From NCBI GenBank assembly GCA_963710375.1, contig CAVPZX010000005.1, positions 32,001 through 96,000 of the forward strand: a stretch of 64,000 bases of DNA, read 5' to 3'. The position numbers were made by a program, and so were the translations under genes. The notes under the pieces are model-generated. The model saw nothing but the letters and a program-made list of their open reading frames with translations. It ran no database searches and was not told the origin of the DNA. Every line of letters begins with the position of its first letter. Within the stretch, counting starts at the first letter, position 1. The stretch comes from Nitrospirota bacterium. Its GTDB lineage: Bacteria; Nitrospirota; Thermodesulfovibrionia; Thermodesulfovibrionales; Dissulfurispiraceae. Shown in pieces: positions 1 through 64,000 of the stretch.

Positions 1-1
1 A

Positions 2-328
2 TACGTCTTGGACAAGAACCGCTACTTCATAAGGACCATCGGGCTCGGCAAAGCCCGGAAAATACCCACGCATGTAAGGAGCTACCACTCGGTATCCGTT
101 TACTGCAAGGACAGGAATTTGATGGCGATAGGAAATCGGGAGGTCGGGAAAGCCGTGCAATGCTATGATGAGCGGCCCCTTTCCCTCTTCGAGTGCATGG
201 ATAGTGGTACCATTCGCCTCAACAGTGATGCGGTTATAAGCGTGGTCAAGAACCATAAGTCCTCCTTGATTTCCTTGGTTTCCTCTCCTTCGGCTCAACA
301 CCGAACCGTGGGTCATTTATTTCAATAG
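2..328 (+). CDS. partial hypothetical protein (open at the left edge)
   Basis: Open frame from position 2 to the stop at 328; its 3' end overlaps the convergent TfoX-like gene; no motif recognised. Confidence 0.3.
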   Translation, partial: YVLDKNRYFIRTIGLGKARKIPTHVRSYHSVSVYCKDRNLMAIGNREVGKAVQCYDERPLSLFECMDSGTIRLNSDAVISVVKNHKSSLISLVSSPSAQHRTVGHLFQ

Positions 329-638
329 CGCGGATTATTTCAGAAGCTGCCGATTCAAAATCCTCCGTATTCTCCGGCAAATATAACCACTTCTTGAGGA
401 CAGGGTGTTGAACTATATAGTTGAACTCATTCACTATGGATTTATGATGCTCACGATCAGTCGGTATCAGCAATCCATTCCACGGTTCTTCACCTTCGGA
501 CAAAAGCAAGACCATACGCCCGTGTAGATAGATCGCAAGACACCCGAACATGGATCTCTCTATGTAACTTGGCTCATCCATAATGGATTCAACTAGCCAA
601 AGAAGGCGATGGTCTTTCCTTTTCTTTTTTGACGCCAT
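246..638 (-). CDS. TfoX N-terminal-like protein
   Basis: 'ERSMFGCLAIYLHG' resembles the TfoX_N xMFGxx motif; 130 aa. Confidence 0.6.
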   Translation of the reverse strand: MASKKKRKDHRLLWLVESIMDEPSYIERSMFGCLAIYLHGRMVLLLSEGEEPWNGLLIPTDREHHKSIVNEFNYIVQHPVLKKWLYLPENTEDFESAASEIIRAIEINDPRFGVEPKERKPRKSRRTYGS

Positions 639-673
639 ATTAAATTATAACCCAAACCTTTACATGGCCTATT

Positions 674-3600
674 TCATTGTGTGGTGAGGCCAAGTTCTGC
701 TTTACTGAAATCCCGTCCCTTCCAGAGAATATAGATGGCTGGATAGATAATGAGTTCGAGTATTGTCGAAGTGACAACTCCGCCAACCATTGGTGCTGCT
801 ATCCGTTTCATCACATCCGATCCGGCGCCGTGGCTGAACATTATAGGTATCAGTCCTGCAAGGATGACAGCAACGGTCATGATCTTGGGCCTTATCCTTT
901 TCACCGCTCCGTACATGACCGCTTCTTTCAGCGCATCGGGGCCCGTGAGCTTCCCCTCCTTTTTCCATTTCTCGTATGCAAGCTCAAGGTAAAGGAGCAT
1001 CACGACTCCTGTCTCGGCATCAAGCCCCGCAAGTGCAATAATGCCTACCCATACGGCAATACTCATGTTGTAGCCGAGCAGATAGAGAAGCCAGAACGAG
1101 CCCACAAGCGAGAAAGGCACGGCCATGAGCACAATCCCGGTCTTTATAAAAGACTTTGTGTTGAAATAGATGAGAATAAAGATAACGAACAGCGTGACCG
1201 GGATAACGATCTTCAGCCTTTCATGGGTTTTCACCAGGTATTCGTACTCTCCGCTCCACTGGAGACGGTATCCCGCAGGGATTTCAAGGGAGGCTACCCT
1301 CTTTTTGGCGTCATCAACATAGCCGCCCACATCCCTGCCTGCAAAGTCTATATAGACATAAGAGGTAAGCAACCCTTCCTCGCTCTTTATGGCGGTAGGT
1401 CCCCTGACTATTTTGATGTCTGCAAGTTCCCCAAGAGGGACCTGCATAATTCTCTGCTGTACCGGCATCCCCTGAGCGGCAGCAGGAGCCTGACCTTCCA
1501 TTACAGGTACCAGCACACGCCTGATGTCTTCAACACTGCTCCTCATGTCCCTGAAATACCGCACGTTTACAGGATACCTCTCCCTTCCTTCAACAGTGGT
1601 TGTAAGGTTCATGCCCCCTACTGCAGACTCAATGATATCCTGTACATCCTTGACAGTTAGACCATATCTGGCAGCTGCTTCCCGATTCACATCGATATCA
1701 AAGAAATAGCCGGTAGTAACACGCTCGGCGTAGACGCTGCGCGTGCCTGGAACGTCCTGTATCCGCTTCTCGATTTCGAGGCCGATGCGTTCAATCTCTT
1801 CAAGGTTAGACCCCAGTATCTTGATGCCTACCGGAGTTCTGATGCCGGTGGAAAGCATATCGATCCTCGCCTTTATAGGCATCGTAAATGAATTCGCGAC
1901 TCCCGGTATGGTAAGGGCATCGTTCATCTCGAACTTGAGCTTTTCCACGGTCATCCCCGGTCTCCACTGCGATTCAGGCTTCAGGTTTATAACAGTCTCG
2001 AACATTTCCAAAGGCGCAGGGTCCGTAGGGGTTTCGGCGCGTCCAGCCTTGCCGAATACCTGAGATACTTCCGGTATACGCATCAGGATACGGTCCTGGA
2101 TTTGGATGAGTTTGGATACTTCAGATACAGAAGCAGCAGGCACTGTTACCGGCATATACATCAGCGAACCTTCATATAACGGAGGCATAAATTCAGAGCC
2201 GAGTTTGGTAAATGGGATTACAGTAACCGCCATAATGATCACTGCAATAAAAATCACGGTCTTTTTGTAGCTGAGAGCAATCTTGGCGACCGGCTCGTAA
2301 AACTTGTGGAGGATGCGGCTCACCGGGTGTTTCTCCTCCGGATAAATGGTGAAGAAATATTTAATGACAGGCAACTTGCCGAGCCTGCTTTCTCTGATAA
2401 AGAGCGACATCAGCACCGGCGTCAGCGTAACAGCGAGGAACGATGAGAACAGCATTGCAAATGTCTTCGTGTAAGCCAAAGGCTTGAACAATCTGCCGGC
2501 CTGTTCCTGTAATGTGAACACGGGAAGAAACCCAACCGTAATAACAAGGAGCGAGAAAAAAAGCGACGGCCCTACCTCTTTGGCAGCGTCGATTATTACA
2601 TCAGTCCTGCTGCAATACAGCTCGCGGTCACATTCCCAGGCTTCCATTTTTTTATGAGCATTTTCGACCATGATGATCGAGGCGTTAACCATGGCCCCGA
2701 TAGCAATAGCAATGCCGCTCAGGCTCATGATATTCGATGTAACGCCAATATAGTGCATACAGATGAACGAAATGATAATCGCCACAGGGAGAGTAAGGAT
2801 TACGACAAGGGCGCTCGGCAGATGGAACAGGAATATAATGCAGACCGCGCTCACTGCAATGGAGAGCTTGAGAATTTCATCTTTAAGCGTTTCGATGGAC
2901 CTGTGGATAAGGTCCGACCGGTCATAAGTGACTACAATCTTCACCCCTTTGGGAAGGCTCGGCTCAATATCGGTCTTTAACTTCTGCTTCACCCTATCGA
3001 TTACATTAAGGACATTCTGCCCGAACCTGACGACAACTATCCCAGCCGCCGTTTCACCCTTACCGTCGAGTTCAGCGAGTCCCCGGCGAATTTCAGGACC
3101 CAGCTGCACGCGGGCGATGTCCTTCACAAAAACAGGGGTCCCGGAAATGCTGGCGCCGACAGGTATATCTTCGATGTCACCCAGGCTTTTGATGTACCCC
3201 TTTCCCCTGACCATATATTCTGTGCCGGAGAATTCCAGTACCCTGCCCTCCACATCCTGGTTGCTTTTCCCGACCGCATCGAGCACTTTCGGCAAAGGGA
3301 TGTTATAAGCCAGAAGTTTGTTGGGATCAATCGTTATCTGGTACTGTTTCACAAAGCCGCCGACGCTCGCTACCTCCGATACGCCGGGTACGCTTTCAAG
3401 GGCGAGTTTAACATTATAGTCCTGAATGGAACGCAATTCCGCCAGGTTGTGGCCTCCTGTCTCGTCAACCAGGGCATATTCGAAGCCCCATCCGACGCCT
3501 GTACCATCGGGGCCGAGAACAGGGTTTACATCGGCGGGTATCTTGTTCTTTACTGCCTGGAGGTATTCCAGCACCCTGGTCCGCGCCCAGTAGATATCAG

Positions 3601-3901
3601 TGCCTTCCTTAAAGATGACATATATAAAGGAACTGCCCAGGAATGAGAAACCCCTAACAGCCTGTACCTCCGGGGCCGCAAGGAGAGTCGAGGATATCGG
3701 GTATGTAATCTGGTCCTCTACAAGATCGGGGCTCCTGCCGCTCCAGTCAGTGTAAACAATGACCTGGGTGTCGCTCAAGTCGGGAATGGCGTCTAGGGGA
3801 GTTTTTTTCAGCGCCCAGTAGCCCCAGACTATAAGGAATGCTACGAAAAGAAAAATGACAAACTTGTTCCTCGCGCTGAATTCAATTATTTTGGCGATCA
3901 T
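674..3901 (-). CDS. cusA: CusA/SilA heavy-metal efflux RND permease
   Basis: 1075 aa; 'LDAIPDLSDTQVIVYT', 'NIMSLSGIAIAIGAMV', 'MKRIAAPMVGG'. Confidence 0.95.
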   Translation of the reverse strand: MIAKIIEFSARNKFVIFLFVAFLIVWGYWALKKTPLDAIPDLSDTQVIVYTDWSGRSPDLVEDQITYPISSTLLAAPEVQAVRGFSFLGSSFIYVIFKEGTDIYWARTRVLEYLQAVKNKIPADVNPVLGPDGTGVGWGFEYALVDETGGHNLAELRSIQDYNVKLALESVPGVSEVASVGGFVKQYQITIDPNKLLAYNIPLPKVLDAVGKSNQDVEGRVLEFSGTEYMVRGKGYIKSLGDIEDIPVGASISGTPVFVKDIARVQLGPEIRRGLAELDGKGETAAGIVVVRFGQNVLNVIDRVKQKLKTDIEPSLPKGVKIVVTYDRSDLIHRSIETLKDEILKLSIAVSAVCIIFLFHLPSALVVILTLPVAIIISFICMHYIGVTSNIMSLSGIAIAIGAMVNASIIMVENAHKKMEAWECDRELYCSRTDVIIDAAKEVGPSLFFSLLVITVGFLPVFTLQEQAGRLFKPLAYTKTFAMLFSSFLAVTLTPVLMSLFIRESRLGKLPVIKYFFTIYPEEKHPVSRILHKFYEPVAKIALSYKKTVIFIAVIIMAVTVIPFTKLGSEFMPPLYEGSLMYMPVTVPAASVSEVSKLIQIQDRILMRIPEVSQVFGKAGRAETPTDPAPLEMFETVINLKPESQWRPGMTVEKLKFEMNDALTIPGVANSFTMPIKARIDMLSTGIRTPVGIKILGSNLEEIERIGLEIEKRIQDVPGTRSVYAERVTTGYFFDIDVNREAAARYGLTVKDVQDIIESAVGGMNLTTTVEGRERYPVNVRYFRDMRSSVEDIRRVLVPVMEGQAPAAAQGMPVQQRIMQVPLGELADIKIVRGPTAIKSEEGLLTSYVYIDFAGRDVGGYVDDAKKRVASLEIPAGYRLQWSGEYEYLVKTHERLKIVIPVTLFVIFILIYFNTKSFIKTGIVLMAVPFSLVGSFWLLYLLGYNMSIAVWVGIIALAGLDAETGVVMLLYLELAYEKWKKEGKLTGPDALKEAVMYGAVKRIRPKIMTVAVILAGLIPIMFSHGAGSDVMKRIAAPMVGGVVTSTILELIIYPAIYILWKGRDFSKAELGLTTQ

Positions 3902-5154
3902 TATTTAACGATGCCTTTCAGTTTAGCTTCGGAATCGATCAGGAAGTTCGCAGCTGACGCAACACGTTCGCCGGCCTTTAGACCCGACATAATCTCGACC
4001 ATTCCATCGGCCCTGATGCCGATGGTCACTTCGCGCGGTTCGAAATTGCCTTCTCCCTTGTCAACATAGACCACCTGGCGCTTTCCCGCATCAAGAATTG
4101 CATCATCCGGAATAACCAGCTTCTTGCCCAGGTTGATCTTGACCTCGACGTCAGTATACATCTGCGGCTTCAGCTTGTTGCCGGGATTCGGGACAGTAAA
4201 CCTTACCTTGGCGGAGCGGGTATCGCCGGCAATCGTGGGGTAAACATAGTCAATTGTTGATGAAAACTCCCTGCCGGGAAAATAGCTCAGGCTGATCAGG
4301 GCCTTCTCCCCGGTTTTTATGAGCGGAAGCTCGTATTCGAAGATATCGGACAATATCCACACCGTCGAAAGATCGGCAATGTCAAAAAGCTTCTCGCCAG
4401 GCATAGTCCGCATGCCCTGGAAAGCCATTTTCTGCACTACGTAGCCGCTAACCGGGCTGTAAATGGTAAGAGACCGCACCGGTTTTCCGGTTTGCTCGAT
4501 CCTGTTTATCTGCTCTTCGGAAATGTCCATTAGACGCAATCGCTGCCGAGCCCCTTCGACAATAGCTCTCGAATCGTTTGCAAGCATTGAGCCTACAGCA
4601 TCATTTTTGACCGCCTTGTTCTTCTTGTCCCATTGCAGCAGGTCGATAAACTCCTGCTGTGTCGCCAGAAGTTCCGGGCTGTAAATCTCGGCAAGCGGCT
4701 CTCCCTTACGTACGTACCTGCCCGTATAATCAACATGGAGCTTTTCTATCCATCCCTCGAATTTCGTATTCACCGTGGCAAGCCGCCGCTCGTCGTATTG
4801 CACCATCCCCACGGTCCTTATGATTTTCTGAAGCGGCTTTATCCCGGCAACAACGGTTTTTACGCCAATTAGCTGCTGTTTTTCCGGTGGGATTTCTACT
4901 GTCGGCGCTTCTTCTTGCTCCTGCTCCGCAGAAGCGGCCTGTTGCCCCGGCTGAACAGCAGCCAGCTGCTGGGACTGCTGTGCGGGCATGTTCATGCCTG
5001 GCATCGTTTTGCCCTGATCGGCTGCCGCCACTGGTGTCTGCACAGGAGCGGGTTTTTTCTTCGAGGAGACAAGACTATTTCCAAAGACATAGATTAAAGC
5101 CGCCAGAACAATAATAGTGCCTCCGGCGACGACAGTAATAAACCTTTTTTTCAT
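3901..5154 (-). CDS. cusB: CusB-type RND periplasmic adaptor
   Basis: N-terminal TM, 'GWIEKL', 'YSPEL', 'FLIDSE'; abuts cusA. Confidence 0.9.
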   Translation of the reverse strand: MKKRFITVVAGGTIIVLAALIYVFGNSLVSSKKKPAPVQTPVAAADQGKTMPGMNMPAQQSQQLAAVQPGQQAASAEQEQEEAPTVEIPPEKQQLIGVKTVVAGIKPLQKIIRTVGMVQYDERRLATVNTKFEGWIEKLHVDYTGRYVRKGEPLAEIYSPELLATQQEFIDLLQWDKKNKAVKNDAVGSMLANDSRAIVEGARQRLRLMDISEEQINRIEQTGKPVRSLTIYSPVSGYVVQKMAFQGMRTMPGEKLFDIADLSTVWILSDIFEYELPLIKTGEKALISLSYFPGREFSSTIDYVYPTIAGDTRSAKVRFTVPNPGNKLKPQMYTDVEVKINLGKKLVIPDDAILDAGKRQVVYVDKGEGNFEPREVTIGIRADGMVEIMSGLKAGERVASAANFLIDSEAKLKGIVK

Positions 5155-6485
5155 TTTCGATTCCCCTTCCGGATATTGATAGCTGCGCCTGACAACCCGG
5201 TTGAAGCCTCGACCCGCGCTATTGCTTTTTCACGCTCTGCCCACTGCAACCAGTACGATATTTCGTAATCTATTATCGACTTCAGTCTCGTTATAACGGT
5301 CAGAGCGTCGTTAGAACCTGTCCGGTATCCGGACAGGGAAAGCTCGACATCCTGCAAGCTTTTAGGAATGAGGCCGTCTTTGTAAAGCTGCATCAGCTTG
5401 TCAGAGGCCTTGATCATAGCATAGTTGTCCCTGATTCCAGAGGCGATCATGAGTCTCGCCGATTCCCTTTCGCTCCGTGCCTCGTTGAGAGACGCTTCGG
5501 CTTCGTTCACCGCCTGCCGTTGCTTCGTCCGTTCAAAAATCGGTATGTTTATTGTCGTTGTAAGACTCCACATATCTTGAAAGTTATTTCCGCGCGGGAA
5601 ATAACTGCCCGTAATCGTGAAATCAGGGTAGTAATCCTTTTTTGCAAGCGCAACCTTTATTTCAGCCGCATCGATCTTCTTGTCCAGGGACTTGATTTCG
5701 GGAGATTGCTCGTTCGCCATAGCGATCAGTTCATTGAGCGAATAGATCATGCCTGCCGGCGGCAGGTCAGCCGGCCTTCCGAGCTGCGCATCGGCCGGCC
5801 GGCCCACAGTTGTATTCATTATGGCATCGAGGGCCTCCACCTTCTGCCTCAGCATCGTCTGCTTTTCAAGCAGCATGTATTTCTCAGTCTGGGCCATCAG
5901 AACTTCCTGCTGAGACCCTTTCCCGGTAGAATAACGGGCAAGGGCGGCATCTTCCACCTGGGTAAAAAGGTTGGTCCTCTCATTAATAAGGTCAATATTT
6001 TTATATGTTCCATACAAATCGAAATATATCTCCTTCACCTTAGCTATTATTTTCAGGCGGAGGGCCTCAGATTCCGCACCTATGCTTGCTGATTCTTTCG
6101 AGGCCGCCTCTCCTCTTAAAGCGAGCTTACCGGGAAAGGGAAAAGTCTGCGCGACAGCGACTATCCCCTGGGTGTTGGGATTGTCCGGATTGCCGTAAGT
6201 GAATTTATTGAACCCTTCGTTCTGATAGCCGAAAGTGATCATAGGGTCCGGAAGGGTCTTTACCTGCGGTATGCGATATTCTGCCGCAGATGTTCTGTAC
6301 CCGGAGGCATGCAGATCGGGACTGTTTTTGAGCGCTTCGTCGATAAGCTGCTGTAGGTTCAGGTCTTCGGCCTGAACCTGAGCTGCAGCAAGAAAGAAAA
6401 TTGCAAAAGCTGCAAGCCAGGACAGGGCGATGGACAAGCGGCTGTGCGAGATAAACCTCCATATTGCCGATGTTGCGTATTCCAT
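5151..6485 (-). CDS. TolC/CusC-family outer-membrane efflux protein
   Basis: Signal peptide, OEP-like repeats ('LPDP', 'YYPDF'), overlaps cusB start. Confidence 0.85.
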   Translation of the reverse strand: MEYATSAIWRFISHSRLSIALSWLAAFAIFFLAAAQVQAEDLNLQQLIDEALKNSPDLHASGYRTSAAEYRIPQVKTLPDPMITFGYQNEGFNKFTYGNPDNPNTQGIVAVAQTFPFPGKLALRGEAASKESASIGAESEALRLKIIAKVKEIYFDLYGTYKNIDLINERTNLFTQVEDAALARYSTGKGSQQEVLMAQTEKYMLLEKQTMLRQKVEALDAIMNTTVGRPADAQLGRPADLPPAGMIYSLNELIAMANEQSPEIKSLDKKIDAAEIKVALAKKDYYPDFTITGSYFPRGNNFQDMWSLTTTINIPIFERTKQRQAVNEAEASLNEARSERESARLMIASGIRDNYAMIKASDKLMQLYKDGLIPKSLQDVELSLSGYRTGSNDALTVITRLKSIIDYEISYWLQWAEREKAIARVEASTGLSGAAINIRKGNRK

Positions 6486-6517
6486 TACGCTATCCTCCTC
6501 TTTACTTTGTTCGTATG

Positions 6518-6907
6518 TTACTGGGAGTTAACATTGAACTTGACACTGGAAGTCTTGCCGCCTCTCGTTATTTTTACCGCTACATTCCAGGTACCTGACA
6601 TAGGCAAATTCATATTGGCCGCATATGTTGCTCCTGTCAATACCGCATCGGTCTTATAGTTCATCGCAGGCATCGGGGGCATGGCAGGCATCGAATAACT
6701 GACCGTTACCTTTGCATCGGTCACATACTTGCCGGCAGCGTCTTTTACGGTAACAGTTACATTGTTGTTACCTACAACCGGCGGGTTCTTGTCTATCGTA
6801 ACCAGCACATTATATTCCCCGGCCTTTTTTGTGACTTCATAATCCTTTGCATACACTACACCTGCCACCAAAATGACTGCCAGGATTAATACCAATAAGC
6901 GTTTCAT
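6518..6907 (-). CDS. YtkA/FixH-like Met-rich periplasmic protein, copy 1
   Basis: Signal peptide MKRLLVLILA, 'YSMPAMPPMPAM', 'MSGTWNV'; GGAGG RBS before the ATG at 6907. Confidence 0.75.
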   Translation of the reverse strand: MKRLLVLILAVILVAGVVYAKDYEVTKKAGEYNVLVTIDKNPPVVGNNNVTVTVKDAAGKYVTDAKVTVSYSMPAMPPMPAMNYKTDAVLTGATYAANMNLPMSGTWNVAVKITRGGKTSSVKFNVNSQ

Positions 6908-6982
6908 AAGCACCTCCTGATGTTTATTTTTCAACTTTTTCAAAGCATAATATCCTTTATTCGGATTATATTACACTTTACG

Positions 6983-7001
6983 TGTGAAGAAAATATGAAG
7001 A
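6983..7001. promoter_or_regulatory. candidate response-regulator box TGTGAAGAAAATATGAAGA
   Basis: Identical 19-mer also at 7651-7669 upstream of the paralog; TGAAGA repeated with 11-bp period. Confidence 0.5.
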
Positions 7002-7206
7002 GTATGTTTAATATTCACCTCATCCGCATTTTTTGGGTAGACAGATATGTTTCCGGCGGCAGTTCCTCAAGGACGCGTGAAGCTTCTGTTTATTTCGCCT
7101 CATCAACAATACTCAAAACTATCCTGTCAACTTCATCAGCAATGGATTGAATATCCGCTTTGGGCAGCTTTTGCCCATTACGCCGGTCTCTTTAATATAT
7201 CGTTTA

Positions 7207-7596
7207 TTACTGAGCGTCCACATTAAACTTGACGGAGGAAGTCTTGCCGCCCTTTGTTATTTTCACCGCTACATTCCACGAGCCTGACATCGAGGGATTC
7301 AGAGTAGCGGCATATTTTGTCCCCGTCAATAAAGCTATGGTTTTGTAATTGGCTGCAGGCATCCCCGGCATAGCCGGCATGGAATAATTGACCAATACCT
7401 TTGCATCGGTAACAGGCCTGCCGGAGGCGTCCGTAATCTCAATTTCCATGCTGTTATTACCGACAACAGGCGGGTTTTTGTCGAGCCTTACCTGGACATT
7501 ATAATCGCCGGCCCTCTGTTTCATTTCAAGACCACTTGCATACGCAACCCCTGCTATCAACACAACTGCCAGCACCAATACCATTAACCGTTTCAT
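7207..7596 (-). CDS. YtkA/FixH-like Met-rich periplasmic protein, copy 2
   Basis: Paralog of 6518-6907 ('DKNPPVVGNN', 'YSMPAMPGMPA', 'GGKTSSVKFNV'). Confidence 0.75.
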   Translation of the reverse strand: MKRLMVLVLAVVLIAGVAYASGLEMKQRAGDYNVQVRLDKNPPVVGNNSMEIEITDASGRPVTDAKVLVNYSMPAMPGMPAANYKTIALLTGTKYAATLNPSMSGSWNVAVKITKGGKTSSVKFNVDAQ

Positions 7597-7650
7597 AAGT
7601 ACCTCCCGATATTTGTTTTTTAGCTTCTCAGTTTTAGACTATCATTTGTT

Positions 7651-7669
7651 TGTGAAGAAAATATGAAGA
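7651..7669. promoter_or_regulatory. second copy of the TGTGAAGAAAATATGAAGA box
   Basis: Identical to 6983-7001. Confidence 0.5.
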
Positions 7670-7719
7670 CGCTATGTCGGATAATTTACACGTCTTCGTT
7701 CTACGTGTTACGATAAGAA

Positions 7720-8136
7720 ATGGATAATATTTTCGGTATGACAGGGCGCCTGAACCACCAGGTGCAGTTAGATACTGTTCTTCATATGGCCAAAGATGAC
7801 ATGGATATACTTGCTGTGATTCTCTTTGGCAGCGCGGCAAGAGGCGAAGTCACCGCCGGGTCTGATACAGATGTCTGTATTGTTCTTGATCAACATTCCA
7901 ACCCTTCAGTTTCTTCGGCTAAACGACTTCAATATCTCTCCGTAGCTGATCTTGATATTGTGATATTTCAGCAGCTTCCGATATACATCAGACATAGGGT
8001 CATAAAAGAAGGCAAGGTGCTTTTCTGCCGCGATGAAGATATGCTCTATGCTATCGCACTTAGAAACGCACGGGAATTTGAAGACTTCCGTCACATATAC
8101 AAGGAATACCTTGGAGAGGTCTCACTTGCTCGATAG
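7720..8136 (+). CDS. MNT minimal nucleotidyltransferase (antitoxin)
   Basis: 'ILFGSAARGEVTAGSDTDVCIV' GS-x10-DxD motif. Confidence 0.85.
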   Translation: MDNIFGMTGRLNHQVQLDTVLHMAKDDMDILAVILFGSAARGEVTAGSDTDVCIVLDQHSNPSVSSAKRLQYLSVADLDIVIFQQLPIYIRHRVIKEGKVLFCRDEDMLYAIALRNAREFEDFRHIYKEYLGEVSLAR

Positions 8137-8554
8137 AGAAAGAATCCTGTCTAAAATTGATTCGCTGGAGGGATACCTAAGAGAGTTGCAAGCAATTGTG
8201 CCTGGAAGCTACAGTGAATATCTTTCATCGTCAGAAAAGCGGAGGGCATGCGAGAGGCTTTTGCAAATATCGGTAGAATGCGTTCTTGACATATGCAGTC
8301 TTTTTGTTGCAGGGCTCCGCCTGGGTCTTCCTGCGGAGGAATCAGACCTCATTGAACTGCTCTGCAACAACAAGGTCCTTTCTGCTGATACAGCCGCGAT
8401 TGTTCGTTCTATGAAAGGCTTCAGAAATATCCTGGTTCAGGACTATGCCGGAACAGACACCGCTATTATTTATCAGATTGCCACAGAACGATTGATGGAC
8501 TTTGAAAGATTTATCAAGGAGGTGCTGGGTGCGTTACGGCGAGAAGGCGATTAG
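8126..8554 (+). CDS. HEPN/DUF86 (HepT-like) toxin
   Basis: '[14 protein letters not shown]', '[10 protein letters not shown]'; TTG start overlapping the MNT 3' end. Confidence 0.8.
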
Positions 8555-8909
8555 CAAAGCCTGTCTGGAGGTCTGGGATAACCCCTCTCCAGAACGGGAT
8601 TATGAGATTGCTATAGCGTTTCCTGAATTTACCTGTCTCTGCCCCAGGTCAGGATACCCGGATTTCGGGACAATAAAACTAAATTACATCCCTGCAAAAA
8701 AGATTGTCGAACTGAAATCATTTAAGCTGTACCTGAACGCTTTCAGGGACATCCATATATCGCACGAGGAAGTGACAAACAGGATTTATGCGGATCTGAA
8801 AAGCCTGCTCAGGCCGCGGTACATCGAAGTGATCGGAGATTTCAACCCAAGGGGGAATGTGAAGACCGTAATACGGGTTGCCTCGAAGCAGCCAACCGGT
8901 CCCAAATAA
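8529..8909 (+). CDS. queF: preQ0 reductase QueF
   Basis: '[14 protein letters not shown]', 'VELKSFKLY', 'SHEE', 'PRGN'; likely GTG start at 8529. Confidence 0.9.
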
Positions 8910-8911
8910 AT

Positions 8912-9535
8912 CTAATGATTTTTTAGGATACCCTTTGCACGCTCGATAAAAAGTCTCATTTTCTTTAAGTCCTTCTTGCCTTTTTTCTCTTCAATTCCGC
9001 TGCTCACATCAACGGCATAGGGCCTTACCCGCTTGATTGCCTTCTCGATATTCTCCGTATTAAGTCCACCGGAAAGAATAATATTGCCGAACCGCTTTGC
9101 TTCAACAGCGATGTCCCAGTTAAATATCTGTCCGGTACCCCCGAATTTCCCCGGCGAATAGGTATCCAGGAGAAAGGCTGATACCCTGCTGCAGGCCTCA
9201 AGCGGTTTTAGGTCGGTAAAGTCTTTTACCCTTAATGCCCTGATGACCCTGTGCCATGCAGCACATACGGCAGGGGCCTCTTCGCCGTGCAGCTGAAGTA
9301 CATTCATTCCCGAGTATTGCATGATCTCCTTGATTTTTTGCTCAGTCTCATTAACGAAGACGCCGACGGTGGTAACTAACGGAGGCATATAGGAGGTTAT
9401 CTCCCGTGCCGTTTCAGGAGAAACATATCTGGGGCTTTCCGGGAAAAAAATGAACCCAAGCGCATCTGCGCCATAATCGACTGCTGCCAACGCATCTTCG
9501 ATATTCGTTATGCCGCAAATCTTAACGCGTACCAT
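8912..9535 (-). CDS. trpF: phosphoribosylanthranilate isomerase
   Basis: 'VKICGIT', 'QLHGEE', 'GGTG', 'VDVSSGIE'. Confidence 0.95.
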   Translation of the reverse strand: MVRVKICGITNIEDALAAVDYGADALGFIFFPESPRYVSPETAREITSYMPPLVTTVGVFVNETEQKIKEIMQYSGMNVLQLHGEEAPAVCAAWHRVIRALRVKDFTDLKPLEACSRVSAFLLDTYSPGKFGGTGQIFNWDIAVEAKRFGNIILSGGLNTENIEKAIKRVRPYAVDVSSGIEEKKGKKDLKKMRLFIERAKGILKNH

Positions 9536-9682
9536 TTTTCTAAGTATATCATAATTTTGAGTGTTCGCCCCAAGATAATTGGAAATTCAGCCTGTCCACG
9601 AGCGGGCATAGGCAATAACGTTTATTTTATCTGGTATTTATGTTATATTATTTAAAGTTTTCTACTTTTACCGGAGGAATTT

Positions 9683-10498
9683 ATGGCTATTATTACAATA
9701 TCGAGAGGTTCTTATACAAGGGGAAAAGAAATAGCGGAAAAAGTTGCCAAAAAACTTGGCTATGACTGTGTTGCAAGGGAAACGCTGCTGGAAGCATCAA
9801 AAGAATTCAATGTGCCCGAAATTAAACTTGTAAGGGCACTTCATGATGCCCCGTCTATTTTGGACAGGTTCTCCTACGGCAAAGAAAAATTCCTTGCATT
9901 TTACCAGGCCGCTTTTCTGAAACACCTTCTAAAAGACAACATTGTCTACCATGGACTGGCAGGACACTTCCTGCTCAAAGGGGTTCATCACGTACTGAAA
10001 GTGCGAATTATTTCCGATATGGAAGATCGCGTAAAATTCGAGATGGAACGTGAAAAGATATCGGAGAAACAAGCATACAGGCTTCTAAAAAATGACGATG
10101 AAGAAAGAAGCAAATGGAGTAAATACGTGCACGGCATAGACACGAATGACCCGTCGCTTTACGACCTTGTGATCAAGACGAGAAAAATAGCCGTTGATGA
10201 CGCTGTCGATATTATTTGCTATGCTGCAAAACTTAAAGCTTTCGCCACCACGCCGGAATCTAAACAGGCATTTGACAATTTGCTTCTGGCTGCAAATGTC
10301 AAAGTAGCAATAATAGAAGTCGCGCCTGCTTCGGAAGTCCTTGCCAGAGATGGCGTTGTGAGCATTAAGACCACAAGCGCTTCCGACGAATACTCTGAGA
10401 AAGATATCACTGCTACTATTGTAGAGGCTGCACAGAAAATAGAAGGTGTCAAAAAGGTCGAAGTATACGTTATGCCTGTATTGCCCTTCAGCGCATAA
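9683..10498 (+). CDS. cytidylate kinase-like family protein with C-terminal BON-like domain
   Basis: 'MAIITISRGSYTRGKEIAE', 'DPSLYDLVI'. Confidence 0.75.
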   Translation: MAIITISRGSYTRGKEIAEKVAKKLGYDCVARETLLEASKEFNVPEIKLVRALHDAPSILDRFSYGKEKFLAFYQAAFLKHLLKDNIVYHGLAGHFLLKGVHHVLKVRIISDMEDRVKFEMEREKISEKQAYRLLKNDDEERSKWSKYVHGIDTNDPSLYDLVIKTRKIAVDDAVDIICYAAKLKAFATTPESKQAFDNLLLAANVKVAIIEVAPASEVLARDGVVSIKTTSASDEYSEKDITATIVEAAQKIEGVKKVEVYVMPVLPFSA

Positions 10499-10611
10499 CA
10501 AATTTCATCCATTGCGGCATTAGGTTCGCGGAACTTCATTGTCTGCACCCCTGCCTTCTATACGCACAATCCTTATGAACTACGTAGTGAGATCAACCTG
10601 ACGCACGCATC

Positions 10612-10819
10612 TGCAATTCAGACAGTGTAATGAAGGATGTGTCTCTGAAGCGAATCGCGGAGTCCTGGTAACAGTTCTCGGCGAAGTGAGCGTCTAACGG
10701 GCGCAATGTCTGAGCCCGAAGGGCGAGTTTTGCGACTGTAGCGAACAAGCCGTTAGAACTGTCAGGACGTAGCGCCTGAGCGTAAGAGACATATCCTTCA
10801 TTACACTGTCTGAATTGCA
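10612..10819. mobile_element. MITE-like element with ~34-bp terminal inverted repeats
   Basis: tgcaattcagacagtgtaatgaaggatgtgtctc ... gagacatatccttcattacactgtctgaattgca (1 mismatch); flanking cgcacg(c/t)atc direct repeat. Confidence 0.7.
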
Positions 10820-10924
10820 CTCGCACGTATCCATATGCTATATTGCGTCGCACTAATATATGATATAATATCGCATTCCGGAGGGTTTCCCTGCTCTGGT
10901 CAAAAAAGTTCCTGGAGGACTCAA

Positions 10925-12121
10925 ATTAAGAGGCTGCCTGACAAAAGGGGATACTTTGGTTCCTATGGCGGAAGATTTGCCCCTGAAACGCTTATTCCAG
11001 CTCTTGAAGAACTTGAGAAGGCTTATAATAAAGCAAAAAGGGATGCGTTGTTTCAAAAAGAACTCCGGCAATTGCAGTCAACATATATAGGAAGGCCGAC
11101 CCCCCTTTATTACGCAAAACGTCTCACGGAAAAGCTCGGCGGAGCTAAAATATATTTAAAGCGCGAAGATCTTGCTCACACAGGGGCGCACAAAATAAAC
11201 AATGCCTTGGGACAGGCCCTCCTTGCAGAGAGAATGGGCAAAAGGAGACTCATTGCGGAAACCGGCGCAGGGCAGCATGGTGTGGCAACTGCCACAGGCG
11301 CCGCACTTGTTGGGCTGCAGTGCGATATCTACATGGGAACTGTCGATATGCAGAGGCAGGCATTGAACGTATTCAGAATGAAGCTGCTTGGCGCCACTGT
11401 CAAAGAGGTGGATATCGGCTCCAGGACGCTGAAAGATGCCATTAATGAATCACTCAGGGATTGGACTACCAACGTCCGTACGACACATTATGTGCTTGGG
11501 ACCGCTTTTGGGCCTCATCCTTTTCCAATGCTGGTGAGAGACTTTCAATCAATCATCGGAAAAGAAGCGGCTGTGCAGATACGAAAAGCTGAAGGACGGC
11601 TGCCTGATTATTTGATTGCCTGTGTCGGCGGAGGAAGCAATGCAATTGGCTTATTCAATGAATTTCTTGATACAGACATCAGGATGATCGGTGTTGAGGC
11701 TGGGGGCAAGGGTATAGAGTCAGGGGAACATGCGGCACGGTTTGCCGATGGTTCAATTGGTATTTTACAGGGCTGCAAAACTTATCTGCTTCAGGACAAC
11801 GACGGCAATGTGCTGGACACCCATTCTGTTTCCGCAGGACTTGACTACGCCTCTGTCGGTCCCGAGCACTCGCATCTTAAAGAATCGGGAAGAGTAGAGT
11901 ATACCTTTGCAACTGACGATGAAGCTCTTGCGGCGTTTGAAACCCTCTCTCAGACCGAAGGCATCATCCCTGCACTTGAATCCGCCCATGCGATTGCAGA
12001 GGTAATCAAGCGTGCCCCGGCACTGCCTCGCAACAGTATAATAATTGTCAATCTTTCAGGCAGGGGAGATAAAGACGTACAACAGGTGGCAAAAATAAAG
12101 GGTATAAATCTTTGCGTGTGA
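10925..12121 (+). CDS. trpB: tryptophan synthase beta chain
   Basis: '[16 protein letters not shown]', 'ETGAGQHG', 'NLSGRGDKD'; start uncertain (ATT at 10925 follows GGAGG). Confidence 0.95.
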
Positions 12122-12930
12122 ACCCCGTGCAAAAGACCAGAATATCCACTGTGTTTGAGGCATTGCGAGCCCGGAATAAGAAGGCCTTTATCCCCTATCT
12201 TATGGCAGGCGACCCCGATGCCGCGAAAACACTGCAACAGGTTTTTCTTTTGGAGCGCTGCGGCGCTGATATCATTGAGCTGGGAGTGCCTTTCTCCGAT
12301 CCTCTTGCGGATGGCCCTACCATACAAAAAGCCGCGGGACGGGCGCTGAAATCAGGGACTACGCTCAGGAAAGTGCTCACCTTGGTCAGGGACATCAGGC
12401 TCCATACAGATGTCCCCCTGATACTGATGACATATTACAATCCCGTATTTAAATATGGAGAGGAAGCATTTGTTCATGATGCAATACAGGCGGGTGTTGA
12501 CGGCATTATCGTTCCCGACCTTCCCCCGGAAGAGGCAGGAGAGCTTATAAAGCTGTCGAGGCAAGGCTCAGGCGGAAGGCGGCTCGACACCATTTTCCTC
12601 GTTGCTCCTACCTCTACCCCAGTTCGAATAAAAAAGATAGCTGCTGCGAGCAGCGGTTTTGTATATTATGTCTCTATTACCGGCATTACCGGGGCGGCCC
12701 TGGAGCTCGATGAGGATTTCGGGAGGCATTTGGACCTTGTCAAACAGGCCACAGATAAGCCGGTAGCAGTGGGCTTTGGCATTTCGTCTCCAGATCAGGC
12801 GCGCATAGTCGCGCAGATGGCTGACGGTGTCATTGTGGGTAGCGCGCTGGTGAAGGCTTTTAACGAAACCCCCGAAAAGGCGGAAACCCTGATCAGGGGA
12901 CTGAAGGAGGCGATTAGCAGTAGGCAGTAA
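12112..12930 (+). CDS. trpA: tryptophan synthase alpha chain
   Basis: '[18 protein letters not shown]', 'ADGVIVGSA'. Confidence 0.95.
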
Positions 12931-12960
12931 GACGTAAGCAGTGCCTACTGCTCATTTAAT

Positions 12961-13812
12961 ATGACTTGGTTTAAAAAGACAAAGGAGATAAAATCAGAAA
13001 AAAAAGTAAAAATCCCCGAGGGGTTATGGATAAAATGTAACAGTTGCAAGGAGATAATCTATAAAAAGGAAATTGAGAAGAATCTCCAGGTCTGTCCAAA
13101 GTGCAACTACCATTTCAGGATCAGCTCCTCCGAACGCATCCAGTTCATTGCTGACGAGGGCAGCTTTGTCGAGACAGATAGCGAACTCGCTACCGCCGAT
13201 CCGCTTGAATTTAGAGATTCCGTTACCTATAAAGAGAGACTTGAGGAAAATACTAAAAATAGCGGCTTGAAAGAAGCTGCGATATATGGTAGCGCCACGA
13301 TCAACGGCAGACCCGTTGAATTGGCTATCATGGATTTCTCCTTTATGGGTGGAAGCATGGGATCGGTGGTCGGTGAAAAAATTGCCCGCGCTGCAGAGCG
13401 CGCCCTGGAACAGAAGATACCGCTTATAACTGTTTCATCTTCAGGGGGAGCACGTATGCAGGAGGGCATGTTCTCGCTTATGCAAATGGCAAAGGTATCT
13501 GCTGCTATCGGGAGGTTAAAGGAAACCGAGCTGCCCTATATCTCCATTATTGCGGACCCCACTTTCGGAGGGGTCACCGCAAGCTTTGCCATGTTAGGCG
13601 ATATTATTATTGCTGAACCCAAGAGCCTTATCGGTTTTGCCGGCCCCAGGGTGATCGAGCAAACCATTAAACAGCAGCTTCCTGAAAACTTTCAGAGGGC
13701 TGAATTCCTGCTCGATCATGGCATGATAGACCTTGTCGTAGAGAGGAAAGAATTAAAAAATACTATATTCACTTTAATTGATCATTTGACCTACCCCCCC
13801 CAGGAATCATGA
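12961..13812 (+). CDS. accD: acetyl-CoA carboxylase carboxyltransferase beta subunit
   Basis: C4 zinc finger, 'GGSMGSVVGEKI', 'SGGARMQEG'. Confidence 0.95.
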   Translation: MTWFKKTKEIKSEKKVKIPEGLWIKCNSCKEIIYKKEIEKNLQVCPKCNYHFRISSSERIQFIADEGSFVETDSELATADPLEFRDSVTYKERLEENTKNSGLKEAAIYGSATINGRPVELAIMDFSFMGGSMGSVVGEKIARAAERALEQKIPLITVSSSGGARMQEGMFSLMQMAKVSAAIGRLKETELPYISIIADPTFGGVTASFAMLGDIIIAEPKSLIGFAGPRVIEQTIKQQLPENFQRAEFLLDHGMIDLVVERKELKNTIFTLIDHLTYPPQES

Positions 13813-15170
13813 GTTATACCGGCGCTATCCAGTATCTGTTCGACCTGCAGAAATACAGCATAAAGCTTGGGCTTGAAAGGACGGAACAATTCCTCGCCGT
13901 TCTGGGCAATCCTCACCACCGTTTCCATTCAGTGCATGTTGCAGGCACAAACGGAAAAGGCTCAGTTGCTGCAATGGTCGCTTCAATGCTCACGTCCTGT
14001 GGTTTCAGGGTCGGGCTCTTTACCTCACCGCACATGGTCAGCTTCACAGAAAGAATTCGAATTAATGCCTCTCAAATATCTGAAACAGAAGTGGTAAAGC
14101 TAACAGGGGAAATCAAAGAAAAAATATCTGCCGTTGCTGCCGGTATAGGAGAGCCGACATTTTTTGAGTTTATAACTGTCATGGCTTTTCTCTATTTCGC
14201 CCGAAACAACGTTGACTGGTCGGTCATAGAGGTAGGCATGGGAGGCAGGCTGGATGCGACAAACCTGATACTGCCGGAGGTTTCTGTTATTACCGGCATC
14301 AGTTATGACCACAAAGAGTTCCTCGGGAATTCCCTAACCGATATTGCTTCGGAGAAGGCAGGAATTATAAAAAACGGTGTTCCGGTTGTTTGTTCAGCGC
14401 AGGAACCCGAAGTGGAGCTGATTCTGCGCAAAAAAACAGATGAGTCATCGTCCCCTTTTTTCATCTATGGAAAGGACTTCAGCGGCACTCTAAGGTCAAC
14501 AGATATCACAGGGACCAGTTTCGACTACAACAGTGAGGGTCATACCTTTACCGAGCTGCATGTCCCACTGGCCGGAGAACACCAGGTAATCAACGCATGC
14601 GTTGCAATACAGGCATTTTTGTTGTGCAGTGAGCATGGCGCACAACGCTTAACGCCTGACGCTGTCAGGGAAGGCCTTGCTGCTGCCAGGTGGCAGGGAA
14701 GACTCGAACTTGTTGATGGTGACCCTGGTGAGACGCCGATCATACTTGATGGTGCTCATAATCCTCATGCCGCGTCTGCCCTTGCAGAATTTATAAGTAA
14801 ACAGTTCATGACTTATCGTGTTATCCTCATCGCCGGTATAATGTCCGACAAAGATATTGCAGGCATCCTTGCACCACTTCTGCCTATTGCATCGGATATA
14901 ATTTTTACCGCACCCAATTACGGAAGGTCAGCACCACCCGGACTTCTAGCCGAACACGCGGCATCGCTGGGCTTTCAGTCCACAGTTACCCTTTCCATAG
15001 GCGATGCAATTGCGACAGCCAAAAAAATCGCGTCTTCCCCTCCGTCAAATCTTTCTGCTCCGGCGGTTATTTTAATTACGGGTTCTTTTTTCACGATAGG
15101 GGAGGCAAAAGAGCTGCTTGGAGAAAGAGCTGTATTGAGGGACTTAAGGGAGAACTTTAACCGTGTATAA
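13809..15170 (+). CDS. folC: folylpolyglutamate/dihydrofolate synthase
   Basis: 'HVAGTNGKGS', 'EVGMGGRLDATN', 'LDGAHNP'. Confidence 0.95.
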   Translation: MSYTGAIQYLFDLQKYSIKLGLERTEQFLAVLGNPHHRFHSVHVAGTNGKGSVAAMVASMLTSCGFRVGLFTSPHMVSFTERIRINASQISETEVVKLTGEIKEKISAVAAGIGEPTFFEFITVMAFLYFARNNVDWSVIEVGMGGRLDATNLILPEVSVITGISYDHKEFLGNSLTDIASEKAGIIKNGVPVVCSAQEPEVELILRKKTDESSSPFFIYGKDFSGTLRSTDITGTSFDYNSEGHTFTELHVPLAGEHQVINACVAIQAFLLCSEHGAQRLTPDAVREGLAAARWQGRLELVDGDPGETPIILDGAHNPHAASALAEFISKQFMTYRVILIAGIMSDKDIAGILAPLLPIASDIIFTAPNYGRSAPPGLLAEHAASLGFQSTVTLSIGDAIATAKKIASSPPSNLSAPAVILITGSFFTIGEAKELLGERAVLRDLRENFNRV

Positions 15171-17391
15171 ATTCCTATCATGTTCTGTTTTTTTTATGGC
15201 CTGCCTGTTCACGTGCGTCTCATCTCTCCATGCCGAGCCACCGACAACAATCACCTCAGACTATATGGAACACTTTGAGGATGACGATAAGTACGTTGCG
15301 GTTGGGAACGTTAAGTTTCAAAAAGAGAAAACTGTTGTTTATGCCGACAAGGCAGTCTTCTTTGCAAAAGCCGACCATGTGGAGGCAGAAGGTCATGTTA
15401 TTTATGAGGACCAGGCTACTTTGATAAATGCACAACGCGCCGAACTTAATATGGATACGAACACCGGAAGAATGTTCAATGCGGTTATAGTCCTGAAAGA
15501 CCAAAAGGGCCTGGAAAAAAAAGGAACAAGCAAGAAAATTGATTTCTGGATCAACAGTGCTAAAGTAGAAAAGATCAGTGAGAATCATTACTATACATCG
15601 GAAGCAACCTTTACCTCTTGCGAAACCATAGCTGAAACCGAAGGCCGTTACCAGAGTCCTTCTGATTTCAAAGTGTTTGGTCCCAACAACCCCGACTGGT
15701 GCTTTAAAGGCAGCAATGTCGACATTCTGATCGGCGACAGGATTGCCGGCAACGACATGGTGTATCGTGTTAAAGGCTTGCCGGTTATCTACTCCCCTTA
15801 TTTCCGGGCGCCTGAGGGCACTGAGCGCGCAACCGGATTGTTATCCCCGGTTCTCGGCAACTCCAACGTAAAGGGCTTTCAATTCAGCCCTGGATTTTTT
15901 TGGGCCATAGATGAGAACAAGGATGCAACATTGACCCTTGATTATTTCAGCAAACGGGGCGTCGGAGAAGGGCTTGAATACAGGTACCTCGATTTTGACG
16001 ACAAAGGGAAGTGGTATGTGTATCACCTCGATGATAAACAGGAGCACAAAACCGATTATGTAGTGAAAGGTATGCATAACCAGAATTTCGGCGACATAAC
16101 GGTCTTTGCAGATATCAATTATGTGAATCAGTGGGATTATTACAATCAATTTTCCAGAAACCGAAACGAAAGGGTCGAACGGTACACTCAGTCCTCAGCA
16201 GAAATTTCAGCCCCCTTCGGTGATTCACGGCTTTACCTGCTTGGGCAATACTGGGTGGACCTGGAAGTACCGCCTCAGTTGCAGGTCCCGCCTCTGCAGG
16301 CGCAGACTGTCCCCCAGCGGCTGCCGGAGCTGGGATATGTTGTGAACCCAACGAGGATAGGGCCGATGATGTTTTCCATGAATTCCAGCATTACCGCTTT
16401 TACCAGATCGAATTCCAATATTGACGATTACACAAGAGTAAAGGATGTGAGCGGCCAGAGGCTGGATATCAATCCCAAGATCTCTTATACGTTTGGAGAT
16501 TCAGTACGCTTATTCCAGTCACTATCAGGACGCGAAACCGCCTATAGCCTCACGAATTTTGCAACAGACCTTGGAACAGCCTCAGGTTCCGACATTCATC
16601 ATGAATCCTACGACTATGAGGCAATCGCATTAACGCGGTTTTTTAAACAATATGAAACAGGCATACATGTCATTGAGCCGTCGCTTTCATTTTCCTATAT
16701 GCCGGGTCACTCTCATCCCCTGCCGCTTTTTGATTCCGTTGACGTGCAAAGTAGTGCTAACTATTCGCAACCCTCAGCAACAACAGCATTGATCAATAAA
16801 ACAGCTTTGGCGCAATTTTCTGTCCTGAATACGCTTGCATTAAAAGGCTTCTCTATAACAGCTCGACTCACTCAGCCTTATGCTTTCAATACAGTTGCCC
16901 CTGCAGTTGCCAATGACATTAGTCCAGTCCTTACCGCTCATTCCCTTCAGCCTACTGTGCTGCAAGGCAATATCACCAGAGGGCTCATCAGCCTGGGCCT
17001 GTCGATGTCGGAGGACTTGAATACCTTTAAAGAGCAGACCTCCAACGCGGTCCTTTCCGCAACGGTTGCAGAAGGTACGACAGTCTCCATTTCTCGGTAT
17101 TATGCATTTGCTGTTCCGGTCAGTACACTGCAATACAATGCCGGCTTCTCCACTGTCCTGAGCAAAACCTGGACAGCTGTCGGGAATGTGTGGTACGCCC
17201 AGAATCAGGGGGGGATACAGGACTTTGCACTTCACGCAATTTATACCGCAAAATGCTGGGGGTTCGATGTATTATTCGAGAGGAAGCCGCCGGATACGAT
17301 ACATCCTCCGGAATACAGTTTGACTTTTCTTGTTCAATTAAAAGGCTTCGGAGGTTTGAAGCTCTATGGATTTAGTAGTTCAATTCAATAA
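15163..17391 (+). CDS. lptD: LPS-assembly outer-membrane protein LptD
   Basis: Signal peptide, OstA-like N-terminus, 'FFWAI', 'QRLPEL', beta-barrel-like C-terminus; follows folC. Confidence 0.75.
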   Translation: MYKFLSCSVFFMACLFTCVSSLHAEPPTTITSDYMEHFEDDDKYVAVGNVKFQKEKTVVYADKAVFFAKADHVEAEGHVIYEDQATLINAQRAELNMDTNTGRMFNAVIVLKDQKGLEKKGTSKKIDFWINSAKVEKISENHYYTSEATFTSCETIAETEGRYQSPSDFKVFGPNNPDWCFKGSNVDILIGDRIAGNDMVYRVKGLPVIYSPYFRAPEGTERATGLLSPVLGNSNVKGFQFSPGFFWAIDENKDATLTLDYFSKRGVGEGLEYRYLDFDDKGKWYVYHLDDKQEHKTDYVVKGMHNQNFGDITVFADINYVNQWDYYNQFSRNRNERVERYTQSSAEISAPFGDSRLYLLGQYWVDLEVPPQLQVPPLQAQTVPQRLPELGYVVNPTRIGPMMFSMNSSITAFTRSNSNIDDYTRVKDVSGQRLDINPKISYTFGDSVRLFQSLSGRETAYSLTNFATDLGTASGSDIHHESYDYEAIALTRFFKQYETGIHVIEPSLSFSYMPGHSHPLPLFDSVDVQSSANYSQPSATTALINKTALAQFSVLNTLALKGFSITARLTQPYAFNTVAPAVANDISPVLTAHSLQPTVLQGNITRGLISLGLSMSEDLNTFKEQTSNAVLSATVAEGTTVSISRYYAFAVPVSTLQYNAGFSTVLSKTWTAVGNVWYAQNQGGIQDFALHAIYTAKCWGFDVLFERKPPDTIHPPEYSLTFLVQLKGFGGLKLYGFSSSIQ

Positions 17392-18256
17392 AAGCGGTAA
17401 CAGCACCTCGCATGATGCTGTTGCCGCCGTAAAAAAGCTGTTCAAAGTCCGAAAGGCAGGTCACGCAGGCACACTTGATCCGCTTGCCACCGGCATCCTT
17501 CTCATATGCCTTAACGAGGCGACGAAGATTACCGGTTACCTGTCTGATCTGGATAAGGAATACATAGTAACTGCAAGGCTTGGTGAGTCCACCGATACTT
17601 ATGACACCGAAGGCACGATAACGCGTCAATCCTCAGCGGCGCTCGCGGTCACACGGAAAGAGGTGGAAACAACGTTGTCGGAATTTACCGGTGAGATAGA
17701 ACAAACGCCGCCTATGTTTTCGGCAGTCAAGATGAACGGAAGGCCTCTGTATGAACTCGCAAGAAAGGGGATTGTTGTTGATAGAAAACCGAGGGTCGTA
17801 ATGGTACGTTCGATAGAAATTATAGAATTTAAAATGCCATATCTCCGCCTGAGGGTTTCTTGTTCAAAAGGGACGTATATACGGTCGCTATGCAATGATA
17901 TCGGAGACGCCCTCGGTGTAGGCGCACACGTTACCGAACTTGCGCGGACCAGGATCGGTGATTTCACTCTGGAGAATGCCGCCGCAATCGACGAATTGCC
18001 ACAAAAGACAGAGGCCCTGCATACAATTGATGCTGCGTTAAAGCATCTGTGTGAAATACGTCTGAATGGCGACGAATACATGCGCGCAATAAATGGCAGC
18101 CCTGTCCCATTTGCTGAAGCGGAGGACCGGAGAACAGGAGGAATGGAGAGTCTGCGCTCAGCGTTTGTAAGGCTTAGGAATCCTGAGGGGAATATTTTTG
18201 GTATTGGAAAAGTTGCTGCAACCTCGATTAAGATAGAGAGGCTGTTTAAAATATAA
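17366..18256 (+). CDS. truB: tRNA pseudouridine(55) synthase
   Basis: 'GHAGTLDPLATG', 'CSKGTYIRSL'. Confidence 0.95.
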   Translation: MDLVVQFNKSGNSTSHDAVAAVKKLFKVRKAGHAGTLDPLATGILLICLNEATKITGYLSDLDKEYIVTARLGESTDTYDTEGTITRQSSAALAVTRKEVETTLSEFTGEIEQTPPMFSAVKMNGRPLYELARKGIVVDRKPRVVMVRSIEIIEFKMPYLRLRVSCSKGTYIRSLCNDIGDALGVGAHVTELARTRIGDFTLENAAAIDELPQKTEALHTIDAALKHLCEIRLNGDEYMRAINGSPVPFAEAEDRRTGGMESLRSAFVRLRNPEGNIFGIGKVAATSIKIERLFKI

Positions 18257-18260
18257 AAAG

Positions 18261-18350
18261 ACAGGCAATAGGCGATGGGCTATAGGCTATAGGAAAAGAA
18301 TAGCGGTTTTTCTTTAACCCATTGCCCATCGCCTATTGCCAATAGCCTGT
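18261..18350. repeat. heptamer-repeat inverted hairpin
   Basis: ggcaata/ggcgatg/ggctata units facing their complements gcccatc/gcctatt/gccaata. Confidence 0.55.
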
Positions 18351-18366
18351 AATTAAGGAGAATGAG

Positions 18367-19665
18367 ATGATAGCCCGTTACACACGTCCGGAAATGGGAA
18401 GAATATGGGACCTGGACAGCAAGTATCAAAAATGGCTTGAGGTTGAAATTGCGGTATGCGAGGCATGGGCCGAAATGGGGGGGATCCCTGCCGGGGCCTT
18501 AGAGATCATAAAAGATAAGGCAGGTTTCGATATCGGAAGGATTGATGAAATTGAAAAGACCGTAAAGCACGATGTTATCTCTTTCCTCACCTCTCTAGCT
18601 GAACATGTTGGTCCTGAATCCAGATTTATTCACAAAGGACTAACATCGTCCGATGTGGTCGATACCGCTCTTTCCCTACTCATTATGCAAGCGGCCGATA
18701 TCATAATTGATGATCTCAAAGAACTGATGAGCGTTCTGAAAAAGCAGGCATTTGATTATAAGGACACCCCATGCATGGGAAGAAGCCATGGCATTCATGC
18801 CGAGCCAATGACATTCGGATTGAAGTTTTCTCTATGGTATGAGGACACAAAAAGAAATCTCCGGAGAATTGAGCAGGCAAAGAAGACCATGGCCACCGGC
18901 AAGATTTCAGGTGCTGTAGGCACCTTTTCAAATATTCCTCCGGAACTGGAAGGAAAGGTGTGCAAAAGACTCGGCCTGGAGCCCGAACCGGTTGCAACAC
19001 AGGTCATTCAAAGGGACCGACACGCTGAGTTTATGACCTCGCTTGCGCTCATTGCGGCAGGCGTCGAGAAGATTGCCGTTGAAATTCGGCATCTGCAGAG
19101 GACAGAAGTACTTGAAGCAGAGGAGCCTTTTTCAGCAGGGCAGAAAGGTTCATCCGCCATGCCCCATAAGAGAAATCCGGTGGGATCTGAAAACCTCTCA
19201 GGGCTCGCCCGGCTGGTCCGCTCCAATGCCATTGCTGCAATGGAAGATATCGCCCTCTGGCATGAAAGGGACATATCCCACTCCTCGGTGGAAAGAATCA
19301 TAATTCCCGACAGCACCATCCTAGTTGATTATATGCTCGACCGGCTGACCGTCATACTGAGAGACCTCCATATATATCCGCAAAAAATGCAGGAGAATAT
19401 CGATAGGAGCTATGGGCTCTACAATTCCCAGCGTGTCTTGCTGGCCCTTGTAGAGAAGGGAGTTTCGCGCGAGGATGCGTATAGTTTGGTCCAGAGGAAT
19501 GCGATGGAAAGCTGGAGCAGAGGGGTAAGCTTTATGAAACTGCTCCAGAAAGACAGTGACATCAGCAAATATCTGTCTCCAAGCGAAATAGAGGCGATAT
19601 TCGATTTAAAATATTACCTGAGGCACATTGATTTCATTTTCAGGCGTGTCTTTAATGAAGGCTGA
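18367..19665 (+). CDS. purB: adenylosuccinate lyase
   Basis: 'GSSAMPHKRNP', 'WHERDISHSS'. Confidence 0.95.
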   Translation: MIARYTRPEMGRIWDLDSKYQKWLEVEIAVCEAWAEMGGIPAGALEIIKDKAGFDIGRIDEIEKTVKHDVISFLTSLAEHVGPESRFIHKGLTSSDVVDTALSLLIMQAADIIIDDLKELMSVLKKQAFDYKDTPCMGRSHGIHAEPMTFGLKFSLWYEDTKRNLRRIEQAKKTMATGKISGAVGTFSNIPPELEGKVCKRLGLEPEPVATQVIQRDRHAEFMTSLALIAAGVEKIAVEIRHLQRTEVLEAEEPFSAGQKGSSAMPHKRNPVGSENLSGLARLVRSNAIAAMEDIALWHERDISHSSVERIIIPDSTILVDYMLDRLTVILRDLHIYPQKMQENIDRSYGLYNSQRVLLALVEKGVSREDAYSLVQRNAMESWSRGVSFMKLLQKDSDISKYLSPSEIEAIFDLKYYLRHIDFIFRRVFNEG

Positions 19666-19838
19666 CCCACATTATTCATAAATTTATACAAGAAGCAGTC
19701 AGGCCACAGTGCTTCACTCATTCTCGCAAGGCATCCAGCCTTGCTCCGAGGCTATGACAGCCTGTTTCACCATCCTTGGTGTCACTTAGGCTGTCAAAGT
19801 CCGCTCAGCACCATGTCCCGCCTGCTTCTCGTATAAAT

Positions 19839-20510
19839 TTATGAATAATGTGGGTTAGCGTTTTTTTTGCACGGCTTTAGCCTTGGAATGAACATGGGGA
19901 CGCTCTGAGTGTAGTTCACATATTCGGCGCCGAATTTCTCTTTAAGCCTTTTCTCTTCCGTAACGGCCCCATAAATAAAATAAGCATCGGCAAGAATCGC
20001 CACGGTCAGCCAGTTGCGGGTTATATTGGGTTCAAAGGTAAAAATAATAATGCCGGCCAGATAGAGCGGATGCCTCACAAGGCCATAAGTGCCCCAGGTT
20101 ATAAGCCGGTCAACAGTAAGCCCTTCGATATTTCCTGATGGGGCCTCTCCTTTCACGTAACGCCATGCCTGTCTGAACCCGAGGAATTCCCGAAAATCGA
20201 GCACCCTGACTGTCAACATCGCCAGCAGCAGCCCTGAAAGTTGAACCATGTGCATAAGCCATCTGAATAATGCCGGTCCTTTGAATAGGACATGATCGTC
20301 TAGGGAGTAAATAAGCCCGAAAGCTGCACCCGTAGTAAGTGCACTGAAAATGGTATAAGAAAGGCGGTAAAAGGATTTTACAAACGCTTCGCCAACTGCC
20401 TTCCGAACAAATCCCTTTATGGAATCCTGCACGCAGAGACTGTGGATGAAAGCAAACGCAATGAAAATCACGGTGGTTGCCAGGACCGTTACCACTAAAA
20501 TTTGTACCAT
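19839..20510 (-). CDS. NnrU/isoprenylcysteine methyltransferase-family membrane protein
   Basis: Several TM segments, 'YGLVRHPLY', 'EEKRLKEKFGAEY'. Confidence 0.75.
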   Translation of the reverse strand: MVQILVVTVLATTVIFIAFAFIHSLCVQDSIKGFVRKAVGEAFVKSFYRLSYTIFSALTTGAAFGLIYSLDDHVLFKGPALFRWLMHMVQLSGLLLAMLTVRVLDFREFLGFRQAWRYVKGEAPSGNIEGLTVDRLITWGTYGLVRHPLYLAGIIIFTFEPNITRNWLTVAILADAYFIYGAVTEEKRLKEKFGAEYVNYTQSVPMFIPRLKPCKKNANPHYS

Positions 20511-20579
20511 ATATAAACTGTTTTGTCTACAGAGGCTTATTTGTTATACTAATTGAAAGTTTGTCTGGAGGTGTAATCG

Positions 20580-21242
20580 ATGGGCGCCAGGAAACGAGCT
20601 CCGGAAGCCTTTTCATTCCAGCCTTTTGAAAACCTGAAGGACATCATAGAGCACAAAAGAATTGCTTTCGCCGTAAAACCTGCCGCAGAAGAAAAGTTCG
20701 AACATTGCAGCGATGACGAGGTCTTTGCCGCTGCTATGAAAGAAGTGCGTGAAATTAAGGAGTTCAGGCAGATAGCCGTTCGCGCGAAAAATGATTCTCG
20801 CTGCTCAGGGCACAATACACCGAGGCGTGATGCACTGCAGATTCTTAAGGATGTTACCAATGGCACTATTGCTATCAATCTGCCTGATACTCAGGAATAT
20901 GTCGAATGGTCCAACCCGGCTTATTGGCCTGTCCGCAACGGCAATATTGCTGGAAAGCTCCATAGGGGATTTTTTTCTGTCCAGGACTGCCTGGACCTCC
21001 ACGGTTTTTTCGTTGATGAGGCTGAGGCAGCGACAGAACGGTTTTTGAGAGAGGCCTTGGTAAAAGGTCTCCGCTGCATCAAGATAATTCATGGCAGGGG
21101 GCTTCGCTCGCCGGACGGCCCAGTACTTAAGAGTGCTTTAATAGGATGGCTTACATATCGCTACAGAAAAAATGTCATTGCCTTTGCCTCTGCCCGACAG
21201 TGCGATGGGGGGCTCGGCGCGCTTTACGTCCTCTTGAAATAA
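20580..21242 (+). CDS. Smr/MutS2 domain protein
   Basis: 'LDLHG', 'IIHGRGLRS', 'DGGLGALYVLL'. Confidence 0.9.
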   Translation: MGARKRAPEAFSFQPFENLKDIIEHKRIAFAVKPAAEEKFEHCSDDEVFAAAMKEVREIKEFRQIAVRAKNDSRCSGHNTPRRDALQILKDVTNGTIAINLPDTQEYVEWSNPAYWPVRNGNIAGKLHRGFFSVQDCLDLHGFFVDEAEAATERFLREALVKGLRCIKIIHGRGLRSPDGPVLKSALIGWLTYRYRKNVIAFASARQCDGGLGALYVLLK

Positions 21243-21299
21243 CAACAAATCGATTCTACTTGAAAACTATATGTTCCAGTTGGTATATTTAATGTTGTC

Positions 21300-21381
21300 G
21301 CCGAAGTGGTGGAACTGGTAGACACGCACGTTTGAGGGGCGTGTGGGGCAACCTATGCGGGTTCGAGTCCCGCCTTCGGCA
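21300..21381 (+). tRNA. tRNA-Leu (anticodon GAG)
   Basis: Acceptor stem gccgaag/cttcggc, D-arm ggtggaactggtagacac, anticodon loop ttGAGgg, long variable arm, T-loop gttcgag; CCA not encoded. Confidence 0.95.
21357..21381 (+). repeat. left attachment-site core (tRNA 3' end)
   Basis: Identical to 42810-42834. Confidence 0.9.
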
Positions 21382-21435
21382 CTCCTTCTTCCCTTGAAAT
21401 TTAAGTCTTTTTTGCCTTGACAACCTCCTAAAACC

Positions 21436-21482
21436 TTGTCAGTAAAGTTTCAGTAGCACCCCTTTACTGACGAATTTACTGG
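21436..21482. repeat. candidate integrase arm-type sites (left)
   Basis: ttgtcagtaaagtttcagtag (21436-21456) plus inverted tttactgac/tttactgg; 20/21 match to 42736-42756. Confidence 0.7.
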
Positions 21483-21523
21483 TGTATATCAGGGCGGCTT
21501 AAATCGTAGTATACTTGCATCAT

Positions 21524-21967
21524 ATGAAACGAACTAATCAACAAACGTCTTCCGCCGCTGTACTGGCTACCGGGGCCGAGCTTTCCCGAAGGGCTTACGA
21601 TGTCACTTTCACGCTCGGCAACACTCCTAAAGTGGACATGATGTGTTCGGTTCCGGAGGGTCAAGCCTTCAAAATTCAGGTGAAGGGAATTTCTAATCCG
21701 AGAGATTTTTGGGTCAATAAATCTTTTTTCGATGGACCTACTCAACCAAACCTTTATTTGGTGGTTGTCCTTGTTTCAAAAGAAGCCCAGGACGACTTAT
21801 CATTTCATTTTTTTATACTTTCCCATGAAGAAGCACAGAAGGAATTCAACAAACTGCCTATAACTAAAAAGGATGGTAGTCCCATTACACAGTTCGGACT
21901 CGGTTGGACTTCGGTTAAACGATATAAGAACAAATGGGATACATTCCCTCATAGTTCCGCAGCGTAA
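21524..21967 (+). CDS. putative PD-(D/E)XK-fold nuclease
   Basis: 'AELSRRAYDV...PKVDMM...KIQVKG' matches the E..D..QxK layout. Confidence 0.55.
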   Translation: MKRTNQQTSSAAVLATGAELSRRAYDVTFTLGNTPKVDMMCSVPEGQAFKIQVKGISNPRDFWVNKSFFDGPTQPNLYLVVVLVSKEAQDDLSFHFFILSHEEAQKEFNKLPITKKDGSPITQFGLGWTSVKRYKNKWDTFPHSSAA

Positions 21968-22000
21968 GATTGAACAAACCGTCTACACGGGAGGGACGAA

Positions 22001-22264
22001 ATGACAAGACCGACACTCGAAAAGAAATATGAAAGTTTGACGAAACAAATTTGGAGAGATGACTTGGGACAGTCAGGCGAGTTGACTGTAAGCCGGGAAG
22101 AAACTATGTCCGGGGGAAAGTCATTTATGATAACAGCAGCGACCGGGACCAACTCCACTCAAATTCACAGGAGTTTCTTTGAGGATTATTTCAATGCAGT
22201 CGGCAGCGAACCTAAAAGGATAGTACGAGAAAAGATCAAAACAAGGCTGGAACAATTATTATGA
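22001..22264 (+). CDS. hypothetical protein
   Basis: GGAGG RBS, 87 aa, operon-like spacing. Confidence 0.55.
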   Translation: MTRPTLEKKYESLTKQIWRDDLGQSGELTVSREETMSGGKSFMITAATGTNSTQIHRSFFEDYFNAVGSEPKRIVREKIKTRLEQLL

Positions 22265-22283
22265 GCAGAGAAGATATAGGGAC

Positions 22284-23231
22284 ATGATCATAAAATGGAG
22301 ATGCATAATTGGTAGTTTGACAATCCTCTTCTTGACTTCATCTGTGTCTTTAGCTCAATTACAGCCATCATCACCACACACACTCGAAACCAGCCACGAA
22401 GAACAAAAAAAGCCTGAAGCAAAACAGGCTGACGGTAACAACAAACAGCGTGTCGCCGACAGTCTTCCTACCCCGACACATCCCCAATCGTCGGATGTCA
22501 AAGCTAGTGACCATGCAAAAACCATTGATGAAAAAGCCACGACAGAATGGTTGAAACTTGTTTTTGATTTCCTGCTTGTACTTTTCAATTGTTTATTGTG
22601 GAGATCAACTTACAAACTTTGGAAAGTCGCTCAAGAACAACGTGAAGATGTGAAGGCGTCGATTGCTGAAGCTGTTCGTTCCACCGCTGCCATGGAAAGC
22701 ATCGCTAAGTCCATGGCCGAGAATGGGACAAGAATGGAACAAGTCTTCGAGAGACAAAAAAATATCGCTGAAATACAATTGAGAGCTTACCTTACCGTCA
22801 ACCCAGGCACGTATTGGATACAAAACAGAGAATTGGGGCTGAAGTATGGGATCCAAATGTTAATAGCGAACACAGGTCATACTCCTGCAAGCGAAGTTTA
22901 TTTTGCTATGCGCACAGTAGTCAATGACTTTCCTTTGCCGGATAGCTTTGATCTTTCCTTGCCTTCCCCTCGAACTCAAACAGGAACCGGAGCACAGATA
23001 GCCACTGGTCAGCAACGTTTTATGAGTGCCTTCCTTGATGACATCGTCTCTGATGAGGAACTCAAGGAATTTACCCAAGCTACCAATCGAAAACTGTACA
23101 TATTCGGGACCGTTTGGTATAAAGATATCTTTGAAGAATCTCACTATACCAACTTTTGTCAGTGGGCCATGTGGGATACCGCCGGGAAATTTAGCACTAT
23201 AAATGTTGATCGTCATAATGATGCAACATAG
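22284..23231 (+). CDS. hypothetical membrane protein
   Basis: Signal-like N-terminus, TM helix, coiled region, 'QLRAYL' then globular domain. Confidence 0.65.
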   Translation: MIIKWRCIIGSLTILFLTSSVSLAQLQPSSPHTLETSHEEQKKPEAKQADGNNKQRVADSLPTPTHPQSSDVKASDHAKTIDEKATTEWLKLVFDFLLVLFNCLLWRSTYKLWKVAQEQREDVKASIAEAVRSTAAMESIAKSMAENGTRMEQVFERQKNIAEIQLRAYLTVNPGTYWIQNRELGLKYGIQMLIANTGHTPASEVYFAMRTVVNDFPLPDSFDLSLPSPRTQTGTGAQIATGQQRFMSAFLDDIVSDEELKEFTQATNRKLYIFGTVWYKDIFEESHYTNFCQWAMWDTAGKFSTINVDRHNDAT

Positions 23232-23454
23232 AAATGTAAAGCCATGTCGCCGTTACGATTGCCTGGTCTTGCGGTGCGGTCTATGACCCGGATCGTAGCT
23301 GTTGCGTAGAGGAGCGGGCATTGTCCGCGCCGTGGCTTCTGCGTTAGTGGGATACTCCGCCGTAGGTTGAGACACGGCCTTGTGTGGCTCATGAGAGTAG
23401 CCCCGGTCCCGTAACGGAGAGAAGGGAAACGCCGTGATCTGGTTGGTGTCGCCG

Positions 23455-24666
23455 TTAAATAGGCCGCTGTGTTCCTTCTTCCCTTCCGTTATATTCGATC
23501 CATATTTTCCATCGCCGTAGTCCCGTCTTGTCCCAACCGCCCATCATCTTCACGTGCCGCCCTAACTCGGCGAACAGGTGCCTTGCGACTCGTGCGTTGA
23601 ATGCATTGCCCAACTGTTTTAACCGTTCCGACTCCGCCATCTTTACGACCTCGCCGTCCTCGTAGCATCCCCACTTCGTCCACTGATGCGGTAGCGACTG
23701 CAACCGCTCCGCCTCCGTTGGCGTGAGTTGCCGGCGTCCGTCCGGAGTGTCGTACAGCCCCGTCTTTCCTCCTTTGCCGCCTCCACTCGTCGTGACCGTG
23801 ATACTTTTTCCATTCGGCGAATATATCCGCTGTCCCTGGCCGCCCCCGCCGTATTCTCCGATCTTCTTCCTGTCTCCCTCCCTGTCTTTCCACTCGACGG
23901 GTTCGGGCACGTCGAGGATGTCGCCGACGACGGCGCCCGGCCCGGTTCCGAGATACGCCGCAAGGCCGTCCCACCATTGGGTATCCGGTTGCCGGACCGG
24001 CCACGAACACCAGAAGTACCGCTCTCGCTGTTGGGCCGAGAACGCCGCCGCATTGATCAACACCGGCTCGACTCCGACGATCTCCGTCACTGCGTCACGC
24101 AACTTGCCGCCCATGCTCTCGACGTTCTCGAAGCAGAAATGGCGGGGCTTCTTCGTCTCGTACAGTTTCATCAAATTGTAGAACAGGCCCGACTTCTGCC
24201 CTTTCAGGCCCTTGCGTTTCCCGGCGCCGCTCATGTCCTGGCACGGAAATCCGCCGATCAAGAGGTCAAAGTCCGGCAGGCTTTTGTAGTCTATCTTTGT
24301 TATGTCGCCTTCGGCTTTGTGCCGTGGGAAGTGGTATCGATACACCGCCTGGGCATGCTCGTCTATCTCGCTGTATCCGACGCAACGCCACGGTAGCCCG
24401 TCCGGCCACTGCGTCGAATACCATAGGCCGAGCTCCGCCGCCCCGATCCCGCTGAACGCCGAGAAGTACGGATGGCCCGAGAGGTCTGGCTTGAAGAACT
24501 GCTTCGGGCCTTTCGGCGGCCTCCCGCCGTTAGCGCCGTTGACTGCCGACGTCCCTTGTTGCGCCGGGGTGTTCGACCTGCCATCACCCAAGCCGTGCCC
24601 TCGCTTGCCGATCTTGGAAAGGTATGCCGCGATTTCCGGTGGCACCGGGATTTTCTTCTTCGCCAT
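23455..24666 (-). CDS. DNA (cytosine-5)-methyltransferase with basic N-terminal extension
   Basis: Motif I 'FSGIG', IV 'GGFPCQ', VI 'ENV', VIII 'QQRERYF', IX 'LTPTEAERLQ', X 'QLGNA'. Confidence 0.9.
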   Translation of the reverse strand: MAKKKIPVPPEIAAYLSKIGKRGHGLGDGRSNTPAQQGTSAVNGANGGRPPKGPKQFFKPDLSGHPYFSAFSGIGAAELGLWYSTQWPDGLPWRCVGYSEIDEHAQAVYRYHFPRHKAEGDITKIDYKSLPDFDLLIGGFPCQDMSGAGKRKGLKGQKSGLFYNLMKLYETKKPRHFCFENVESMGGKLRDAVTEIVGVEPVLINAAAFSAQQRERYFWCSWPVRQPDTQWWDGLAAYLGTGPGAVVGDILDVPEPVEWKDREGDRKKIGEYGGGGQGQRIYSPNGKSITVTTSGGGKGGKTGLYDTPDGRRQLTPTEAERLQSLPHQWTKWGCYEDGEVVKMAESERLKQLGNAFNARVARHLFAELGRHVKMMGGWDKTGLRRWKIWIEYNGREEGTQRPI

Positions 24667-24830
24667 GATGGGGCTCAGTATAACACAAGGTGCAACCGGA
24701 ATTCGACCGGCTCAGGTATTCCGGTTGTACTCCAGACAGTTTTCCGGTTTTCCGGCAACCGGAAAGTATTATAGACAATTGTAAACAATTATGCTACTAT
24801 TGTTATATAATTGTAATGGAGGTGGAAATT

Positions 24831-25163
24831 ATGCCGAAAATACTGAGACTTGGCGGCCCGACGAAGCCGATAGCCGTGCGTGTGCCGATCACCCTTCTTG
24901 ACCGCTTGGACAAGTTGAAGGCCCGGGCCAGCCGCCTGGGCCTCGTCGTTGATGTACCGGCGGCCGTCATAGAATGCCTCGACCGGTTGGCGGCGGAAGC
25001 CGAGGCCGAACTTGATGCACGGGAAGGCAAAACGCCTGCCCCGGCCAAACCCGCGCCGGTTCCGGCGAAGCCTGCGGCGATCGATAGGAAAACAACGGAG
25101 AACTCAGTGCCGGTCAAAAACTCCGGCAGTGTTGCTGACAACGCCCTCGAAGGTTGGCAGTAA
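24831..25163 (+). CDS. putative ribbon-helix-helix DNA-binding protein
   Basis: 'TKPIAVRVPITLLDRLDKL' strand-helix pattern; GGAGGTG RBS; divergent from the MTase. Confidence 0.55.
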   Translation: MPKILRLGGPTKPIAVRVPITLLDRLDKLKARASRLGLVVDVPAAVIECLDRLAAEAEAELDAREGKTPAPAKPAPVPAKPAAIDRKTTENSVPVKNSGSVADNALEGWQ

Positions 25164-25166
25164 TAG

Positions 25167-25189
25167 CGGCGGGTCCCAAAGACCCGCCG
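25167..25189. terminator. hairpin between convergent genes
   Basis: cggcgggtc-ccaaa-gacccgccg. Confidence 0.55.
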
Positions 25190-25196
25190 GCGTGCT

Positions 25197-25400
25197 TCAT
25201 TGTTCGGCTTCGTAGTGCATGGCCGCGGCCCTCAATACTCGCTCGCCGTCGATGTCCTCGGCTTTGCAGAGGTGCAAGATGTCGGCGACTAGGTCAGTGA
25301 CAGCGTCCTCGCATATCTCCCCGTCCCGGTAGTCGGGATGGCTTTGCATGTACGCCCGCACTGCTCCTATTGCCCTTGCACGTCTCGTTTCGATGTCCAT
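25197..25400 (-). CDS. small hypothetical protein
   Basis: RBS aggagg; 'VTDLVADILHLC...AAMHYEAE'. Confidence 0.6.
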   Translation of the reverse strand: MDIETRRARAIGAVRAYMQSHPDYRDGEICEDAVTDLVADILHLCKAEDIDGERVLRAAAMHYEAEQ

Positions 25401-25457
25401 GTGGTGTGTCCTCCTTCGGGGACCGGCCTGGTAGCCGATCCCCTGGTGTTGTGGTTG

Positions 25458-25964
25458 TTAAGCTGTTTGCTTCGTCCGGGTGTATTCCCACACTGCGTCG
25501 TCATAGCCCGGCAGTGAGCTAATGGCGGCCTCCTTGATTGCCTGTGTCAGTTTATAGGCGTCAGTAGTGTAATAGTCGTCGGTCTCGCATGACTGATATT
25601 CCAGGCACTTGCACATTTTCAAAATGTCGATCATGTTTCTAACTTTCCGGTCTATGATGTCCCGCATCCTGACAACGATATAAGAGGGTTTTTCGATGAG
25701 CCCCGGCAGTTCGTCTATGTCGCCCTTGCAGTCGGGGTATCTTTCCCCTACGCTCCTGAGATTTTCAGAGTAGAGGACGCCCGCGTAAATAGTGGCTATC
25801 TCGTCGTCTGTCATGGAGTCGTTGAACTGCGCGGCCAGTGTTTCAGAAATATGGTATTTCAGATACCTGGGATCAACCCGCATGCTGCCGTGCTTCTTTG
25901 ATACTGCGAAAGCCGCAAGTTCCCTGATGTGTTCCGGTGAAACTACAAATGCACTCATGGTCAT
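25458..25964 (-). CDS. hypothetical phage/plasmid-type protein
   Basis: 'MSAFVVSPEHI', 'ENLRSVGERY', 'CLEYQSCE'; GGAGG RBS. Confidence 0.65.
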   Translation of the reverse strand: MTMSAFVVSPEHIRELAAFAVSKKHGSMRVDPRYLKYHISETLAAQFNDSMTDDEIATIYAGVLYSENLRSVGERYPDCKGDIDELPGLIEKPSYIVVRMRDIIDRKVRNMIDILKMCKCLEYQSCETDDYYTTDAYKLTQAIKEAAISSLPGYDDAVWEYTRTKQTA

Positions 25965-25972
25965 ATCCTCCG

Positions 25973-26116
25973 TTAATTGGTTAGTGTTTTTATTGCGTCT
26001 CTGAGGGCGGTTATCTCGTCCTCGTTGCCTGCGTATGGGCCGGATAGTTGTTGTAGCCTCTTGATGGCTTGGCCCATGGCTGTTATTGCTATGATTTTTT
26101 TGTCTCGTAAGCTCAT
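25973..26116 (-). CDS. small hypothetical protein (47 aa)
   Basis: AAGGAG RBS before the ATG at 26116; first gene of the minus-strand cluster. Confidence 0.5.
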   Translation of the reverse strand: MSLRDKKIIAITAMGQAIKRLQQLSGPYAGNEDEITALRDAIKTLTN

Positions 26117-26534
26117 GTTGTTTTTCTCCTTCTGTGACAGGGCTTTCTTTTGGGTGCCCGTCATGTCTCTTGTGTCTGTTGTTGGTTCTATAAACTTCCC
26201 CGGACCGGCGGGGCCTTCACTTCTGACAGGCCCCGTTGTCCTGGGGAATTGCCTCTGTCTTCTGCGGCAGGGAAATACAGGCATGAGCAATGCGAGGGCA
26301 GGGATATGATCAATCAATCGACGAACGGCGCGAGGCAACGGACATGACAGGGCTTTATCTGGCGTGGCTGTTGAACGAAGCTACAAGAGAGTTTCCATAG
26401 GCAGGATTTTCCGGGCGTGTCGTTAATCCTGAACGAGGGGTTAAGGGGCCTGTGGCCCTTTAAGGCTTCCTTGGGAAGGATGGAAAGGGAAAAATGGTTT
26501 GACTTTTTTCAAAAAGAGAAGATAGTATATTTTA

Positions 26535-26626
26535 TACTTGTGGGCGAAGCCTGCCCAAAAATAAGTGGGAACCGAACAACGGACCCAGGATGTCTCATAA
26601 AGAGATCTCCTGGGTTTTTATTTTTT
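26535..26626 (+). ncRNA. candidate small RNA or terminated leader
   Basis: TTGACT (26499) / TAGTAT (26523) promoter-like pair, then stem acccagga...tcctgggt followed by a U-rich tract. Confidence 0.4.
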
Positions 26627-26722
26627 AATAAGGTTTGAAGTAACCGCGTGGCGGTCCGACTATAGTTGTTTATCAAAGGCAGGATTCCTGCTATCTCAAA
26701 CATGTTACAAAAGGAGTCGATC

Positions 26723-26899
26723 ATGGCAAACGAAATCACTATCAAAGGACAGAAGGCAAAAAAGGGCGAAAGAATGACAATGGGAAAAGGCTGGCGGCTC
26801 GCAATTGTAAAGGGAGATCACCGGGTTTTTACTGCCGCATTGCTTCACACTATAAATATCGCCGGTAAGCGGCTCGCGATATTCAGCGTACCGAAATAA
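26723..26899 (+). CDS. small basic hypothetical protein (58 aa)
   Basis: AAGGAG RBS; MANEITIKGQKAKK... Confidence 0.5.
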   Translation: MANEITIKGQKAKKGERMTMGKGWRLAIVKGDHRVFTAALLHTINIAGKRLAIFSVPK

Positions 26900-27365
26900 T
26901 TTTTTTGAATACGGGTCTTTGCAGGGCATTTAAAAGCGATGGGACTACTGTGATCCCATCGCGTCTTCTCTGTGGCGAGAGGCATGACAGGTTCCTGAAA
27001 GGGTTCTGGCGGGCATGTCGTGAAGGAGTAACCATAGGTGGTATTTTCCGGGCGTGCCGTTGACTTCGGCTTTAAAGTGGCGGAGTCCAGAGGCCCACGG
27101 CCTTTGCGAGTCTGTGGTCTTCGGGTGTGCGACTGTCGAGGTGCGAGGCCGAGACTGTCGAGGATGCCCTTGCGTGGATCTGTCTGCTGGGCTTCAACAG
27201 CAGTCTGATCCACGTCACCGTGGCCGTTGATGCGATATGGGGACACCCGCCGAATAGCCGAAACTCCGAAAGAGGTTCGGCAGTGGTGGCTCCGGCCCGA
27301 CCAGCGGATGCGATCGCACAATTGCGTGCTCGACTAAAGCTGGATTGTTTGAGTAAAATTAGGCC

Positions 27366-28517
27366 ATGTGGCAAAATTCTTTTTGGGCTCTTTTCTGTTG
27401 CAGCGTTGCATGTGCGCTGTCGCGACTTGCGATGATTTGGACGACTGGACACGAAGAATGGGGACCTCGGCTGGTGGCCGCCTCTCTTGTATTTTTCTTT
27501 CTCAGTATTGTTTGCCTTCTGTGTCCCTGGTTGAAAAAGAAGCTCGCAAGAGGCACGAACACTCCCGACATGCCGATATCTGACGCGATAAATTATCTGG
27601 TGAACGATTCCACCGCTAAGCTCAAGCAGCCGAAGTCCGCGGAGATCGAGCAGTTCGGAAGGGTCAAGGGTCTTCTGGTCAACTTTCCGGGGATCGCCCA
27701 TGCCGACGCCCTGCGGCATATTCAGACCGCCCTCAACTGCGGAAGCCTGAAGGCGTGGGGTCGCAGGGAAATAGCGCCGAACAGCCTCGCATTCGAGCCG
27801 TCGTCGAGGCCGATTTTGCCGGAGTATTGGGGGTCGGCCTGGGTGAACGACTTCTTTTGCTTCCATGAGGGCGAACAGGCGCAGACAGCCCCGTTTCGGG
27901 GCAAGATGGCGGATAGATACGCCGCCCTCACGCTGAACAAAAACGAGGTGAAGGCGCTGTGGACGCCCGTGTCCTTTCCGAGAAGATTCCTCATGGACAT
28001 GCGGATCATCCGGCGCAAGGACCGTTGCGGGCGGGCAATCGACAGAAAATACAAACTTACTAAGTCGGAAATCGAGAGATTCAACAGCCTGCCCCTCGCC
28101 GAATGCGAGTCGCCTCGTGCGAATTTCAATGCGGACTTCAACGAGGCGGCCAGGAGATTCAGGGAGGCTTTTCATCCCGTGCTTGCCAGGCTGGAAGCCC
28201 GCTCTTGCGACGACGGCTCGCCCGATGCCTACGAGTTGCTGGAAGACGCGTTTCAGCGGCTCGGCGAAGCGGTGATCGAATTCCGCAACTATGTGCCGAG
28301 CGATCAGCGCGCGGCTTTCGAGAAGGCATGGGAAGAACTGCGCAAGGACGAGTATAGTATCGCCTCCGGGCTTGAGGAGCGGAATTTCAAGCAGTACGCT
28401 GACGAGGCGACCGGCGTCCACGACGAACACCCGCGCGAGCCGCACAAGGCGGCGATAGATAGGATCGAGAAACTGTTGGATTTTGCCGCGCTGAGAGTCA
28501 GCGGCGCCGGCCTGTGA
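27366..28517 (+). CDS. hypothetical membrane-anchored protein
   Basis: Two N-terminal hydrophobic segments, two apparent soluble domains. Confidence 0.55.
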   Translation: MWQNSFWALFCCSVACALSRLAMIWTTGHEEWGPRLVAASLVFFFLSIVCLLCPWLKKKLARGTNTPDMPISDAINYLVNDSTAKLKQPKSAEIEQFGRVKGLLVNFPGIAHADALRHIQTALNCGSLKAWGRREIAPNSLAFEPSSRPILPEYWGSAWVNDFFCFHEGEQAQTAPFRGKMADRYAALTLNKNEVKALWTPVSFPRRFLMDMRIIRRKDRCGRAIDRKYKLTKSEIERFNSLPLAECESPRANFNADFNEAARRFREAFHPVLARLEARSCDDGSPDAYELLEDAFQRLGEAVIEFRNYVPSDQRAAFEKAWEELRKDEYSIASGLEERNFKQYADEATGVHDEHPREPHKAAIDRIEKLLDFAALRVSGAGL

Positions 28518-28527
28518 TCAAGGAAAC

Positions 28528-28779
28528 ATGAACCGCGAAGAAGAATTCAACGAGCAATTGGCCCGCGAGGTGGCCCAGAACAAGGACGCCATCGCCGACA
28601 TTCTCCGTAAAAGCGAAGTCGGTCAATGTGGCGGCAGGTGCAAGGGCTACCAGGAAAAATCAATCGAGGACCTGTGCGAACAATGTTTCAACGCCCTTGA
28701 GGATAACGCTGACGAAATCTTTTCTGCGTCGCCCATGTTGAAGCTGTTCGGCGACGCTATGAACAGCAGTCGGGATTAG
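28528..28779 (+). CDS. small hypothetical Cys-containing protein
   Basis: 'CGGRC...CEQC'; follows the previous ORF closely. Confidence 0.5.
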   Translation: MNREEEFNEQLAREVAQNKDAIADILRKSEVGQCGGRCKGYQEKSIEDLCEQCFNALEDNADEIFSASPMLKLFGDAMNSSRD

Positions 28780-28824
28780 AAAAACTGTATCAGTCTAATT
28801 GTCTTAGGATTGGCGTCGGCCCTA

Positions 28825-29904
28825 TCAGTCAATTTCACGACTGTGCTTGTCGTACCATTCGATAATAGGCTTCCTATATATTGTGTCAAATTTCTGTCCT
28901 GACAACTCATTGAACAGCTTGGCGGCTTCTTCATTAACTTTCAAGCTGTGGTCTGTTCTTAAAACATCAACAAAGAAGTCGAGCTTTTGTTTCTTTGTTA
29001 TGTCGGGTCTTTGCCTTATCAGGTAATGCATTAATGCGTCCCTATCTATAGGAAGCCCCGCTGATCGGAATTCGGTTCGCAATTCAGGCAGACTTAACCT
29101 TGACGGATCAACGCCGGTTTTAAACGGATAAGGGTATGAAGCAACAATGGCGTCCGTTCGTTCTTCAGAAATGATCGCCCTGACCGCTTGTTCGGCTTTA
29201 GCTCTCAGCGGATAGGACTTATCATTTGACCATGTCCACAACTGCTCGAATGCATCCCTATCATCGTTCTTTGCGGCAGTAACAACTGCAAGAAAAGTGG
29301 CAGTATTCTGCATATTTTGGAGTGTGTCCCGGGCAGCTGCTATCTCTCCTTTAACGGTCTGTATATTCTTATTAGCTTCGTCTATCTTGGGTTGAATCTG
29401 GTTTGTCATTATGTCATTTATGATCGGGATTGCAATTGTATCTATCCGTTCCGTGGCTTTTTCGGTGACGAGTTTGCTTATCTTTTCAGTCTTGAATTGT
29501 TCATCAATCTTTTTTTCTACCTTTTGACCAAGTACTCCAACTTTTCTTTCGACCTCTTGATTAAGAACGCCGACCTGTTGCGAAAGGTGCGACTGCATTT
29601 CTGAAAATAACGCCTGCTGTCTGTCTTGCATTTGCTTTTCTTGCCGTTCCATATCGGTCTTAATAAGTTCTTTTTGTTCCTTTATATCTTCGCGAGTATT
29701 CTTCCTGAAATCAGCAGCGTCCTTAAATGTTAAGATGCCTATCACCACGACCATAAGCGTAATACATCCAGCGGCAAGTTTGTAATACATGCCAACCCTG
29801 GAAACCTCTCTTTCAGCGTGTCCTGATATCTCCCTCACGAACTCTAAAAGGTTTTTTCCAGACAATCCTTCAGAATTGGACTGTGGCACTTTATCTTCTG
29901 ACAC
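28825..29904 (-). CDS. hypothetical TM and coiled-coil protein
   Basis: AGGAGG RBS, GTG start, one TM helix, long heptad-rich segment. Confidence 0.65.
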   Translation of the reverse strand: MSEDKVPQSNSEGLSGKNLLEFVREISGHAEREVSRVGMYYKLAAGCITLMVVVIGILTFKDAADFRKNTREDIKEQKELIKTDMERQEKQMQDRQQALFSEMQSHLSQQVGVLNQEVERKVGVLGQKVEKKIDEQFKTEKISKLVTEKATERIDTIAIPIINDIMTNQIQPKIDEANKNIQTVKGEIAAARDTLQNMQNTATFLAVVTAAKNDDRDAFEQLWTWSNDKSYPLRAKAEQAVRAIISEERTDAIVASYPYPFKTGVDPSRLSLPELRTEFRSAGLPIDRDALMHYLIRQRPDITKKQKLDFFVDVLRTDHSLKVNEEAAKLFNELSGQKFDTIYRKPIIEWYDKHSREID

Positions 29905-29999
29905 AATGAGCCCTCCTTTCTGAAAATATCTATTCTATTAAAACATCCCTGGCTGATCGCCCTTATCTTCCTTTGCTCCGCGTCCTTGAAGGTGCTTTT

Positions 30000-31604
30000 T
30001 TAAAATAATTCCTTCTGGTCTTTCTTCTTTTCGAGGGCTGCTTTTTTGAATGTAAGACCACCAGCGCCCAAATCAGGATATACGGGCCTTTCCTTCCCGT
30101 CCAGGAGTCCTTGTATGGTAAGAATTTGAATTTTAGGAAAGCTCTTGCCAGTTATCTCCGACGTGTAAAAGCCTGCCTTGGCGGCTTCGACTTCCATAGG
30201 CTTAGTTACTTCTGACAACGTCACAAAAAGACCTATTTGAGCTTCGTCTCTCTGAACTACACCCACCAAATCCCTTACCATTGGAACGCTGACATTTTCG
30301 CCGCCCTTCACGGACACTATTATCTTTCCTGTTTTTTTCTGATCCTCATGAAAGAAAATTAGTCCGTCTATACCACTATCAGCGCCTTTCTTTTTTCCCT
30401 TATAAGGCTGTGCATCAACTAAAGAGCATGCCCACCACTGGAATTGGTATTTGTCTCGTGTAGCGAGGTCTTTAGCGCCCTCATAATCTTTCGGTGTGCC
30501 ATGGACTTCATAGGAAACCTCCGGAAAGGCATCTTTTAGACGCTTTTCAATTAGGGAAATGGCAAGATGTGTAATATCTATGCCTATCCACTTACGATGG
30601 AGTTTCTCGGCTGCATGTACCGCCGTTCCGCATCCGCAAAACGGATCAAGCAAGATGTCGTCCTCACTTGAAGAAGCGGAGATAATTCTTTCAAGGAGGG
30701 CTAACGGCTTTTGAGTGGGATATCCCAGTCTCTCGGCAGCCTGTGCTCCGATGGGCATTATATCTGTAATCACTGATTTAATAGGAGTGCCTTTTTGCTC
30801 GTGCAAATATCTCTTGAGATAAGGACGCCCACTCTTACTCCATTCCAGCCGGGAAGCGGCATCCAGTGCTTCCAATTTCTCTCGCACAACTCGCCAACCC
30901 CATTCCGGCTTGTAGCCCTTGTATTCATAGGAAAGGTTGGGACGTGGTCCCATTGAGGCCGAACGTATGATATGATCAAGGCGATAAATACCTCTTTCAT
31001 CGTTATAACGATAGAAATCCTCGACATATTTAGGATCATGAGCAGTGAATACTGGGTTCCAGACAAAATTATTGCTCTTGCTGTAAAAAAGAATGGTATC
31101 GTGAACACTTCCCCATTTCATCGAATCATTGTGACTACTCGTTCGTTGCCAGATTATTTCATTCCTAAAATTCTCTGCACTAAATACACTATCCAGAACA
31201 ATCTTTAAATAATGGGATGCAGTAGGATCACAATGCAAGTAAAGACTCCCAGTCGGTTTTAGTACACGATGTAGTTCTGTTAGCCGGTTGGCCATCATAG
31301 TAAGATAAGCCATCATATCATTCTCACCAAGGAAGCGACGTAACGACTGCATCATCTCAGCGACGTCTGTATTTTTGCCATGTACCAACTGCGCAAATTC
31401 CGATTCAGCCTGCTGTCCCCAATGCCAGGTGTCTTCAAATGCTTCTATTTGTGCGTGGCTGCTGTGGCCCTTCGGAGATTTAAAAAGAACATTATATGTA
31501 GCCGAACTGTTGAAAGGCGGATCAAGATATATGAGATCAATGGTCTCATCCTTAATTTCGTCGCGTAGTACCTGAAGGTTATCGCCAAAATATAACTTGT
31601 TCAC
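30000..31604 (-). CDS. N6/N4 DNA methyltransferase with C-terminal Mrr-like domain
   Basis: 'IYLDPPF', 'YPTQKP', 'LDPFCGCGT'; C-terminal 'GADSGIDG...IVSVKGG'. Confidence 0.9.
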   Translation of the reverse strand: MNKLYFGDNLQVLRDEIKDETIDLIYLDPPFNSSATYNVLFKSPKGHSSHAQIEAFEDTWHWGQQAESEFAQLVHGKNTDVAEMMQSLRRFLGENDMMAYLTMMANRLTELHRVLKPTGSLYLHCDPTASHYLKIVLDSVFSAENFRNEIIWQRTSSHNDSMKWGSVHDTILFYSKSNNFVWNPVFTAHDPKYVEDFYRYNDERGIYRLDHIIRSASMGPRPNLSYEYKGYKPEWGWRVVREKLEALDAASRLEWSKSGRPYLKRYLHEQKGTPIKSVITDIMPIGAQAAERLGYPTQKPLALLERIISASSSEDDILLDPFCGCGTAVHAAEKLHRKWIGIDITHLAISLIEKRLKDAFPEVSYEVHGTPKDYEGAKDLATRDKYQFQWWACSLVDAQPYKGKKKGADSGIDGLIFFHEDQKKTGKIIVSVKGGENVSVPMVRDLVGVVQRDEAQIGLFVTLSEVTKPMEVEAAKAGFYTSEITGKSFPKIQILTIQGLLDGKERPVYPDLGAGGLTFKKAALEKKKDQKELF

Positions 31605-31747
31605 TCCGGTATTATAATCATTTCAATAATCGAAGTATATATTTGCCCCGCCGTGTCTCTGCCCCTTTTCTGCGGACAAAAAAACGGGACGACTGTTATA
31701 TCGTCCCTTGTCAGTTTAAAGCCTGTATGACCTTCTCCTTGCGTCTG

Positions 31748-32263
31748 TCAGCGTCTAAAACCCCCTGAGACATCCATAACGCCGCCGTTTGCCCCTGAGT
31801 CGTCTGCAAGGACGAAGCCGCCGGCGTCCTTACGCTTCGCCCGATTGGCGTCTTGCTCCTTCTTTTCGGCTTCGAGCGTGACTTTTGCGGCCCTCGCCAT
31901 CATGATATACTGTCGGAGATCCAAGGGCCTGCCCAGCGGCCCGTAACTCGGCGGTCTGTCAGTCTCCTGCAGATACGCAATGACCTGTATGTTGAGATCG
32001 AGCCGCACAAGTATGAATTCCGGCAGTATGTCGAGCGGCACGAGCGCGGATTCCTTGTACGATGTTACCGACCCATCAGGGTGTTTGCAGGCCCACACGT
32101 CTATAATACAGGCCCCGGAGCAACGGCCCCGCCAATTCTCACGCGCACGGAGACGATTGTCAAGGGCGGCGTTGACGATCTGCCGGTGTTCCCGCTGTGA
32201 TGTCGTGTCGTGCAAACCGCCTTTAAGTCTGTGGTCCTCGGCGTCCTCTTTCTGTTTGAGCAT
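31748..32263 (-). CDS. hypothetical protein downstream of relaxase
   Basis: GGAGG RBS, same operon direction. Confidence 0.6.
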   Translation of the reverse strand: MLKQKEDAEDHRLKGGLHDTTSQREHRQIVNAALDNRLRARENWRGRCSGACIIDVWACKHPDGSVTSYKESALVPLDILPEFILVRLDLNIQVIAYLQETDRPPSYGPLGRPLDLRQYIMMARAAKVTLEAEKKEQDANRAKRKDAGGFVLADDSGANGGVMDVSGGFRR

Positions 32264-32281
32264 GTCCGTATTCCTCCCTTT

Positions 32282-34090
32282 TTATCTGTGCAGGTCGGGC
32301 CGGATATCCGGGGTCCGGCCCGGCCCCACGACGCTATTTCCTTGCTGTATCTTGGCATCCACGGTTTCCAAAAGGGACATAAGTTCGTAGCCGTGAGCAT
32401 GCGCCATCTCTTCCCGCATGGCCTCCCCGTTGTCCACCGGGGCGGCGAACAAAGACGCCCCGGACTGCAGGGCGTTCTCGACCGCCGCACGCTTTAACAC
32501 TTGGAACAGTCCGCTCGGCCCTACGAACCCGATGACGGACTTGCTGATGTTCATGCGGATGCCGTCTTTCGCGAGTAGTTCTTTGAGTTGTTCGAGGGTC
32601 CTCGGCCTCGCCTGTTGCATCACTTCGTCAAGCCTCCCCTGCAACTTCTCGACAGTGTTCGTCAACTGGATGTTTCTATTCTTTAATGCCTCCGCTTTTT
32701 CGAGGGCTTCGGCGTTGGCCTTTTTGAGCTTGTCGGTTTCGTCCTGGGCGGCGTTAGGCTTTGGCCGATGCGTCTCCCCCCCGGCGTCGGCAACGACATA
32801 TCCGTCGTCACCGCCCGCCTCGACGCCTTCCCGCCGTTCGTGGCCCGCACGTCTATCGTCGCCATGGCGCCTATCGCCGACATTAGCCGCCGTGTCGTCT
32901 ATGGTCTCGACATGCTGGCCCGGCTCGGCGACTCCGCCGTGAGCCTGGAGATCCTCGGTGGCCGTCTTGGTCTTCTCGGCCTCGGCGGCCTTGATTATGT
33001 CCTCCTCGGTGATGCTCCCTTTCTCCCTCGCGAGCTTGAGCAATAGCGGCAACGCCACTGTCATCCCGATGTTTAAAGCGGTGCCTGCGACCACACCGGC
33101 CACGGCGACCACGTCCCTTTCCCCGGCCTGTACTATCGACGCCGCGCCCCTGACGGCGTGACCTCCGGCTTGCATCGCTGTGTTGCTGATCGCGTCAGTT
33201 TTCCTCTTCTGCTCTTTTTCTGCTTTCTCCATCTGTCTCACCCTCCGTTTTTGTAGATAGGTTATTACATCGTCCTTGCTTTTCAACCTCGGACGCCTAA
33301 TCAAGCCCTTCGGCCCCCCGATCCTGCATCGTCTCCCCTTCTCGTTCTGTATCGACAGATATTCCTTTGTTTCCGTGTCCTCAGCTACAGAATAGCCCCG
33401 CCCTTCCAAGTGCCTTTTGAAGTCCTCATAGTCCGTAGCGTTTGCCAATGCGAAATTTACCGCCTGCCTGTACGGTTCCCGATAGCTCGGCCTCGCCGGT
33501 TTCCCATTCTTCGGGAAAAGCATGTTCTGCTCGGCCTGCGAGCGGTTCGGCACGATCTCAAGCTCGTCATACTCCTTCGGCGCGAACTTGATGCCGGCCG
33601 CCTGAAACCGCTCCGACAAAGCCTGCTTGAGTTCCTCCGTCTCCGCAATCGCATTTCGCATCGGATGGTTTTTGATGTCCCGAAATATCAAGGCATGGGC
33701 GTGGTCATGATCATGGTTCCTGTCCGGCCCATGCCGGACAAGCAAAAAGGCCCCGTACCTCCTTGCGCACTCCTGTTGCACCTCAACAAACACCGCATCC
33801 CTGTCCTCCTCCGTCTCTGCCATGAGGCTGAACACCCTGCGACACGAGCTATGCGTCGGATCGGAACACAGAGCGAAGCGTCGCCGTATCTCGTCGGCCA
33901 TGTCCTCCCTGTCGATCTCCTCGCCCTGCTCGTTGTAGAGCTCCGCCGTCGGAGGCCTGCCGAGATAGGCACCGTGATCGAGGTCCTCTATAAGTCCCGT
34001 CCCCCACGACGTCACCTTTATGAACGGCCTGTAAGGTTCGGGCGCCTTGGCCTCGTCCACGTCTGTCGCCGTCACTGTCTCCGTTTCCAT
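32282..34090 (-). CDS. HUH relaxase (MOB-P-like) with long C-terminal extension
   Basis: 'LVRHGPDRNHDHDHAHALI' 3H motif, N-terminal 'GAYL' Tyr, 'ALANATDYEDFKRHLEGRGY'; coupled to mobC by TGATG. Confidence 0.8.
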   Translation of the reverse strand: METETVTATDVDEAKAPEPYRPFIKVTSWGTGLIEDLDHGAYLGRPPTAELYNEQGEEIDREDMADEIRRRFALCSDPTHSSCRRVFSLMAETEEDRDAVFVEVQQECARRYGAFLLVRHGPDRNHDHDHAHALIFRDIKNHPMRNAIAETEELKQALSERFQAAGIKFAPKEYDELEIVPNRSQAEQNMLFPKNGKPARPSYREPYRQAVNFALANATDYEDFKRHLEGRGYSVAEDTETKEYLSIQNEKGRRCRIGGPKGLIRRPRLKSKDDVITYLQKRRVRQMEKAEKEQKRKTDAISNTAMQAGGHAVRGAASIVQAGERDVVAVAGVVAGTALNIGMTVALPLLLKLAREKGSITEEDIIKAAEAEKTKTATEDLQAHGGVAEPGQHVETIDDTAANVGDRRHGDDRRAGHERREGVEAGGDDGYVVADAGGETHRPKPNAAQDETDKLKKANAEALEKAEALKNRNIQLTNTVEKLQGRLDEVMQQARPRTLEQLKELLAKDGIRMNISKSVIGFVGPSGLFQVLKRAAVENALQSGASLFAAPVDNGEAMREEMAHAHGYELMSLLETVDAKIQQGNSVVGPGRTPDIRPDLHR

Positions 34091-34434
34091 CAAAACGCCG
34101 CCCCAACGGTGGCCTGCAATATTTTTCTGATCTGTTCGAGGTACGCCTTCGCCTCGTCAGTGATAATCTGGATGTCCGGCCCCGCCCCGGACTTGTTGCC
34201 GATCCAAACCGCCTTGCACAATTGATTGAGCAACACGGCGTTGCTTTGAAGTTCCATTTTCAACAAGTGCAAAGCCTCCGTGTCCACCGGTCTGCCGAAT
34301 ACACTTTGCCTGAGCCATTCAGACGCGGACAACCCCGTTTGCTCCGCCTGCACCAACAACTGCGTGTGGCCTTCCGGCGTCATCTTGCATGTCACAGTAT
34401 GCGAGTATTTTTTAGGTCTCGGTTTCCGTGGCAT
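34090..34434 (-). CDS. mobC: MobC relaxosome accessory protein
   Basis: RHH N-terminus 'VTCKMTPE...GLSASEWLR', 'ELQSNAVLLNQL' (variant of GxNLNQ). Confidence 0.75.
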   Translation of the reverse strand: MPRKPRPKKYSHTVTCKMTPEGHTQLLVQAEQTGLSASEWLRQSVFGRPVDTEALHLLKMELQSNAVLLNQLCKAVWIGNKSGAGPDIQIITDEAKAYLEQIRKILQATVGAAF

Positions 34435-34817
34435 TAGTTAGCCCTCCTCTCCTCGTATGCCGACAACATCTCCGACATGCGATTGATACTGCCGCAAAAC
34501 CCGTCGATTGTTTTGTCCATGGTATCCAACGCTCGATCGAGCGGCGATGTAGCATGCTCGGTGTCAGTCTCCCTCCGTTCAAGCTCGTCAAGGAGTTCCC
34601 CTGTCGACAATGCAGACAAGCATTGTTCGACGCTCTGTTCGACAGCCGCTTTAACACTTCCGTCGTGTTCGACATCTTGTTGAACGGCCTGTTCGACAAG
34701 CACGGACCTGCGGATAAATTCAGAGACCGAAAGGCCCTCGGCTTTTGCTTTGTTCGACAAGCCTTCAAATTCGTCGTCCGAAAAGCGTACTCCACGCGGT
34801 TTCGATGTGTTCGACAT
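34434..34817 (-). CDS. RHH DNA-binding protein, first gene of the mob operon
   Basis: 'RGVRFSDDEF...AKAEGLSVSEFIR'; GGAGGTG RBS; TAATG overlap with mobC. Confidence 0.7.
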   Translation of the reverse strand: MSNTSKPRGVRFSDDEFEGLSNKAKAEGLSVSEFIRRSVLVEQAVQQDVEHDGSVKAAVEQSVEQCLSALSTGELLDELERRETDTEHATSPLDRALDTMDKTIDGFCGSINRMSEMLSAYEERRAN

Positions 34818-34849
34818 GTTCGACACCTCCATTTTTTGCGTGTTCGACA
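34624..34849. repeat. 8 copies of TGTTCGAC(A)
   Basis: Copies start at 34624, 34636, 34666, 34690, 34751, 34808, 34817, 34841. Confidence 0.8.
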
Positions 34850-34934
34850 CACTGTTTAACAGTTCCGCACGGTACTGCGGCTGCCTTTTTTGCCCCACTT
34901 GTGGGGAAGAGACCCAACGGGTCGAAGGGGAGTC

Positions 34935-34990
34935 AGGGAGGGTTACTTCGATAGAAGTAACTCCTCCCTTTATCTCCGCCTTGCTTTTGA
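34935..34990. other. candidate origin of transfer (oriT)
   Basis: Inverted repeat agggagggttacttc-gata-gaagtaactcctccct next to cgccttgc, just upstream of the RHH-mobC-relaxase operon. Confidence 0.5.
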
Positions 34991-35005
34991 AGACGGCCCT
35001 CCCTA

Positions 35006-36238
35006 TCAAAGATAGCGGGGCTCCGTGACGCCGACGCCCTGGACATTGCTGGTCTCCTGTTTCCATCCGGAAACCAATCTATCAACATTTGCAGTAAGAG
35101 CCGTTTTGTCTACCGCGACCCTGTTCCTGCCTTCTGCTTTCGCGCGATAGAGCATTTTGTCTGCGTCGCCCAACATTTCAAGTCCTCGGCGTCCCGACTC
35201 CGACAAAGGCAACTGCAACAGCGAACTGCTGACGCCGATAGACGCCGTGAGTGAAAAGGGTTTACCGTCAGCTTCGAACCACATATTTTGTATGTCAGTC
35301 CGTATTTTATTTGCACCACTGATAAACACATCCGGCGTTTCGCGGGAGGTATTTTTTACCTCTACTAAGATCGCCACCTCCTCCCCGCCTACCCTAGCTG
35401 TGATCGTCTGAAGCCCCGGAAATGCTTCCCCTGTAGTGGTCTGGATTTGCTTTGCAACGCCCGCAAGAACGGCGTCACCCGTATTGTGTCCATATCTGTC
35501 GTTGACATGCTTGAAGTAATCGAGGTCCAGAATGGCGGTATAAAAACAGAAATCGTGAGCCTCATTGACCAGCTTTTGAAGCCCGGCACGATTGGCCAAG
35601 CCCGTCAATGCGTCGGTGAAAGCAATGTCCTCCAAGCCCTTAATTTTTGAATCTATCTCCGAGACAAACCTGGCAACCTCCGGGGCCTGCCGGAGATAGA
35701 TCGGCAGTTCCAAGGTCGCCTTTTGATAAGACGCTTGCAACTGCTCCACCTGCGTTGTTAGCCTGCGAACCATGTCATCCCTTATCCGCAACTCACGCAA
35801 CACCTCGGTCACGGAGTCGCTGACTGTCGTGATTGCGTTGGTCTGCGTGTCCAAGATCGGCTTGACCGCCTGCATAACCGCTGATGTCATCTTTTCTTTC
35901 AAGTCCACCTGCGCCATGGCCTTGGCCCATTCCTCGGACCGTGCGTTAGCGAGGTCCTGCCAAGCGTCCGCCTCGTTTGCTAACAAGTTCTCGAATTCGG
36001 CAGTGAGCCAGTCCCGCCACGCCGACAATGCCCTTACCGACTTCGGTTCGCGGCGCGCATAATTTGCGACATCTCGGTCGAACCACTCAATGACCTCGCC
36101 CGCTGACAGCCGACCTTCTTGGTCCGCGCCGAAATGCATGTTTTCTGCCTCAGAGTCGGCAAACCAATCAATAAGCCCCTCGGGGGCGCCGTGTTCCCGT
36201 AGCCAGTCCAGCGTGATCATCGTTTCGTTTTTTTCCAT
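35006..36238 (-). CDS. GGDEF diguanylate cyclase (GGEEV variant) with coiled-coil N-terminus
   Basis: 'TDALTGLANR', 'DLDYFKHVNDRYGHNTGD', 'ARVGGEEV', 'TASIGV', 'ADKMLYRAKAEGRNRV'; GGAGG RBS at ATG 36238. Confidence 0.85.
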   Translation of the reverse strand: MEKNETMITLDWLREHGAPEGLIDWFADSEAENMHFGADQEGRLSAGEVIEWFDRDVANYARREPKSVRALSAWRDWLTAEFENLLANEADAWQDLANARSEEWAKAMAQVDLKEKMTSAVMQAVKPILDTQTNAITTVSDSVTEVLRELRIRDDMVRRLTTQVEQLQASYQKATLELPIYLRQAPEVARFVSEIDSKIKGLEDIAFTDALTGLANRAGLQKLVNEAHDFCFYTAILDLDYFKHVNDRYGHNTGDAVLAGVAKQIQTTTGEAFPGLQTITARVGGEEVAILVEVKNTSRETPDVFISGANKIRTDIQNMWFEADGKPFSLTASIGVSSSLLQLPLSESGRRGLEMLGDADKMLYRAKAEGRNRVAVDKTALTANVDRLVSGWKQETSNVQGVGVTEPRYL

Positions 36239-36272
36239 CCGTTTTTCCTCCGTGTTTTTATTTTTTACGACT

Positions 36273-36470
36273 TTAAAAGAACAGTTCCGCCCCGGCCTCA
36301 ACCTCGACAGGTTCCGGGGCCTCCGGTTTTTTTGTTTGCATTTCCACCGGCATCTGCACGGGGAAAATCCACCGCTTGCACCCCCGGCACCACTCCACTG
36401 TCTCCTTCACCTTTTTGCCGCACAGCGGGCATAGAAAAAGGATCGGCTTCCCCTGTTTCATTTCCGACAT
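36273..36470 (-). CDS. small Zn-ribbon protein
   Basis: 'CPLCGK...WCRGCK'; start overlaps the upstream stop (TGATG). Confidence 0.6.
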   Translation of the reverse strand: MSEMKQGKPILFLCPLCGKKVKETVEWCRGCKRWIFPVQMPVEMQTKKPEAPEPVEVEAGAELFF

Positions 36471-36589
36471 CAGTTCCACCGGGCGGCGAGCCACGCCGCG
36501 ACTGCCTCGGCCTCGGCGACGTACCCGGCTTTTATCAAGTGGCTGATGACGGGGTTAAGGGGCTTCTGCTTGGGTTTCTGCTGTTTCAT
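36470..36589 (-). CDS. 39-aa hypothetical protein
   Basis: MKQQKPKQKPLNPVISHLIKAGYVAEAEAVAAWLAARWN; coupled at both ends. Confidence 0.5.
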   Translation of the reverse strand: MKQQKPKQKPLNPVISHLIKAGYVAEAEAVAAWLAARWN

Positions 36590-36795
36590 CAGTTGCCTCC
36601 CTTGTCAGGTTCTTTGTCCGGCATCGCCCTAATCACTGCGGCCCAATTGGTTTTTGTCTTCTTCGGCTTCTCCTGGGCGGGTGCCGGTGGTGCAGGCTGA
36701 TAGAACGGGCACTTGTTGTGCTCGTTTGGTTCCCTCTCGCATGTGCCCCGCTCCTCGCATGTCATGCATATGCTCTCATATCCTTTGGTGTTCAT
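36589..36795 (-). CDS. small Cys-rich hypothetical protein
   Basis: 'CMTCEERGTC...CPFY'; ATGA overlap with the upstream gene. Confidence 0.55.
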   Translation of the reverse strand: MNTKGYESICMTCEERGTCEREPNEHNKCPFYQPAPPAPAQEKPKKTKTNWAAVIRAMPDKEPDKGGN

Positions 36796-37211
36796 CGGCC
36801 CGCCTCCTGTGAGACCGGTGCGGAGTCCTCGGCGTCCTTTACCCATGGCTCGCACGTCTGCCACTTGTGCATCGCCTCGTACTGCATCCCGAAATTGCCC
36901 TGCCATGCGAGCCACGGGCTCACACGATACCAGCAATCATTGCCGTCCCTGCGTTGCTTCACTAAGCCCTTGGACGCCAAGGTCTTGGCGGCGTTTATGA
37001 CGGACTTCCTGCTGACGTGGAGTTGCTTGGCGACCTTACTGTGCGATATGCAGACCTCGGCTCCCTGGTAGCCGACCGTCAGGACCAGGGCCATGAGCAC
37101 CTTGAAGTTGACGTGGGACAGTTCCGCCATTGCGGCGTGCAGTCCGTTCCTGGCGACCATCACGTTGCCACCCGTCGCCTTGTTGTAGTCAGACATAAAC
37201 TTCTCGCTCAT
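36792..37211 (-). CDS. RepL-like winged-HTH protein, copy 2
   Basis: 'FKVLMAL...ISHSKVAKQLHVSRKSVINAAKTLASKGLV...YRVSPWLAWQG'. Confidence 0.65.
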   Translation of the reverse strand: MSEKFMSDYNKATGGNVMVARNGLHAAMAELSHVNFKVLMALVLTVGYQGAEVCISHSKVAKQLHVSRKSVINAAKTLASKGLVKQRRDGNDCWYRVSPWLAWQGNFGMQYEAMHKWQTCEPWVKDAEDSAPVSQEAGR

Positions 37212-37756
37212 GACTGCACCTCCTGTGCCTGCCAATTGCGGCCCCTGAGCACCTTTAACAAAGGTTTTAGCTTTCCCTTCCACGCGCATTGCGGATTCAG
37301 CCGGATATACATGGTGCCGCCCTTCTCGACCTTGCACAGATAGCCGCCGCCAACCATCTCGCCATCTACCTCTATACCGTCTATCAAGGTGTGGATATGA
37401 GTGTAGATGGTCTGCTGCGAACTGATGTTAAGTGCGGCAGCTATCTCGGTATTGCTTATGTGGATGTAGTTTTCAAAATCGAGGCGGGCCATGAGGTAGC
37501 AGAGAACCCGGCATGCGCCGGAAGGCAACTCCGTGGCTGCCTTAAGAAGCGTCGATTGAAATGCTATGATGTGGTCGCCGACAAATCCGTTAAGCTCCTT
37601 CTGCTCCTTACGGATGGCTGCGAAACGGGACTTAGATACAAGCAGCTGCACCGATTGCTCTGCGAGTATCTCGCCGGTTTCATCGTTGGTGATCGAAACG
37701 GTGTGATTTCTGGAGGGTTGCCTTGTTGCTGTTACTGTATTGGCCTTTGTGTTCAC
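37208..37756 (-). CDS. RepL-like replication/maintenance protein, copy 1
   Basis: 'DETGEI', 'RVLCYLMARLDFENYIHISNTEIAAALNIS', 'RLNPQCAWKG'; GTG start after AGGAG. Confidence 0.75.
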   Translation of the reverse strand: MNTKANTVTATRQPSRNHTVSITNDETGEILAEQSVQLLVSKSRFAAIRKEQKELNGFVGDHIIAFQSTLLKAATELPSGACRVLCYLMARLDFENYIHISNTEIAAALNISSQQTIYTHIHTLIDGIEVDGEMVGGGYLCKVEKGGTMYIRLNPQCAWKGKLKPLLKVLRGRNWQAQEVQS

Positions 37757-37973
37757 CTGTGCACTCCTATCCGTCTGGATTTTCGTGCACGGTGACTTGC
37801 TTGGTCGGCCACGACCATGGCGTCGGTGGGGCGGGATAGAGCCTTGCACTGCCCAGTTCCCGAAACTCTCCACGCTCAGTCTGGTGGAGATGCTCCCCGT
37901 TGCCGCTACTGCTTTTTGATCTGTTTAGTGTATCACAAAACTTCCTCGAACCCCTGAAAACCGCCCTTGTGAG

Positions 37974-38339
37974 CTAAACGATGCTGTTAAATGTTTGTTT
38001 TTTCGGCTTTCTATTCGGCCTCGGCTGTGATGCATTTTCACGGCAAGCCTTCGTCTTCCTTTCCGACTTCGCTTTGCCGCCGATCTTTCCGCCCTTGCTT
38101 GCCCAGCCGCGAACGAACACTGATGCCTCGGCGTCGCTGAACATGCCGTGATATTGCATAATGAGCACGGTGGCTTCGGGATCGTCGTCGTGGTCGTCGA
38201 ATACGAAAGCCGCAGGCGGCTCCGGCAGGCCCAAGTATTTTGCCCGAGAAAAATAGAAGCCGCCGACTTCAAGAGCGACAACCCATGGCACCGGCTCGTC
38301 TGCTCTGTACGATTTTCCTCTGTGCTTGTATGTTTTCAT
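37974..38339 (-). CDS. hypothetical protein with basic KGG-type C-terminus
   Basis: 'ASKGGKIGGKAKSERKTKACRENA'; GGAGG RBS. Confidence 0.6.
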   Translation of the reverse strand: MKTYKHRGKSYRADEPVPWVVALEVGGFYFSRAKYLGLPEPPAAFVFDDHDDDPEATVLIMQYHGMFSDAEASVFVRGWASKGGKIGGKAKSERKTKACRENASQPRPNRKPKKQTFNSIV

Positions 38340-38450
38340 CTGTCAAAGCTCCTCCGGTTCCTGTTCTATTTTAATTATAGCAGAACACGCTTCGATAATT
38401 CAAGTCCTTTCCCAAACTTTTTTCGCGGGTATTTGCCCTACATTTTCGTT

Positions 38451-39140
38451 TTCCAAAATATTGGAAGATTTTTCCAAAAATTTGGAAAGTCCTTGTTGAT
38501 GCTGTAGGCTTCCGGGGTCATCTCTTAATGTATAATGTTTCAGTGCTGATTAAGGAGCCTTTTACAGCACTGGCCGACCATCGCCTTTGTCTTTATTACG
38601 CCGTCCCCGACTTCGCCGTGAGCGAATAGTTCGCGCCGAGTTCCGAAAACTCCCTGCGATGCTCGGCGACGATAAAGCCGTCGCCTGTGCTTCTCGCTCG
38701 CTTTCGGTCCTCGTCAGGACTTATAAATTTTTAAAAAGACCGCCTTGAACGAAGAGGGCCCCGGTTCCTTCCGGCGATTCTCGCCCGCCGTGCCTTCGCC
38801 TCTCAGAAAATCTTTAATATTCTGTCAGGGCGGTTCGGGACCCGACGACGAGGAGCGAGGCTCGGGAGCGATGAGGAGGAGCGGCCCGAATCCCCTGACG
38901 CGGGTCGCTCGTTCGGAGAACGAGTGACCTTCTTTCAGATAGCATCACTCCGTCCCTCTGCTATCTGGAGATCTTCCAGATACATTTACGGCGGCCTCTC
39001 CTGCGGGATCCCACCGATCCCGTGCCGGCCGTTGTCCAATGTCTTCACCTTTCCTTCCAAAGCCGGTCTTCAATCATTTTACTGTTTGACTATGTTGCGG
39101 CGGCTGCGGTGTGGGCCTGGGCCGCCGCCATCTCATAGCT
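38451..39140. other. candidate replication origin / single-strand origin region
   Basis: Two 16-bp imperfect palindromes (38451, 38472) followed by about 600 bp of hairpin-rich DNA with no credible ORF. Confidence 0.45.
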
Positions 39141-39147
39141 CGCCTCA

Positions 39148-40134
39148 CTAAGTTCCTTTGTACTGAGACAGCAGGCCGTGTATGTAGAGGTTCAAACTCA
39201 TGCCGATTTTCCTGGCACGTCGTTCGAGGTCGGCCTTTTCTGTTTTAGTCACGGTCATCGTGTACGGGTGCATCACCATGCCCTCCGGTTCTTCTTCGGG
39301 GGATAGCAGCTTGCGCACATACGCCTCTTTCTCTACTCCCGCGGCCTGTGCGGCGTCGACGATGGCCCGGTCCTCGTCGGCGTCATGGCCGTGCAGCCAG
39401 AATGTGAGTTTGACCTGCTCAGCGGACTCCCCGACTGTCCTCTTCTGCTCGATGACCGCCTTCGCTGCCTCTCGGACTTCGGTCTTGTTTACGCCACTGG
39501 CTATCTCGTCCTGTTGGGCGGGAGGCAGTTCTGCGACCTTGGCCGCCGTGTTAGCAGACAACGTCTTTTCTTTGACCGCTTTCTGTAACGCCGGCGTGCC
39601 CTTGGCGATGACCGTCTTTAGTTGTCTGTATTTGTCCTCTCCGACTCCGGCTGTGGCGGCCAGTGACTTTGTGGTATCAACCGGCCTGATGTTTGAAACC
39701 TTGCCGGATTTCCGGGAAGGCTTCGACGTCTTCCCCGCCGCCGCTAGGTTCGCCTTGGCCTGTTGTTCAAGCATGGGCCGTAGCTTTTCGGCAAGCGCGA
39801 TTTTGTCCAAGTCGGACAGGTTGCGCCGGCCGAACTGGTTCTTGATGATCCAGATTTTGACCTCGGTGTCGCTGGCGAACTGAATCTCATGCGTGCGGAA
39901 CTGTATGCCGTGTTTGTGACATATCTCGTACCGGTTGTGTCCGTCCAAGATGACTCCGGTCCCCCCCCACTCGACGAGGGCGTCCCGGCATCCCTCAGCT
40001 ACGATGCTCTGTTCGAGCCGTTCATACTCGTCGGCGGTCAGCTTGGGGATCAATGTCCTGAAGTCATCCCTGATCGTCATTTCCCTGAGTTCCCTGTGTC
40101 CTGCGTCCTGTGTTTTCTCCACTGCCGTTGCCAT
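39148..40134 (-). CDS. ParB-like N-terminal domain protein
   Basis: 'LTADEYERLEQSIVAEGCRDAL...ILDGHNRYEIC...NQFGRRNL', HTH-like middle, RHH-like C-terminus. Confidence 0.75.
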   Translation of the reverse strand: MATAVEKTQDAGHRELREMTIRDDFRTLIPKLTADEYERLEQSIVAEGCRDALVEWGGTGVILDGHNRYEICHKHGIQFRTHEIQFASDTEVKIWIIKNQFGRRNLSDLDKIALAEKLRPMLEQQAKANLAAAGKTSKPSRKSGKVSNIRPVDTTKSLAATAGVGEDKYRQLKTVIAKGTPALQKAVKEKTLSANTAAKVAELPPAQQDEIASGVNKTEVREAAKAVIEQKRTVGESAEQVKLTFWLHGHDADEDRAIVDAAQAAGVEKEAYVRKLLSPEEEPEGMVMHPYTMTVTKTEKADLERRARKIGMSLNLYIHGLLSQYKGT

Positions 40135-40135
40135 G

Positions 40136-40438
40136 TCAGTTCCCCCCTTTTGGCTTTAGCTTGACGAGACAAATGTCCGCCGGAAACATATCTGTGCTTG
40201 CAACAAAGTCGGCAAGGCACTCCGCACAAACCACATAGACAGCTTCGCCAGCCAATTCTCCGTTGATGTACATTGTAGCGACTTCTCCCAGTCCGCCGTC
40301 GCAACGCTGACAAACGCCCCTGTAAGTCGGGGCACCCTCAGGAAACCTTGCACCACTGTCAATGGCAGGCAACCTGCCTTGCTTATCCTCGCACAAATCC
40401 ATTATGCCGAGACCGTACTTTCTTGTGTTCTTCCTCAT
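40136..40438 (-). CDS. hypothetical Cys-containing protein
   Basis: 'CQRC...CAEC'; tightly packed in the operon. Confidence 0.55.
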   Translation of the reverse strand: MRKNTRKYGLGIMDLCEDKQGRLPAIDSGARFPEGAPTYRGVCQRCDGGLGEVATMYINGELAGEAVYVVCAECLADFVASTDMFPADICLVKLKPKGGN

Positions 40439-40440
40439 AT

Positions 40441-40770
40441 CTATTTCCCCCCCTTATTGTTTTTTTTACTCGTCCTGCTTGCTGTGATCGTGCCGTTGAA
40501 TCCATTGCAGTACGCTCGCAGCATCTCGTCAGTGACTCCCCCGACGAACTTGAAATGCCAGTCGAGGTCTTTACGACTTTGCCGCGCGATGTCCGTGACG
40601 TCCATGTTTTTGGCGATCTTGTGAGTCGCCAACGTTTTTTGTGCGTAACGAACTCCCATGCCGTGCGCGACCTCTGCATAGGACTGTCCCGTGACGGGGT
40701 CGATGGTGGATTTTACTGTTGAAGGGTTTACTGCTGTTTTGTTGCTGCCGGTGTTGTAGTTGGGTTTCAT
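40441..40770 (-). CDS. hypothetical protein, first gene of the minus-strand operon
   Basis: AAGGAG RBS before the ATG at 40770. Confidence 0.6.
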   Translation of the reverse strand: MKPNYNTGSNKTAVNPSTVKSTIDPVTGQSYAEVAHGMGVRYAQKTLATHKIAKNMDVTDIARQSRKDLDWHFKFVGGVTDEMLRAYCNGFNGTITASRTSKKNNKGGK

Positions 40771-41306
40771 GGCAAAATCTCCTTTGAAAACGACAGCAAA
40801 CACAGTTGTGTCACTGTCATTCCCGGCGGAGATTTTGCCCTAGGCCCCCTTGAAGATCATCCCTGATCTCTTCGGCCCTCGATTATCATGGTGCCCGCCG
40901 TCAAGTCTCTCGCCGAAGGCGAGGATTAGCACCTATGATTCTACTCACCCGCTTCGCCGGACTTACGCTATGCTCGTGCTGCCGTTATTTCGGGCTTACT
41001 GCTCACTGCGAAACTTAGCTTAGCACATCGATGTCAAGGCATGCGTGAAAACGCCCCCACGGCCCGGCCCTGGCCGTTCTTTGATGTCCTCGCCGAGCCC
41101 CGAGGCGGCGCGGCCTAAGTACCGCCGATCAAGACATACCAGGATAAGGGCACCCCGCTTTTGATGCCCTTCCTGACCTTCTCCTCGCGTCCGCTTTCTT
41201 CTGATCTGGCCGTTTTCACGGGTTCCGGCCCCGATCTATGGTATTATGTTCTGCGACTGCGCTACTATACTGTCGCCGACATCGAACGAAAGGGGGGCTT
41301 GAGACG

Positions 41307-42788
41307 ATGGGAAAGCTTACGCCAAAGGGTAGAGGCTATGAGAAAGACGAGACGATACTAATCGGCGAACAAGATCGCAACAAGCAACCTCGCACCGGCC
41401 TTCCTGGGCGGATATACATCGACGGACAGTATGTCGAGCGGTGTCCCTACGTCGGCGGCCACACGTGGGTCGTCAACGACGAAAACGCGAAGTGGATATG
41501 CAAGGAGTGCGGCTATGTCCCGCCCGCATATCTGATCGATGTCGTGGATCACAAGACAGTCGTTGACATCATGGACAAAAAGACCGGCAAGCCGGTCCTT
41601 AACAAGGACGGCTCGCCTAAAAGGCGTTTTGCTCGTGTCCGCATTTTCAACGACGCCCTCGGCGTCCGTCTCACTTCATATAGACAGGCCCTTTACACTT
41701 TGGAGCAAGTCCGACATGAGATAGCCGCCGAGACATTCACCCCGGCAATATACTCCAAACGAGCCGCCAAAGAGTTGTACTTCGAGACGCTTTGCGACGA
41801 GCTTTTCACGCTGAAAAAAGCTCTTAAACGGCTGGCGCCTTCATATGTCAAAGACTATCGGCGCTACTGCTCGTCGCATAAGACATATTTCAGGGGCCGT
41901 CGAGTCGGCGACATCACGACAGCCGACATATCGAGCTACGAGGCATATCTAAGGACGCCGCCCGCCGAATGGTCCGACATATATATCAAGCGGTATATGG
42001 ACCACCTGAAAAGCGTCTTTCTCTGGCTGTACAGAGACAAGAAGGCGATAAAAGAAATGCCACGCTTCGAGAAGATCAAAGCCATGGCAGGAGCGGGCAC
42101 CGGCACTTACATGCCCGCTCCTGCACAAGCCGCCGTCCTCGCCATGATCGACAACGAAGCGGACCGGCAGTTTGTCCGGTTCCTGATGCTCCATGGCCGT
42201 AGGCCCAGCGAAGCAAGGGCCATGAAGAAGAAAAGCATCGTGCCGCTTGCCAAGACGATAACTATCAGCGAGCATTTTTCCGGCAACACCATTGTCCCCG
42301 GCGTCAAAAGCCGCGTTGAACAGCAGGTCATACCGATGCACCCGGAGATGGCCGGATGGCTCATTGCCCGTTGGGACGGGCTTGACGATCCAGAGGCGTT
42401 TATATTCGTCAATCCTCACGCTAACGGCGGACGTGGCGGCCATATCGACGAAAACAGCCGTCGTCCGTACACTGCGGATGCGGCATACAAGCTGTGGCGA
42501 CGAGTTCGCAAAGCCTGCAAGCTCCCTCAAAGTATGCGGATGTACGATGCCACCAGACACAGTGCGGGTACGCAGATGTCGCAAGCGGGGTTGAGTGCGA
42601 AGTCGATCTCAATGCTCCTCGGCAACACGCCCGCAACGGCCTCGAAGCACTATATACATGACGATCTCGAACACGCGCGCGAATGCCTCTCGGTGCTGAC
42701 AACGGAAGCCCCGAAGAAGGCCCCGAAACTCACAGTTGTCAGTAAAGTGTCAGTAGGGGGTAAGGGTCGTCCGCAAAGCAAGGAATGA
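41307..42788 (+). CDS. int: tyrosine recombinase/integrase
   Basis: 'HGRRPSEA' (R), 'VKS' (K), 'YDATRHS' (R), 'LLGN...KHY' (Y); ends 21 bp before the right att core. Confidence 0.9.
   Translation: MGKLTPKGRGYEKDETILIGEQDRNKQPRTGLPGRIYIDGQYVERCPYVGGHTWVVNDENAKWICKECGYVPPAYLIDVVDHKTVVDIMDKKTGKPVLNKDGSPKRRFARVRIFNDALGVRLTSYRQALYTLEQVRHEIAAETFTPAIYSKRAAKELYFETLCDELFTLKKALKRLAPSYVKDYRRYCSSHKTYFRGRRVGDITTADISSYEAYLRTPPAEWSDIYIKRYMDHLKSVFLWLYRDKKAIKEMPRFEKIKAMAGAGTGTYMPAPAQAAVLAMIDNEADRQFVRFLMLHGRRPSEARAMKKKSIVPLAKTITISEHFSGNTIVPGVKSRVEQQVIPMHPEMAGWLIARWDGLDDPEAFIFVNPHANGGRGGHIDENSRRPYTADAAYKLWRRVRKACKLPQSMRMYDATRHSAGTQMSQAGLSAKSISMLLGNTPATASKHYIHDDLEHARECLSVLTTEAPKKAPKLTVVSKVSVGGKGRPQSKE
42736..42756. 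repeat. candidate integrase arm-type site (right)
   Basis: ttgtcagtaaagtgtcagtag, 20/21 identical to 21436-21456. Confidence 0.7.
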
Positions 42789-42809
42789 CGCGGGTTCGCA
42801 AAAGGCAAC

Positions 42810-42834
42810 GCGGGTTCGAGTCCCGCCTTCGGCA
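42810..42834 (+). repeat. right attachment-site core (duplicated tRNA-Leu 3' end)
   Basis: Identical to 21357-21381. Confidence 0.9.
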
Positions 42835-42985
42835 TATTTTATTTTCCGGCTAATTGAAAACGCCTGCCGAAATTATCCCAATTCCGAAGAAAAAGAAGCA
42901 CGCAGAGTCTGAGCAGACCTGACGTATTTATTATACTGTGCTAAAATTACATCAGACTGCCATAAATTTAAGGGGGGAATGACAC

Positions 42986-43186
42986 ATGTTAAGCACCGTT
43001 AAAATAAAAATTACACCAAAGGAACTGATAGACGCTGTAAAAGAGATGAAGAAAAAAGAAAGGGATGCCTTTCTGGAAGACCTTCTTGCTTCCACATCGC
43101 CGGAATATCTTCAGAGCATCAAAGAGGCTAGGGCCGATTATAAAGCCGGCAGAACGAAAACGCATACAGAGGTTTTCGGTAATTGA
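42986..43186 (+). CDS. putative antitoxin
   Basis: 'SPEYLQSIKEARADYKAGRTKTHTEVF' resembles RelE-partner antitoxin C-termini. Confidence 0.65.
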   Translation: MLSTVKIKITPKELIDAVKEMKKKERDAFLEDLLASTSPEYLQSIKEARADYKAGRTKTHTEVFGN

Positions 43187-43314
43187 GCTATGAGTTCGTT
43201 TATACCCGCAGGGCTGATAGAGATATTCAAAAGCTCGATGAGTTAACAAAGAAGCGAATCGGTAAAACCCTCCTTAGATATGGCGAAGACCCTAAAAACA
43301 AAGTTCTTACTTAA
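43183..43314 (+). pseudogene. truncated RelE/ParE-family toxin
   Basis: MSYEFVYTRRADRDIQKLDELTKKRIGKTLLRYGEDP then a stop after 43 aa. Confidence 0.65.
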
Positions 43315-43549
43315 ACAATAAAGTTCTTACATATTGGCTGGGTCCGCACTGTTATCCGCAGACACGAAGGTCGTGTCAGACAAAATCCTATGCTTTTTTA
43401 GGCTATTTCCTACATAAATATCGGTCACAGACTGATTCCATAAGAGTTCCTGATGTTTTAGACTTGTAACGATTACATATGCAGAAGGCAGGCTGATATT
43501 GGTCTTTCAATCAATTAAGAATTTGAATTATTTAATAAGGAGGAGTGCC

Positions 43550-43873
43550 ATGTTAATGAATTTAAAAACTGATGGAACTGTTAAATCCAGTATTAAGAAA
43601 AAAGCACCGGGTGCACAGATTAAAGTACTCGCAGAAGCAATATTATTACAGTCAATGGAAGATCTGTGGATCGATGAAGAAAGATCAAACTGCATAGACT
43701 TTTTTAGCGGAGAAGGGTTTCGAGTTTGTTCAGAAATCGCCGGGATGAATTCTGATGACAAGGTAAAAATACTGAATATGGTCGGAGATATTACTTTTCA
43801 AAATGCACGGAAAAACAAAAAACATAGAGTTATAAGAGCTGATCGGGGTGAGGTTTATGAACTTGTAGGATGA
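43550..43873 (+). CDS. hypothetical protein
   Basis: AGGAGG RBS; 'LAEAILLQSMEDLW...CIDFFSGEGFRVCSEIAG'. Confidence 0.6.
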   Translation: MLMNLKTDGTVKSSIKKKAPGAQIKVLAEAILLQSMEDLWIDEERSNCIDFFSGEGFRVCSEIAGMNSDDKVKILNMVGDITFQNARKNKKHRVIRADRGEVYELVG

Positions 43874-43997
43874 AATATAAAAACAGTTTGGAGGCATACG
43901 ATGGCCTGTCCTTTTTAAAAGGAGTTTATGCAGGTCATTTCAGTGCATGTGATTTTCCTTATAGTCCGCGCATCACCCAAAAATAATTGAGGCCGAA

Positions 43998-44651
43998 TTG
44001 AAATTGAATCTGGAACAGTTGCATGACCTGTGTATAAGACAGCAGCACTTGAGAGAGAAGGAGCGGGCGAACGTGGCCCGTCAAATACATGACGAACTGG
44101 GGCAGATAATGGCTGCGGTGAGAATGAATGTAGCGTGGATACAAATGGAGTGTCCCGACCACAAAGGGATTGTTGAGAAGTCATCTGAAATTTTAGAGCT
44201 TATCGACGGTACTATAAAATCTATCAGGAGGATATGCACGGAACTGCGGCCGGATGTGCTGGACCATCTGGGGCTCGGGGCTGCAATCGAGTGGGAGGCC
44301 GCAGAATTCGCTAAAAGGTCGGGAATTCCGTGCGAAGTTAGTGTGGAAGAGGGCTTTCAGATGGACGGCGACCGCTCCATTGCCCTGTTCAGGATATTTC
44401 AGGAGGCATTGACAAATATACTGCGCCATTCAAATTCAACAAAAGTAACGGCAAGCCTGGAAGAAGAAGATAATAAGATAATACTTGAAATCACAGATAA
44501 CGGCAAAGGAATTACTGAAGAAGAGATTTCAAACCCTAACTCCTTCGGGCTTTTAGGCATGCGTGAACGTGTCTATCCATGGGGAGGAAGCGTCAATATT
44601 AGCAGCCCAAACAAAGGCACCAGAATCGAAGTAATCTTACCACAAGGATAA
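43998..44651 (+). CDS. NarX/UhpB-type histidine kinase core (HisKA_3 + HATPase), no sensor domain
   Basis: 'ARQIHDELGQ', 'QEALTNILRHS', 'DNGKG', 'FGLLGMRER'. Confidence 0.85.
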   Translation: MKLNLEQLHDLCIRQQHLREKERANVARQIHDELGQIMAAVRMNVAWIQMECPDHKGIVEKSSEILELIDGTIKSIRRICTELRPDVLDHLGLGAAIEWEAAEFAKRSGIPCEVSVEEGFQMDGDRSIALFRIFQEALTNILRHSNSTKVTASLEEEDNKIILEITDNGKGITEEEISNPNSFGLLGMRERVYPWGGSVNISSPNKGTRIEVILPQG

Positions 44652-44813
44652 ACCGGGCTATTCAAAGCTTTCCCTCCCGACCGCTACAAATCTCTTATTT
44701 GTCCATGATATACTCTTTAATGTTTTGGTAATGTCGCCCGTAAGTTGACGCCTGTAAACAGCTGCTATAATTTATGCACTTGTCACGATAGATTCCAGGA
44801 TTGAGGAGATTGA

Positions 44814-46046
44814 GTGAAGGAAAGCAAACTGCTTTCAAAAAGAGATATTGAGAAGGTCAGCGGTTTTTTTGGCTTCGGAAAGAATGTCATTGTTGCCGGA
44901 CTAGTCAGTTTCTTCATGGACATAAGCTCTGAGATGATCTACCCTATTGTTCCGCTTTTTCTTGCAAGCGTCCTAGGGGTTAACAAGTCGGTCATAGGTC
45001 TTATAGAGGGTATTGCAGAATCGACCGCAAGTCTGGTCAAGGTTGTCTCCGGCTGGTTCTCGGATAGGATGGGAAATCGCAAGTGGCTGATGGCTGCCGG
45101 ATATGGAATATCAACATTAAGCAGGCCGATTGTTGCGCTTGCTACAGGTTGGCACCATGTTATGGGCTCTCGCTTTTTGGACAGATTCGGCAAGGGGGTC
45201 CGCACCGCTCCCCGAGACGCCATTATTGCAGAGTCTGCAGACAAATCATATCTCGGGAAAACATTCGGATTTCAGCGGTCGATGGATTCTATGGGCGCTG
45301 TAGTAGGGCCAGCGCTGGCCTTTTTTCTGCTGGGAATTCTTTCAAACGATTATAGAAAGATATTCTGGCTCTCAATGATACCGGGAGTCGTTGCTGTGCT
45401 GCTGATAATATTTTTCATCAGAGAAAAGAGGAAGTTTGTTACTGTTCATTCACCTAGGCCGAAACTGACACTCAGACAATTTGACGGGAAGTTCAAGTTT
45501 TTTGTTATTATCGCAGCCTTGTTTGCCGTCGGTAATTCGAGTGACATGTTTTTGATCCTCAGGGCCCAACAGGTTGGTGTTTCAACAGTGATGATCCCTA
45601 TGGTCTATCTGTTGTTCAACCTGGTCTATTCACTTTCGTCTATTCCTGCCGGCATGGCAGCTGACCGGTTCGGCAAGGATCGGATCATCCTCCTGGGATT
45701 TATCTTGTTTGCACTCCTGTATTATGGATTTGCAGTAGCCCAGGACACAAAGACAATCTGGTTCCTTTTCTCACTATACGGACTTTTCATGGGCCTCACT
45801 GACGGCGTTCAGAGAGCCTTTCTTGCTACAATCATTCCCGTGGATTTTATGGCGACTGCCTTCGGATTCTACAATACTGTTGTGGGCCTTGCCATGCTCC
45901 CTGCAAGCTTCATCGGAGGATGGCTTTGGGACCGGGTCTCACCGTCTGCCACATTTTATTTCGGGGCAGCTACGGCAGCGGCGTCTGCTGTATTGTTTAT
46001 AGTGCTCATAACAGTATTCAAAAGAAGGGATGCAACGCAGCCTTAG
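44814..46046 (+). CDS. MFS transporter
   Basis: Multiple TM segments; 'DRFGKGVRTAPRDAII', 'GNSSD'. Confidence 0.9.
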   Translation: MKESKLLSKRDIEKVSGFFGFGKNVIVAGLVSFFMDISSEMIYPIVPLFLASVLGVNKSVIGLIEGIAESTASLVKVVSGWFSDRMGNRKWLMAAGYGISTLSRPIVALATGWHHVMGSRFLDRFGKGVRTAPRDAIIAESADKSYLGKTFGFQRSMDSMGAVVGPALAFFLLGILSNDYRKIFWLSMIPGVVAVLLIIFFIREKRKFVTVHSPRPKLTLRQFDGKFKFFVIIAALFAVGNSSDMFLILRAQQVGVSTVMIPMVYLLFNLVYSLSSIPAGMAADRFGKDRIILLGFILFALLYYGFAVAQDTKTIWFLFSLYGLFMGLTDGVQRAFLATIIPVDFMATAFGFYNTVVGLAMLPASFIGGWLWDRVSPSATFYFGAATAAASAVLFIVLITVFKRRDATQP

Positions 46047-46148
46047 AGGAACAGCCCTTACTCTTTTCAATCTTTTATTTGACCCCGAAGTTTTAATCAT
46101 TGTAAACTTCTTTGTTACGCAAATCGCACTTTTCACGGGGGAATCATT

Positions 46149-47315
46149 ATGAAAAAAAAAGTATTTCTAACGGTCGCCATATTTTTGATGGGACTTGTCC
46201 TTGCAGGATGTCAAAAAGTAAACGATAACACTATCAAGGTCGGTTTGATAGCAGAATTGACAGGCGATATGCCGGCTGTTGGCGCATCATGCAAGAACGC
46301 GGCTCAAATGGCTGTCAAAGAAATTAATGACGCGGGAGGTATAGACCTCGCCGGCAAGAAATACAAAGTAGAACTCTTTATTGAGGACAGCGCCGGCAAG
46401 CCTGACCAGGCGGCGTCATCTGCGCAAAAGCTGATTACTGAGCAGGGGGTCTTGGCGATAGTCGGCCCGAATTCCAGCAGCAATGCCATTCCCGCGTCCG
46501 AAATTGCTGAAAGTTCAAAGGTAGTTCTTATAACCCCATGGTCTACGAACCCTAAGACTACCCTTGACGCAAAAACCGGAGCGCCTAAGAAATTCGTTTT
46601 CCGCGCTGCCTTTATTGACCCATTCCAGGGCCGTGTACTGGCGAAATTCGCCTTAGATACCATGAAGGCCAAGAAGGCGGCGGTTCTCTATGACGTTGCC
46701 TCTGACTACAACAAAGGCATCGCTGAATTCTTCAAAACAACATTTGAAGAAAACGGTGGAAAGGTCGTAGCCTTCGAATCTTACACTACAAATGACAAGG
46801 ATTTTTCAGCGCAGTTGACCAAAATCAAGAACGCTTCACCGGACGTGATCTTCCTGCCGAACTATTATAATGAGGTGCCGTTGCAGGTCCAGCAGGCCCA
46901 CAGGCTCGGAATGGAAATGCCTTTCCTCGGCAGCGATTCATGGGGCAGCCAGGACCTGGTCAAGCTCTGCGGCAAGGATTGCGAGGGATATTATTTCAGC
47001 ACCCACTATTCAGCCGAATCCGCTGCGCCTGCCGCTAAAAAATTCATTCAGTCTTATGATGCGATTTATGGCAAGACACCTGATGACGTGGCTGCTTTGA
47101 CATACGACTCCTTTGGGCTTCTTCGTCAGGCACTCAGCATTGCGGGCAAACTTGACCGCCAGGCGCTGCGCGATGCTCTTTCAAAAATTCCGGCCTACGA
47201 TGGTGTCACAGGAAAGATGCAATTCAAGGAAGGTTCAGGAGACCCGATTAAAAGCGCTGTTATATTGCAGATAAAAGACGGGAAATTCGTCTGGTTCGCC
47301 AATGCCCAGCCATAG
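46149..47315 (+). CDS. livK: branched-chain amino acid ABC substrate-binding lipoprotein
   Basis: Lipobox LAGC, type I periplasmic binding protein motifs, heads the liv operon. Confidence 0.85.
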   Translation: MKKKVFLTVAIFLMGLVLAGCQKVNDNTIKVGLIAELTGDMPAVGASCKNAAQMAVKEINDAGGIDLAGKKYKVELFIEDSAGKPDQAASSAQKLITEQGVLAIVGPNSSSNAIPASEIAESSKVVLITPWSTNPKTTLDAKTGAPKKFVFRAAFIDPFQGRVLAKFALDTMKAKKAAVLYDVASDYNKGIAEFFKTTFEENGGKVVAFESYTTNDKDFSAQLTKIKNASPDVIFLPNYYNEVPLQVQQAHRLGMEMPFLGSDSWGSQDLVKLCGKDCEGYYFSTHYSAESAAPAAKKFIQSYDAIYGKTPDDVAALTYDSFGLLRQALSIAGKLDRQALRDALSKIPAYDGVTGKMQFKEGSGDPIKSAVILQIKDGKFVWFANAQP

Positions 47316-47519
47316 GGCTCGCGAATGAATAACTTGTGCATTCAGGCGCTCAGATTTGGGTCAGATTTGGCTGATCCGATTGAGCAAAACCGCAAGCGTA
47401 GCACAGCTACGTTCTGCCCCAAAAAATCTAGCGATTTTTCGGGGACCCCGAAAAGTCGGCAGACTTTTGGGGGTATCTATGTGATGCATCAATGTACAAG
47501 TTATTTATTCGAGAGCCCT
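47314..47519. mobile_element. MITE-like element with nested palindrome
   Basis: TIRs agggctcgcgaatgaataacttgtgcatt / aatgtacaagttatttattcgagagccct (3 mismatches). Confidence 0.7.
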
Positions 47520-47533
47520 GAGGGGTCAAACGC

Positions 47534-48409
47534 TTGATATACATTTTTCAGCAGGCTCTCAATGCCCTTCAACTCGGCAGCATATACGCCCTTATAGCCC
47601 TTGGCTACACAATGGTTTACGGAATACTGTCGATGATCAACTTTGCTCACGGCGATTTCTTTATGGTAGGGGCGTTTTTGTGTTTCATTGTAGCGACTTT
47701 TATGCAGCTCCCTTTTGTGCCCGCTCTTCTCATATCAATGGCAGGCGTGGCTTTGCTTGGGGTGATCGTCGAGCGTGTAGCATACAAACCGCTCCGTCAG
47801 GCGCCAAGAGTTTCCGCTATCATAACGGCGCTCGGGGTCGGGATTTTCCTCGAAAATTTTACTCTCGCACTCAGTCCCTATCCGAAACATATCCCGGTGA
47901 TGATTGAGAACACCACGGTTTCACTCGGCGGCGTGACTATTTCATCCCTGCAGATAATAATTATTGTCCTGTCTGTAGTGCTGATGACGTTTCTGCACTT
48001 CATTGTGCAGCATACAAAAGTGGGGATGGCCATGCGCGCCATTGCATGGGACAAAAGCGTGGCGCCTCTTATGGGGGTGCCTGTAAACTACATAATTTCT
48101 ATCACCTTTGCATTGGGCAGCGGTCTCGGCGGAGTGGCCGGTATGCTATACGGTATGGCATACCCTGTCATAGACCCATATATGGGGATAATCGTTGGAT
48201 GGAAGGCATTCATTTCAGCAGTAATTGGGGGGATCGGGAATATCCGCGGGGCAATGGTCGGCGCGTATATCCTAGGTTCCGTGGAAGTGCTGGTTGCAGC
48301 TTTCTTACCATCCACTTATCGCGATTTCGTGGCATTCTCCCTCTTGCTTATCCTGCTGATCTTCAGGCCATACGGCATTTTCGGAAAACCGAGAACGCAA
48401 AAAGTATGA
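47534..48409 (+). CDS. livH: branched-chain amino acid ABC permease
   Basis: 'GSIYALIALGYTMVYG...INFAHG'. Confidence 0.9.
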   Translation: MIYIFQQALNALQLGSIYALIALGYTMVYGILSMINFAHGDFFMVGAFLCFIVATFMQLPFVPALLISMAGVALLGVIVERVAYKPLRQAPRVSAIITALGVGIFLENFTLALSPYPKHIPVMIENTTVSLGGVTISSLQIIIIVLSVVLMTFLHFIVQHTKVGMAMRAIAWDKSVAPLMGVPVNYIISITFALGSGLGGVAGMLYGMAYPVIDPYMGIIVGWKAFISAVIGGIGNIRGAMVGAYILGSVEVLVAAFLPSTYRDFVAFSLLLILLIFRPYGIFGKPRTQKV

Positions 48410-48416
48410 GGAAATA

Positions 48417-49412
48417 ATGCCGCAGGGCGCAGCAATAAAGAGCAAAGTATCAGGACAACTGGTCGTGCCGGTATTTATTGCAACCGGGTTTGCCGCCTCT
48501 TTTGCCATTCCGTATTTCCACCTCCTGAACGAGTATGTTCAGCTCATCCTTATGTACATGGGCATTAATATCATACTTGCCCTGAGTCTCAATCTTGTCA
48601 ACGGTTATATGGGCGAATTTTCCGTGGGGCATGCCGGATTCATGTCGGCAGGGGCATATATCGCTTCGGTTCTCACCGTTAAAGTCTTCCCTCCCGGTAC
48701 AGAGGCATTGCTGTTCCCTTTGGCAGTCATTGCCGGCGGGACCGGGGCAGCGCTCCTGGGCCTGATCGTAGCAATTCCATCATTCAGAACACGTGGGGAT
48801 TATCTTGCCATTGTAACACTCGCTTTTGTAATGATTGTAAAGTCGGCCCTTGAGAATATCGATGCTGTCGGCGGAGCCCGCGGTTTTCTTGGAATGAGCA
48901 AGATAACCACTTTGCCGTGGGTTTTCTTCTGGATGGTTTTGACAGTCTGGATTATCAGAAATTTTATTTACTCGAATTATGGCAGGGGGGTGCTTTCTAT
49001 CCGTGAAGACGAGATAGCAAGCGGCCTTATGAGCGTTAACACACGGCAGGTCAAACTCCTTGCATTCACGGTTTCATCATTCTTCGCAGGTGTGGCAGGC
49101 GCGCTGTTCGCCCATGTCCTGCAGTTCATAAACCCCCGCATGTTCGATATAATCAAATCGACCGACATGCTCGTAATGGTATATCTGGGCGGCATAGGTT
49201 CCATTGCCGGCTCTATACTCGGGGCTTCTGCCTTTACTGTTCTTCTGGAAATATTGAGACCGCTTCAGGTATGGCGTATGGTGCTTATGCCCCTGATGCT
49301 CGTTCTTTTAATGATATTCCGTCCTCGTGGAATCATGGGATTGCGTGAGGTTCCATTGTTTGTTCCTTTATCTGACAGGTTAAACAGTACTGATAAAGAG
49401 AAGCCTGTATGA
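48417..49412 (+). CDS. livM: branched-chain amino acid ABC permease
   Basis: 'RGDYLAIVTLAF', 'SIREDEIA'. Confidence 0.9.
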   Translation: MPQGAAIKSKVSGQLVVPVFIATGFAASFAIPYFHLLNEYVQLILMYMGINIILALSLNLVNGYMGEFSVGHAGFMSAGAYIASVLTVKVFPPGTEALLFPLAVIAGGTGAALLGLIVAIPSFRTRGDYLAIVTLAFVMIVKSALENIDAVGGARGFLGMSKITTLPWVFFWMVLTVWIIRNFIYSNYGRGVLSIREDEIASGLMSVNTRQVKLLAFTVSSFFAGVAGALFAHVLQFINPRMFDIIKSTDMLVMVYLGGIGSIAGSILGASAFTVLLEILRPLQVWRMVLMPLMLVLLMIFRPRGIMGLREVPLFVPLSDRLNSTDKEKPV

Positions 49413-50179
49413 CGCTGCTAAAGGCAAACAGTGTCACACATTATTTCGGCGGACTTTGCGCAGTATCGGATTTTAATTTAGAACTCAGGCGCGGTGAACT
49501 GCTTGGAATAATCGGCCCCAACGGAGCAGGCAAAACAACGGTGTTCAATATAATAACCGGCGTTTATCGTGCTGCCGAAGGGAGTATTTCTTTTGACGGT
49601 ACGGAGATCATCGGCAAAACGCCCGACCGTATCGCCGCTCTGGGTATTGCACGGACTTTCCAGAACATCAGGCTTTTTAACGAGCTTCCCGTGCTTGATA
49701 ACATACGTATTGCCCATTATGGGGGATCCGTCTACAGCCCTTTTGAGGCCTTGTTTCATACAGGGCGCTACAAAGCTGAGGAAAGACGCATAAGGGAACA
49801 CTCAATGGAACTGCTGTCCCTTTTTAAAATGGACAGCCTCGCTGATACGACAGCTAAGAATTTGCCTTACGGGCAGCAAAGAAGACTTGAGATAGTCAGG
49901 GCCCTTGCTACAGGCCCGTTATTGCTGCTCCTCGACGAGCCTGCCGCTGGCATGAATCCCCGCGAGGTCGATCAATTGACAGACTTTATCCATTGGATAC
50001 GGGACAAATTCAAACTCACCATTATCCTTATAGAGCACCAGATGCGCCTCGCCATGGGCATATGTGAGAGGCTCATGGTGCTGGATTTCGGGGCTGTCAT
50101 AGCTGTGGGCCCACCGGCAATGATACAAAAAGATCCAGGGGTGCTGGAAGCCTATCTTGGAGAAAAGGTTCAGGAATGA
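49409..50179 (+). CDS. livG: branched-chain amino acid ABC ATPase
   Basis: 'GPNGAGKTT', '[11 protein letters not shown]', 'LDEPAAGMN'. Confidence 0.9.
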
Positions 50180-50892
50180 GTACAAAAGAGGGGATGCTTG
50201 AGGTCAGGGATCTTGCGGTACAGTATGGCGCCATCAGCGCGGTAAAAGGGATTTCATTTGGAGTGCATGCTGGTGAAATAGTTACGCTTATCGGCGCAAA
50301 CGGAGCAGGAAAGACATCGGCGCTGAATGCCATTTCAGGTACGGTATCTTACACCGGCACTATATTTTACAAGGGTCAAAACCTGAGGGGCGTCCCTCCC
50401 CATAGGATCGTTGCTATGGGGATTGCCCACGTGCCGGAAGGCCGCGGTATCTTCGGAAATCTTACGGTCATGGAAAACCTCAGGATTGCCACATGGCAGC
50501 GCAAAGACAAGGCCGGGGTCAGGAATGATTTCCAGCGGGTCTTTGAGTTCTTTCCGCGCCTAAAGGAACGCGTGAATCAACCTGGCGGTACTCTCTCCGG
50601 CGGAGAGCAGCAGATGCTGGCAGTTGCAAGGGCCCTGATGAGCAACGGAACTATGCTGGTCCTTGATGAACCATCAATGGGCCTGTCCCCATTGATGGTC
50701 CAGGAAATTATGAATATCCTTTCGAGGATAAATAAAGAAGGGACCACTATCCTGCTTGTTGAACAGAATGCAAATATGGCCCTGCATATTGCATCCCGCG
50801 GGTATGTGCTCGAGACCGGAATCATCACTCTCTCGGGCACCGGACAGGAATTGAGAGGGAACCCCCTTGTCAGAGAGGCTTATCTAGGTTAG
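50176..50892 (+). CDS. livF: branched-chain amino acid ABC ATPase
   Basis: 'GANGAGKT', 'LSGGEQQM', 'LDEPSMGL'. Confidence 0.9.
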   Translation: MSTKEGMLEVRDLAVQYGAISAVKGISFGVHAGEIVTLIGANGAGKTSALNAISGTVSYTGTIFYKGQNLRGVPPHRIVAMGIAHVPEGRGIFGNLTVMENLRIATWQRKDKAGVRNDFQRVFEFFPRLKERVNQPGGTLSGGEQQMLAVARALMSNGTMLVLDEPSMGLSPLMVQEIMNILSRINKEGTTILLVEQNANMALHIASRGYVLETGIITLSGTGQELRGNPLVREAYLG

Positions 50893-50912
50893 GGCTGCAT
50901 ATCAAACTGTTT

Positions 50913-51084
50913 GGTAGTGGGCCAGTTTGCTTTTTGCTCTGTATCAATTAGCCGTTCAATTCAATCACTGGCCTGTATTGAGCATTACCTGTGGTCGCCA
51001 CTTCTATATATGCGGGCTCGGCGTTACTCGCCCACTATTGATAACCCAGGTGATACAGAGCAAAAAGCAAACTGGCCCACTACC
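50913..51084. mobile_element. 172-bp MITE with perfect 34-bp TIRs and 8-bp target duplication
   Basis: ggtagtgggccagtttgctttttgctctgtatca (50913-50946) and its exact complement (51051-51084); aactgttt on both flanks. Confidence 0.85.
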
Positions 51085-51094
51085 AACTGTTTTG

Positions 51095-52123
51095 TCAATA
51101 AGCCTCCTTATCACTCATAATCTCGTCGGCAGCAATGGGATGTCTGAAAATCCAGTATATCCAGACCTGATATGCGATCACCACAGGGACGAATATCAAT
51201 GCCACAACTGTCATTATCTTCAGTGTGTATATGCTGGATGACGAGTTGAAGATGGTCAGGCTGTATTTCGGGTCCATGCTGGAAGGAATAAGATTTGGGT
51301 AAAGCCCTATCACGCCGGTAAATGTAACCATAACGATAGTGATGCATGATGCATAAAACGCCGCTAAATACTGCCCTCTGGCGCCGAACACCTTTATGCC
51401 CAGTAGGGCCAGCACAGCCAGGAGCGGGACTGCGAGCCAGATGATGTTGCCAAAAAAGTTCGCGTAAAGGTTGGTTGCAAAATAGGTAAAGATCAGAAAT
51501 GACACAGCCACAACAAGCAGCGGAAACCACAGCTTGTTTGAAAGCTTTCCAGCCCTTTCACTGAGATTGTCCTTAGTCTTTACAGCAAGCCAGAGTGCGC
51601 CATGTTCAATAAAGAGAAGTACAAAAAACACCCCTGTAAGCAGTCCATAGGGGTTCAGCAGGGTGAAGAGCGTCCCATGGTATCCGCTGCCGTCCATAGG
51701 CAGGCCCTGAAAGATATTGCCAAAGGCGACTCCGAAAAGGAGAGCAGGCAGAAAGCTTCCAAGGAATATAGCCACATCCCATGAGTTTTCCCATGCCGGG
51801 CTGCCGCCCTTTCCCCTGAATTCAAAAGCCACGCCCCTGAATATCAGGGCGAAAAGTATTAACAGCAGTGCCGAATAGAGATAACTGAACATGAGCGCAT
51901 AGGTAGTCGGGAAAGCTGCAAACGTTGCTCCCCCTGCCGTAATAAGCCACACCTCGTTGCCGTCCCATACAGGCCCTATGCTGTTTATGATTACCCGCTT
52001 TTCGGCATTGTCCCTTCCGAGAAAGCGCTGCAGCATTCCTGCTCCGAAATCAAAGCCGTCAAGCATAAAATAAACCGCCCAGAGCACTCCCCATAGAATA
52101 AACCATATTATCTGGAATTGCAT
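51095..52123 (-). CDS. cydB: cytochrome bd oxidase subunit II
   Basis: 'LDGFDFG', 'PVWDGNEVWLI'. Confidence 0.95.
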   Translation of the reverse strand: MQFQIIWFILWGVLWAVYFMLDGFDFGAGMLQRFLGRDNAEKRVIINSIGPVWDGNEVWLITAGGATFAAFPTTYALMFSYLYSALLLILFALIFRGVAFEFRGKGGSPAWENSWDVAIFLGSFLPALLFGVAFGNIFQGLPMDGSGYHGTLFTLLNPYGLLTGVFFVLLFIEHGALWLAVKTKDNLSERAGKLSNKLWFPLLVVAVSFLIFTYFATNLYANFFGNIIWLAVPLLAVLALLGIKVFGARGQYLAAFYASCITIVMVTFTGVIGLYPNLIPSSMDPKYSLTIFNSSSSIYTLKIMTVVALIFVPVVIAYQVWIYWIFRHPIAADEIMSDKEAY

Positions 52124-52124
52124 C

Positions 52125-53477
52125 TCACACCCCCTGCGTTCTTGAAGACGCTATGAGTACCGACAAGTCATCGTCAGGACCTTTTTTTGCAAATTTGGCC
52201 AGCAAATATATGTCCACAACTGCCAGAAGGCCGTATAACAGTGTAAATCCGATAAGCGACGCCCAGACCTGGACAGGTGATACGGTCTTTGAAACCGCGT
52301 CCGATGTTTTCAATACGCCGTAAACAATCCAGGGCTGCCTGCCTACCTCTGCAACAATCCACCCCAATTGGCCCGCAACATAGGGCAGAAACATTGCAAA
52401 GAACATAAGTTTGAGGAAAGCGTGGCTGCTCTCTAATTTGTCCCGGCGCGCGGTAATCCAAGCAACTAACGAAAGGAGTATGAATAACATGCCGAGACCA
52501 GCCATTGCCTTGAAGCTTAAAAAAGTGGGCAGGATAGGCGGCCTGTCCTCTTTTTTAAATTCTTTGAGTCCCTTTATTTCGGCCCCGCTGTCATGGAAAG
52601 CGAGAAAACTGAGCAGACCAGGTATCCCTGCAGCTTCTATGCCGTTCTTTTCATTAGCAACATCAGGCAGCACAATAAGATTGAGTTGAGCAGTTTTTTG
52701 CGTGTTCCAGACTGATTCCATGGCAGCAAATTTAGCCGGTTGTGTTGCGGCAACATTCGCTGCATGGAAATCACCGACGACCAGGACCAGCAGGGAGCAT
52801 GCCAGGCCGAAGGCGGCAGCCATTCTGAAAGAGGCCTTGAAAAACGGTACGCTGCTTTTTTTAAGTAAATGCCAGGATGATATCCCCATGACAAAAAATG
52901 CAGCAATAACATAGCCGGAAAATAGTGTGTGAAAAAACTTGATAATGCCGTAGCTATTGGTAAGCAGCGCCATAAAATCTACCATTTCAGCCCTGCCGTT
53001 TCTCAAAACATACCCGACCGGGTGCTGCATCCAGCCGTTGGCAAGGAGTATCCACAGCGCGGACATGTTCGTTGCAATAGCCACCAGCCATATTGAAAGG
53101 GCGTGGACTTTCTTCGAGACCCTGTTCCAGCCGAAAATCCATACCCCTATAAAAGAGGATTCCAGAAAGAATGCTACAGTAGCCTCTATGGCCAGGGGCG
53201 CGCCGAAAATATCTCCAACATATTTTGAATACTCCGCCCAGTTCATGCCGAACTGGAACTCCATCGTGATGCCGGTCACTACGCCGAGGGCAAAATTAAT
53301 AAGAAAAAGTTTCCCCCAGAATTTCGTCATCTTAAGATACATTGCATCGTTTGTAATGACATACCGGCTTTCCATGAACGCCACCAAGATTGAAAGTCCA
53401 AGGGTGAGCGGCACAAAGATAAAATGAAACATCGCAGTCACCGCAAACTGCAGCCTGCTTAACGCCAGGGCATCCAT
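52125..53477 (-). CDS. cydA: cytochrome bd oxidase subunit I
   Basis: 'SRLQFA...FHFIFVP', 'EFQFG', 'QPAKFAAME', 'EVGRQPW'. Confidence 0.95.
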   Translation of the reverse strand: MDALALSRLQFAVTAMFHFIFVPLTLGLSILVAFMESRYVITNDAMYLKMTKFWGKLFLINFALGVVTGITMEFQFGMNWAEYSKYVGDIFGAPLAIEATVAFFLESSFIGVWIFGWNRVSKKVHALSIWLVAIATNMSALWILLANGWMQHPVGYVLRNGRAEMVDFMALLTNSYGIIKFFHTLFSGYVIAAFFVMGISSWHLLKKSSVPFFKASFRMAAAFGLACSLLVLVVGDFHAANVAATQPAKFAAMESVWNTQKTAQLNLIVLPDVANEKNGIEAAGIPGLLSFLAFHDSGAEIKGLKEFKKEDRPPILPTFLSFKAMAGLGMLFILLSLVAWITARRDKLESSHAFLKLMFFAMFLPYVAGQLGWIVAEVGRQPWIVYGVLKTSDAVSKTVSPVQVWASLIGFTLLYGLLAVVDIYLLAKFAKKGPDDDLSVLIASSRTQGV

Positions 53478-53729
53478 AACCTCTCTCCTCCTTCCCAATA
53501 ACCTGCCTGTTTTGGGTTATATTTTAAGGTTTAAACATCCTGCCTTGAGGCAAACCACGATATTCCTAATTGTACTGCAATAATCTCTCACTGACAATCT
53601 TGGTTCTCTAATTAGGTTCGAAGAGGGCGTCGTTTTCATACAGGATTAATATTATCCTGTTTTAAAAATAATGTCAAGGATTTTTTTCTGTCAGGGGAAA
53701 TTCCTCTGATTTTTCAGAAGGGGAAAAGG

Positions 53730-54533
53730 CTAATTGCCCTTTTTTGCCGGATGGATGGCCAGGCAATCATACACGACTCTTTCACCTTGATAGTTGGTGC
53801 TGCCCCTGCGAACAATCCTCCATCCCTTCAGTTCGTGCCAGCTCTTATCGGCAATTGCAGGGGCCAATGTTTCATCGTCTTTTGTCAGGTCGGCCAGTTC
53901 CCGGCTCTGTGTCAGAACTACAGTCCTGATCCCTGTACCGGCGATAATCATCATGGGCTCAATCACCATGTTTTCGAGTTCGAGCATCATTGCAGGAGCT
54001 GCAACTGCGCGCGCTTTCAACTGGATCATCCGCGCGCGGGTATCGGTGCCAGACTCTTCCATGGCAAAATGCGCCATATCCAGCAGCCTCAGACGGACGG
54101 CATTCAAATCCTCTATCTGTTCAAGTCTTTTGCATTCCGGATGGCTCCCGATCACTTTGACGAGTGTCGAAATTTCTTTTAAATAAGGGGTCCGCTGGTT
54201 GTCCGGGACCAGGAACATAATGACCACACGCACAAGCGGCTCGCCCGGTTTCCCGTAATCCATGCCCTGAGGACACCATCCGATAGCACAAAGCAATTCG
54301 CCATCGAAAGCAACAGGCGCATGGGGGCAAGCCCATCCGGATCCCAGAGATGTGTTGGAGACGCTCTCACGGGCCATAACAGCTCCCACGATGTCGGTCC
54401 CTGCTGGGACAGAGGGGACTGCTTCCAGGAGGCTCGCCAGGACCTCAAGGGCATCTTTTTTGTTGTAGTCAGACAGTTCGATCAACCGGCCATCTTCCAG
54501 CGCCTGAAGGATAGTATTCAGCATTTCAATCAC
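53730..54533 (-). CDS. PTS EIIA-like domain protein
   Basis: 'RESVSNTSLGSGWACPHA' EIIA motif; overlaps the mgtA stop. Confidence 0.7.
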   Translation of the reverse strand: MIEMLNTILQALEDGRLIELSDYNKKDALEVLASLLEAVPSVPAGTDIVGAVMARESVSNTSLGSGWACPHAPVAFDGELLCAIGWCPQGMDYGKPGEPLVRVVIMFLVPDNQRTPYLKEISTLVKVIGSHPECKRLEQIEDLNAVRLRLLDMAHFAMEESGTDTRARMIQLKARAVAAPAMMLELENMVIEPMMIIAGTGIRTVVLTQSRELADLTKDDETLAPAIADKSWHELKGWRIVRRGSTNYQGERVVYDCLAIHPAKKGN

Positions 54534-57186
54534 CTCCGAATCGTTTGTAGAACCACTGCTTTACGATATGCGTCAACACACTGTATGTCAGGAGAAACAA
54601 CGCGATCCATCCCCAGTAAATCAGTGGCAGAGGGACAAAGCCGAAGGTCCTGGCAAAGGGAGAATAAGGCAACCAGGCTCCGATGGCCATAACGCAGAGG
54701 GTGGTTAGCGTCATAGGCATGGAAGCGCGGCTCTGGATAAAGGGTATGCGTTTGGTGCGGATGATGTGGACGATAAGTGTCTGCGTCAGCAGCGACTCAA
54801 CAAACCACCCTGTCTGGAAGAGTGTCGCGTGCATCTCCCGGCTGGCAGCTGTCTGTGACATGTCAAGAAAGGCCCGGCAATTAAAAAAGAACCACATCAG
54901 CCCGAATGTCGCGTAGTCAAAAATCGAACTGATCGGTCCGATGAAGATCATGAACCATTTAATGTTCGTAATATCCCATTTGCGGGGCCGCACAATCAGT
55001 TCCTCGTCCACATTATCAGCCGGTATCCCGGTCTGGGAGAAGTCATAGAGGAGGTTGTTTAACAGAATCTGGATGGGCAGCATCGGCAGGAACGGAAGCA
55101 GGTAGCTGGCGCCCAGCACGCTGAACATGTTGCCGAAATTGGAGCTGGCGCCCATGCGTATGTACTTTATAATATTGGAGAAAACTTTTCGTCCCTCGAG
55201 AATGCCGTCCCCGAGAACGAGCAGGCTTTTTTCAAGGAGCACGATGTCGGCGGATTCCTTTGCCACATCTACCGCAGAGTCCACAGAAATACCAACGTCG
55301 GCTGCATGCAGGGCCGGCGCATCATTGATTCCGTCACCCATGTAGCCAACGACATGCCCGCTCTTGCGCAGCGACTCGATCACCCGCTCCTTTTGAAAAG
55401 GTGACAGCTTCACCAGCGCATTGGCCTCGAAAGCGGTCTGTGAAAACTCTTCAGGGCTCATGCGATCCAAATCTTCACCTGAAACAATGCGATGTATATC
55501 CAATCCAACATCGCGGCAGATTTTTCCGGTAACGAGAGCGTTGTCGCCTGTGAGAATCTTGATCTGCACCCCGGTATCCCTCAGCAGCGTGATCGCCTTG
55601 GCAGCAGAGTCCTTGGGAGGATCGAGGAAGGCTATGTACCCGAGGAGGATGAGACCGGATTCATCCTGGGTTGTGAACCGCGTCTGCTCTCTGGGGAACT
55701 CCCTATAGGCGATCGCGAGGCATCGGTAGCCCTGGTTGTTTAAAAGGGCGACTTCTTCAAAAAGATCATCCTTGATCATGTCGAGCAGGGGATAAATCTC
55801 ATCATCCAGCCTGGTAGTGACTGCAGCAGGTATATACCTCTTCGACCGCTCCCTTGCAGATAAGGACATGGTCGCCTTCAAACTCGACTACTACGGACAT
55901 GCGCCTGCGCTGAAAATCAAAGGGCAGTTCATCGACCAGGCGACAATCGTCCTCGACATCGAACTCCCGATGAGTTAGGACGGCCCTGTCCAGCAGGTTG
56001 CGGAGGCCTGTCTGGTAATAGCTGTTCAGGTAAGCGTAGCGCAGAACGCTTTCGCTCTTCTCCCCGGTGACATCCACGTGTTTTTCAAGTATTACGATAT
56101 CCTGGGTCAGCGTACCTGTTTTGTCTGTGCAGAGTATATCGATAGCACCGAAATTCTGAATAGCGGAAAGCTGTTTGACGATGACTTTTTTCCGTGACAT
56201 GGCAATAGCGCCCTTGGCCAGGTTCACAGTGACGATCATAGGCAGCATTTCCGGAGTCAGGCCCACTGCTACTGCGAGGCCGAAAAGGAGGGCTTCCAGC
56301 CAATTCCCCTTAGTTAATCCGACGATCAGGAAGACAATGGAAACCATTACCACCATAAACCTGATCATAAGCCATGTGAAGGAGCGCACTCCTTTGTCGA
56401 AACTGGTCTGTATGCCGGTGCCCGCAAGCCGTTCGGCTATGGCCCCGAAAAATGTCCGGTTCCCGGTGTTCACAACGAGCCCGCGAGCTGACCCGCTGCT
56501 CACGCTGCTGCCCTGAAAACACGCGTTCCCCATTTCGAGCAAGGGCCTCCCCCCGTTGGCTGAGGCTTCTGCGTTCTTTTCGACAGGCATGGACTCGCCG
56601 GTCAGGGCCGACTGGCTGACAAAGAAATCCCTGGCTGAAAGCAGGCGCAAATCGGCTGGTATGATTGACCCCGCATGAAGGACCACGATATCGCCGGGAA
56701 CCAGGTCCTCCAAAGGAAGCTCAGTCTCTGTGCCGCCTCTCAAAACTGCGGCGCGTGATTCTACACGTCTGCCAAGAGCTTCGACCGCAAGGGTTGAACG
56801 CCGGTCAAGGACATACGACAACCCAACGCTCAACACGATCATGGCGCAGACAATAAGCGCTGAAATAGCATCTCCCGTCGCACCCGAGATGATCGCGATG
56901 ACGAGAAGCTGGATAACAAGAGGGCTCCTGAACCGCCGCAGTATGTCCTGGAAAAAGTTCAGGCGCCTGGCATGGGATATCTCGTTGGGGCCATACTCCT
57001 CCAACCTCTAGAGGCTTCTTCCGCGCCGAGTCCCTGCTCGCTGCTGCTCATTATTTGCAAAGCCTGGACCGCCGGGGCTGTACAGACTTCCATCAGCCGG
57101 CTTTCCTCTATGGTACGGGCGTGAGGGGTGCTCGCTTCATTGCGGATGGAAGAGGGCATGAAGAAGTTGTAAAGGAATTTAAACAT
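54526..57186 (-). pseudogene. mgtA: Mg2+-transporting P-type ATPase split by two frameshifts
   Basis: 'LTGES', 'PEMLP', 'DKTGTLT', 'GDGINDAP' spread over three ORFs; shifts near 57010 and 55812. Confidence 0.85.
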
Positions 57187-57290
57187 GATAGCCTACTGTT
57201 GCTGGAACAAAAACTTGGTTTTTCATGATTTACCTCCATAACAAAGCCGCAAATGTTAGGGCGGCCGGAGGCGAATCACTCAAAAATAGA

Positions 57291-57416
57291 TCAGATGAGG
57301 GACTGGCTTAACACGGCAGCCGCATGAAAGGACCGATGCGGATCAGGTTCTTCCTGTTCATTTTGATTCATGGTTTTACTAATACACTGGCTACTACTGC
57401 CATCGGGGCTACCCAT
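57291..57416 (-). CDS. candidate mgtA leader peptide (41 aa)
   Basis: GGAGG RBS; MGSPDGSSSQCISKTMNQNEQEEPDPHRSFHAAAVLSQSLI. Confidence 0.35.
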   Translation of the reverse strand: MGSPDGSSSQCISKTMNQNEQEEPDPHRSFHAAAVLSQSLI

Positions 57417-57560
57417 ATTCCCTCCTGTTTTGTTTTTTTCCGGGCAGACAATCTTCACTAAAACTTTAAAAGTTTATACTATCCCTTCGGTTTTTGTAAA
57501 GGAACAAAGCCTAAATTTTAGGCAAGTAATGAAATGACACAAAAGCTATTTATTTTCCAA

Positions 57561-58331
57561 TTACTTCAAAAGTTCCATTATATTTGCTTCTTCTACGCCC
57601 GCAACCATTTGCCCTTTGTCATTAATAAGTGTTGGCGTCCCATTTATGCCCATTTTATCTATAAGGGCAATACTCTTTTGGAGAGTATTCTCCGCTTCAG
57701 TTTTGTCTTTCCCCTTGCAAGTTTCTTCTTTATATTCATTATTAAGATATTGTTCGTAGGAAATCCTGTTGCAAATGGCGACTATTGTCTTTCCTTTGGC
57801 ATTAGGGTGCATTGGCAAGGGGAACCAAACTACCCGGATCTCAAAGTTCAGCTTATCAGCAATTTTTTTCAGGTTCCCCTTTGCACGTTCGCAGAAAGGG
57901 CAGTCAGGATCCGTAACGAGGTACAAATACTTTGTTGCTTTTGCCGGAGAGTATCGTGTTATAACCACTCCCGGTAGTTCTTTAAGAATTGCCTGTACTT
58001 TTTCCTCATGTTTCTTTACTAATTCCGGAGCATATTTAGTTTCGAACTCCTTATACGGCTCCTCAACCGCCACTCCATTTTTAAACATGGGCCCAGGGAA
58101 GGCTATACCATTCTTATGGTAGAGCACTACGACCCTCCCGTGGGTGTCTACCCCCAGAATTTCACAGTACCCTTCAACACTCTTCTCTTGCAGCACCGTG
58201 ATAGTTTTGCTAATCTTGTCGACAAGCGCCTGTCCGTTGTTGCATACAGTGTTTTGCTCAGCAGCAAAAACCATGTTGCTAAAAGCGATTAATGTTAATA
58301 TCGATGCTATACATATGAAAGTTTTCAGCAC
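57561..58331 (-). CDS. DsbC/DsbG-like thioredoxin-fold periplasmic protein
   Basis: Signal peptide, 'TDPDCPFC', 'PLPMHP', 'GINGTPT'. Confidence 0.8.
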   Translation of the reverse strand: MLKTFICIASILTLIAFSNMVFAAEQNTVCNNGQALVDKISKTITVLQEKSVEGYCEILGVDTHGRVVVLYHKNGIAFPGPMFKNGVAVEEPYKEFETKYAPELVKKHEEKVQAILKELPGVVITRYSPAKATKYLYLVTDPDCPFCERAKGNLKKIADKLNFEIRVVWFPLPMHPNAKGKTIVAICNRISYEQYLNNEYKEETCKGKDKTEAENTLQKSIALIDKMGINGTPTLINDKGQMVAGVEEANIMELLK

Positions 58332-58484
58332 GTTCTCTCCTTTGTATCGTTATTTTTTTATCATTTGACTCAATAACAACGTTTTCCGCAAAATCATCCT
58401 TAGAAAAGTCTATGCTTTGTAGTTCTTCCAAAAGGACTTCCAAATTGAATATTTTAGATTACCACAAAAAAACGGCTATGACAA

Positions 58485-58820
58485 TTATTTCCTGAGATAA
58501 TCCGCGAGAAGCCCTCTGCTATGCTCGTCATCATGGCAATAGATACAAAGATTCTCCCAGTTGGAGCCGTCGGCAGGGTTATTCCGGTGATTGCCGTCTT
58601 TGTGGTGCACTGTTAGGAGATGACGGCTCTTGGTATCGAACTCCCTGCCGCATTTGGCGCAGATGAGGCCATGGATTTTCAGGGATTGTTCCCTGTAATT
58701 TGAGGCTGAAACGCTACCTTCCTTCAACTCTCTGATAATTTCAGCAGCGCTCTTGACCTCCCCCGGCTTTTTAGGCTGAGGCTTTCTGAATTGTGTCCGT
58801 TGCCTGCCCCCCAAACTCAT
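58485..58820 (-). CDS. yajD: YajD-family HNH nuclease
   Basis: 'YREQSLKI...CAKCGREF...LTVHHKDGNH...NWENLCIYCHDDEH'. Confidence 0.8.
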   Translation of the reverse strand: MSLGGRQRTQFRKPQPKKPGEVKSAAEIIRELKEGSVSASNYREQSLKIHGLICAKCGREFDTKSRHLLTVHHKDGNHRNNPADGSNWENLCIYCHDDEHSRGLLADYLRK

Positions 58821-58892
58821 CTCCTGTATGATAGCGTTGTTTTATTATAACCGATATAGTAAGGTAAAATAAAAAGAAGGACGGAAACAATT

Positions 58893-60719
58893 TTATCCGG
58901 GGTTTTCATCGAGGTATCGCCTTATTTCATTGACAAAATCCTCGCCATAACGCTCGAGCTTTGTATCGCCTACCCCGCTTATTTTTCGCATATCCGATGC
59001 TGTTGAAGGGTAGCTTCTGCACATCTCCTGCAGTGTCTTGTCCGAAAATATGATATAGGGCGGAACCCGCTGCATGTCTGCCAGCCTCTTCCTGACAATG
59101 CGAAGCCTTGCGAATAGTGTTTCATTATATTCGCCGGGATCCCCTCTCTTTTCCTTTAGGGTCTTTGCTTTTACCTCTTGCTTTCTTAAAGCCCTGATCT
59201 TTTCTCTGCCGAACAGGATATCGGACCCCTTTTCCGTAATCTTGAGCACAGGGTAGGGATCGCCTTCCTGCATTACCGCCTCCTGGGCAATGAGTTCATC
59301 AACAACAGACCGCCAGTATCTTTTGTCCCTGCCTTTGCCTGCGCCGTATGTCTTGATATCGTTATGCTTGAGGTCCCGGATGCGCTTCGTGTCCGCGCCT
59401 GTCACTATATCGATAATATGGCCTGTGCCGAACCTCTGCCCTGTCCTTGACATGGCCGACATTACTATCTGGGCCTCCACCGTGACATCTATCTCTTCAA
59501 CAGAACCCAAACAGATATCGCAGCCGCCGCAATTGTCTTGAGGATAGTCCTCACCAAAAAAACCGAGGAGCTGTTTTCTTCTGCATACGTTGTGAGACGC
59601 ATATCCCACCATCTTGTTGAGCTTATCGATAGCAATAAATCGTTCTCCGTCATCCGGTATGCTATTGATAAAATAACGGATTTTGGGGATGTCGCCTCTT
59701 CCGAAAAAGAGAAGGCAGCGGGCCTCGCCTCCGTCCCGTCCTGCCCTGCCGGTCTCCTGGTAATAGCCTTCGATATTTTTGGCAAGGTCGGCATGGATGA
59801 CAAAGCGGACATTCGATTTATCGATGCCCATGCCGAAGGCTATGGTTGCAACTATCACCTGAACCTCATCCCTGTTAAACGCCTCCTGGTTCTTCTCTCG
59901 CTCTTCAGCGGAAAGCCCTGCATGGTAAGGAAGAGCAGCGGTCCCCTTTGATCTCAGGAAATCTGCCATTTCAGTTACTGAATCACGTGTTGTCCTGTAG
60001 ATTATGCCTGACTCGCCAGGGTGTTCCTTCAGGAACTCGAGTATCTGTACCTCCACCTTTGACTTCGCCTTGACCTCATAAAAGAGGTTTGGACGGTTAA
60101 AAGATGCCCGCACGATATGCGGTCTTCTCAGGCCGATCTTATTGATTATATCTTCCTGCACCTTTTGGGTAGCAGTAGCTGTAAAGGCAGCAACCGGCAC
60201 ATCAGGGAACATCTCAGGTATGAGGGAAAGGCCCATGTAGTCCGGACGGAAATCATGGCCCCATTCGGATATGCAATGCGCTTCGTCGATAGCAAAGAAG
60301 GATATTGCATAGGTTTTAAGTCTTTCAAGGAAATGACGCATGGCAAACCTCTCAGGCGCTATATAGAGAAGCTTAAGCTTGTTGTATTGCAACAGTCGGT
60401 AAACACCGGAAACCTCTTCGGCGCTTATAGAACTATTGATGAAGGCAGCTGAAATCCCGTTCTCAACAGCCGCATCCACCTGGTCCTTCATCAATGATAT
60501 GAGAGGGCTGATGACAACCGCGGTCCCGTGCATTACCGTTGCAGGCAACTGGTAGCACAAAGATTTCCCACCGCCTGTCGGCATTACGGCAAAAACATCC
60601 CTGCCGTCAAGGATGTTTCTTATAATGGATTCCTGGTTCGGACGGAATGACTGAAAGCCGAAAATGGTCTTCAGTGTATCTGATATCGAAGATTCGCGGT
60701 ATCTATTGCCATCAAGCAT
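58893..60719 (-). CDS. recQ: DNA helicase RecQ
   Basis: 'MPTGGGKSLCYQ', 'DEAHCISEWGHDFRP', 'YYQETGRAGRDG', RQC and HRDC domains. Confidence 0.95.
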   Translation of the reverse strand: MLDGNRYRESSISDTLKTIFGFQSFRPNQESIIRNILDGRDVFAVMPTGGGKSLCYQLPATVMHGTAVVISPLISLMKDQVDAAVENGISAAFINSSISAEEVSGVYRLLQYNKLKLLYIAPERFAMRHFLERLKTYAISFFAIDEAHCISEWGHDFRPDYMGLSLIPEMFPDVPVAAFTATATQKVQEDIINKIGLRRPHIVRASFNRPNLFYEVKAKSKVEVQILEFLKEHPGESGIIYRTTRDSVTEMADFLRSKGTAALPYHAGLSAEEREKNQEAFNRDEVQVIVATIAFGMGIDKSNVRFVIHADLAKNIEGYYQETGRAGRDGGEARCLLFFGRGDIPKIRYFINSIPDDGERFIAIDKLNKMVGYASHNVCRRKQLLGFFGEDYPQDNCGGCDICLGSVEEIDVTVEAQIVMSAMSRTGQRFGTGHIIDIVTGADTKRIRDLKHNDIKTYGAGKGRDKRYWRSVVDELIAQEAVMQEGDPYPVLKITEKGSDILFGREKIRALRKQEVKAKTLKEKRGDPGEYNETLFARLRIVRKRLADMQRVPPYIIFSDKTLQEMCRSYPSTASDMRKISGVGDTKLERYGEDFVNEIRRYLDENPG

Positions 60720-60866
60720 ACGACTTTATTCTAACATGGTGAGTTTAAACATGCCTGTTTCCCGTCCCTGTTCGAGTCACAAAGTGTAGTAAACATTATT
60801 TTCCTTGGCACTTTCTGTAAACGCAAATACTGACCAGCAATCTCTGTCTTTAAAGACATCAAGTGG

Positions 60867-62267
60867 ATGCTGAAATATCCTAAATGGTATTATTACGCAT
60901 CGGAGGATTTTTATCGCTTTAAGTGCCGACTGAATGAACTAAATATGAGGAAAATACATTTTTATATTTTGGCCTTAATCCCACCCTTCTTTATCTTATA
61001 CCTTGTTAATCGCTACACTATTAATGTCCCTGTTTGGGACCAATGGGAATTTGTACCGCTGCTCAAGAAAGCACTTGTACATGAACTGACTCTTTCAGAT
61101 ATATGGGCTCAGGACTCTGAACATCGCATTTTTTTCCCTCGGTTGATAATGCTGCCAACTGCGCTCCTTACTAATTGGAATATACTGTATGAAATCTCAA
61201 TTAATATAGCCCTTGCAGGTGCAACATTCTTTTATATTGTATCACTGCTTCGCCGGAGTTTTGACGGAACTATCTACAAATGGCTATTGCTGTTGTCATC
61301 GCTTCTCATCTTTTCAACGGTGCAGTGGGAGAACTGGATGTGGGGCTGGCAGATAGCGATTTTTTTAAGCGTGCTGGGATGTGTAGTTGCGGTCTGGGCT
61401 GTAAGCAGATGGCCGGAGCAATGGCGAGGTGTAATAATAGCTATGGCATTTTCAATTATATCGAGTTTCTCTTTTAATAGTGGATTGCTTACATGGATTG
61501 TCGTAGCCGTTATGCTGATGATGCAGAAAGAGGGGAAGGTTAAACATTTAATATCATGGATAGCTGCTTCTATAATTGCCGTATTTCTGTATTATTATGG
61601 CTATGATAAGTCAGCTATTCAATCGCCCCTTCTGCTTCCTGTCGAACATCCTTATGAATATATGCGGTTTGTCCTGCTCTATCTTGGCTCGCCGCTCGGT
61701 TGGGGCAGAGAGAACATTTCAATTTTCATAGGGCTTGTATTATTGGTTACGACATGTGTCGGAACAATCCATATCAGAAAACGCTATAAAGAGGAATACG
61801 ACAGGCTATTGCCATGGCTTGCCCTTGGCTTGTATGCTTTCCTCTGCGCAATAGTAACAGGGATTGGAAGGTTGGGTTTTGGTGCACACCAGGCATTGGC
61901 AAGCAGATATACCACTTTTTCCACTTTGTTTGTCCTATGTTCGATTGTTGTTACAGCGTCATGGATTAAATGCTCATTAAAAAATTACCAGTGCCTTCCA
62001 AACAAGACAATAGCTTTTATCTCATCACTGTCTATTTTATTTGTTCTTGCCTATGCAGTGAGTTTTTCCCATGGTATAAGGGAATTTAAAAATAGAAACA
62101 AAAGCCTTCAGGCAAACGTACAATGCTTGCTCAGTATCCAGACGGCTTCTGATGAGTGTCTCAAAAAAGTTTACCCGATCGCAATTGTTGCCAGGGATAG
62201 GGCAAAAATGCTCCAGGAAATGCATATGTCCTTGTATGCAAATCAAAATACTTCTTTCTACCGCTGA
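60867..62267 (+). CDS. polytopic membrane protein, putative GT-C glycosyltransferase
   Basis: 'NVPVWDQW', 'EHRIFFPRL', 'ASRY'; many TM helices. Confidence 0.65.
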   Translation: MLKYPKWYYYASEDFYRFKCRLNELNMRKIHFYILALIPPFFILYLVNRYTINVPVWDQWEFVPLLKKALVHELTLSDIWAQDSEHRIFFPRLIMLPTALLTNWNILYEISINIALAGATFFYIVSLLRRSFDGTIYKWLLLLSSLLIFSTVQWENWMWGWQIAIFLSVLGCVVAVWAVSRWPEQWRGVIIAMAFSIISSFSFNSGLLTWIVVAVMLMMQKEGKVKHLISWIAASIIAVFLYYYGYDKSAIQSPLLLPVEHPYEYMRFVLLYLGSPLGWGRENISIFIGLVLLVTTCVGTIHIRKRYKEEYDRLLPWLALGLYAFLCAIVTGIGRLGFGAHQALASRYTTFSTLFVLCSIVVTASWIKCSLKNYQCLPNKTIAFISSLSILFVLAYAVSFSHGIREFKNRNKSLQANVQCLLSIQTASDECLKKVYPIAIVARDRAKMLQEMHMSLYANQNTSFYR

Positions 62268-62434
62268 TGTTTTGGAAGCTAAAGAGGATGGAAGTGAATA
62301 AGGTTTTTTATAGACGTAGTGTTTTTTTCCCTGTACCCTAAATGCACGTCTTTATAGTAAAATAGCTGACTTTCGATTGGAAATATGCAAGACCTAATAT
62401 TCTTAACCGGTCCAAATATGGATGGAACATAATT

Positions 62435-64000
62435 ATGGAAAGAACTGTTGTCTCGAATCCCTTTGCAGGCACTTTGTCAAAGCCTCTTACAGGGATCCAT
62501 GTAGCCGGGCTTGCCCTGCTCCTCACCCTAGTCATTCTCTTTGGAGCATTGGTCGAGTTTCGCGGAGCGTTTGCCCATAAACGCATGACCGATATCGGCA
62601 CCTACCTGAGGGCGGCATGGGCGGTCCGTGCAGGTGGCGATATATACGCTATCACAGATGACCACGGGCGGCATTATGTTTATCCGCCTTTATTCGCCAT
62701 TCTGATGACCCCATTGGCCGACCCTCCTCAGGGTATTGACAGAAACGGATATCTACCTTATGAAGTGAGCGTGGGGTTGTGGTACGTTCTGACGCTTATC
62801 ATCGGAGTCGTCGGCGTCGGCACACTCTCAAAGGTCATAGAATATCCCCCGAGAAATCTTCTAGCGGGCATGGGCACACGTTTTTCGCGGCAATGGTGGG
62901 CCTTGCGAGTCATTCCCCTTGTCGTTCTTCTTCCTGCGATAGGGCGGTCTCAGATGCGCGGGCAGGTGGGGCTGCTTGTTGCATTTCTACTATGCTATAT
63001 GGTCGCCTCGATCCTCAAGGGCGAGAGGTTCCGCGCGGGCCTCTGGCTTTCCGGCGCAATCTGTATTAAATTTATCCCGGTCCTTCTGCTCGTTTTCCCT
63101 TTATGGCGGAGGGATTGGCGCATGCTGTCAGGAAGTTTGCTGGGACTCGTCATGGGACTTATCATTGTACCTGCCGTCACCTTAGGCCCCCAGAGAGCAG
63201 TCGACTCTTACGGTTCATTTTACCATGGGATTCTTGTTACCGGGGTCAAAGGTGATATAGGCGGGCAAGTCGGTGGAGAGTTGACCTGCATTACAAGTAC
63301 CGACAGCAACTCTCCTATGGTCGTGCTTCACAATATTATATATCCGGAGAGAAAGCATCGCCCGAAGGTGGCTCATGCAGGCGAACGTATGGCCCATTGG
63401 GTAACTGCGTTCGTCATGATGGCAATAACCTTGATTGCTTCGGGATGGAAAGGCAGGTGGTATACTGGAAAGGTCGATGCGACGGTCAAAGATGCGGCAT
63501 TCATGGCGGCGTTCATACCGCTGATGCTCGTGACAAGCCCGGTGTTTCATCCTCATTATGTGTCAATGACAATACCCCTGGTGATTCTACTTGTCGTCAT
63601 TATATGGGAACATTACCCATACGGGAATATACCTGCCGCATGGAAGGCCGTTTTTTGTTTTATAGCCATAAGCCATCTCCTAACATCGATTGACAGGGGA
63701 ATATTCGTTTATCTCCGCGATTTCGGGCTCGTCCTATTAAGTACGATCACGCTTTGGGCGGCAAGCCTTGCAGCCCTGAGACAGACATCTGCGCGGCCGT
63801 CAATCGCGGCCATCCCTGAGACCCGGCCCTTTCACGTCGAAATCAATAAAGTGGCAGTTATTCTCCCTGCCTTTAATGAAAAGATGAGGATCAGGCAGAC
63901 TGTTGAATCCGCTATCGAGTTCTCAAATAGAAATCCCAAATACCATTTTGTGTTCGTAGATGACGGTTCCCGTGACGGGACTGCCGAAATATTACAGGAG
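62435..64000 (+). CDS. GT87/DUF2029-like membrane glycosyltransferase fused to a GT2 domain (runs off the window)
   Basis: 'D..TYLRAAW', 'YVYPPLFA', 'IKFIP'; in-frame 'VILPAFNE...FVDDGSRDGT' from 63851. Confidence 0.7.
   Translation, partial: MERTVVSNPFAGTLSKPLTGIHVAGLALLLTLVILFGALVEFRGAFAHKRMTDIGTYLRAAWAVRAGGDIYAITDDHGRHYVYPPLFAILMTPLADPPQGIDRNGYLPYEVSVGLWYVLTLIIGVVGVGTLSKVIEYPPRNLLAGMGTRFSRQWWALRVIPLVVLLPAIGRSQMRGQVGLLVAFLLCYMVASILKGERFRAGLWLSGAICIKFIPVLLLVFPLWRRDWRMLSGSLLGLVMGLIIVPAVTLGPQRAVDSYGSFYHGILVTGVKGDIGGQVGGELTCITSTDSNSPMVVLHNIIYPERKHRPKVAHAGERMAHWVTAFVMMAITLIASGWKGRWYTGKVDATVKDAAFMAAFIPLMLVTSPVFHPHYVSMTIPLVILLVVIIWEHYPYGNIPAAWKAVFCFIAISHLLTSIDRGIFVYLRDFGLVLLSTITLWAASLAALRQTSARPSIAAIPETRPFHVEINKVAVILPAFNEKMRIRQTVESAIEFSNRNPKYHFVFVDDGSRDGTAEILQE

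Follow-up and report, generated by a model that had tools for sequence, protein, structure and literature searches.

The island inserted at the tRNA-Leu gene of the window, the stretch of 64,000 nucleotides that was analysed, is best read as a canonical integrative mobilizable element (IME), a reading to which we give a probability of about 0.7. The element would excise as a 21,453-bp circle, be nicked at a predicted origin of transfer (oriT) and leave the cell through the channel of a helper. It is likely to spread via the conjugation system of another element, because an integrase and a relaxase are present and transfer machinery is absent. A first-pass annotation of this DNA had proposed such borrowing from a helper, and the proposal is strengthened by arm-like sites, an empty site, a predicted oriT and genes for helper-type ATPases in most genomes of the genus.

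Insertion site and excision

The features at the ends of the element are the following:

21300..21382, + strand: tRNA-Leu(GAG), the integration target, left intact
21357..21381, + strand: attL core, 25 bp, found by direct-repeat search; it is the 3' end of tRNA-Leu(GAG)
21437..21456, + strand: arm-like motif inside attL with tandem TCAGTA words, a likely integrase arm site
40136..40803, - strand: two ORFs without a family, of 100 and 120 aa, oriented divergently to the integrase
41238..42788, + strand: tyrosine integrase with an N-terminal four-Cys motif (PF00589, E=4.9e-10; phrog_1, E=7e-33)
42737..42756, + strand: arm-like motif inside attR
42810..42834, + strand: attR core, 25 bp, found by direct-repeat search

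The element has inserted site-specifically, as shown by the 25-bp cores, the paired arm-like sites and an empty site in a relative. The att repeats, which had been called perfect, are indeed identical at 25/25 positions, and their spacing of 21,453 bp gives the element unit; the only third copy of this 25-mer in the genome (with up to 4 mismatches) lies in tRNA-Leu(CAG), at C5:456619. The 20-bp arm-like motif occurs twice in the 3.19-Mb genome, both times within the ends of the element, with a one-base difference between the left and right copies. GC content is 52.9% in the element and 47.4% in the genome. The empty tRNA-Leu site, proposed earlier as a check, is present in a genome of the same genus (G004), where the tRNA end at L020:1275 is followed from position 1284 by the homolog (89.7%) of window positions 42873-43215, a defining flank that is itself accessory DNA at a tRNA holding other insertions in relatives. 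In an Rfam search the tRNA was the sole match, and a hammerhead-like appearance at about 38700 was dropped.

The integrase is intact and retains R322, R440 and Y472. It carries Asn463 where two relatives have His, at the His/Trp catalytic position, which weighs against the IME reading. Moreover, no excisionase was recognisable among the ORFs of the element compared with Pfam, PHROGs and NCBIfam, unlike the G482 island and the second G147 island, in which an HTH_17 gene sits beside the integrase. The circular junction, another check proposed earlier, was sought in public sequencing runs: at contig level, four runs list neither a circular nor an empty-site joint at attR, and one contig spans attR unbroken, which represents the integrated form. 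Runs X7-X10 are small shares, and X7, which gave only scattered pieces of 200-330 bp, was left out. At position 38859, three runs show a one-base difference that opens no long ORF.

The Asn in the integrase, the lack of a recognisable excisionase and the lack of a listed joint at attR would also fit a stranded element, once mobile and now fixed by a weak integrase, a lost excisionase or the want of a compatible helper, or of the remnant of an integrative conjugative element (ICE) that has lost its type IV secretion system (T4SS); the absence of a helper from the genome (see below) points the same way, and the same integrase family adjoins VirD4 genes in G007, G008 and G009, so that ICE-like relatives exist. 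However, in bacterial type IB topoisomerases Asn at the position in question does not preclude catalysis, and contig-level data lose rare forms. In addition, the backbone ORFs are all open and adjacent, the att cores are identical, the arm-like sites differ by a single base, and no T4SS fragments are left; the proteins scanned in two islands of the same relaxase lineage likewise gave no T4SS match. We consider a stranded element unlikely.

Relaxase lineage, predicted oriT and helper

The mobilization region, upstream of which the oriT is predicted, comprises:

31748..32263, - strand: 171-aa ORF downstream of the relaxase; no family
32282..34093, - strand: relaxase, 603 aa, recognised by motifs, language-model neighbours and fold
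34090..34434, - strand: MobC/NikA-type relaxosome accessory protein (PF21983, E=1.1e-9; NF041264 MobA, E=2e-4)
34434..34832, - strand: second ribbon-helix-helix (RHH) protein, 132 aa (PF21983, E=2.6e-9)
34936..34982, + strand: predicted oriT, with a hairpin (34936-34968) and then a nic-like motif (34971-34982)

The product of 32282-34093 matches no Pfam, NCBIfam or PHROG profile and is assigned as a relaxase because three lines of evidence agree. Its Atlas language-model neighbours belong to PF03432 (score 0.96); its HUH domain, at about residues 21-171, contains Y43, H121, H131 and H133, which together with R46 are invariant in 11/11 aligned sequences; and comparison of its model (pLDDT 86) with 48,161 chains gave conjugative relaxases as all six best structural matches, led by MobA of R1162 (Z 11.4, rmsd 3.5, 140 aligned). 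The C-terminal half is without an assigned domain. In this model the protein folds like MobA/TrwC and keeps the Tyr and His motifs, which confirms the prediction of a relaxase. The single motif I Tyr and the His-triad motif III are MOBP traits (PMC3772185), and the best structural matches are MOBQ, MOBV and MOBF relaxases, which leave the MOB class unsettled. The set of RHH, MobC and relaxase genes reported in the first-pass annotation is thereby upheld, both NikA-type RHH proteins exceeding the PF21983 cut-off. An 8-bp word is present in 8 copies over the start and coding sequence of the second RHH gene (34624-34848).

The lineage of this relaxase comprises 13 other proteins among 1.84 billion representatives, the nearest being about 24-33% identical to it. 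The window protein stays below the PF03432 cut-off, which 1 of the 13 relatives passes, while 3 more match beneath it; the Pfam relaxase profile thus largely misses the lineage, and islands of this kind would be called non-mobile. In G147, G482 and G543, the relaxase gene comes after nikA/mobC. Two of these relatives lie in att-bounded islands with an integrase, at tRNA-Asp in G147 (10,953 bp) and at tRNA-Arg in G482 (20,340 bp), with no T4SS match among the proteins scanned. Relatives that share this relaxase lineage have different replication modules, so that the module set is a mosaic, which is common among IMEs. In tblastn comparisons, three small ORFs of the element (starts 24831, 26723 and 34832) were out of frame, and their lack of matches there carries no weight. 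Most of the relaxase tree is unresolved and the window protein sits on a long branch, and for this reason no subfamily or donor is claimed. Word-based searches, which are insensitive at 30% identity, gave one locus in genome contigs and no relative in viral contigs, PLSDB plasmids or JGI metagenome contigs; a search of 5.8 billion sequences with the relaxase alignment returned two of the input proteins and nothing else. G239 gave a weak match (E=0.001).

A nic-like motif lies beside an inverted repeat upstream of the nikA/RHH gene in 4/4 members of the lineage. Its chance occurrence is about 0.26% per 300 nt, for a motif that was defined after the four sequences had been viewed, and the hairpin in the window has a z of -3.8. 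This shared motif beside a hairpin is why the oriT is predicted at about 34936-34982, and it offers a testable oriT for the relaxase lineage. The RP4 consensus places the predicted nick on the + strand, between 34978 and 34979. The window motif departs from the MOBP nick consensus, (C/T)ATCCTG(C/T) or ATCCTG, whereas the G482 copy is an exact RP4-type nick sequence, the only one among the four. Two other candidates were rejected: a CCC-N-CAAG-N-GGG hairpin, common to the window and the G147 island, is absent from the G482 and G543 loci, and a single TATCCTG near 41140 is no more than chance would give.

The earlier statement that coupling protein, T4SS and virion genes are missing holds for the 27 ORFs of the element, none of which has such a match in Pfam, PHROGs or NCBIfam. 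The element itself thus shows neither the VirB4 nor the coupling protein that an ICE carries. Family searches found neither gene anywhere in the 98.8%-complete, 9-contig assembly; among the other genomes of the genus, VirD4-like genes occur in 8/9 and VirB4-like genes in 9/9. If the element were a phage satellite or a cryptic prophage that a helper phage packages, this would account for tRNA integration, a phage-type integrase and the weak PHROG matches to replication protein O and ParB-like proteins, but such an origin sits poorly with a full RHH-MobC-relaxase operon beside an oriT-like site. In addition, no capsid, terminase, tail, primase or AlpA match was obtained, no relaxase relative was found in viral contigs, and megablast with the whole element matched none of 50,697 phage records, which makes this origin very improbable. 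Megablast against plasmids gave no match either.

For the IME, these data suggest the following route. The integrase would join attL and attR, restoring the tRNA and releasing a circle; MobC/NikA and the second RHH protein would bind around the hairpin; and the relaxase, through Tyr43 and His121/131/133, would nick the + strand near 34978/34979. The relaxase-DNA complex would then be exported by the VirD4/VirB4 system of a co-resident or incoming ICE or plasmid, and, with no helper in the assembly, the element would stay parked until one comes. The + strand would enter 5' first, bringing the GGDEF gene, the RepL-like pair, the ParB-like gene and the integrase gene early and the mob operon last.

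Replication, cargo and GGDEF genes

The remaining genes of the element are:

21515..21967, + strand: cargo, ~147 aa (phrog_29029, E=2e-4), by eye presumably like a PD-(D/E)XK nuclease
22001..23231, + strand: cargo, an 87-aa ORF and a 315-aa ORF with hydrophobic segments; no family
23455..24666, - strand: C5 cytosine DNA methyltransferase (PF00145, E=1.3e-38; PADLOC MTase_II)
24831..25163, + strand: 110-aa ORF; no family
25197..26338, - strand: three small ORFs, of which the 67-aa one matches phrog_3963
27366..29904, both strands: cargo, 383-aa (+), 83-aa (+) and 359-aa (-) ORFs; no family over cut-off
30000..31604, - strand: N6/N4 DNA methyltransferase fused to an Mrr-type nuclease-fold domain (PF01555, E=2e-40; PF04471, E=1.5e-11)
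35006..36238, - strand: GGDEF protein, 410 aa (GGDEF, E=1.9e-27), predicted first gene transferred
36273..36795, - strand: two small Cys-rich ORFs, 73 aa (weak zinc-ribbon match) and 68 aa (none)
36792..37211, - strand: winged-HTH protein (RepL-like 2) with a weak resemblance to phage replication protein O
37208..37756, - strand: RepL-like protein 1 (RepL1), which keeps the Asn-Pro pair (motif per PMC10655114)
37974..38339, - strand: 121-aa ORF; no family
38340..39147, no strand: intergenic region of 808 bp, candidate replication origin, with two near-palindromic 18-mers (38449-38487)
39148..40134, - strand: ParB-N-like protein with a C-terminal RHH (phrog_620, E=0.0012, weak; plasmid matches annotated ParB-N)

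The first-pass annotation had read two tandem genes as RepL-like, and this is well supported for the upstream one. RepL1 has an Atlas score of 0.95, a TM of 0.53-0.60 to RepL clusters and, besides the Asn-Pro pair, the winged-HTH fold; it has matches on 218 plasmids, and the best of these are very small, among them Drgb4 (1,861 bp), in which RepL is the sole named gene, and a 3.9-kb RepL and MobQ plasmid. The downstream protein is only a winged-HTH protein with no plasmid match, 18% identical to RepL1 (E=0.7). In hmmscan neither protein matched PF05732 (RepL), only generic HTH families, and a search of 400 other genomes from the phylum gave no RepL1. The ParB-like gene stands on its weak profile match and its ParB-N-annotated plasmid matches, with no ParA partner among the ORFs scanned. 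A sigma-70 promoter scan was uninformative (7 sites, 5.7 expected).

It had also been suggested that the element may replicate as a plasmid. Taken further, this would make it a small RepL replicon with an acquired integrase, a sustained free multicopy state and mobilization as a secondary trait: initiators of the pSN2 family are of the RepL class (PMC5703833), and the 808-bp region with its paired palindromes lies upstream. The coverage ratio, proposed as a check, shows the element at 1.05-1.25x its flanks in 3/3 well-covered runs, a small excess in contig depth, which is not copy number, and no joint is listed at attR. Furthermore, RepL plasmids are among the smallest (PMC5703833), PF05732 and ParA are lacking, and deletion of the RepL-annotated SEN1990 left ROD21 copy number unchanged (PMC10655114). 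We regard a plasmid of this kind as improbable; in an IME, RepL1 and the ParB-like protein might aid a brief persistence of the circle before reintegration.

Both methyltransferases reported earlier are present. No endonuclease cognate to the C5 enzyme was recognised, and the two enzymes might shield the element or its host. The 168-aa ORF (25458-25964) has relatives, about 31% identical, on 86 plasmids, 45 of them conjugative.

The GGDEF gene reported earlier is likewise present and lies 24 bp from the predicted nick motif, so that, given the position and strand of the predicted oriT, it would be the first gene to enter the recipient. The upstream metal-binding motif (DxDxFK), here DLDYFK at 238, and GGEE at 284 are intact, with Phe replaced by Val in the signature (GGEEV), and there is no RxxD I-site. 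The helical N-terminal half is an orphan: it found only itself among 673 candidates, with no phage match, and only weak coiled-coil-type matches in Pfam. A single-sequence model (pLDDT 42) was left out. Anti-defence genes are known from leading regions. A full-text search gave no paper that brings together c-di-GMP, a diguanylate cyclase, conjugation and a leading region; in the supplement of the main survey, a single family of 7 members includes 3 diguanylate cyclase annotations. If the oriT is right, a putative diguanylate cyclase would be delivered first, and the element would be a testbed for the use of c-di-GMP on entry. A broader proposal, which we regard as distinctly unlikely, is that a relaxase lineage of Nitrospirota-type hosts, invisible to Pfam, has its own nick-site family and places a sensor-less, feedback-free cyclase first on the transferred strand, where a c-di-GMP burst in the new host aids establishment. 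If so, the burst could stop motility, increase adhesion or disturb nucleotide signalling, and the gene would be a leading-region signalling function rather than passive cargo.

Comparison with known elements

As an IME the element is ordinary, of known lifestyle in a little-studied host lineage. The earlier view of its module combination as unusual was overstated, given the similar set of ROD21, NBU1 at tRNA-Leu, published island cyclases and mosaic relatives; the modules have precedents in NBU1 and ROD21, and the new part is the relaxase lineage with its predicted oriT.

Under the definition of Guedon et al. 2017 (PMC5704250), canonical IMEs commonly carry replication and ParB-type maintenance genes as extras. 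Like them and NBU1 of Bacteroides, the element has its own relaxase and accessory factors without coupling protein or mating-pore genes. By its described features, NBU1 also has a Tyr integrase, the 3' end of tRNA-Leu as its site and a MobP relaxase; it belongs to another phylum, whereas here the relaxase is below the PF03432 threshold, two RHH proteins are present, and RepL-like and GGDEF genes are in the backbone. The excisable ROD21/EARL islands of Salmonella (PMC10655114) share an integrase, a relaxase, a RepL-annotated winged-HTH protein and a methyltransferase. However, a MobQ relaxase, a TraD-like protein, type IV pilin genes and a known RDF are found in ROD21 and not seen here, and the RepL-like protein of ROD21 is without the Asn-Pro pair that RepL1 keeps.

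The small RepL plasmids of the pSN2 family and their like (PMC5703833; Drgb4, pDESACI.02) encode RepL-like winged-HTH proteins about 30-33% identical to RepL1, paired with a relaxase in pDESACI.02 as here. In contrast to this integrated 21-kb element, with its second, adjoining winged-HTH gene, these plasmids are free, 1-5 kb long and without integrase. PIMEs, or IncP islands (bioRxiv 10.64898/2026.01.12.698999), resemble it in size (~22 kb), integration, helper dependence, replication genes and defence cargo, but are restricted to Pseudomonadota and defined by alpA, replicase and trbJ/trbL, none of which was detected here. Finally, diguanylate cyclases borne on islands are already published: DgcK/DgcL of the SXT/R391 ICEs and Dgc137 of VPII (PMC10672970) are likewise GGDEF genes on mobile islands. 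These are described as cargo, whereas the GGDEF gene here is part of the backbone and encodes an orphan N-terminal half, a GGEEV signature and no I-site.

Borders, integrase and target site of the element

The tRNA-Leu-integrated island of the window is a real and intact-looking canonical integrative mobilizable element (IME), a reading to which we give a probability of roughly 0.7, with excision and replication putative. Its features are as follows (window coordinates).

21300-21382: tRNA-Leu(GAG) gene (ARAGORN, Rfam)
21357-21381: attL core
32282-34832 (-): mob operon (RHH gene, MobC/NikA gene, relaxase gene at 32282-34093)
35006-36238 (-): GGDEF gene
36792-37211 (-): second RepL-like gene
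37208-37756 (-): RepL1, first RepL-like gene
39148-40134 (-): ParB-like gene
41238-42788: integrase gene (matches to PF00589 and phrog_1)
42810-42834: attR core

The terminal 25 bases of tRNA-Leu(GAG) recur exactly at attR with a spacing of 21,453 bp, which confirms the element and the borders claimed in the first-pass annotation. In the 3.19-Mb genome, the sole other copy of this core lies in tRNA-Leu(CAG) (456619-456643 of the same contig), which is therefore a possible second target site. Just inside either core, a 20-bp motif with two tandem TCAGTA words (starts 21437 and 42737; two copies genome-wide) probably provides the integrase arm sites. The genome, whose assembly is 98.8% complete in 9 contigs, has a GC content of 47.4%; that of the element is 52.9%, and that of 31605-42834 is 55.6%. 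Host-chromosome multi-copy intergenic inverted repeats lie outside the element, at 19658-19862, 10612-10819, 47314-47519 and 50911-51086.

The tRNA-Leu(GAG) region was compared in eight of the nine other genomes of the genus. The element was absent from all eight; translated comparison matched just one gene, a distantly related integrase of G005. In G004, a homolog of window 42873-43215 (89.7%) begins 9 bases after the tRNA, which is the arrangement of an empty site. Further att copies downstream of this tRNA in G004 and G005 point to an insertion hot spot, with accessory DNA as the right flank.

The first-pass annotation had proposed looking for a circular junction. The window is present whole or partly in ten public sequencing runs from three studies (five with at least 95% of its words, and two that may have supplied this DNA), and four of them (X1, X2, X4, and X7), all available as contigs, were compared over 33000-52900. 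A 22,779-bp contig of X1 crosses attR unbroken and, if colinear, ends near 21005, beyond attL; among the joints and loose ends listed for this interval in the four runs, none lay at the attR core. The depth of the element relative to its flanks was 1.14x in X1, 1.25x in X2 and 1.05x in X4, although contig depth is not a copy number. A rare circle or empty site may be present in these runs. Two differences from the window recur in three public runs: a substitution at 41475, in the integrase gene, and a missing base at 38859, in the large intergenic region. They are either assembly errors or strain variants.

The integrase retains R322, R440, and Y472; at position 463 it has Asn, whereas the equivalent residue is His in two full-length relatives. 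No excisionase was recognised in the element. Of 67 further genomes of the family, 10 carry relatives of the integrase (29-35% identity), and one more relative adjoins tmRNA in the host genome. The tmRNA site holds a second island of 7.1 kb (contig C2, ~520264-527393; L056:5264-12393) with an integrase of this family (34% identity) and a methyltransferase. Elsewhere, the same integrase family accompanies a rolling-circle Rep (ORF2/G2P) gene in a 3.8-kb island at tRNA-Gly (L057 516-1316, G198:C63), and lies within ~2 kb of VirD4-like genes in G007:C2, G008:C1, and G009:C203; these three loci are likely relatives that are ICE-type or carry a coupling protein, and they are candidate helpers.

In the cargo region, two diverged copies of a ~90-bp sequence (26334-26424 and 26974-27061; 36-bp core 83% identical) lie on either side of a 600-bp cassette that contains a 58-aa ORF; they are possibly duplicated promoters or recombination sites. 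The surrounding DNA is more stably folded than its shuffled versions (z -2.7 to -4.4). Intergenic DNA at 24660-24840 and 27130-27360, upstream of plasmid-type small genes and a C5 methyltransferase, is strongly structured (z ~-4 and -3.6) and could contain single-strand promoters. An 83-aa cargo ORF (28528-28779) has two homologous pieces on C2 near 858100-858700 (58-60% identity).

A divergent relaxase lineage and its predicted oriT

The relaxase had no match in Pfam, PHROG or NCBIfam, and a PF03432 profile search of the whole genome was also negative. A full HMMER search of 1.84 billion proteins returned 14 sequences, the query and 13 relatives (27-38% identity), and among the relatives one passed the PF03432 cut-off and three others matched the profile below it. 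Y43, R46, H121, H131, and H133 are invariant across 11 aligned sequences; residues 1-300 fall among PF03432 clusters in the Atlas, a protein language-model neighbour map (score 0.96); and the structure model (pLDDT 86) matches TraI, TrwC, and MobA in Foldseek. In a wider structure search (48,161 chains), the top six were all conjugative relaxases, the best being MobA of R1162 (Z 11.4, rmsd 3.5, 140 residues), followed by geminivirus Rep (Z 8.2) and unrelated folds (Z <=6.8). Motifs, Atlas placement and modelled structure thus identify the product as an HUH relaxase with MOBP-like motifs.

Alignment searches recovered this lineage from one genome among 400 others of the phylum and from four among 250 of the order; the matches in G147, G482, and G543 were strong and the fourth was weak. 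One locus with this relaxase lineage is titled Nitrospirae. In all three strong cases the relaxase gene follows a NikA/MobC gene. The G147 island (10,953 bp, tRNA-Asp) has an integrase that belongs to the family of the window's and a RepB-primase and AAA_25 pair; the G482 island (20,340 bp, tRNA-Arg) has a different integrase, an HTH_17 gene, a weak Rep ORF2/G2P match and restriction-type cargo; the G543 copy lies at the end of a contig. The scanned proteins (10 from G147, 14 from G482) gave no match to any T4SS family, and no RepL-like or GGDEF match was found in these islands. Since the relatives keep nikA-relaxase and differ in other genes, the mob module is conserved and the remainder mosaic.

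G147 carries a second IME-like island (C58 59311-70880; L026-L027). Its relaxase matches PF03432 and shares the C-terminal half, as well as the genes downstream, with the first island. Upstream of the nikA of this second island are many TGTATACA words, which seem to echo the repeated 8-bp words of the window, and an RHH-like gene that has a 14-bp stretch in common with the RHH gene of the window. A 407-aa membrane-type ORF (C58 12566-13789, L024), without Pfam match, follows the relaxase in both islands and may be TrbL/VirB6-like.

Upstream of the nikA/RHH genes, DNA alignment revealed a common motif, AAGGC-N1-2-(A/G)GATA, which in all four lineage members lies 85-151 bases ahead of the start and is absent from the one more distant relaxase island searched. 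It occurs 55 times in the genome, or ~0.26% per 300 bases on one strand, odds that are overstated because the motif was defined after the sequences were seen; across 13 genomes, the count of a stricter form is 6-28 per genome. Each lineage case has an inverted repeat ahead of the motif on the opposite strand (window hairpin 34936-34968, z=-3.8). The G482 motif reads TATCCTGCC, the MOBP nick sequence, which follows an inverted repeat in RP4 (PMC3772185). The window version is TATCTCCGCC (34971-34980), and by analogy the nick would fall on the + strand at 34978/34979. An 8-bp word present in eight copies within 34624-34848 (0.03 per kb genome-wide) likely represents RHH operators.

Candidate helpers, predicted leading region and replication-like genes

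VirD4, TrwB, VirB4-like (two profiles), and VirB10 family searches gave no match, and thus no helper, in the host assembly. VirD4-like genes are found in eight and VirB4-like genes in all nine of the other genus genomes, side by side in six, which suggests that helpers likely circulate in the genus.

From the predicted nick, the + strand would exit 5' first toward higher coordinates and the mob operon would enter last, as is typical (PMC11541004). The + strand is the template for all nine ORFs from this nick to the integrase, the orientation reported for leading genes; this is not independent support, because the mob operon is oriented likewise. The first gene past the predicted nick, ending 24 bp from the motif, is the GGDEF gene. 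Its product keeps DLDYFK and GGEE, with Val replacing Phe, and has no RxxD I-site; the roles of these motifs are well established. It shares 28-33% identity with host GGDEF domains, and searches with its N-terminal 200 residues found no homolog. Island-borne diguanylate cyclases have been published as cargo (PMC10672970). Our literature search found no paper on one within a conjugative leading region; the searchable files of the PMC11541004 supplements list one seven-member family with three cyclase annotations.

The tandem RepL-like genes of the first-pass annotation fare differently: RepL1 is similar to PF05732 clusters in both its features and its structure and matches 218 plasmids, whereas the second has no plasmid match and no significant likeness to RepL1. 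Neither protein matched PF05732 in hmmscan. The best RepL1 plasmids include one of 1,861 bp with RepL as sole named gene and a 3.9-kb RepL and MobQ plasmid; RepL is the pSN2-family initiator (PMC5703833), and a related small-replicon family has been reported (bioRxiv 2022.12.05.519187). The ParB-like gene has plasmid relatives in 115 records, and no ParA partner was found for it.

Comparison with known elements

By definition, a canonical IME encodes its own relaxase without coupling protein or pore (Guedon et al., PMC5704250). The module combination had been presented as unusual, a claim that is overstated, as its parts have precedents: NBU1, an IME with a MobP relaxase, sits at tRNA-Leu, and genes for replication and ParB are counted as IME extras (PMC5704250). 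Similarly, the island ROD21 carries a methyltransferase and a RepL-annotated gene alongside its integrase and MobQ relaxase; deletion of that RepL-annotated gene left replication unaltered (PMC10655114), which counts against a replication role for RepL1. Relaxase-only islands are frequently found, and relaxases are known to escape profile searches (bioRxiv 2026.01.13.699239). In contrast, PIMEs require alpA, trbJ, and trbL (bioRxiv 2026.01.12.698999), none of which was found here. Among the matches listed for Nitrospirota relaxases and integrative or conjugative elements, titles and abstract openings describe no such element. Compared with these systems, what is new is the divergent relaxase lineage with its predicted oriT, together with a cyclase in the predicted leading position.

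Follow-up and report, generated by a model that had tools for sequence, protein, structure and literature searches.

A predicted diguanylate cyclase beside a likely transfer origin on an integrated mobilisable element of a Nitrospirota bacterium

The gene at 35006..36238 encodes an intact-looking orphan GGEEV protein that we predict to be an active c-di-GMP synthase, and it is likely a lineage-specific accessory lying between a RepL-like gene chain and a likely oriT; we put the probability of this reading at about 0.6. The gene was analysed within 64,000 nucleotides of a Nitrospirota genome (hereafter the window), where it belongs to an island of about 21.5 kb flanked by identical 25-nt direct repeats at a tRNA-Leu gene. 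The ends of the island and its integrase are as follows.

21357..21381, plus strand: att core, inside the 3' end of tRNA-Leu(gag) (21300-21382)
42810..42834, plus strand: second att core, 25 out of 25 positions identical to the first
41361..42788, plus strand: tyrosine integrase (PF00589, E 4e-10)

The island also encodes two DNA methyltransferases, a ParB-like protein, two NikA/RHH proteins and a 603-aa relaxase-like protein. An integrase with att direct repeats, together with a relaxase and a likely oriT but no T4SS of its own, marks it as an integrative mobilisable element. A family search identified no T4SS families among the 29 element proteins, and a search of the host genome, 98.8% complete, returned neither PF02534 (VirD4-type) nor PF03135 (VirB4-type), so the element would need a helper to transfer and probably depends on one. 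The sequencing runs gave no clean sign of island excision: one loose read end at 21381 matched the sequence past the second att, but it may represent the att repeat carried on that single long contig. A DNA search of 40 relatives recovered the island as short pieces at most, and eleven regions sharing short DNA matches with it in genomes of the genus and family contained no relaxase and no GGDEF gene. Near-identical island copies in runs from three studies kept the arrangement, with the cyclase invariant; these copies come from a near-identical strain, four of the runs are possibly the source itself, and they are not independent evidence.

Comparison with the runs also indicated that one window base at 38859 is absent from all covering runs (5 out of 5) and is likely an assembly error in the window, and that positions 22301 and 41475 differ from the window in more than one run. 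A short repeat element dispersed through the host genome is marked at 19666-19861, where four runs have raised depth and numerous loose ends. Inside the island, a 36-nt direct repeat (26389-26424 and 27026-27061, 83%) flanks a small ORF, and part of the surroundings of the second copy recurs in G001, G002, G009 and G014. Among the other island genes are an N6/N4 methyltransferase fused to an Mrr-like nuclease domain (30000-31604; low GC, host-like codons), a C5 methyltransferase with element-like codons (23455-24666), the ParB-like protein, with RHH repeats at its C-terminus (39148-40134), and a family-less 383-aa membrane-anchored protein (27366-28517) with 47% full-length identity to a gene of G008. 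The host carries a second, unrelated island at tmRNA (G000:C2:520288-527390), whose integrase is 32% related; it also holds methyltransferase/nuclease-like genes and a rolling-circle-like Rep (so labelled from inspection), and no mob or GGDEF genes were seen in it.

The cyclase gene and the genes upstream of it lie on the minus strand.

35006..36238, minus strand: diguanylate cyclase, 410 aa, GGDEF domain at residues 206-373
36273..36470, minus strand: zinc-ribbon protein, 65 aa, final gene of the chain (DZR_2 below cut-off)
36470..36795, minus strand: two small coupled ORFs, 68 aa (36795-36589) and 39 aa (36589-36470), no family
36792..37211, minus strand: RepL2, a winged-helix protein weakly like phage O/replication initiator N-termini
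37208..37756, minus strand: RepL1, a RepL-like winged-helix protein with an HTH_36 match
38374..38403, minus strand: sigma70-like promoter with an extended -10, from a consensus match only

The original prediction had made the cyclase the last gene of the replication cluster, following a stop/start-coupled chain. The coupling was found along the chain from repL1 through repL2, the 68-aa and 39-aa ORFs and the zinc-ribbon gene, but not at the cyclase, which starts 34 nt past the zinc-ribbon gene with its own Shine-Dalgarno sequence (GGAGG, 8 nt upstream of the ATG). Because the 34-nt gap contains no minus-strand terminator-like site, transcription of the cyclase together with the upstream chain is plausible. 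The promoter at 38374..38403 was the sole minus-strand candidate upstream of the cyclase within 34400-38700, where four promoter-like matches compare with 2.1 in shuffles. Sequestration of the cyclase Shine-Dalgarno sequence with coupling to the zinc-ribbon gene was rejected (fold z 0.34, missing from the centroid). We infer the replication function of the cluster: RepL1 shares about 33% identity with plasmid proteins that carry a RepL annotation (218 records), and the winged-helix and phage O matches of RepL2 were weak and below cut-off, with no match in the plasmid collection and three weak HTH matches across 300 genomes of the phylum. An AT-rich stretch at 38435-38495, just upstream of the promoter-like site, holds two related palindromes (TTCCAA..TTGGAA), a possible operator or replication origin.

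As had been proposed, the protein is a sensor-less GGDEF protein: the domain at 206-373 was matched at E 1.7e-27, covering the full PF00990 profile (1-161; 96.6 bits against a cut-off of 23.8) and scoring 103.7 against a cut-off of 37.4 for TIGR00254, and no sensor family rose above its cut-off. The protein fell far below all equivalog cut-offs. Its motif reads RVGGEEV at 282-288, and it keeps 36 out of 43 columns conserved among 40 homologues, out of the 119 listed. The kept residues include D209, N216, D238, D240, K243, N246, D247, H251, D255, R282, G284-E287, K367 and R371. Every metal-, guanine- and phosphate-contacting residue examined is retained, the contact roles being those we presume from the PleD literature. 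To this extent the catalytic motifs are intact, as the original prediction had it, but A218 replaces Arg, V288 replaces Phe, five residues are inserted and the RxxD site is absent.

These departures would suit a drifting or repurposed domain with weak or no cyclase activity, serving as a GTP-binding or interaction module that, for example, poisons or tunes a host cyclase through the coiled coil. GGEEV makes up 2 out of 126 motifs among the 119 best homologues and the NRA variant occurs in 4 out of 98; the spacing is 34, compared with 29-30 in 118 out of 121; 37 out of 40 homologues retain more consensus positions than the cyclase; and the open-access literature yielded no text joining GGEEV with diguanylate. 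We nevertheless regard such drift as quite unlikely, given that the contact residues are all kept and that the gene has an intact frame and a strong Shine-Dalgarno sequence, whereas the degenerate GGDEF proteins of the same host have lost the motif outright. All matches, among the best 7997 candidates of 5.8 billion proteins, span the catalytic half only, at 30-42% identity; conservation of the residues despite this divergence is consistent with selection on the active site. The closest host paralogue is just 32% identical, so capture from the present host was not recent. The host has 11 other GGDEF-like ORFs, with eight PilZ and seven MshEN matches as putative c-di-GMP readers.

The I-site expected five residues before the motif is absent (G275/T278 in place of RxxD), which predicts no canonical product feedback; RxxD is present in 97 out of 126 homologue motifs and missing in 29. 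As for the product, Hypr enzymes pair Ser/Thr with GGDE, and Asp at that position gives GTP specificity (PMC6456294, relevant section). Hypr enzymes such as GacA have the GGDEF fold in common with the cyclase, but they need Ser/Thr at 348 (GacA 347/348) and GGDE[F/Y], whereas the cyclase has Asp255 and GGEEV. Asp occupies the position equivalent to 255 in 119 out of 119 homologue motifs. The earlier suggestion of another cyclic dinucleotide gained no support and is unlikely, as Asp255 with GGEE is the c-di-GMP pattern, and we predict c-di-GMP rather than cGAMP as the product.

The layout of the protein is as follows.

Residues ~1-110: orphan helical N-terminal domain
Residues ~115-205: likely coiled coil
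Residue 209: DxLT hinge
Residues 206-373: GGEEV domain
C-terminus: short tail

A coiled coil had been predicted, and a crudely scored heptad-like hydrophobic periodicity at ~120-175 agrees with it, as do the long helices of the full-length model, itself of low confidence (pLDDT 42). A phmmer search of 1.84 billion representatives with the N-terminal 203 residues returned the protein itself and one spurious repeat-protein match. The half was found in 0 out of 389 other genomes of the class and in no phages, gave weak coiled-coil matches only in PHROGs, and had no relative in the Atlas when residues 1-200 were used. Residues 5-90 produced an Atlas lead of 0.89, below the 0.9 threshold, to small phage-rich proteins, in clusters where 22-23% of the members carry PF27195 (YdhT_N). 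The predicted fold of 1-110 (pLDDT 62) had no Foldseek match to viral structures at E 0.001, and its best Z of 6.7, among helical bundles, is not informative.

Coiled-coil dimerisation ahead of DxLT is described for DgcR and WspR (PMC8041772, in part), and by analogy the window cyclase would dimerise in the same way. Like the coiled-coil-linked DgcR, WspR, SadC and SiaD, it has a helical linker into DxLT and an intact GGEE site; unlike them, it has no receiver or known input domain and no RxxD.

Codon use differs between the halves: the N-terminal half is element-like, with GC3 0.68, and the catalytic half has 0.56 (permutation p 0.025, Fisher p 0.022, for one post-hoc split), a hint of a captured GGDEF domain fused to an element gene. 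Extended further, a GGDEF domain fused onto a phage-like helical protein of the element would yield a feedback-free cyclase that enters first and hijacks the c-di-GMP network of the recipient, with the orphan N-terminal domain as its input. We consider this extension very doubtful; if true, the protein would be an establishment factor that works through a second messenger, and such factors do not figure prominently among the leading-region genes described so far.

The following features lie downstream of the cyclase.

34971..34982, plus strand: nick-like motif TATCTCCGCCTT, cut predicted near 34978/34979
34936..34968, plus strand: inverted repeat directly 5' of the nick-like motif, from sequence and fold, arranged as in the RP4 oriT
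34893..34923, plus strand: two short GC-rich hairpins, resembling a pair upstream of mobC in the related loci L018 and L034
34818..35005, no strand: candidate oriT, a cluster of hairpins separating the cyclase stop from the mob genes, from the DNA fold
34434..34817, minus strand: ribbon-helix-helix protein, NikA-like/CopG (PF21983, E 2.6e-9), start at 34817 or 34832
34090..34434, minus strand: MobC/NikA-like relaxosome accessory protein (PF21983, E 1.1e-9)
32282..34093, minus strand: divergent MOBP-related relaxase, 603 aa, 33-35% identical to the L018 relaxase

The claim that the cyclase points at a candidate oriT was confirmed, its stop codon lying 23 nt from the nick-like motif. Folded as single-stranded DNA, region 34810-35040 reached z -4.75, and 0 out of 200 shuffles were as good. 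The nick-like motif had one match in the window against 0.02 expected, and 10 out of 12 of its positions are common to L018 and L036. In the de novo motif search, which took the upstream regions of the window and its two closest relatives, L018 and L036, and left out the other four, 2 out of 500 resamples matched the quality of the shared 12-mer. The MOBP nick consensus is (C/T)ATCCTG(C/T) with a proximal inverted repeat (PMC3772185, in part). The window motif is a variant that adjoins an inverted repeat and does not match this consensus exactly; the exact MOBP nick sequence, TATCCTGCC, was found only in L037, 75 nt upstream of mobC at the equivalent place and strand. L037 also holds the 12-mer inside another region, and its 9-mer occurs elsewhere by chance. 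An alternative nick at the GCAAG hairpin loop was dropped in favour of the de novo motif. We infer that the plus strand is transferred after a cut near 34978/34979; the fold, the 12-mer common to two relatives and the L037 nick sequence support the proposed leading-side geometry.

The relaxase had no Pfam match (PF03432), nor did the L018, L036 and L039 proteins. It was assigned to MOBP because the relatives found with the same profile include L032, L034 and L037, which exceed the PF03432 cut-off. Its Tyr43 and His121/131/133 align with those of the relatives, giving the motif I Tyr and HUH triad of MOBP. Seeded with a homologue from G147 (35%), the profile identified 16 database proteins, one near-identical to the window relaxase and two with PF03432, and six loci in 5 out of 389 other genomes of the class; no relaxase loci were found in the viral, metagenome and plasmid collections, and a genome scan for the relaxase locus returned the contig of L018 only. 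The window protein, those of L018, L032, L034, L036, L037 and L039 and P0123-P0137 form a divergent MOBP-related clade largely missed by Pfam. Between P0127/P0128/P0136 with P0133/P0135 and the rest, the N-terminal catalytic domains appear to have been swapped and the C-terminal part kept. A gene that we take to be TrbL-like, encoding a membrane protein with no family match, follows the relaxase in several relatives of the class.

The hairpins might instead be a terminator or a mob promoter/operator, or the element might be immobile, and the position of the cyclase would then be meaningless. The inexact motif and the missing Pfam match would fit this, as would the extra RHH gene between the hairpin region and mobC, the host in which neither a coupling protein nor VirB4 was found, and the runs with no clean excision evidence. 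We judge it highly improbable, because the motif and hairpins are common to relatives at equivalent places, the 25-nt att repeats are perfect, and the integrase, MobC and relaxase frames are intact with their catalytic residues. The RHH protein is weakly similar to an RHH gene of L032 and is likely a relaxosome accessory or regulator. Many TGTTCGAC-like repeats, possible RHH binding sites, lie in and upstream of its gene (34600-34870), and L032 and L034 have repeated TGTATAC words at the equivalent place.

On the likely-oriT reading, the cyclase occupies a leading-region position, facing oriT from the side opposite the relaxase, with the polarity deduced from the predicted nick. It would be the first gene to enter the recipient, and the transferred strand would carry its template, as is described for leading-region genes (PMC11541004, in part). 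The original prediction went further and made the cyclase a backbone gene expressed early in recipients. A fixed gene of a RepL subfamily, expressed early from the leading region, could provide a c-di-GMP pulse under which the new host stays attached, or its defences are weakened, during establishment of the element. As the first gene past the predicted nick, with no sensor, no RxxD and element-like codons, the cyclase would suit this role, and the arrangement is retained in identical copies, which represent a near-identical strain and are not independent. One leading-enriched family in the supplement of PMC11541004 has seven members of which three are annotated diguanylate cyclase; this was the one diguanylate mention in the ten supplement files searched, and neither diguanylate nor GGDEF appears in the available main text.

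Other observations make early expression of a fixed backbone gene unlikely. Ten consecutive genes, from 40803 to 35006, all face oriT, so orientation says little about the cyclase. There is no consensus promoter directly upstream of it and no minus-strand promoter-like site between repL1 and its start. In a scan for single-strand (Frpo-type) promoters, the folds were at z -1.06, -2.53 and -1.69: the region around the 38403-38374 promoter was not unusual (z -1.06), and the stretch just upstream of the cyclase (z -2.53) had no consensus promoter. Rfam matched tRNA only. We found no evidence for early expression or counter-defence by the cyclase, and the open-access literature gave no report of a cyclase placed at oriT or within a leading region; promotion of aggregation through c-di-GMP is plausible by analogy.

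The comparison with related loci also spoke against a backbone gene. A GGDEF gene was present in 0 out of 6 related relaxase loci, which carry other replication modules; absence from related backbones is the outcome that the original prediction had named as refuting it. Neither tblastn nor a GGDEF HMM on six frames detected GGDEF in the 157 kb around these loci. Four loci were covered from att to att (about 11, 11.6, 12.4 and 20 kb), L036 is cut at the relaxase end with its leading side readable, and the limits of L039 were not found in 30 kb; the count leaves out the neighbourhoods of the 15 database relaxases P0123-P0137. The relatives are distant (relaxase identity 27-35% at best) and their replication modules differ, so the comparison does not extend to the RepL-type lineage. 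RepL1 was found in 0 out of 389 other genomes of the class, and a second RepL-type element was not found. The gene upstream of oriT differs in each related locus, which makes the slot variable and selection for timing unnecessary. At 0.014, the codon score of the cyclase is above that of 99.4% of 537 host ORFs (4 out of 9 contigs); the low-GC cargo genes of the element score as host-like. Element-like codon use over the whole gene argues for long residence, and the cyclase is probably a long-resident accessory of the present lineage.

Set against known systems, the six loci (L018, L032, L034, L036, L037/38 and L039/40) are like the window in having a relaxase, mobC, a hairpin-rich oriT-like region and an integrase at a tRNA or direct repeats, but in place of RepL they carry primase/helicase, DUF5906 or other replication genes, and they have no GGDEF gene. 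Like establishment genes of the leading region, the cyclase lies opposite the relaxase and is oriented toward oriT; unlike them, it belongs to no anti-defence, SSB, MTase or TA family and has no single-strand promoter that we could find, and cyclases are at most a marginal class in the material available from PMC11541004.

GGDEF cargo includes DgcK and DgcL of SXT/R391 ICEs and Dgc137, Dgc139 and Dgc140 of the genomic island VPII, which are reported to alter biofilm and motility, in other recipient genera included (PMC10672970, in part). The window cyclase resembles these as a predicted GGDEF enzyme on an integrating mobile element. They are ICE or island cargo in Vibrio and relatives; here the host is a member of the Nitrospirota, and a 21.5-kb element with no T4SS of its own carries a single cyclase, orphan at its N-terminus, with rep-like genes on one side and the likely oriT on the other. 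Proteins of c-di-GMP turnover occur on 6-10% of plasmids, and plasmid GGDEF proteins raised biofilm and conjugation, according to the sections available of a review (PMC10333796). In our searches, the catalytic domain was matched by at least 4973 out of 72,556 plasmids. Two 4.67-kb MOBP plasmids of Enterobacteriaceae (L041 and L042) had a sensor diguanylate cyclase as sole recognisable cargo. Such plasmids (NZ_CP056489.1 and OW970324.1) are, like the window element, minimal and mobilisable with a single diguanylate cyclase, but they are not integrated, and theirs is a sensor-bearing cyclase encoded past the mob genes on the downstream side, only ~33% identical to the window's over the catalytic domain. 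Cyclases have already been described on ICEs, islands and small MOBP plasmids. By sequence, the window gene belongs to the GGDEF family and does not encode a Hypr enzyme; it is not conserved in the relaxase family and is most likely a singleton accessory of an already familiar type.

For an accessory c-di-GMP synthase, we propose that the protein would dimerise through its N-terminal helices and coiled coil, bringing two GTP-loaded GGDEF domains together. As canonical feedback is predicted to be missing, expression would be the main control on output, probably through the operon promoter near 38400 at times when the replication and maintenance genes are on. The c-di-GMP would be read by host PilZ and MshEN proteins, cells would shift toward attachment, and attachment may favour contact and hence spread of the element.

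If the early timing were real, establishment would proceed through second-messenger synthesis instead of anti-CRISPR or anti-restriction proteins. To the mobile DNA that carries a c-di-GMP synthase, the element adds a predicted case with an orphan input domain and no feedback site, from a little-studied phylum. It also brings a divergent relaxase family missed by Pfam, and the comparison of loci supplies a predicted nick site for this new MOBP-related clade.
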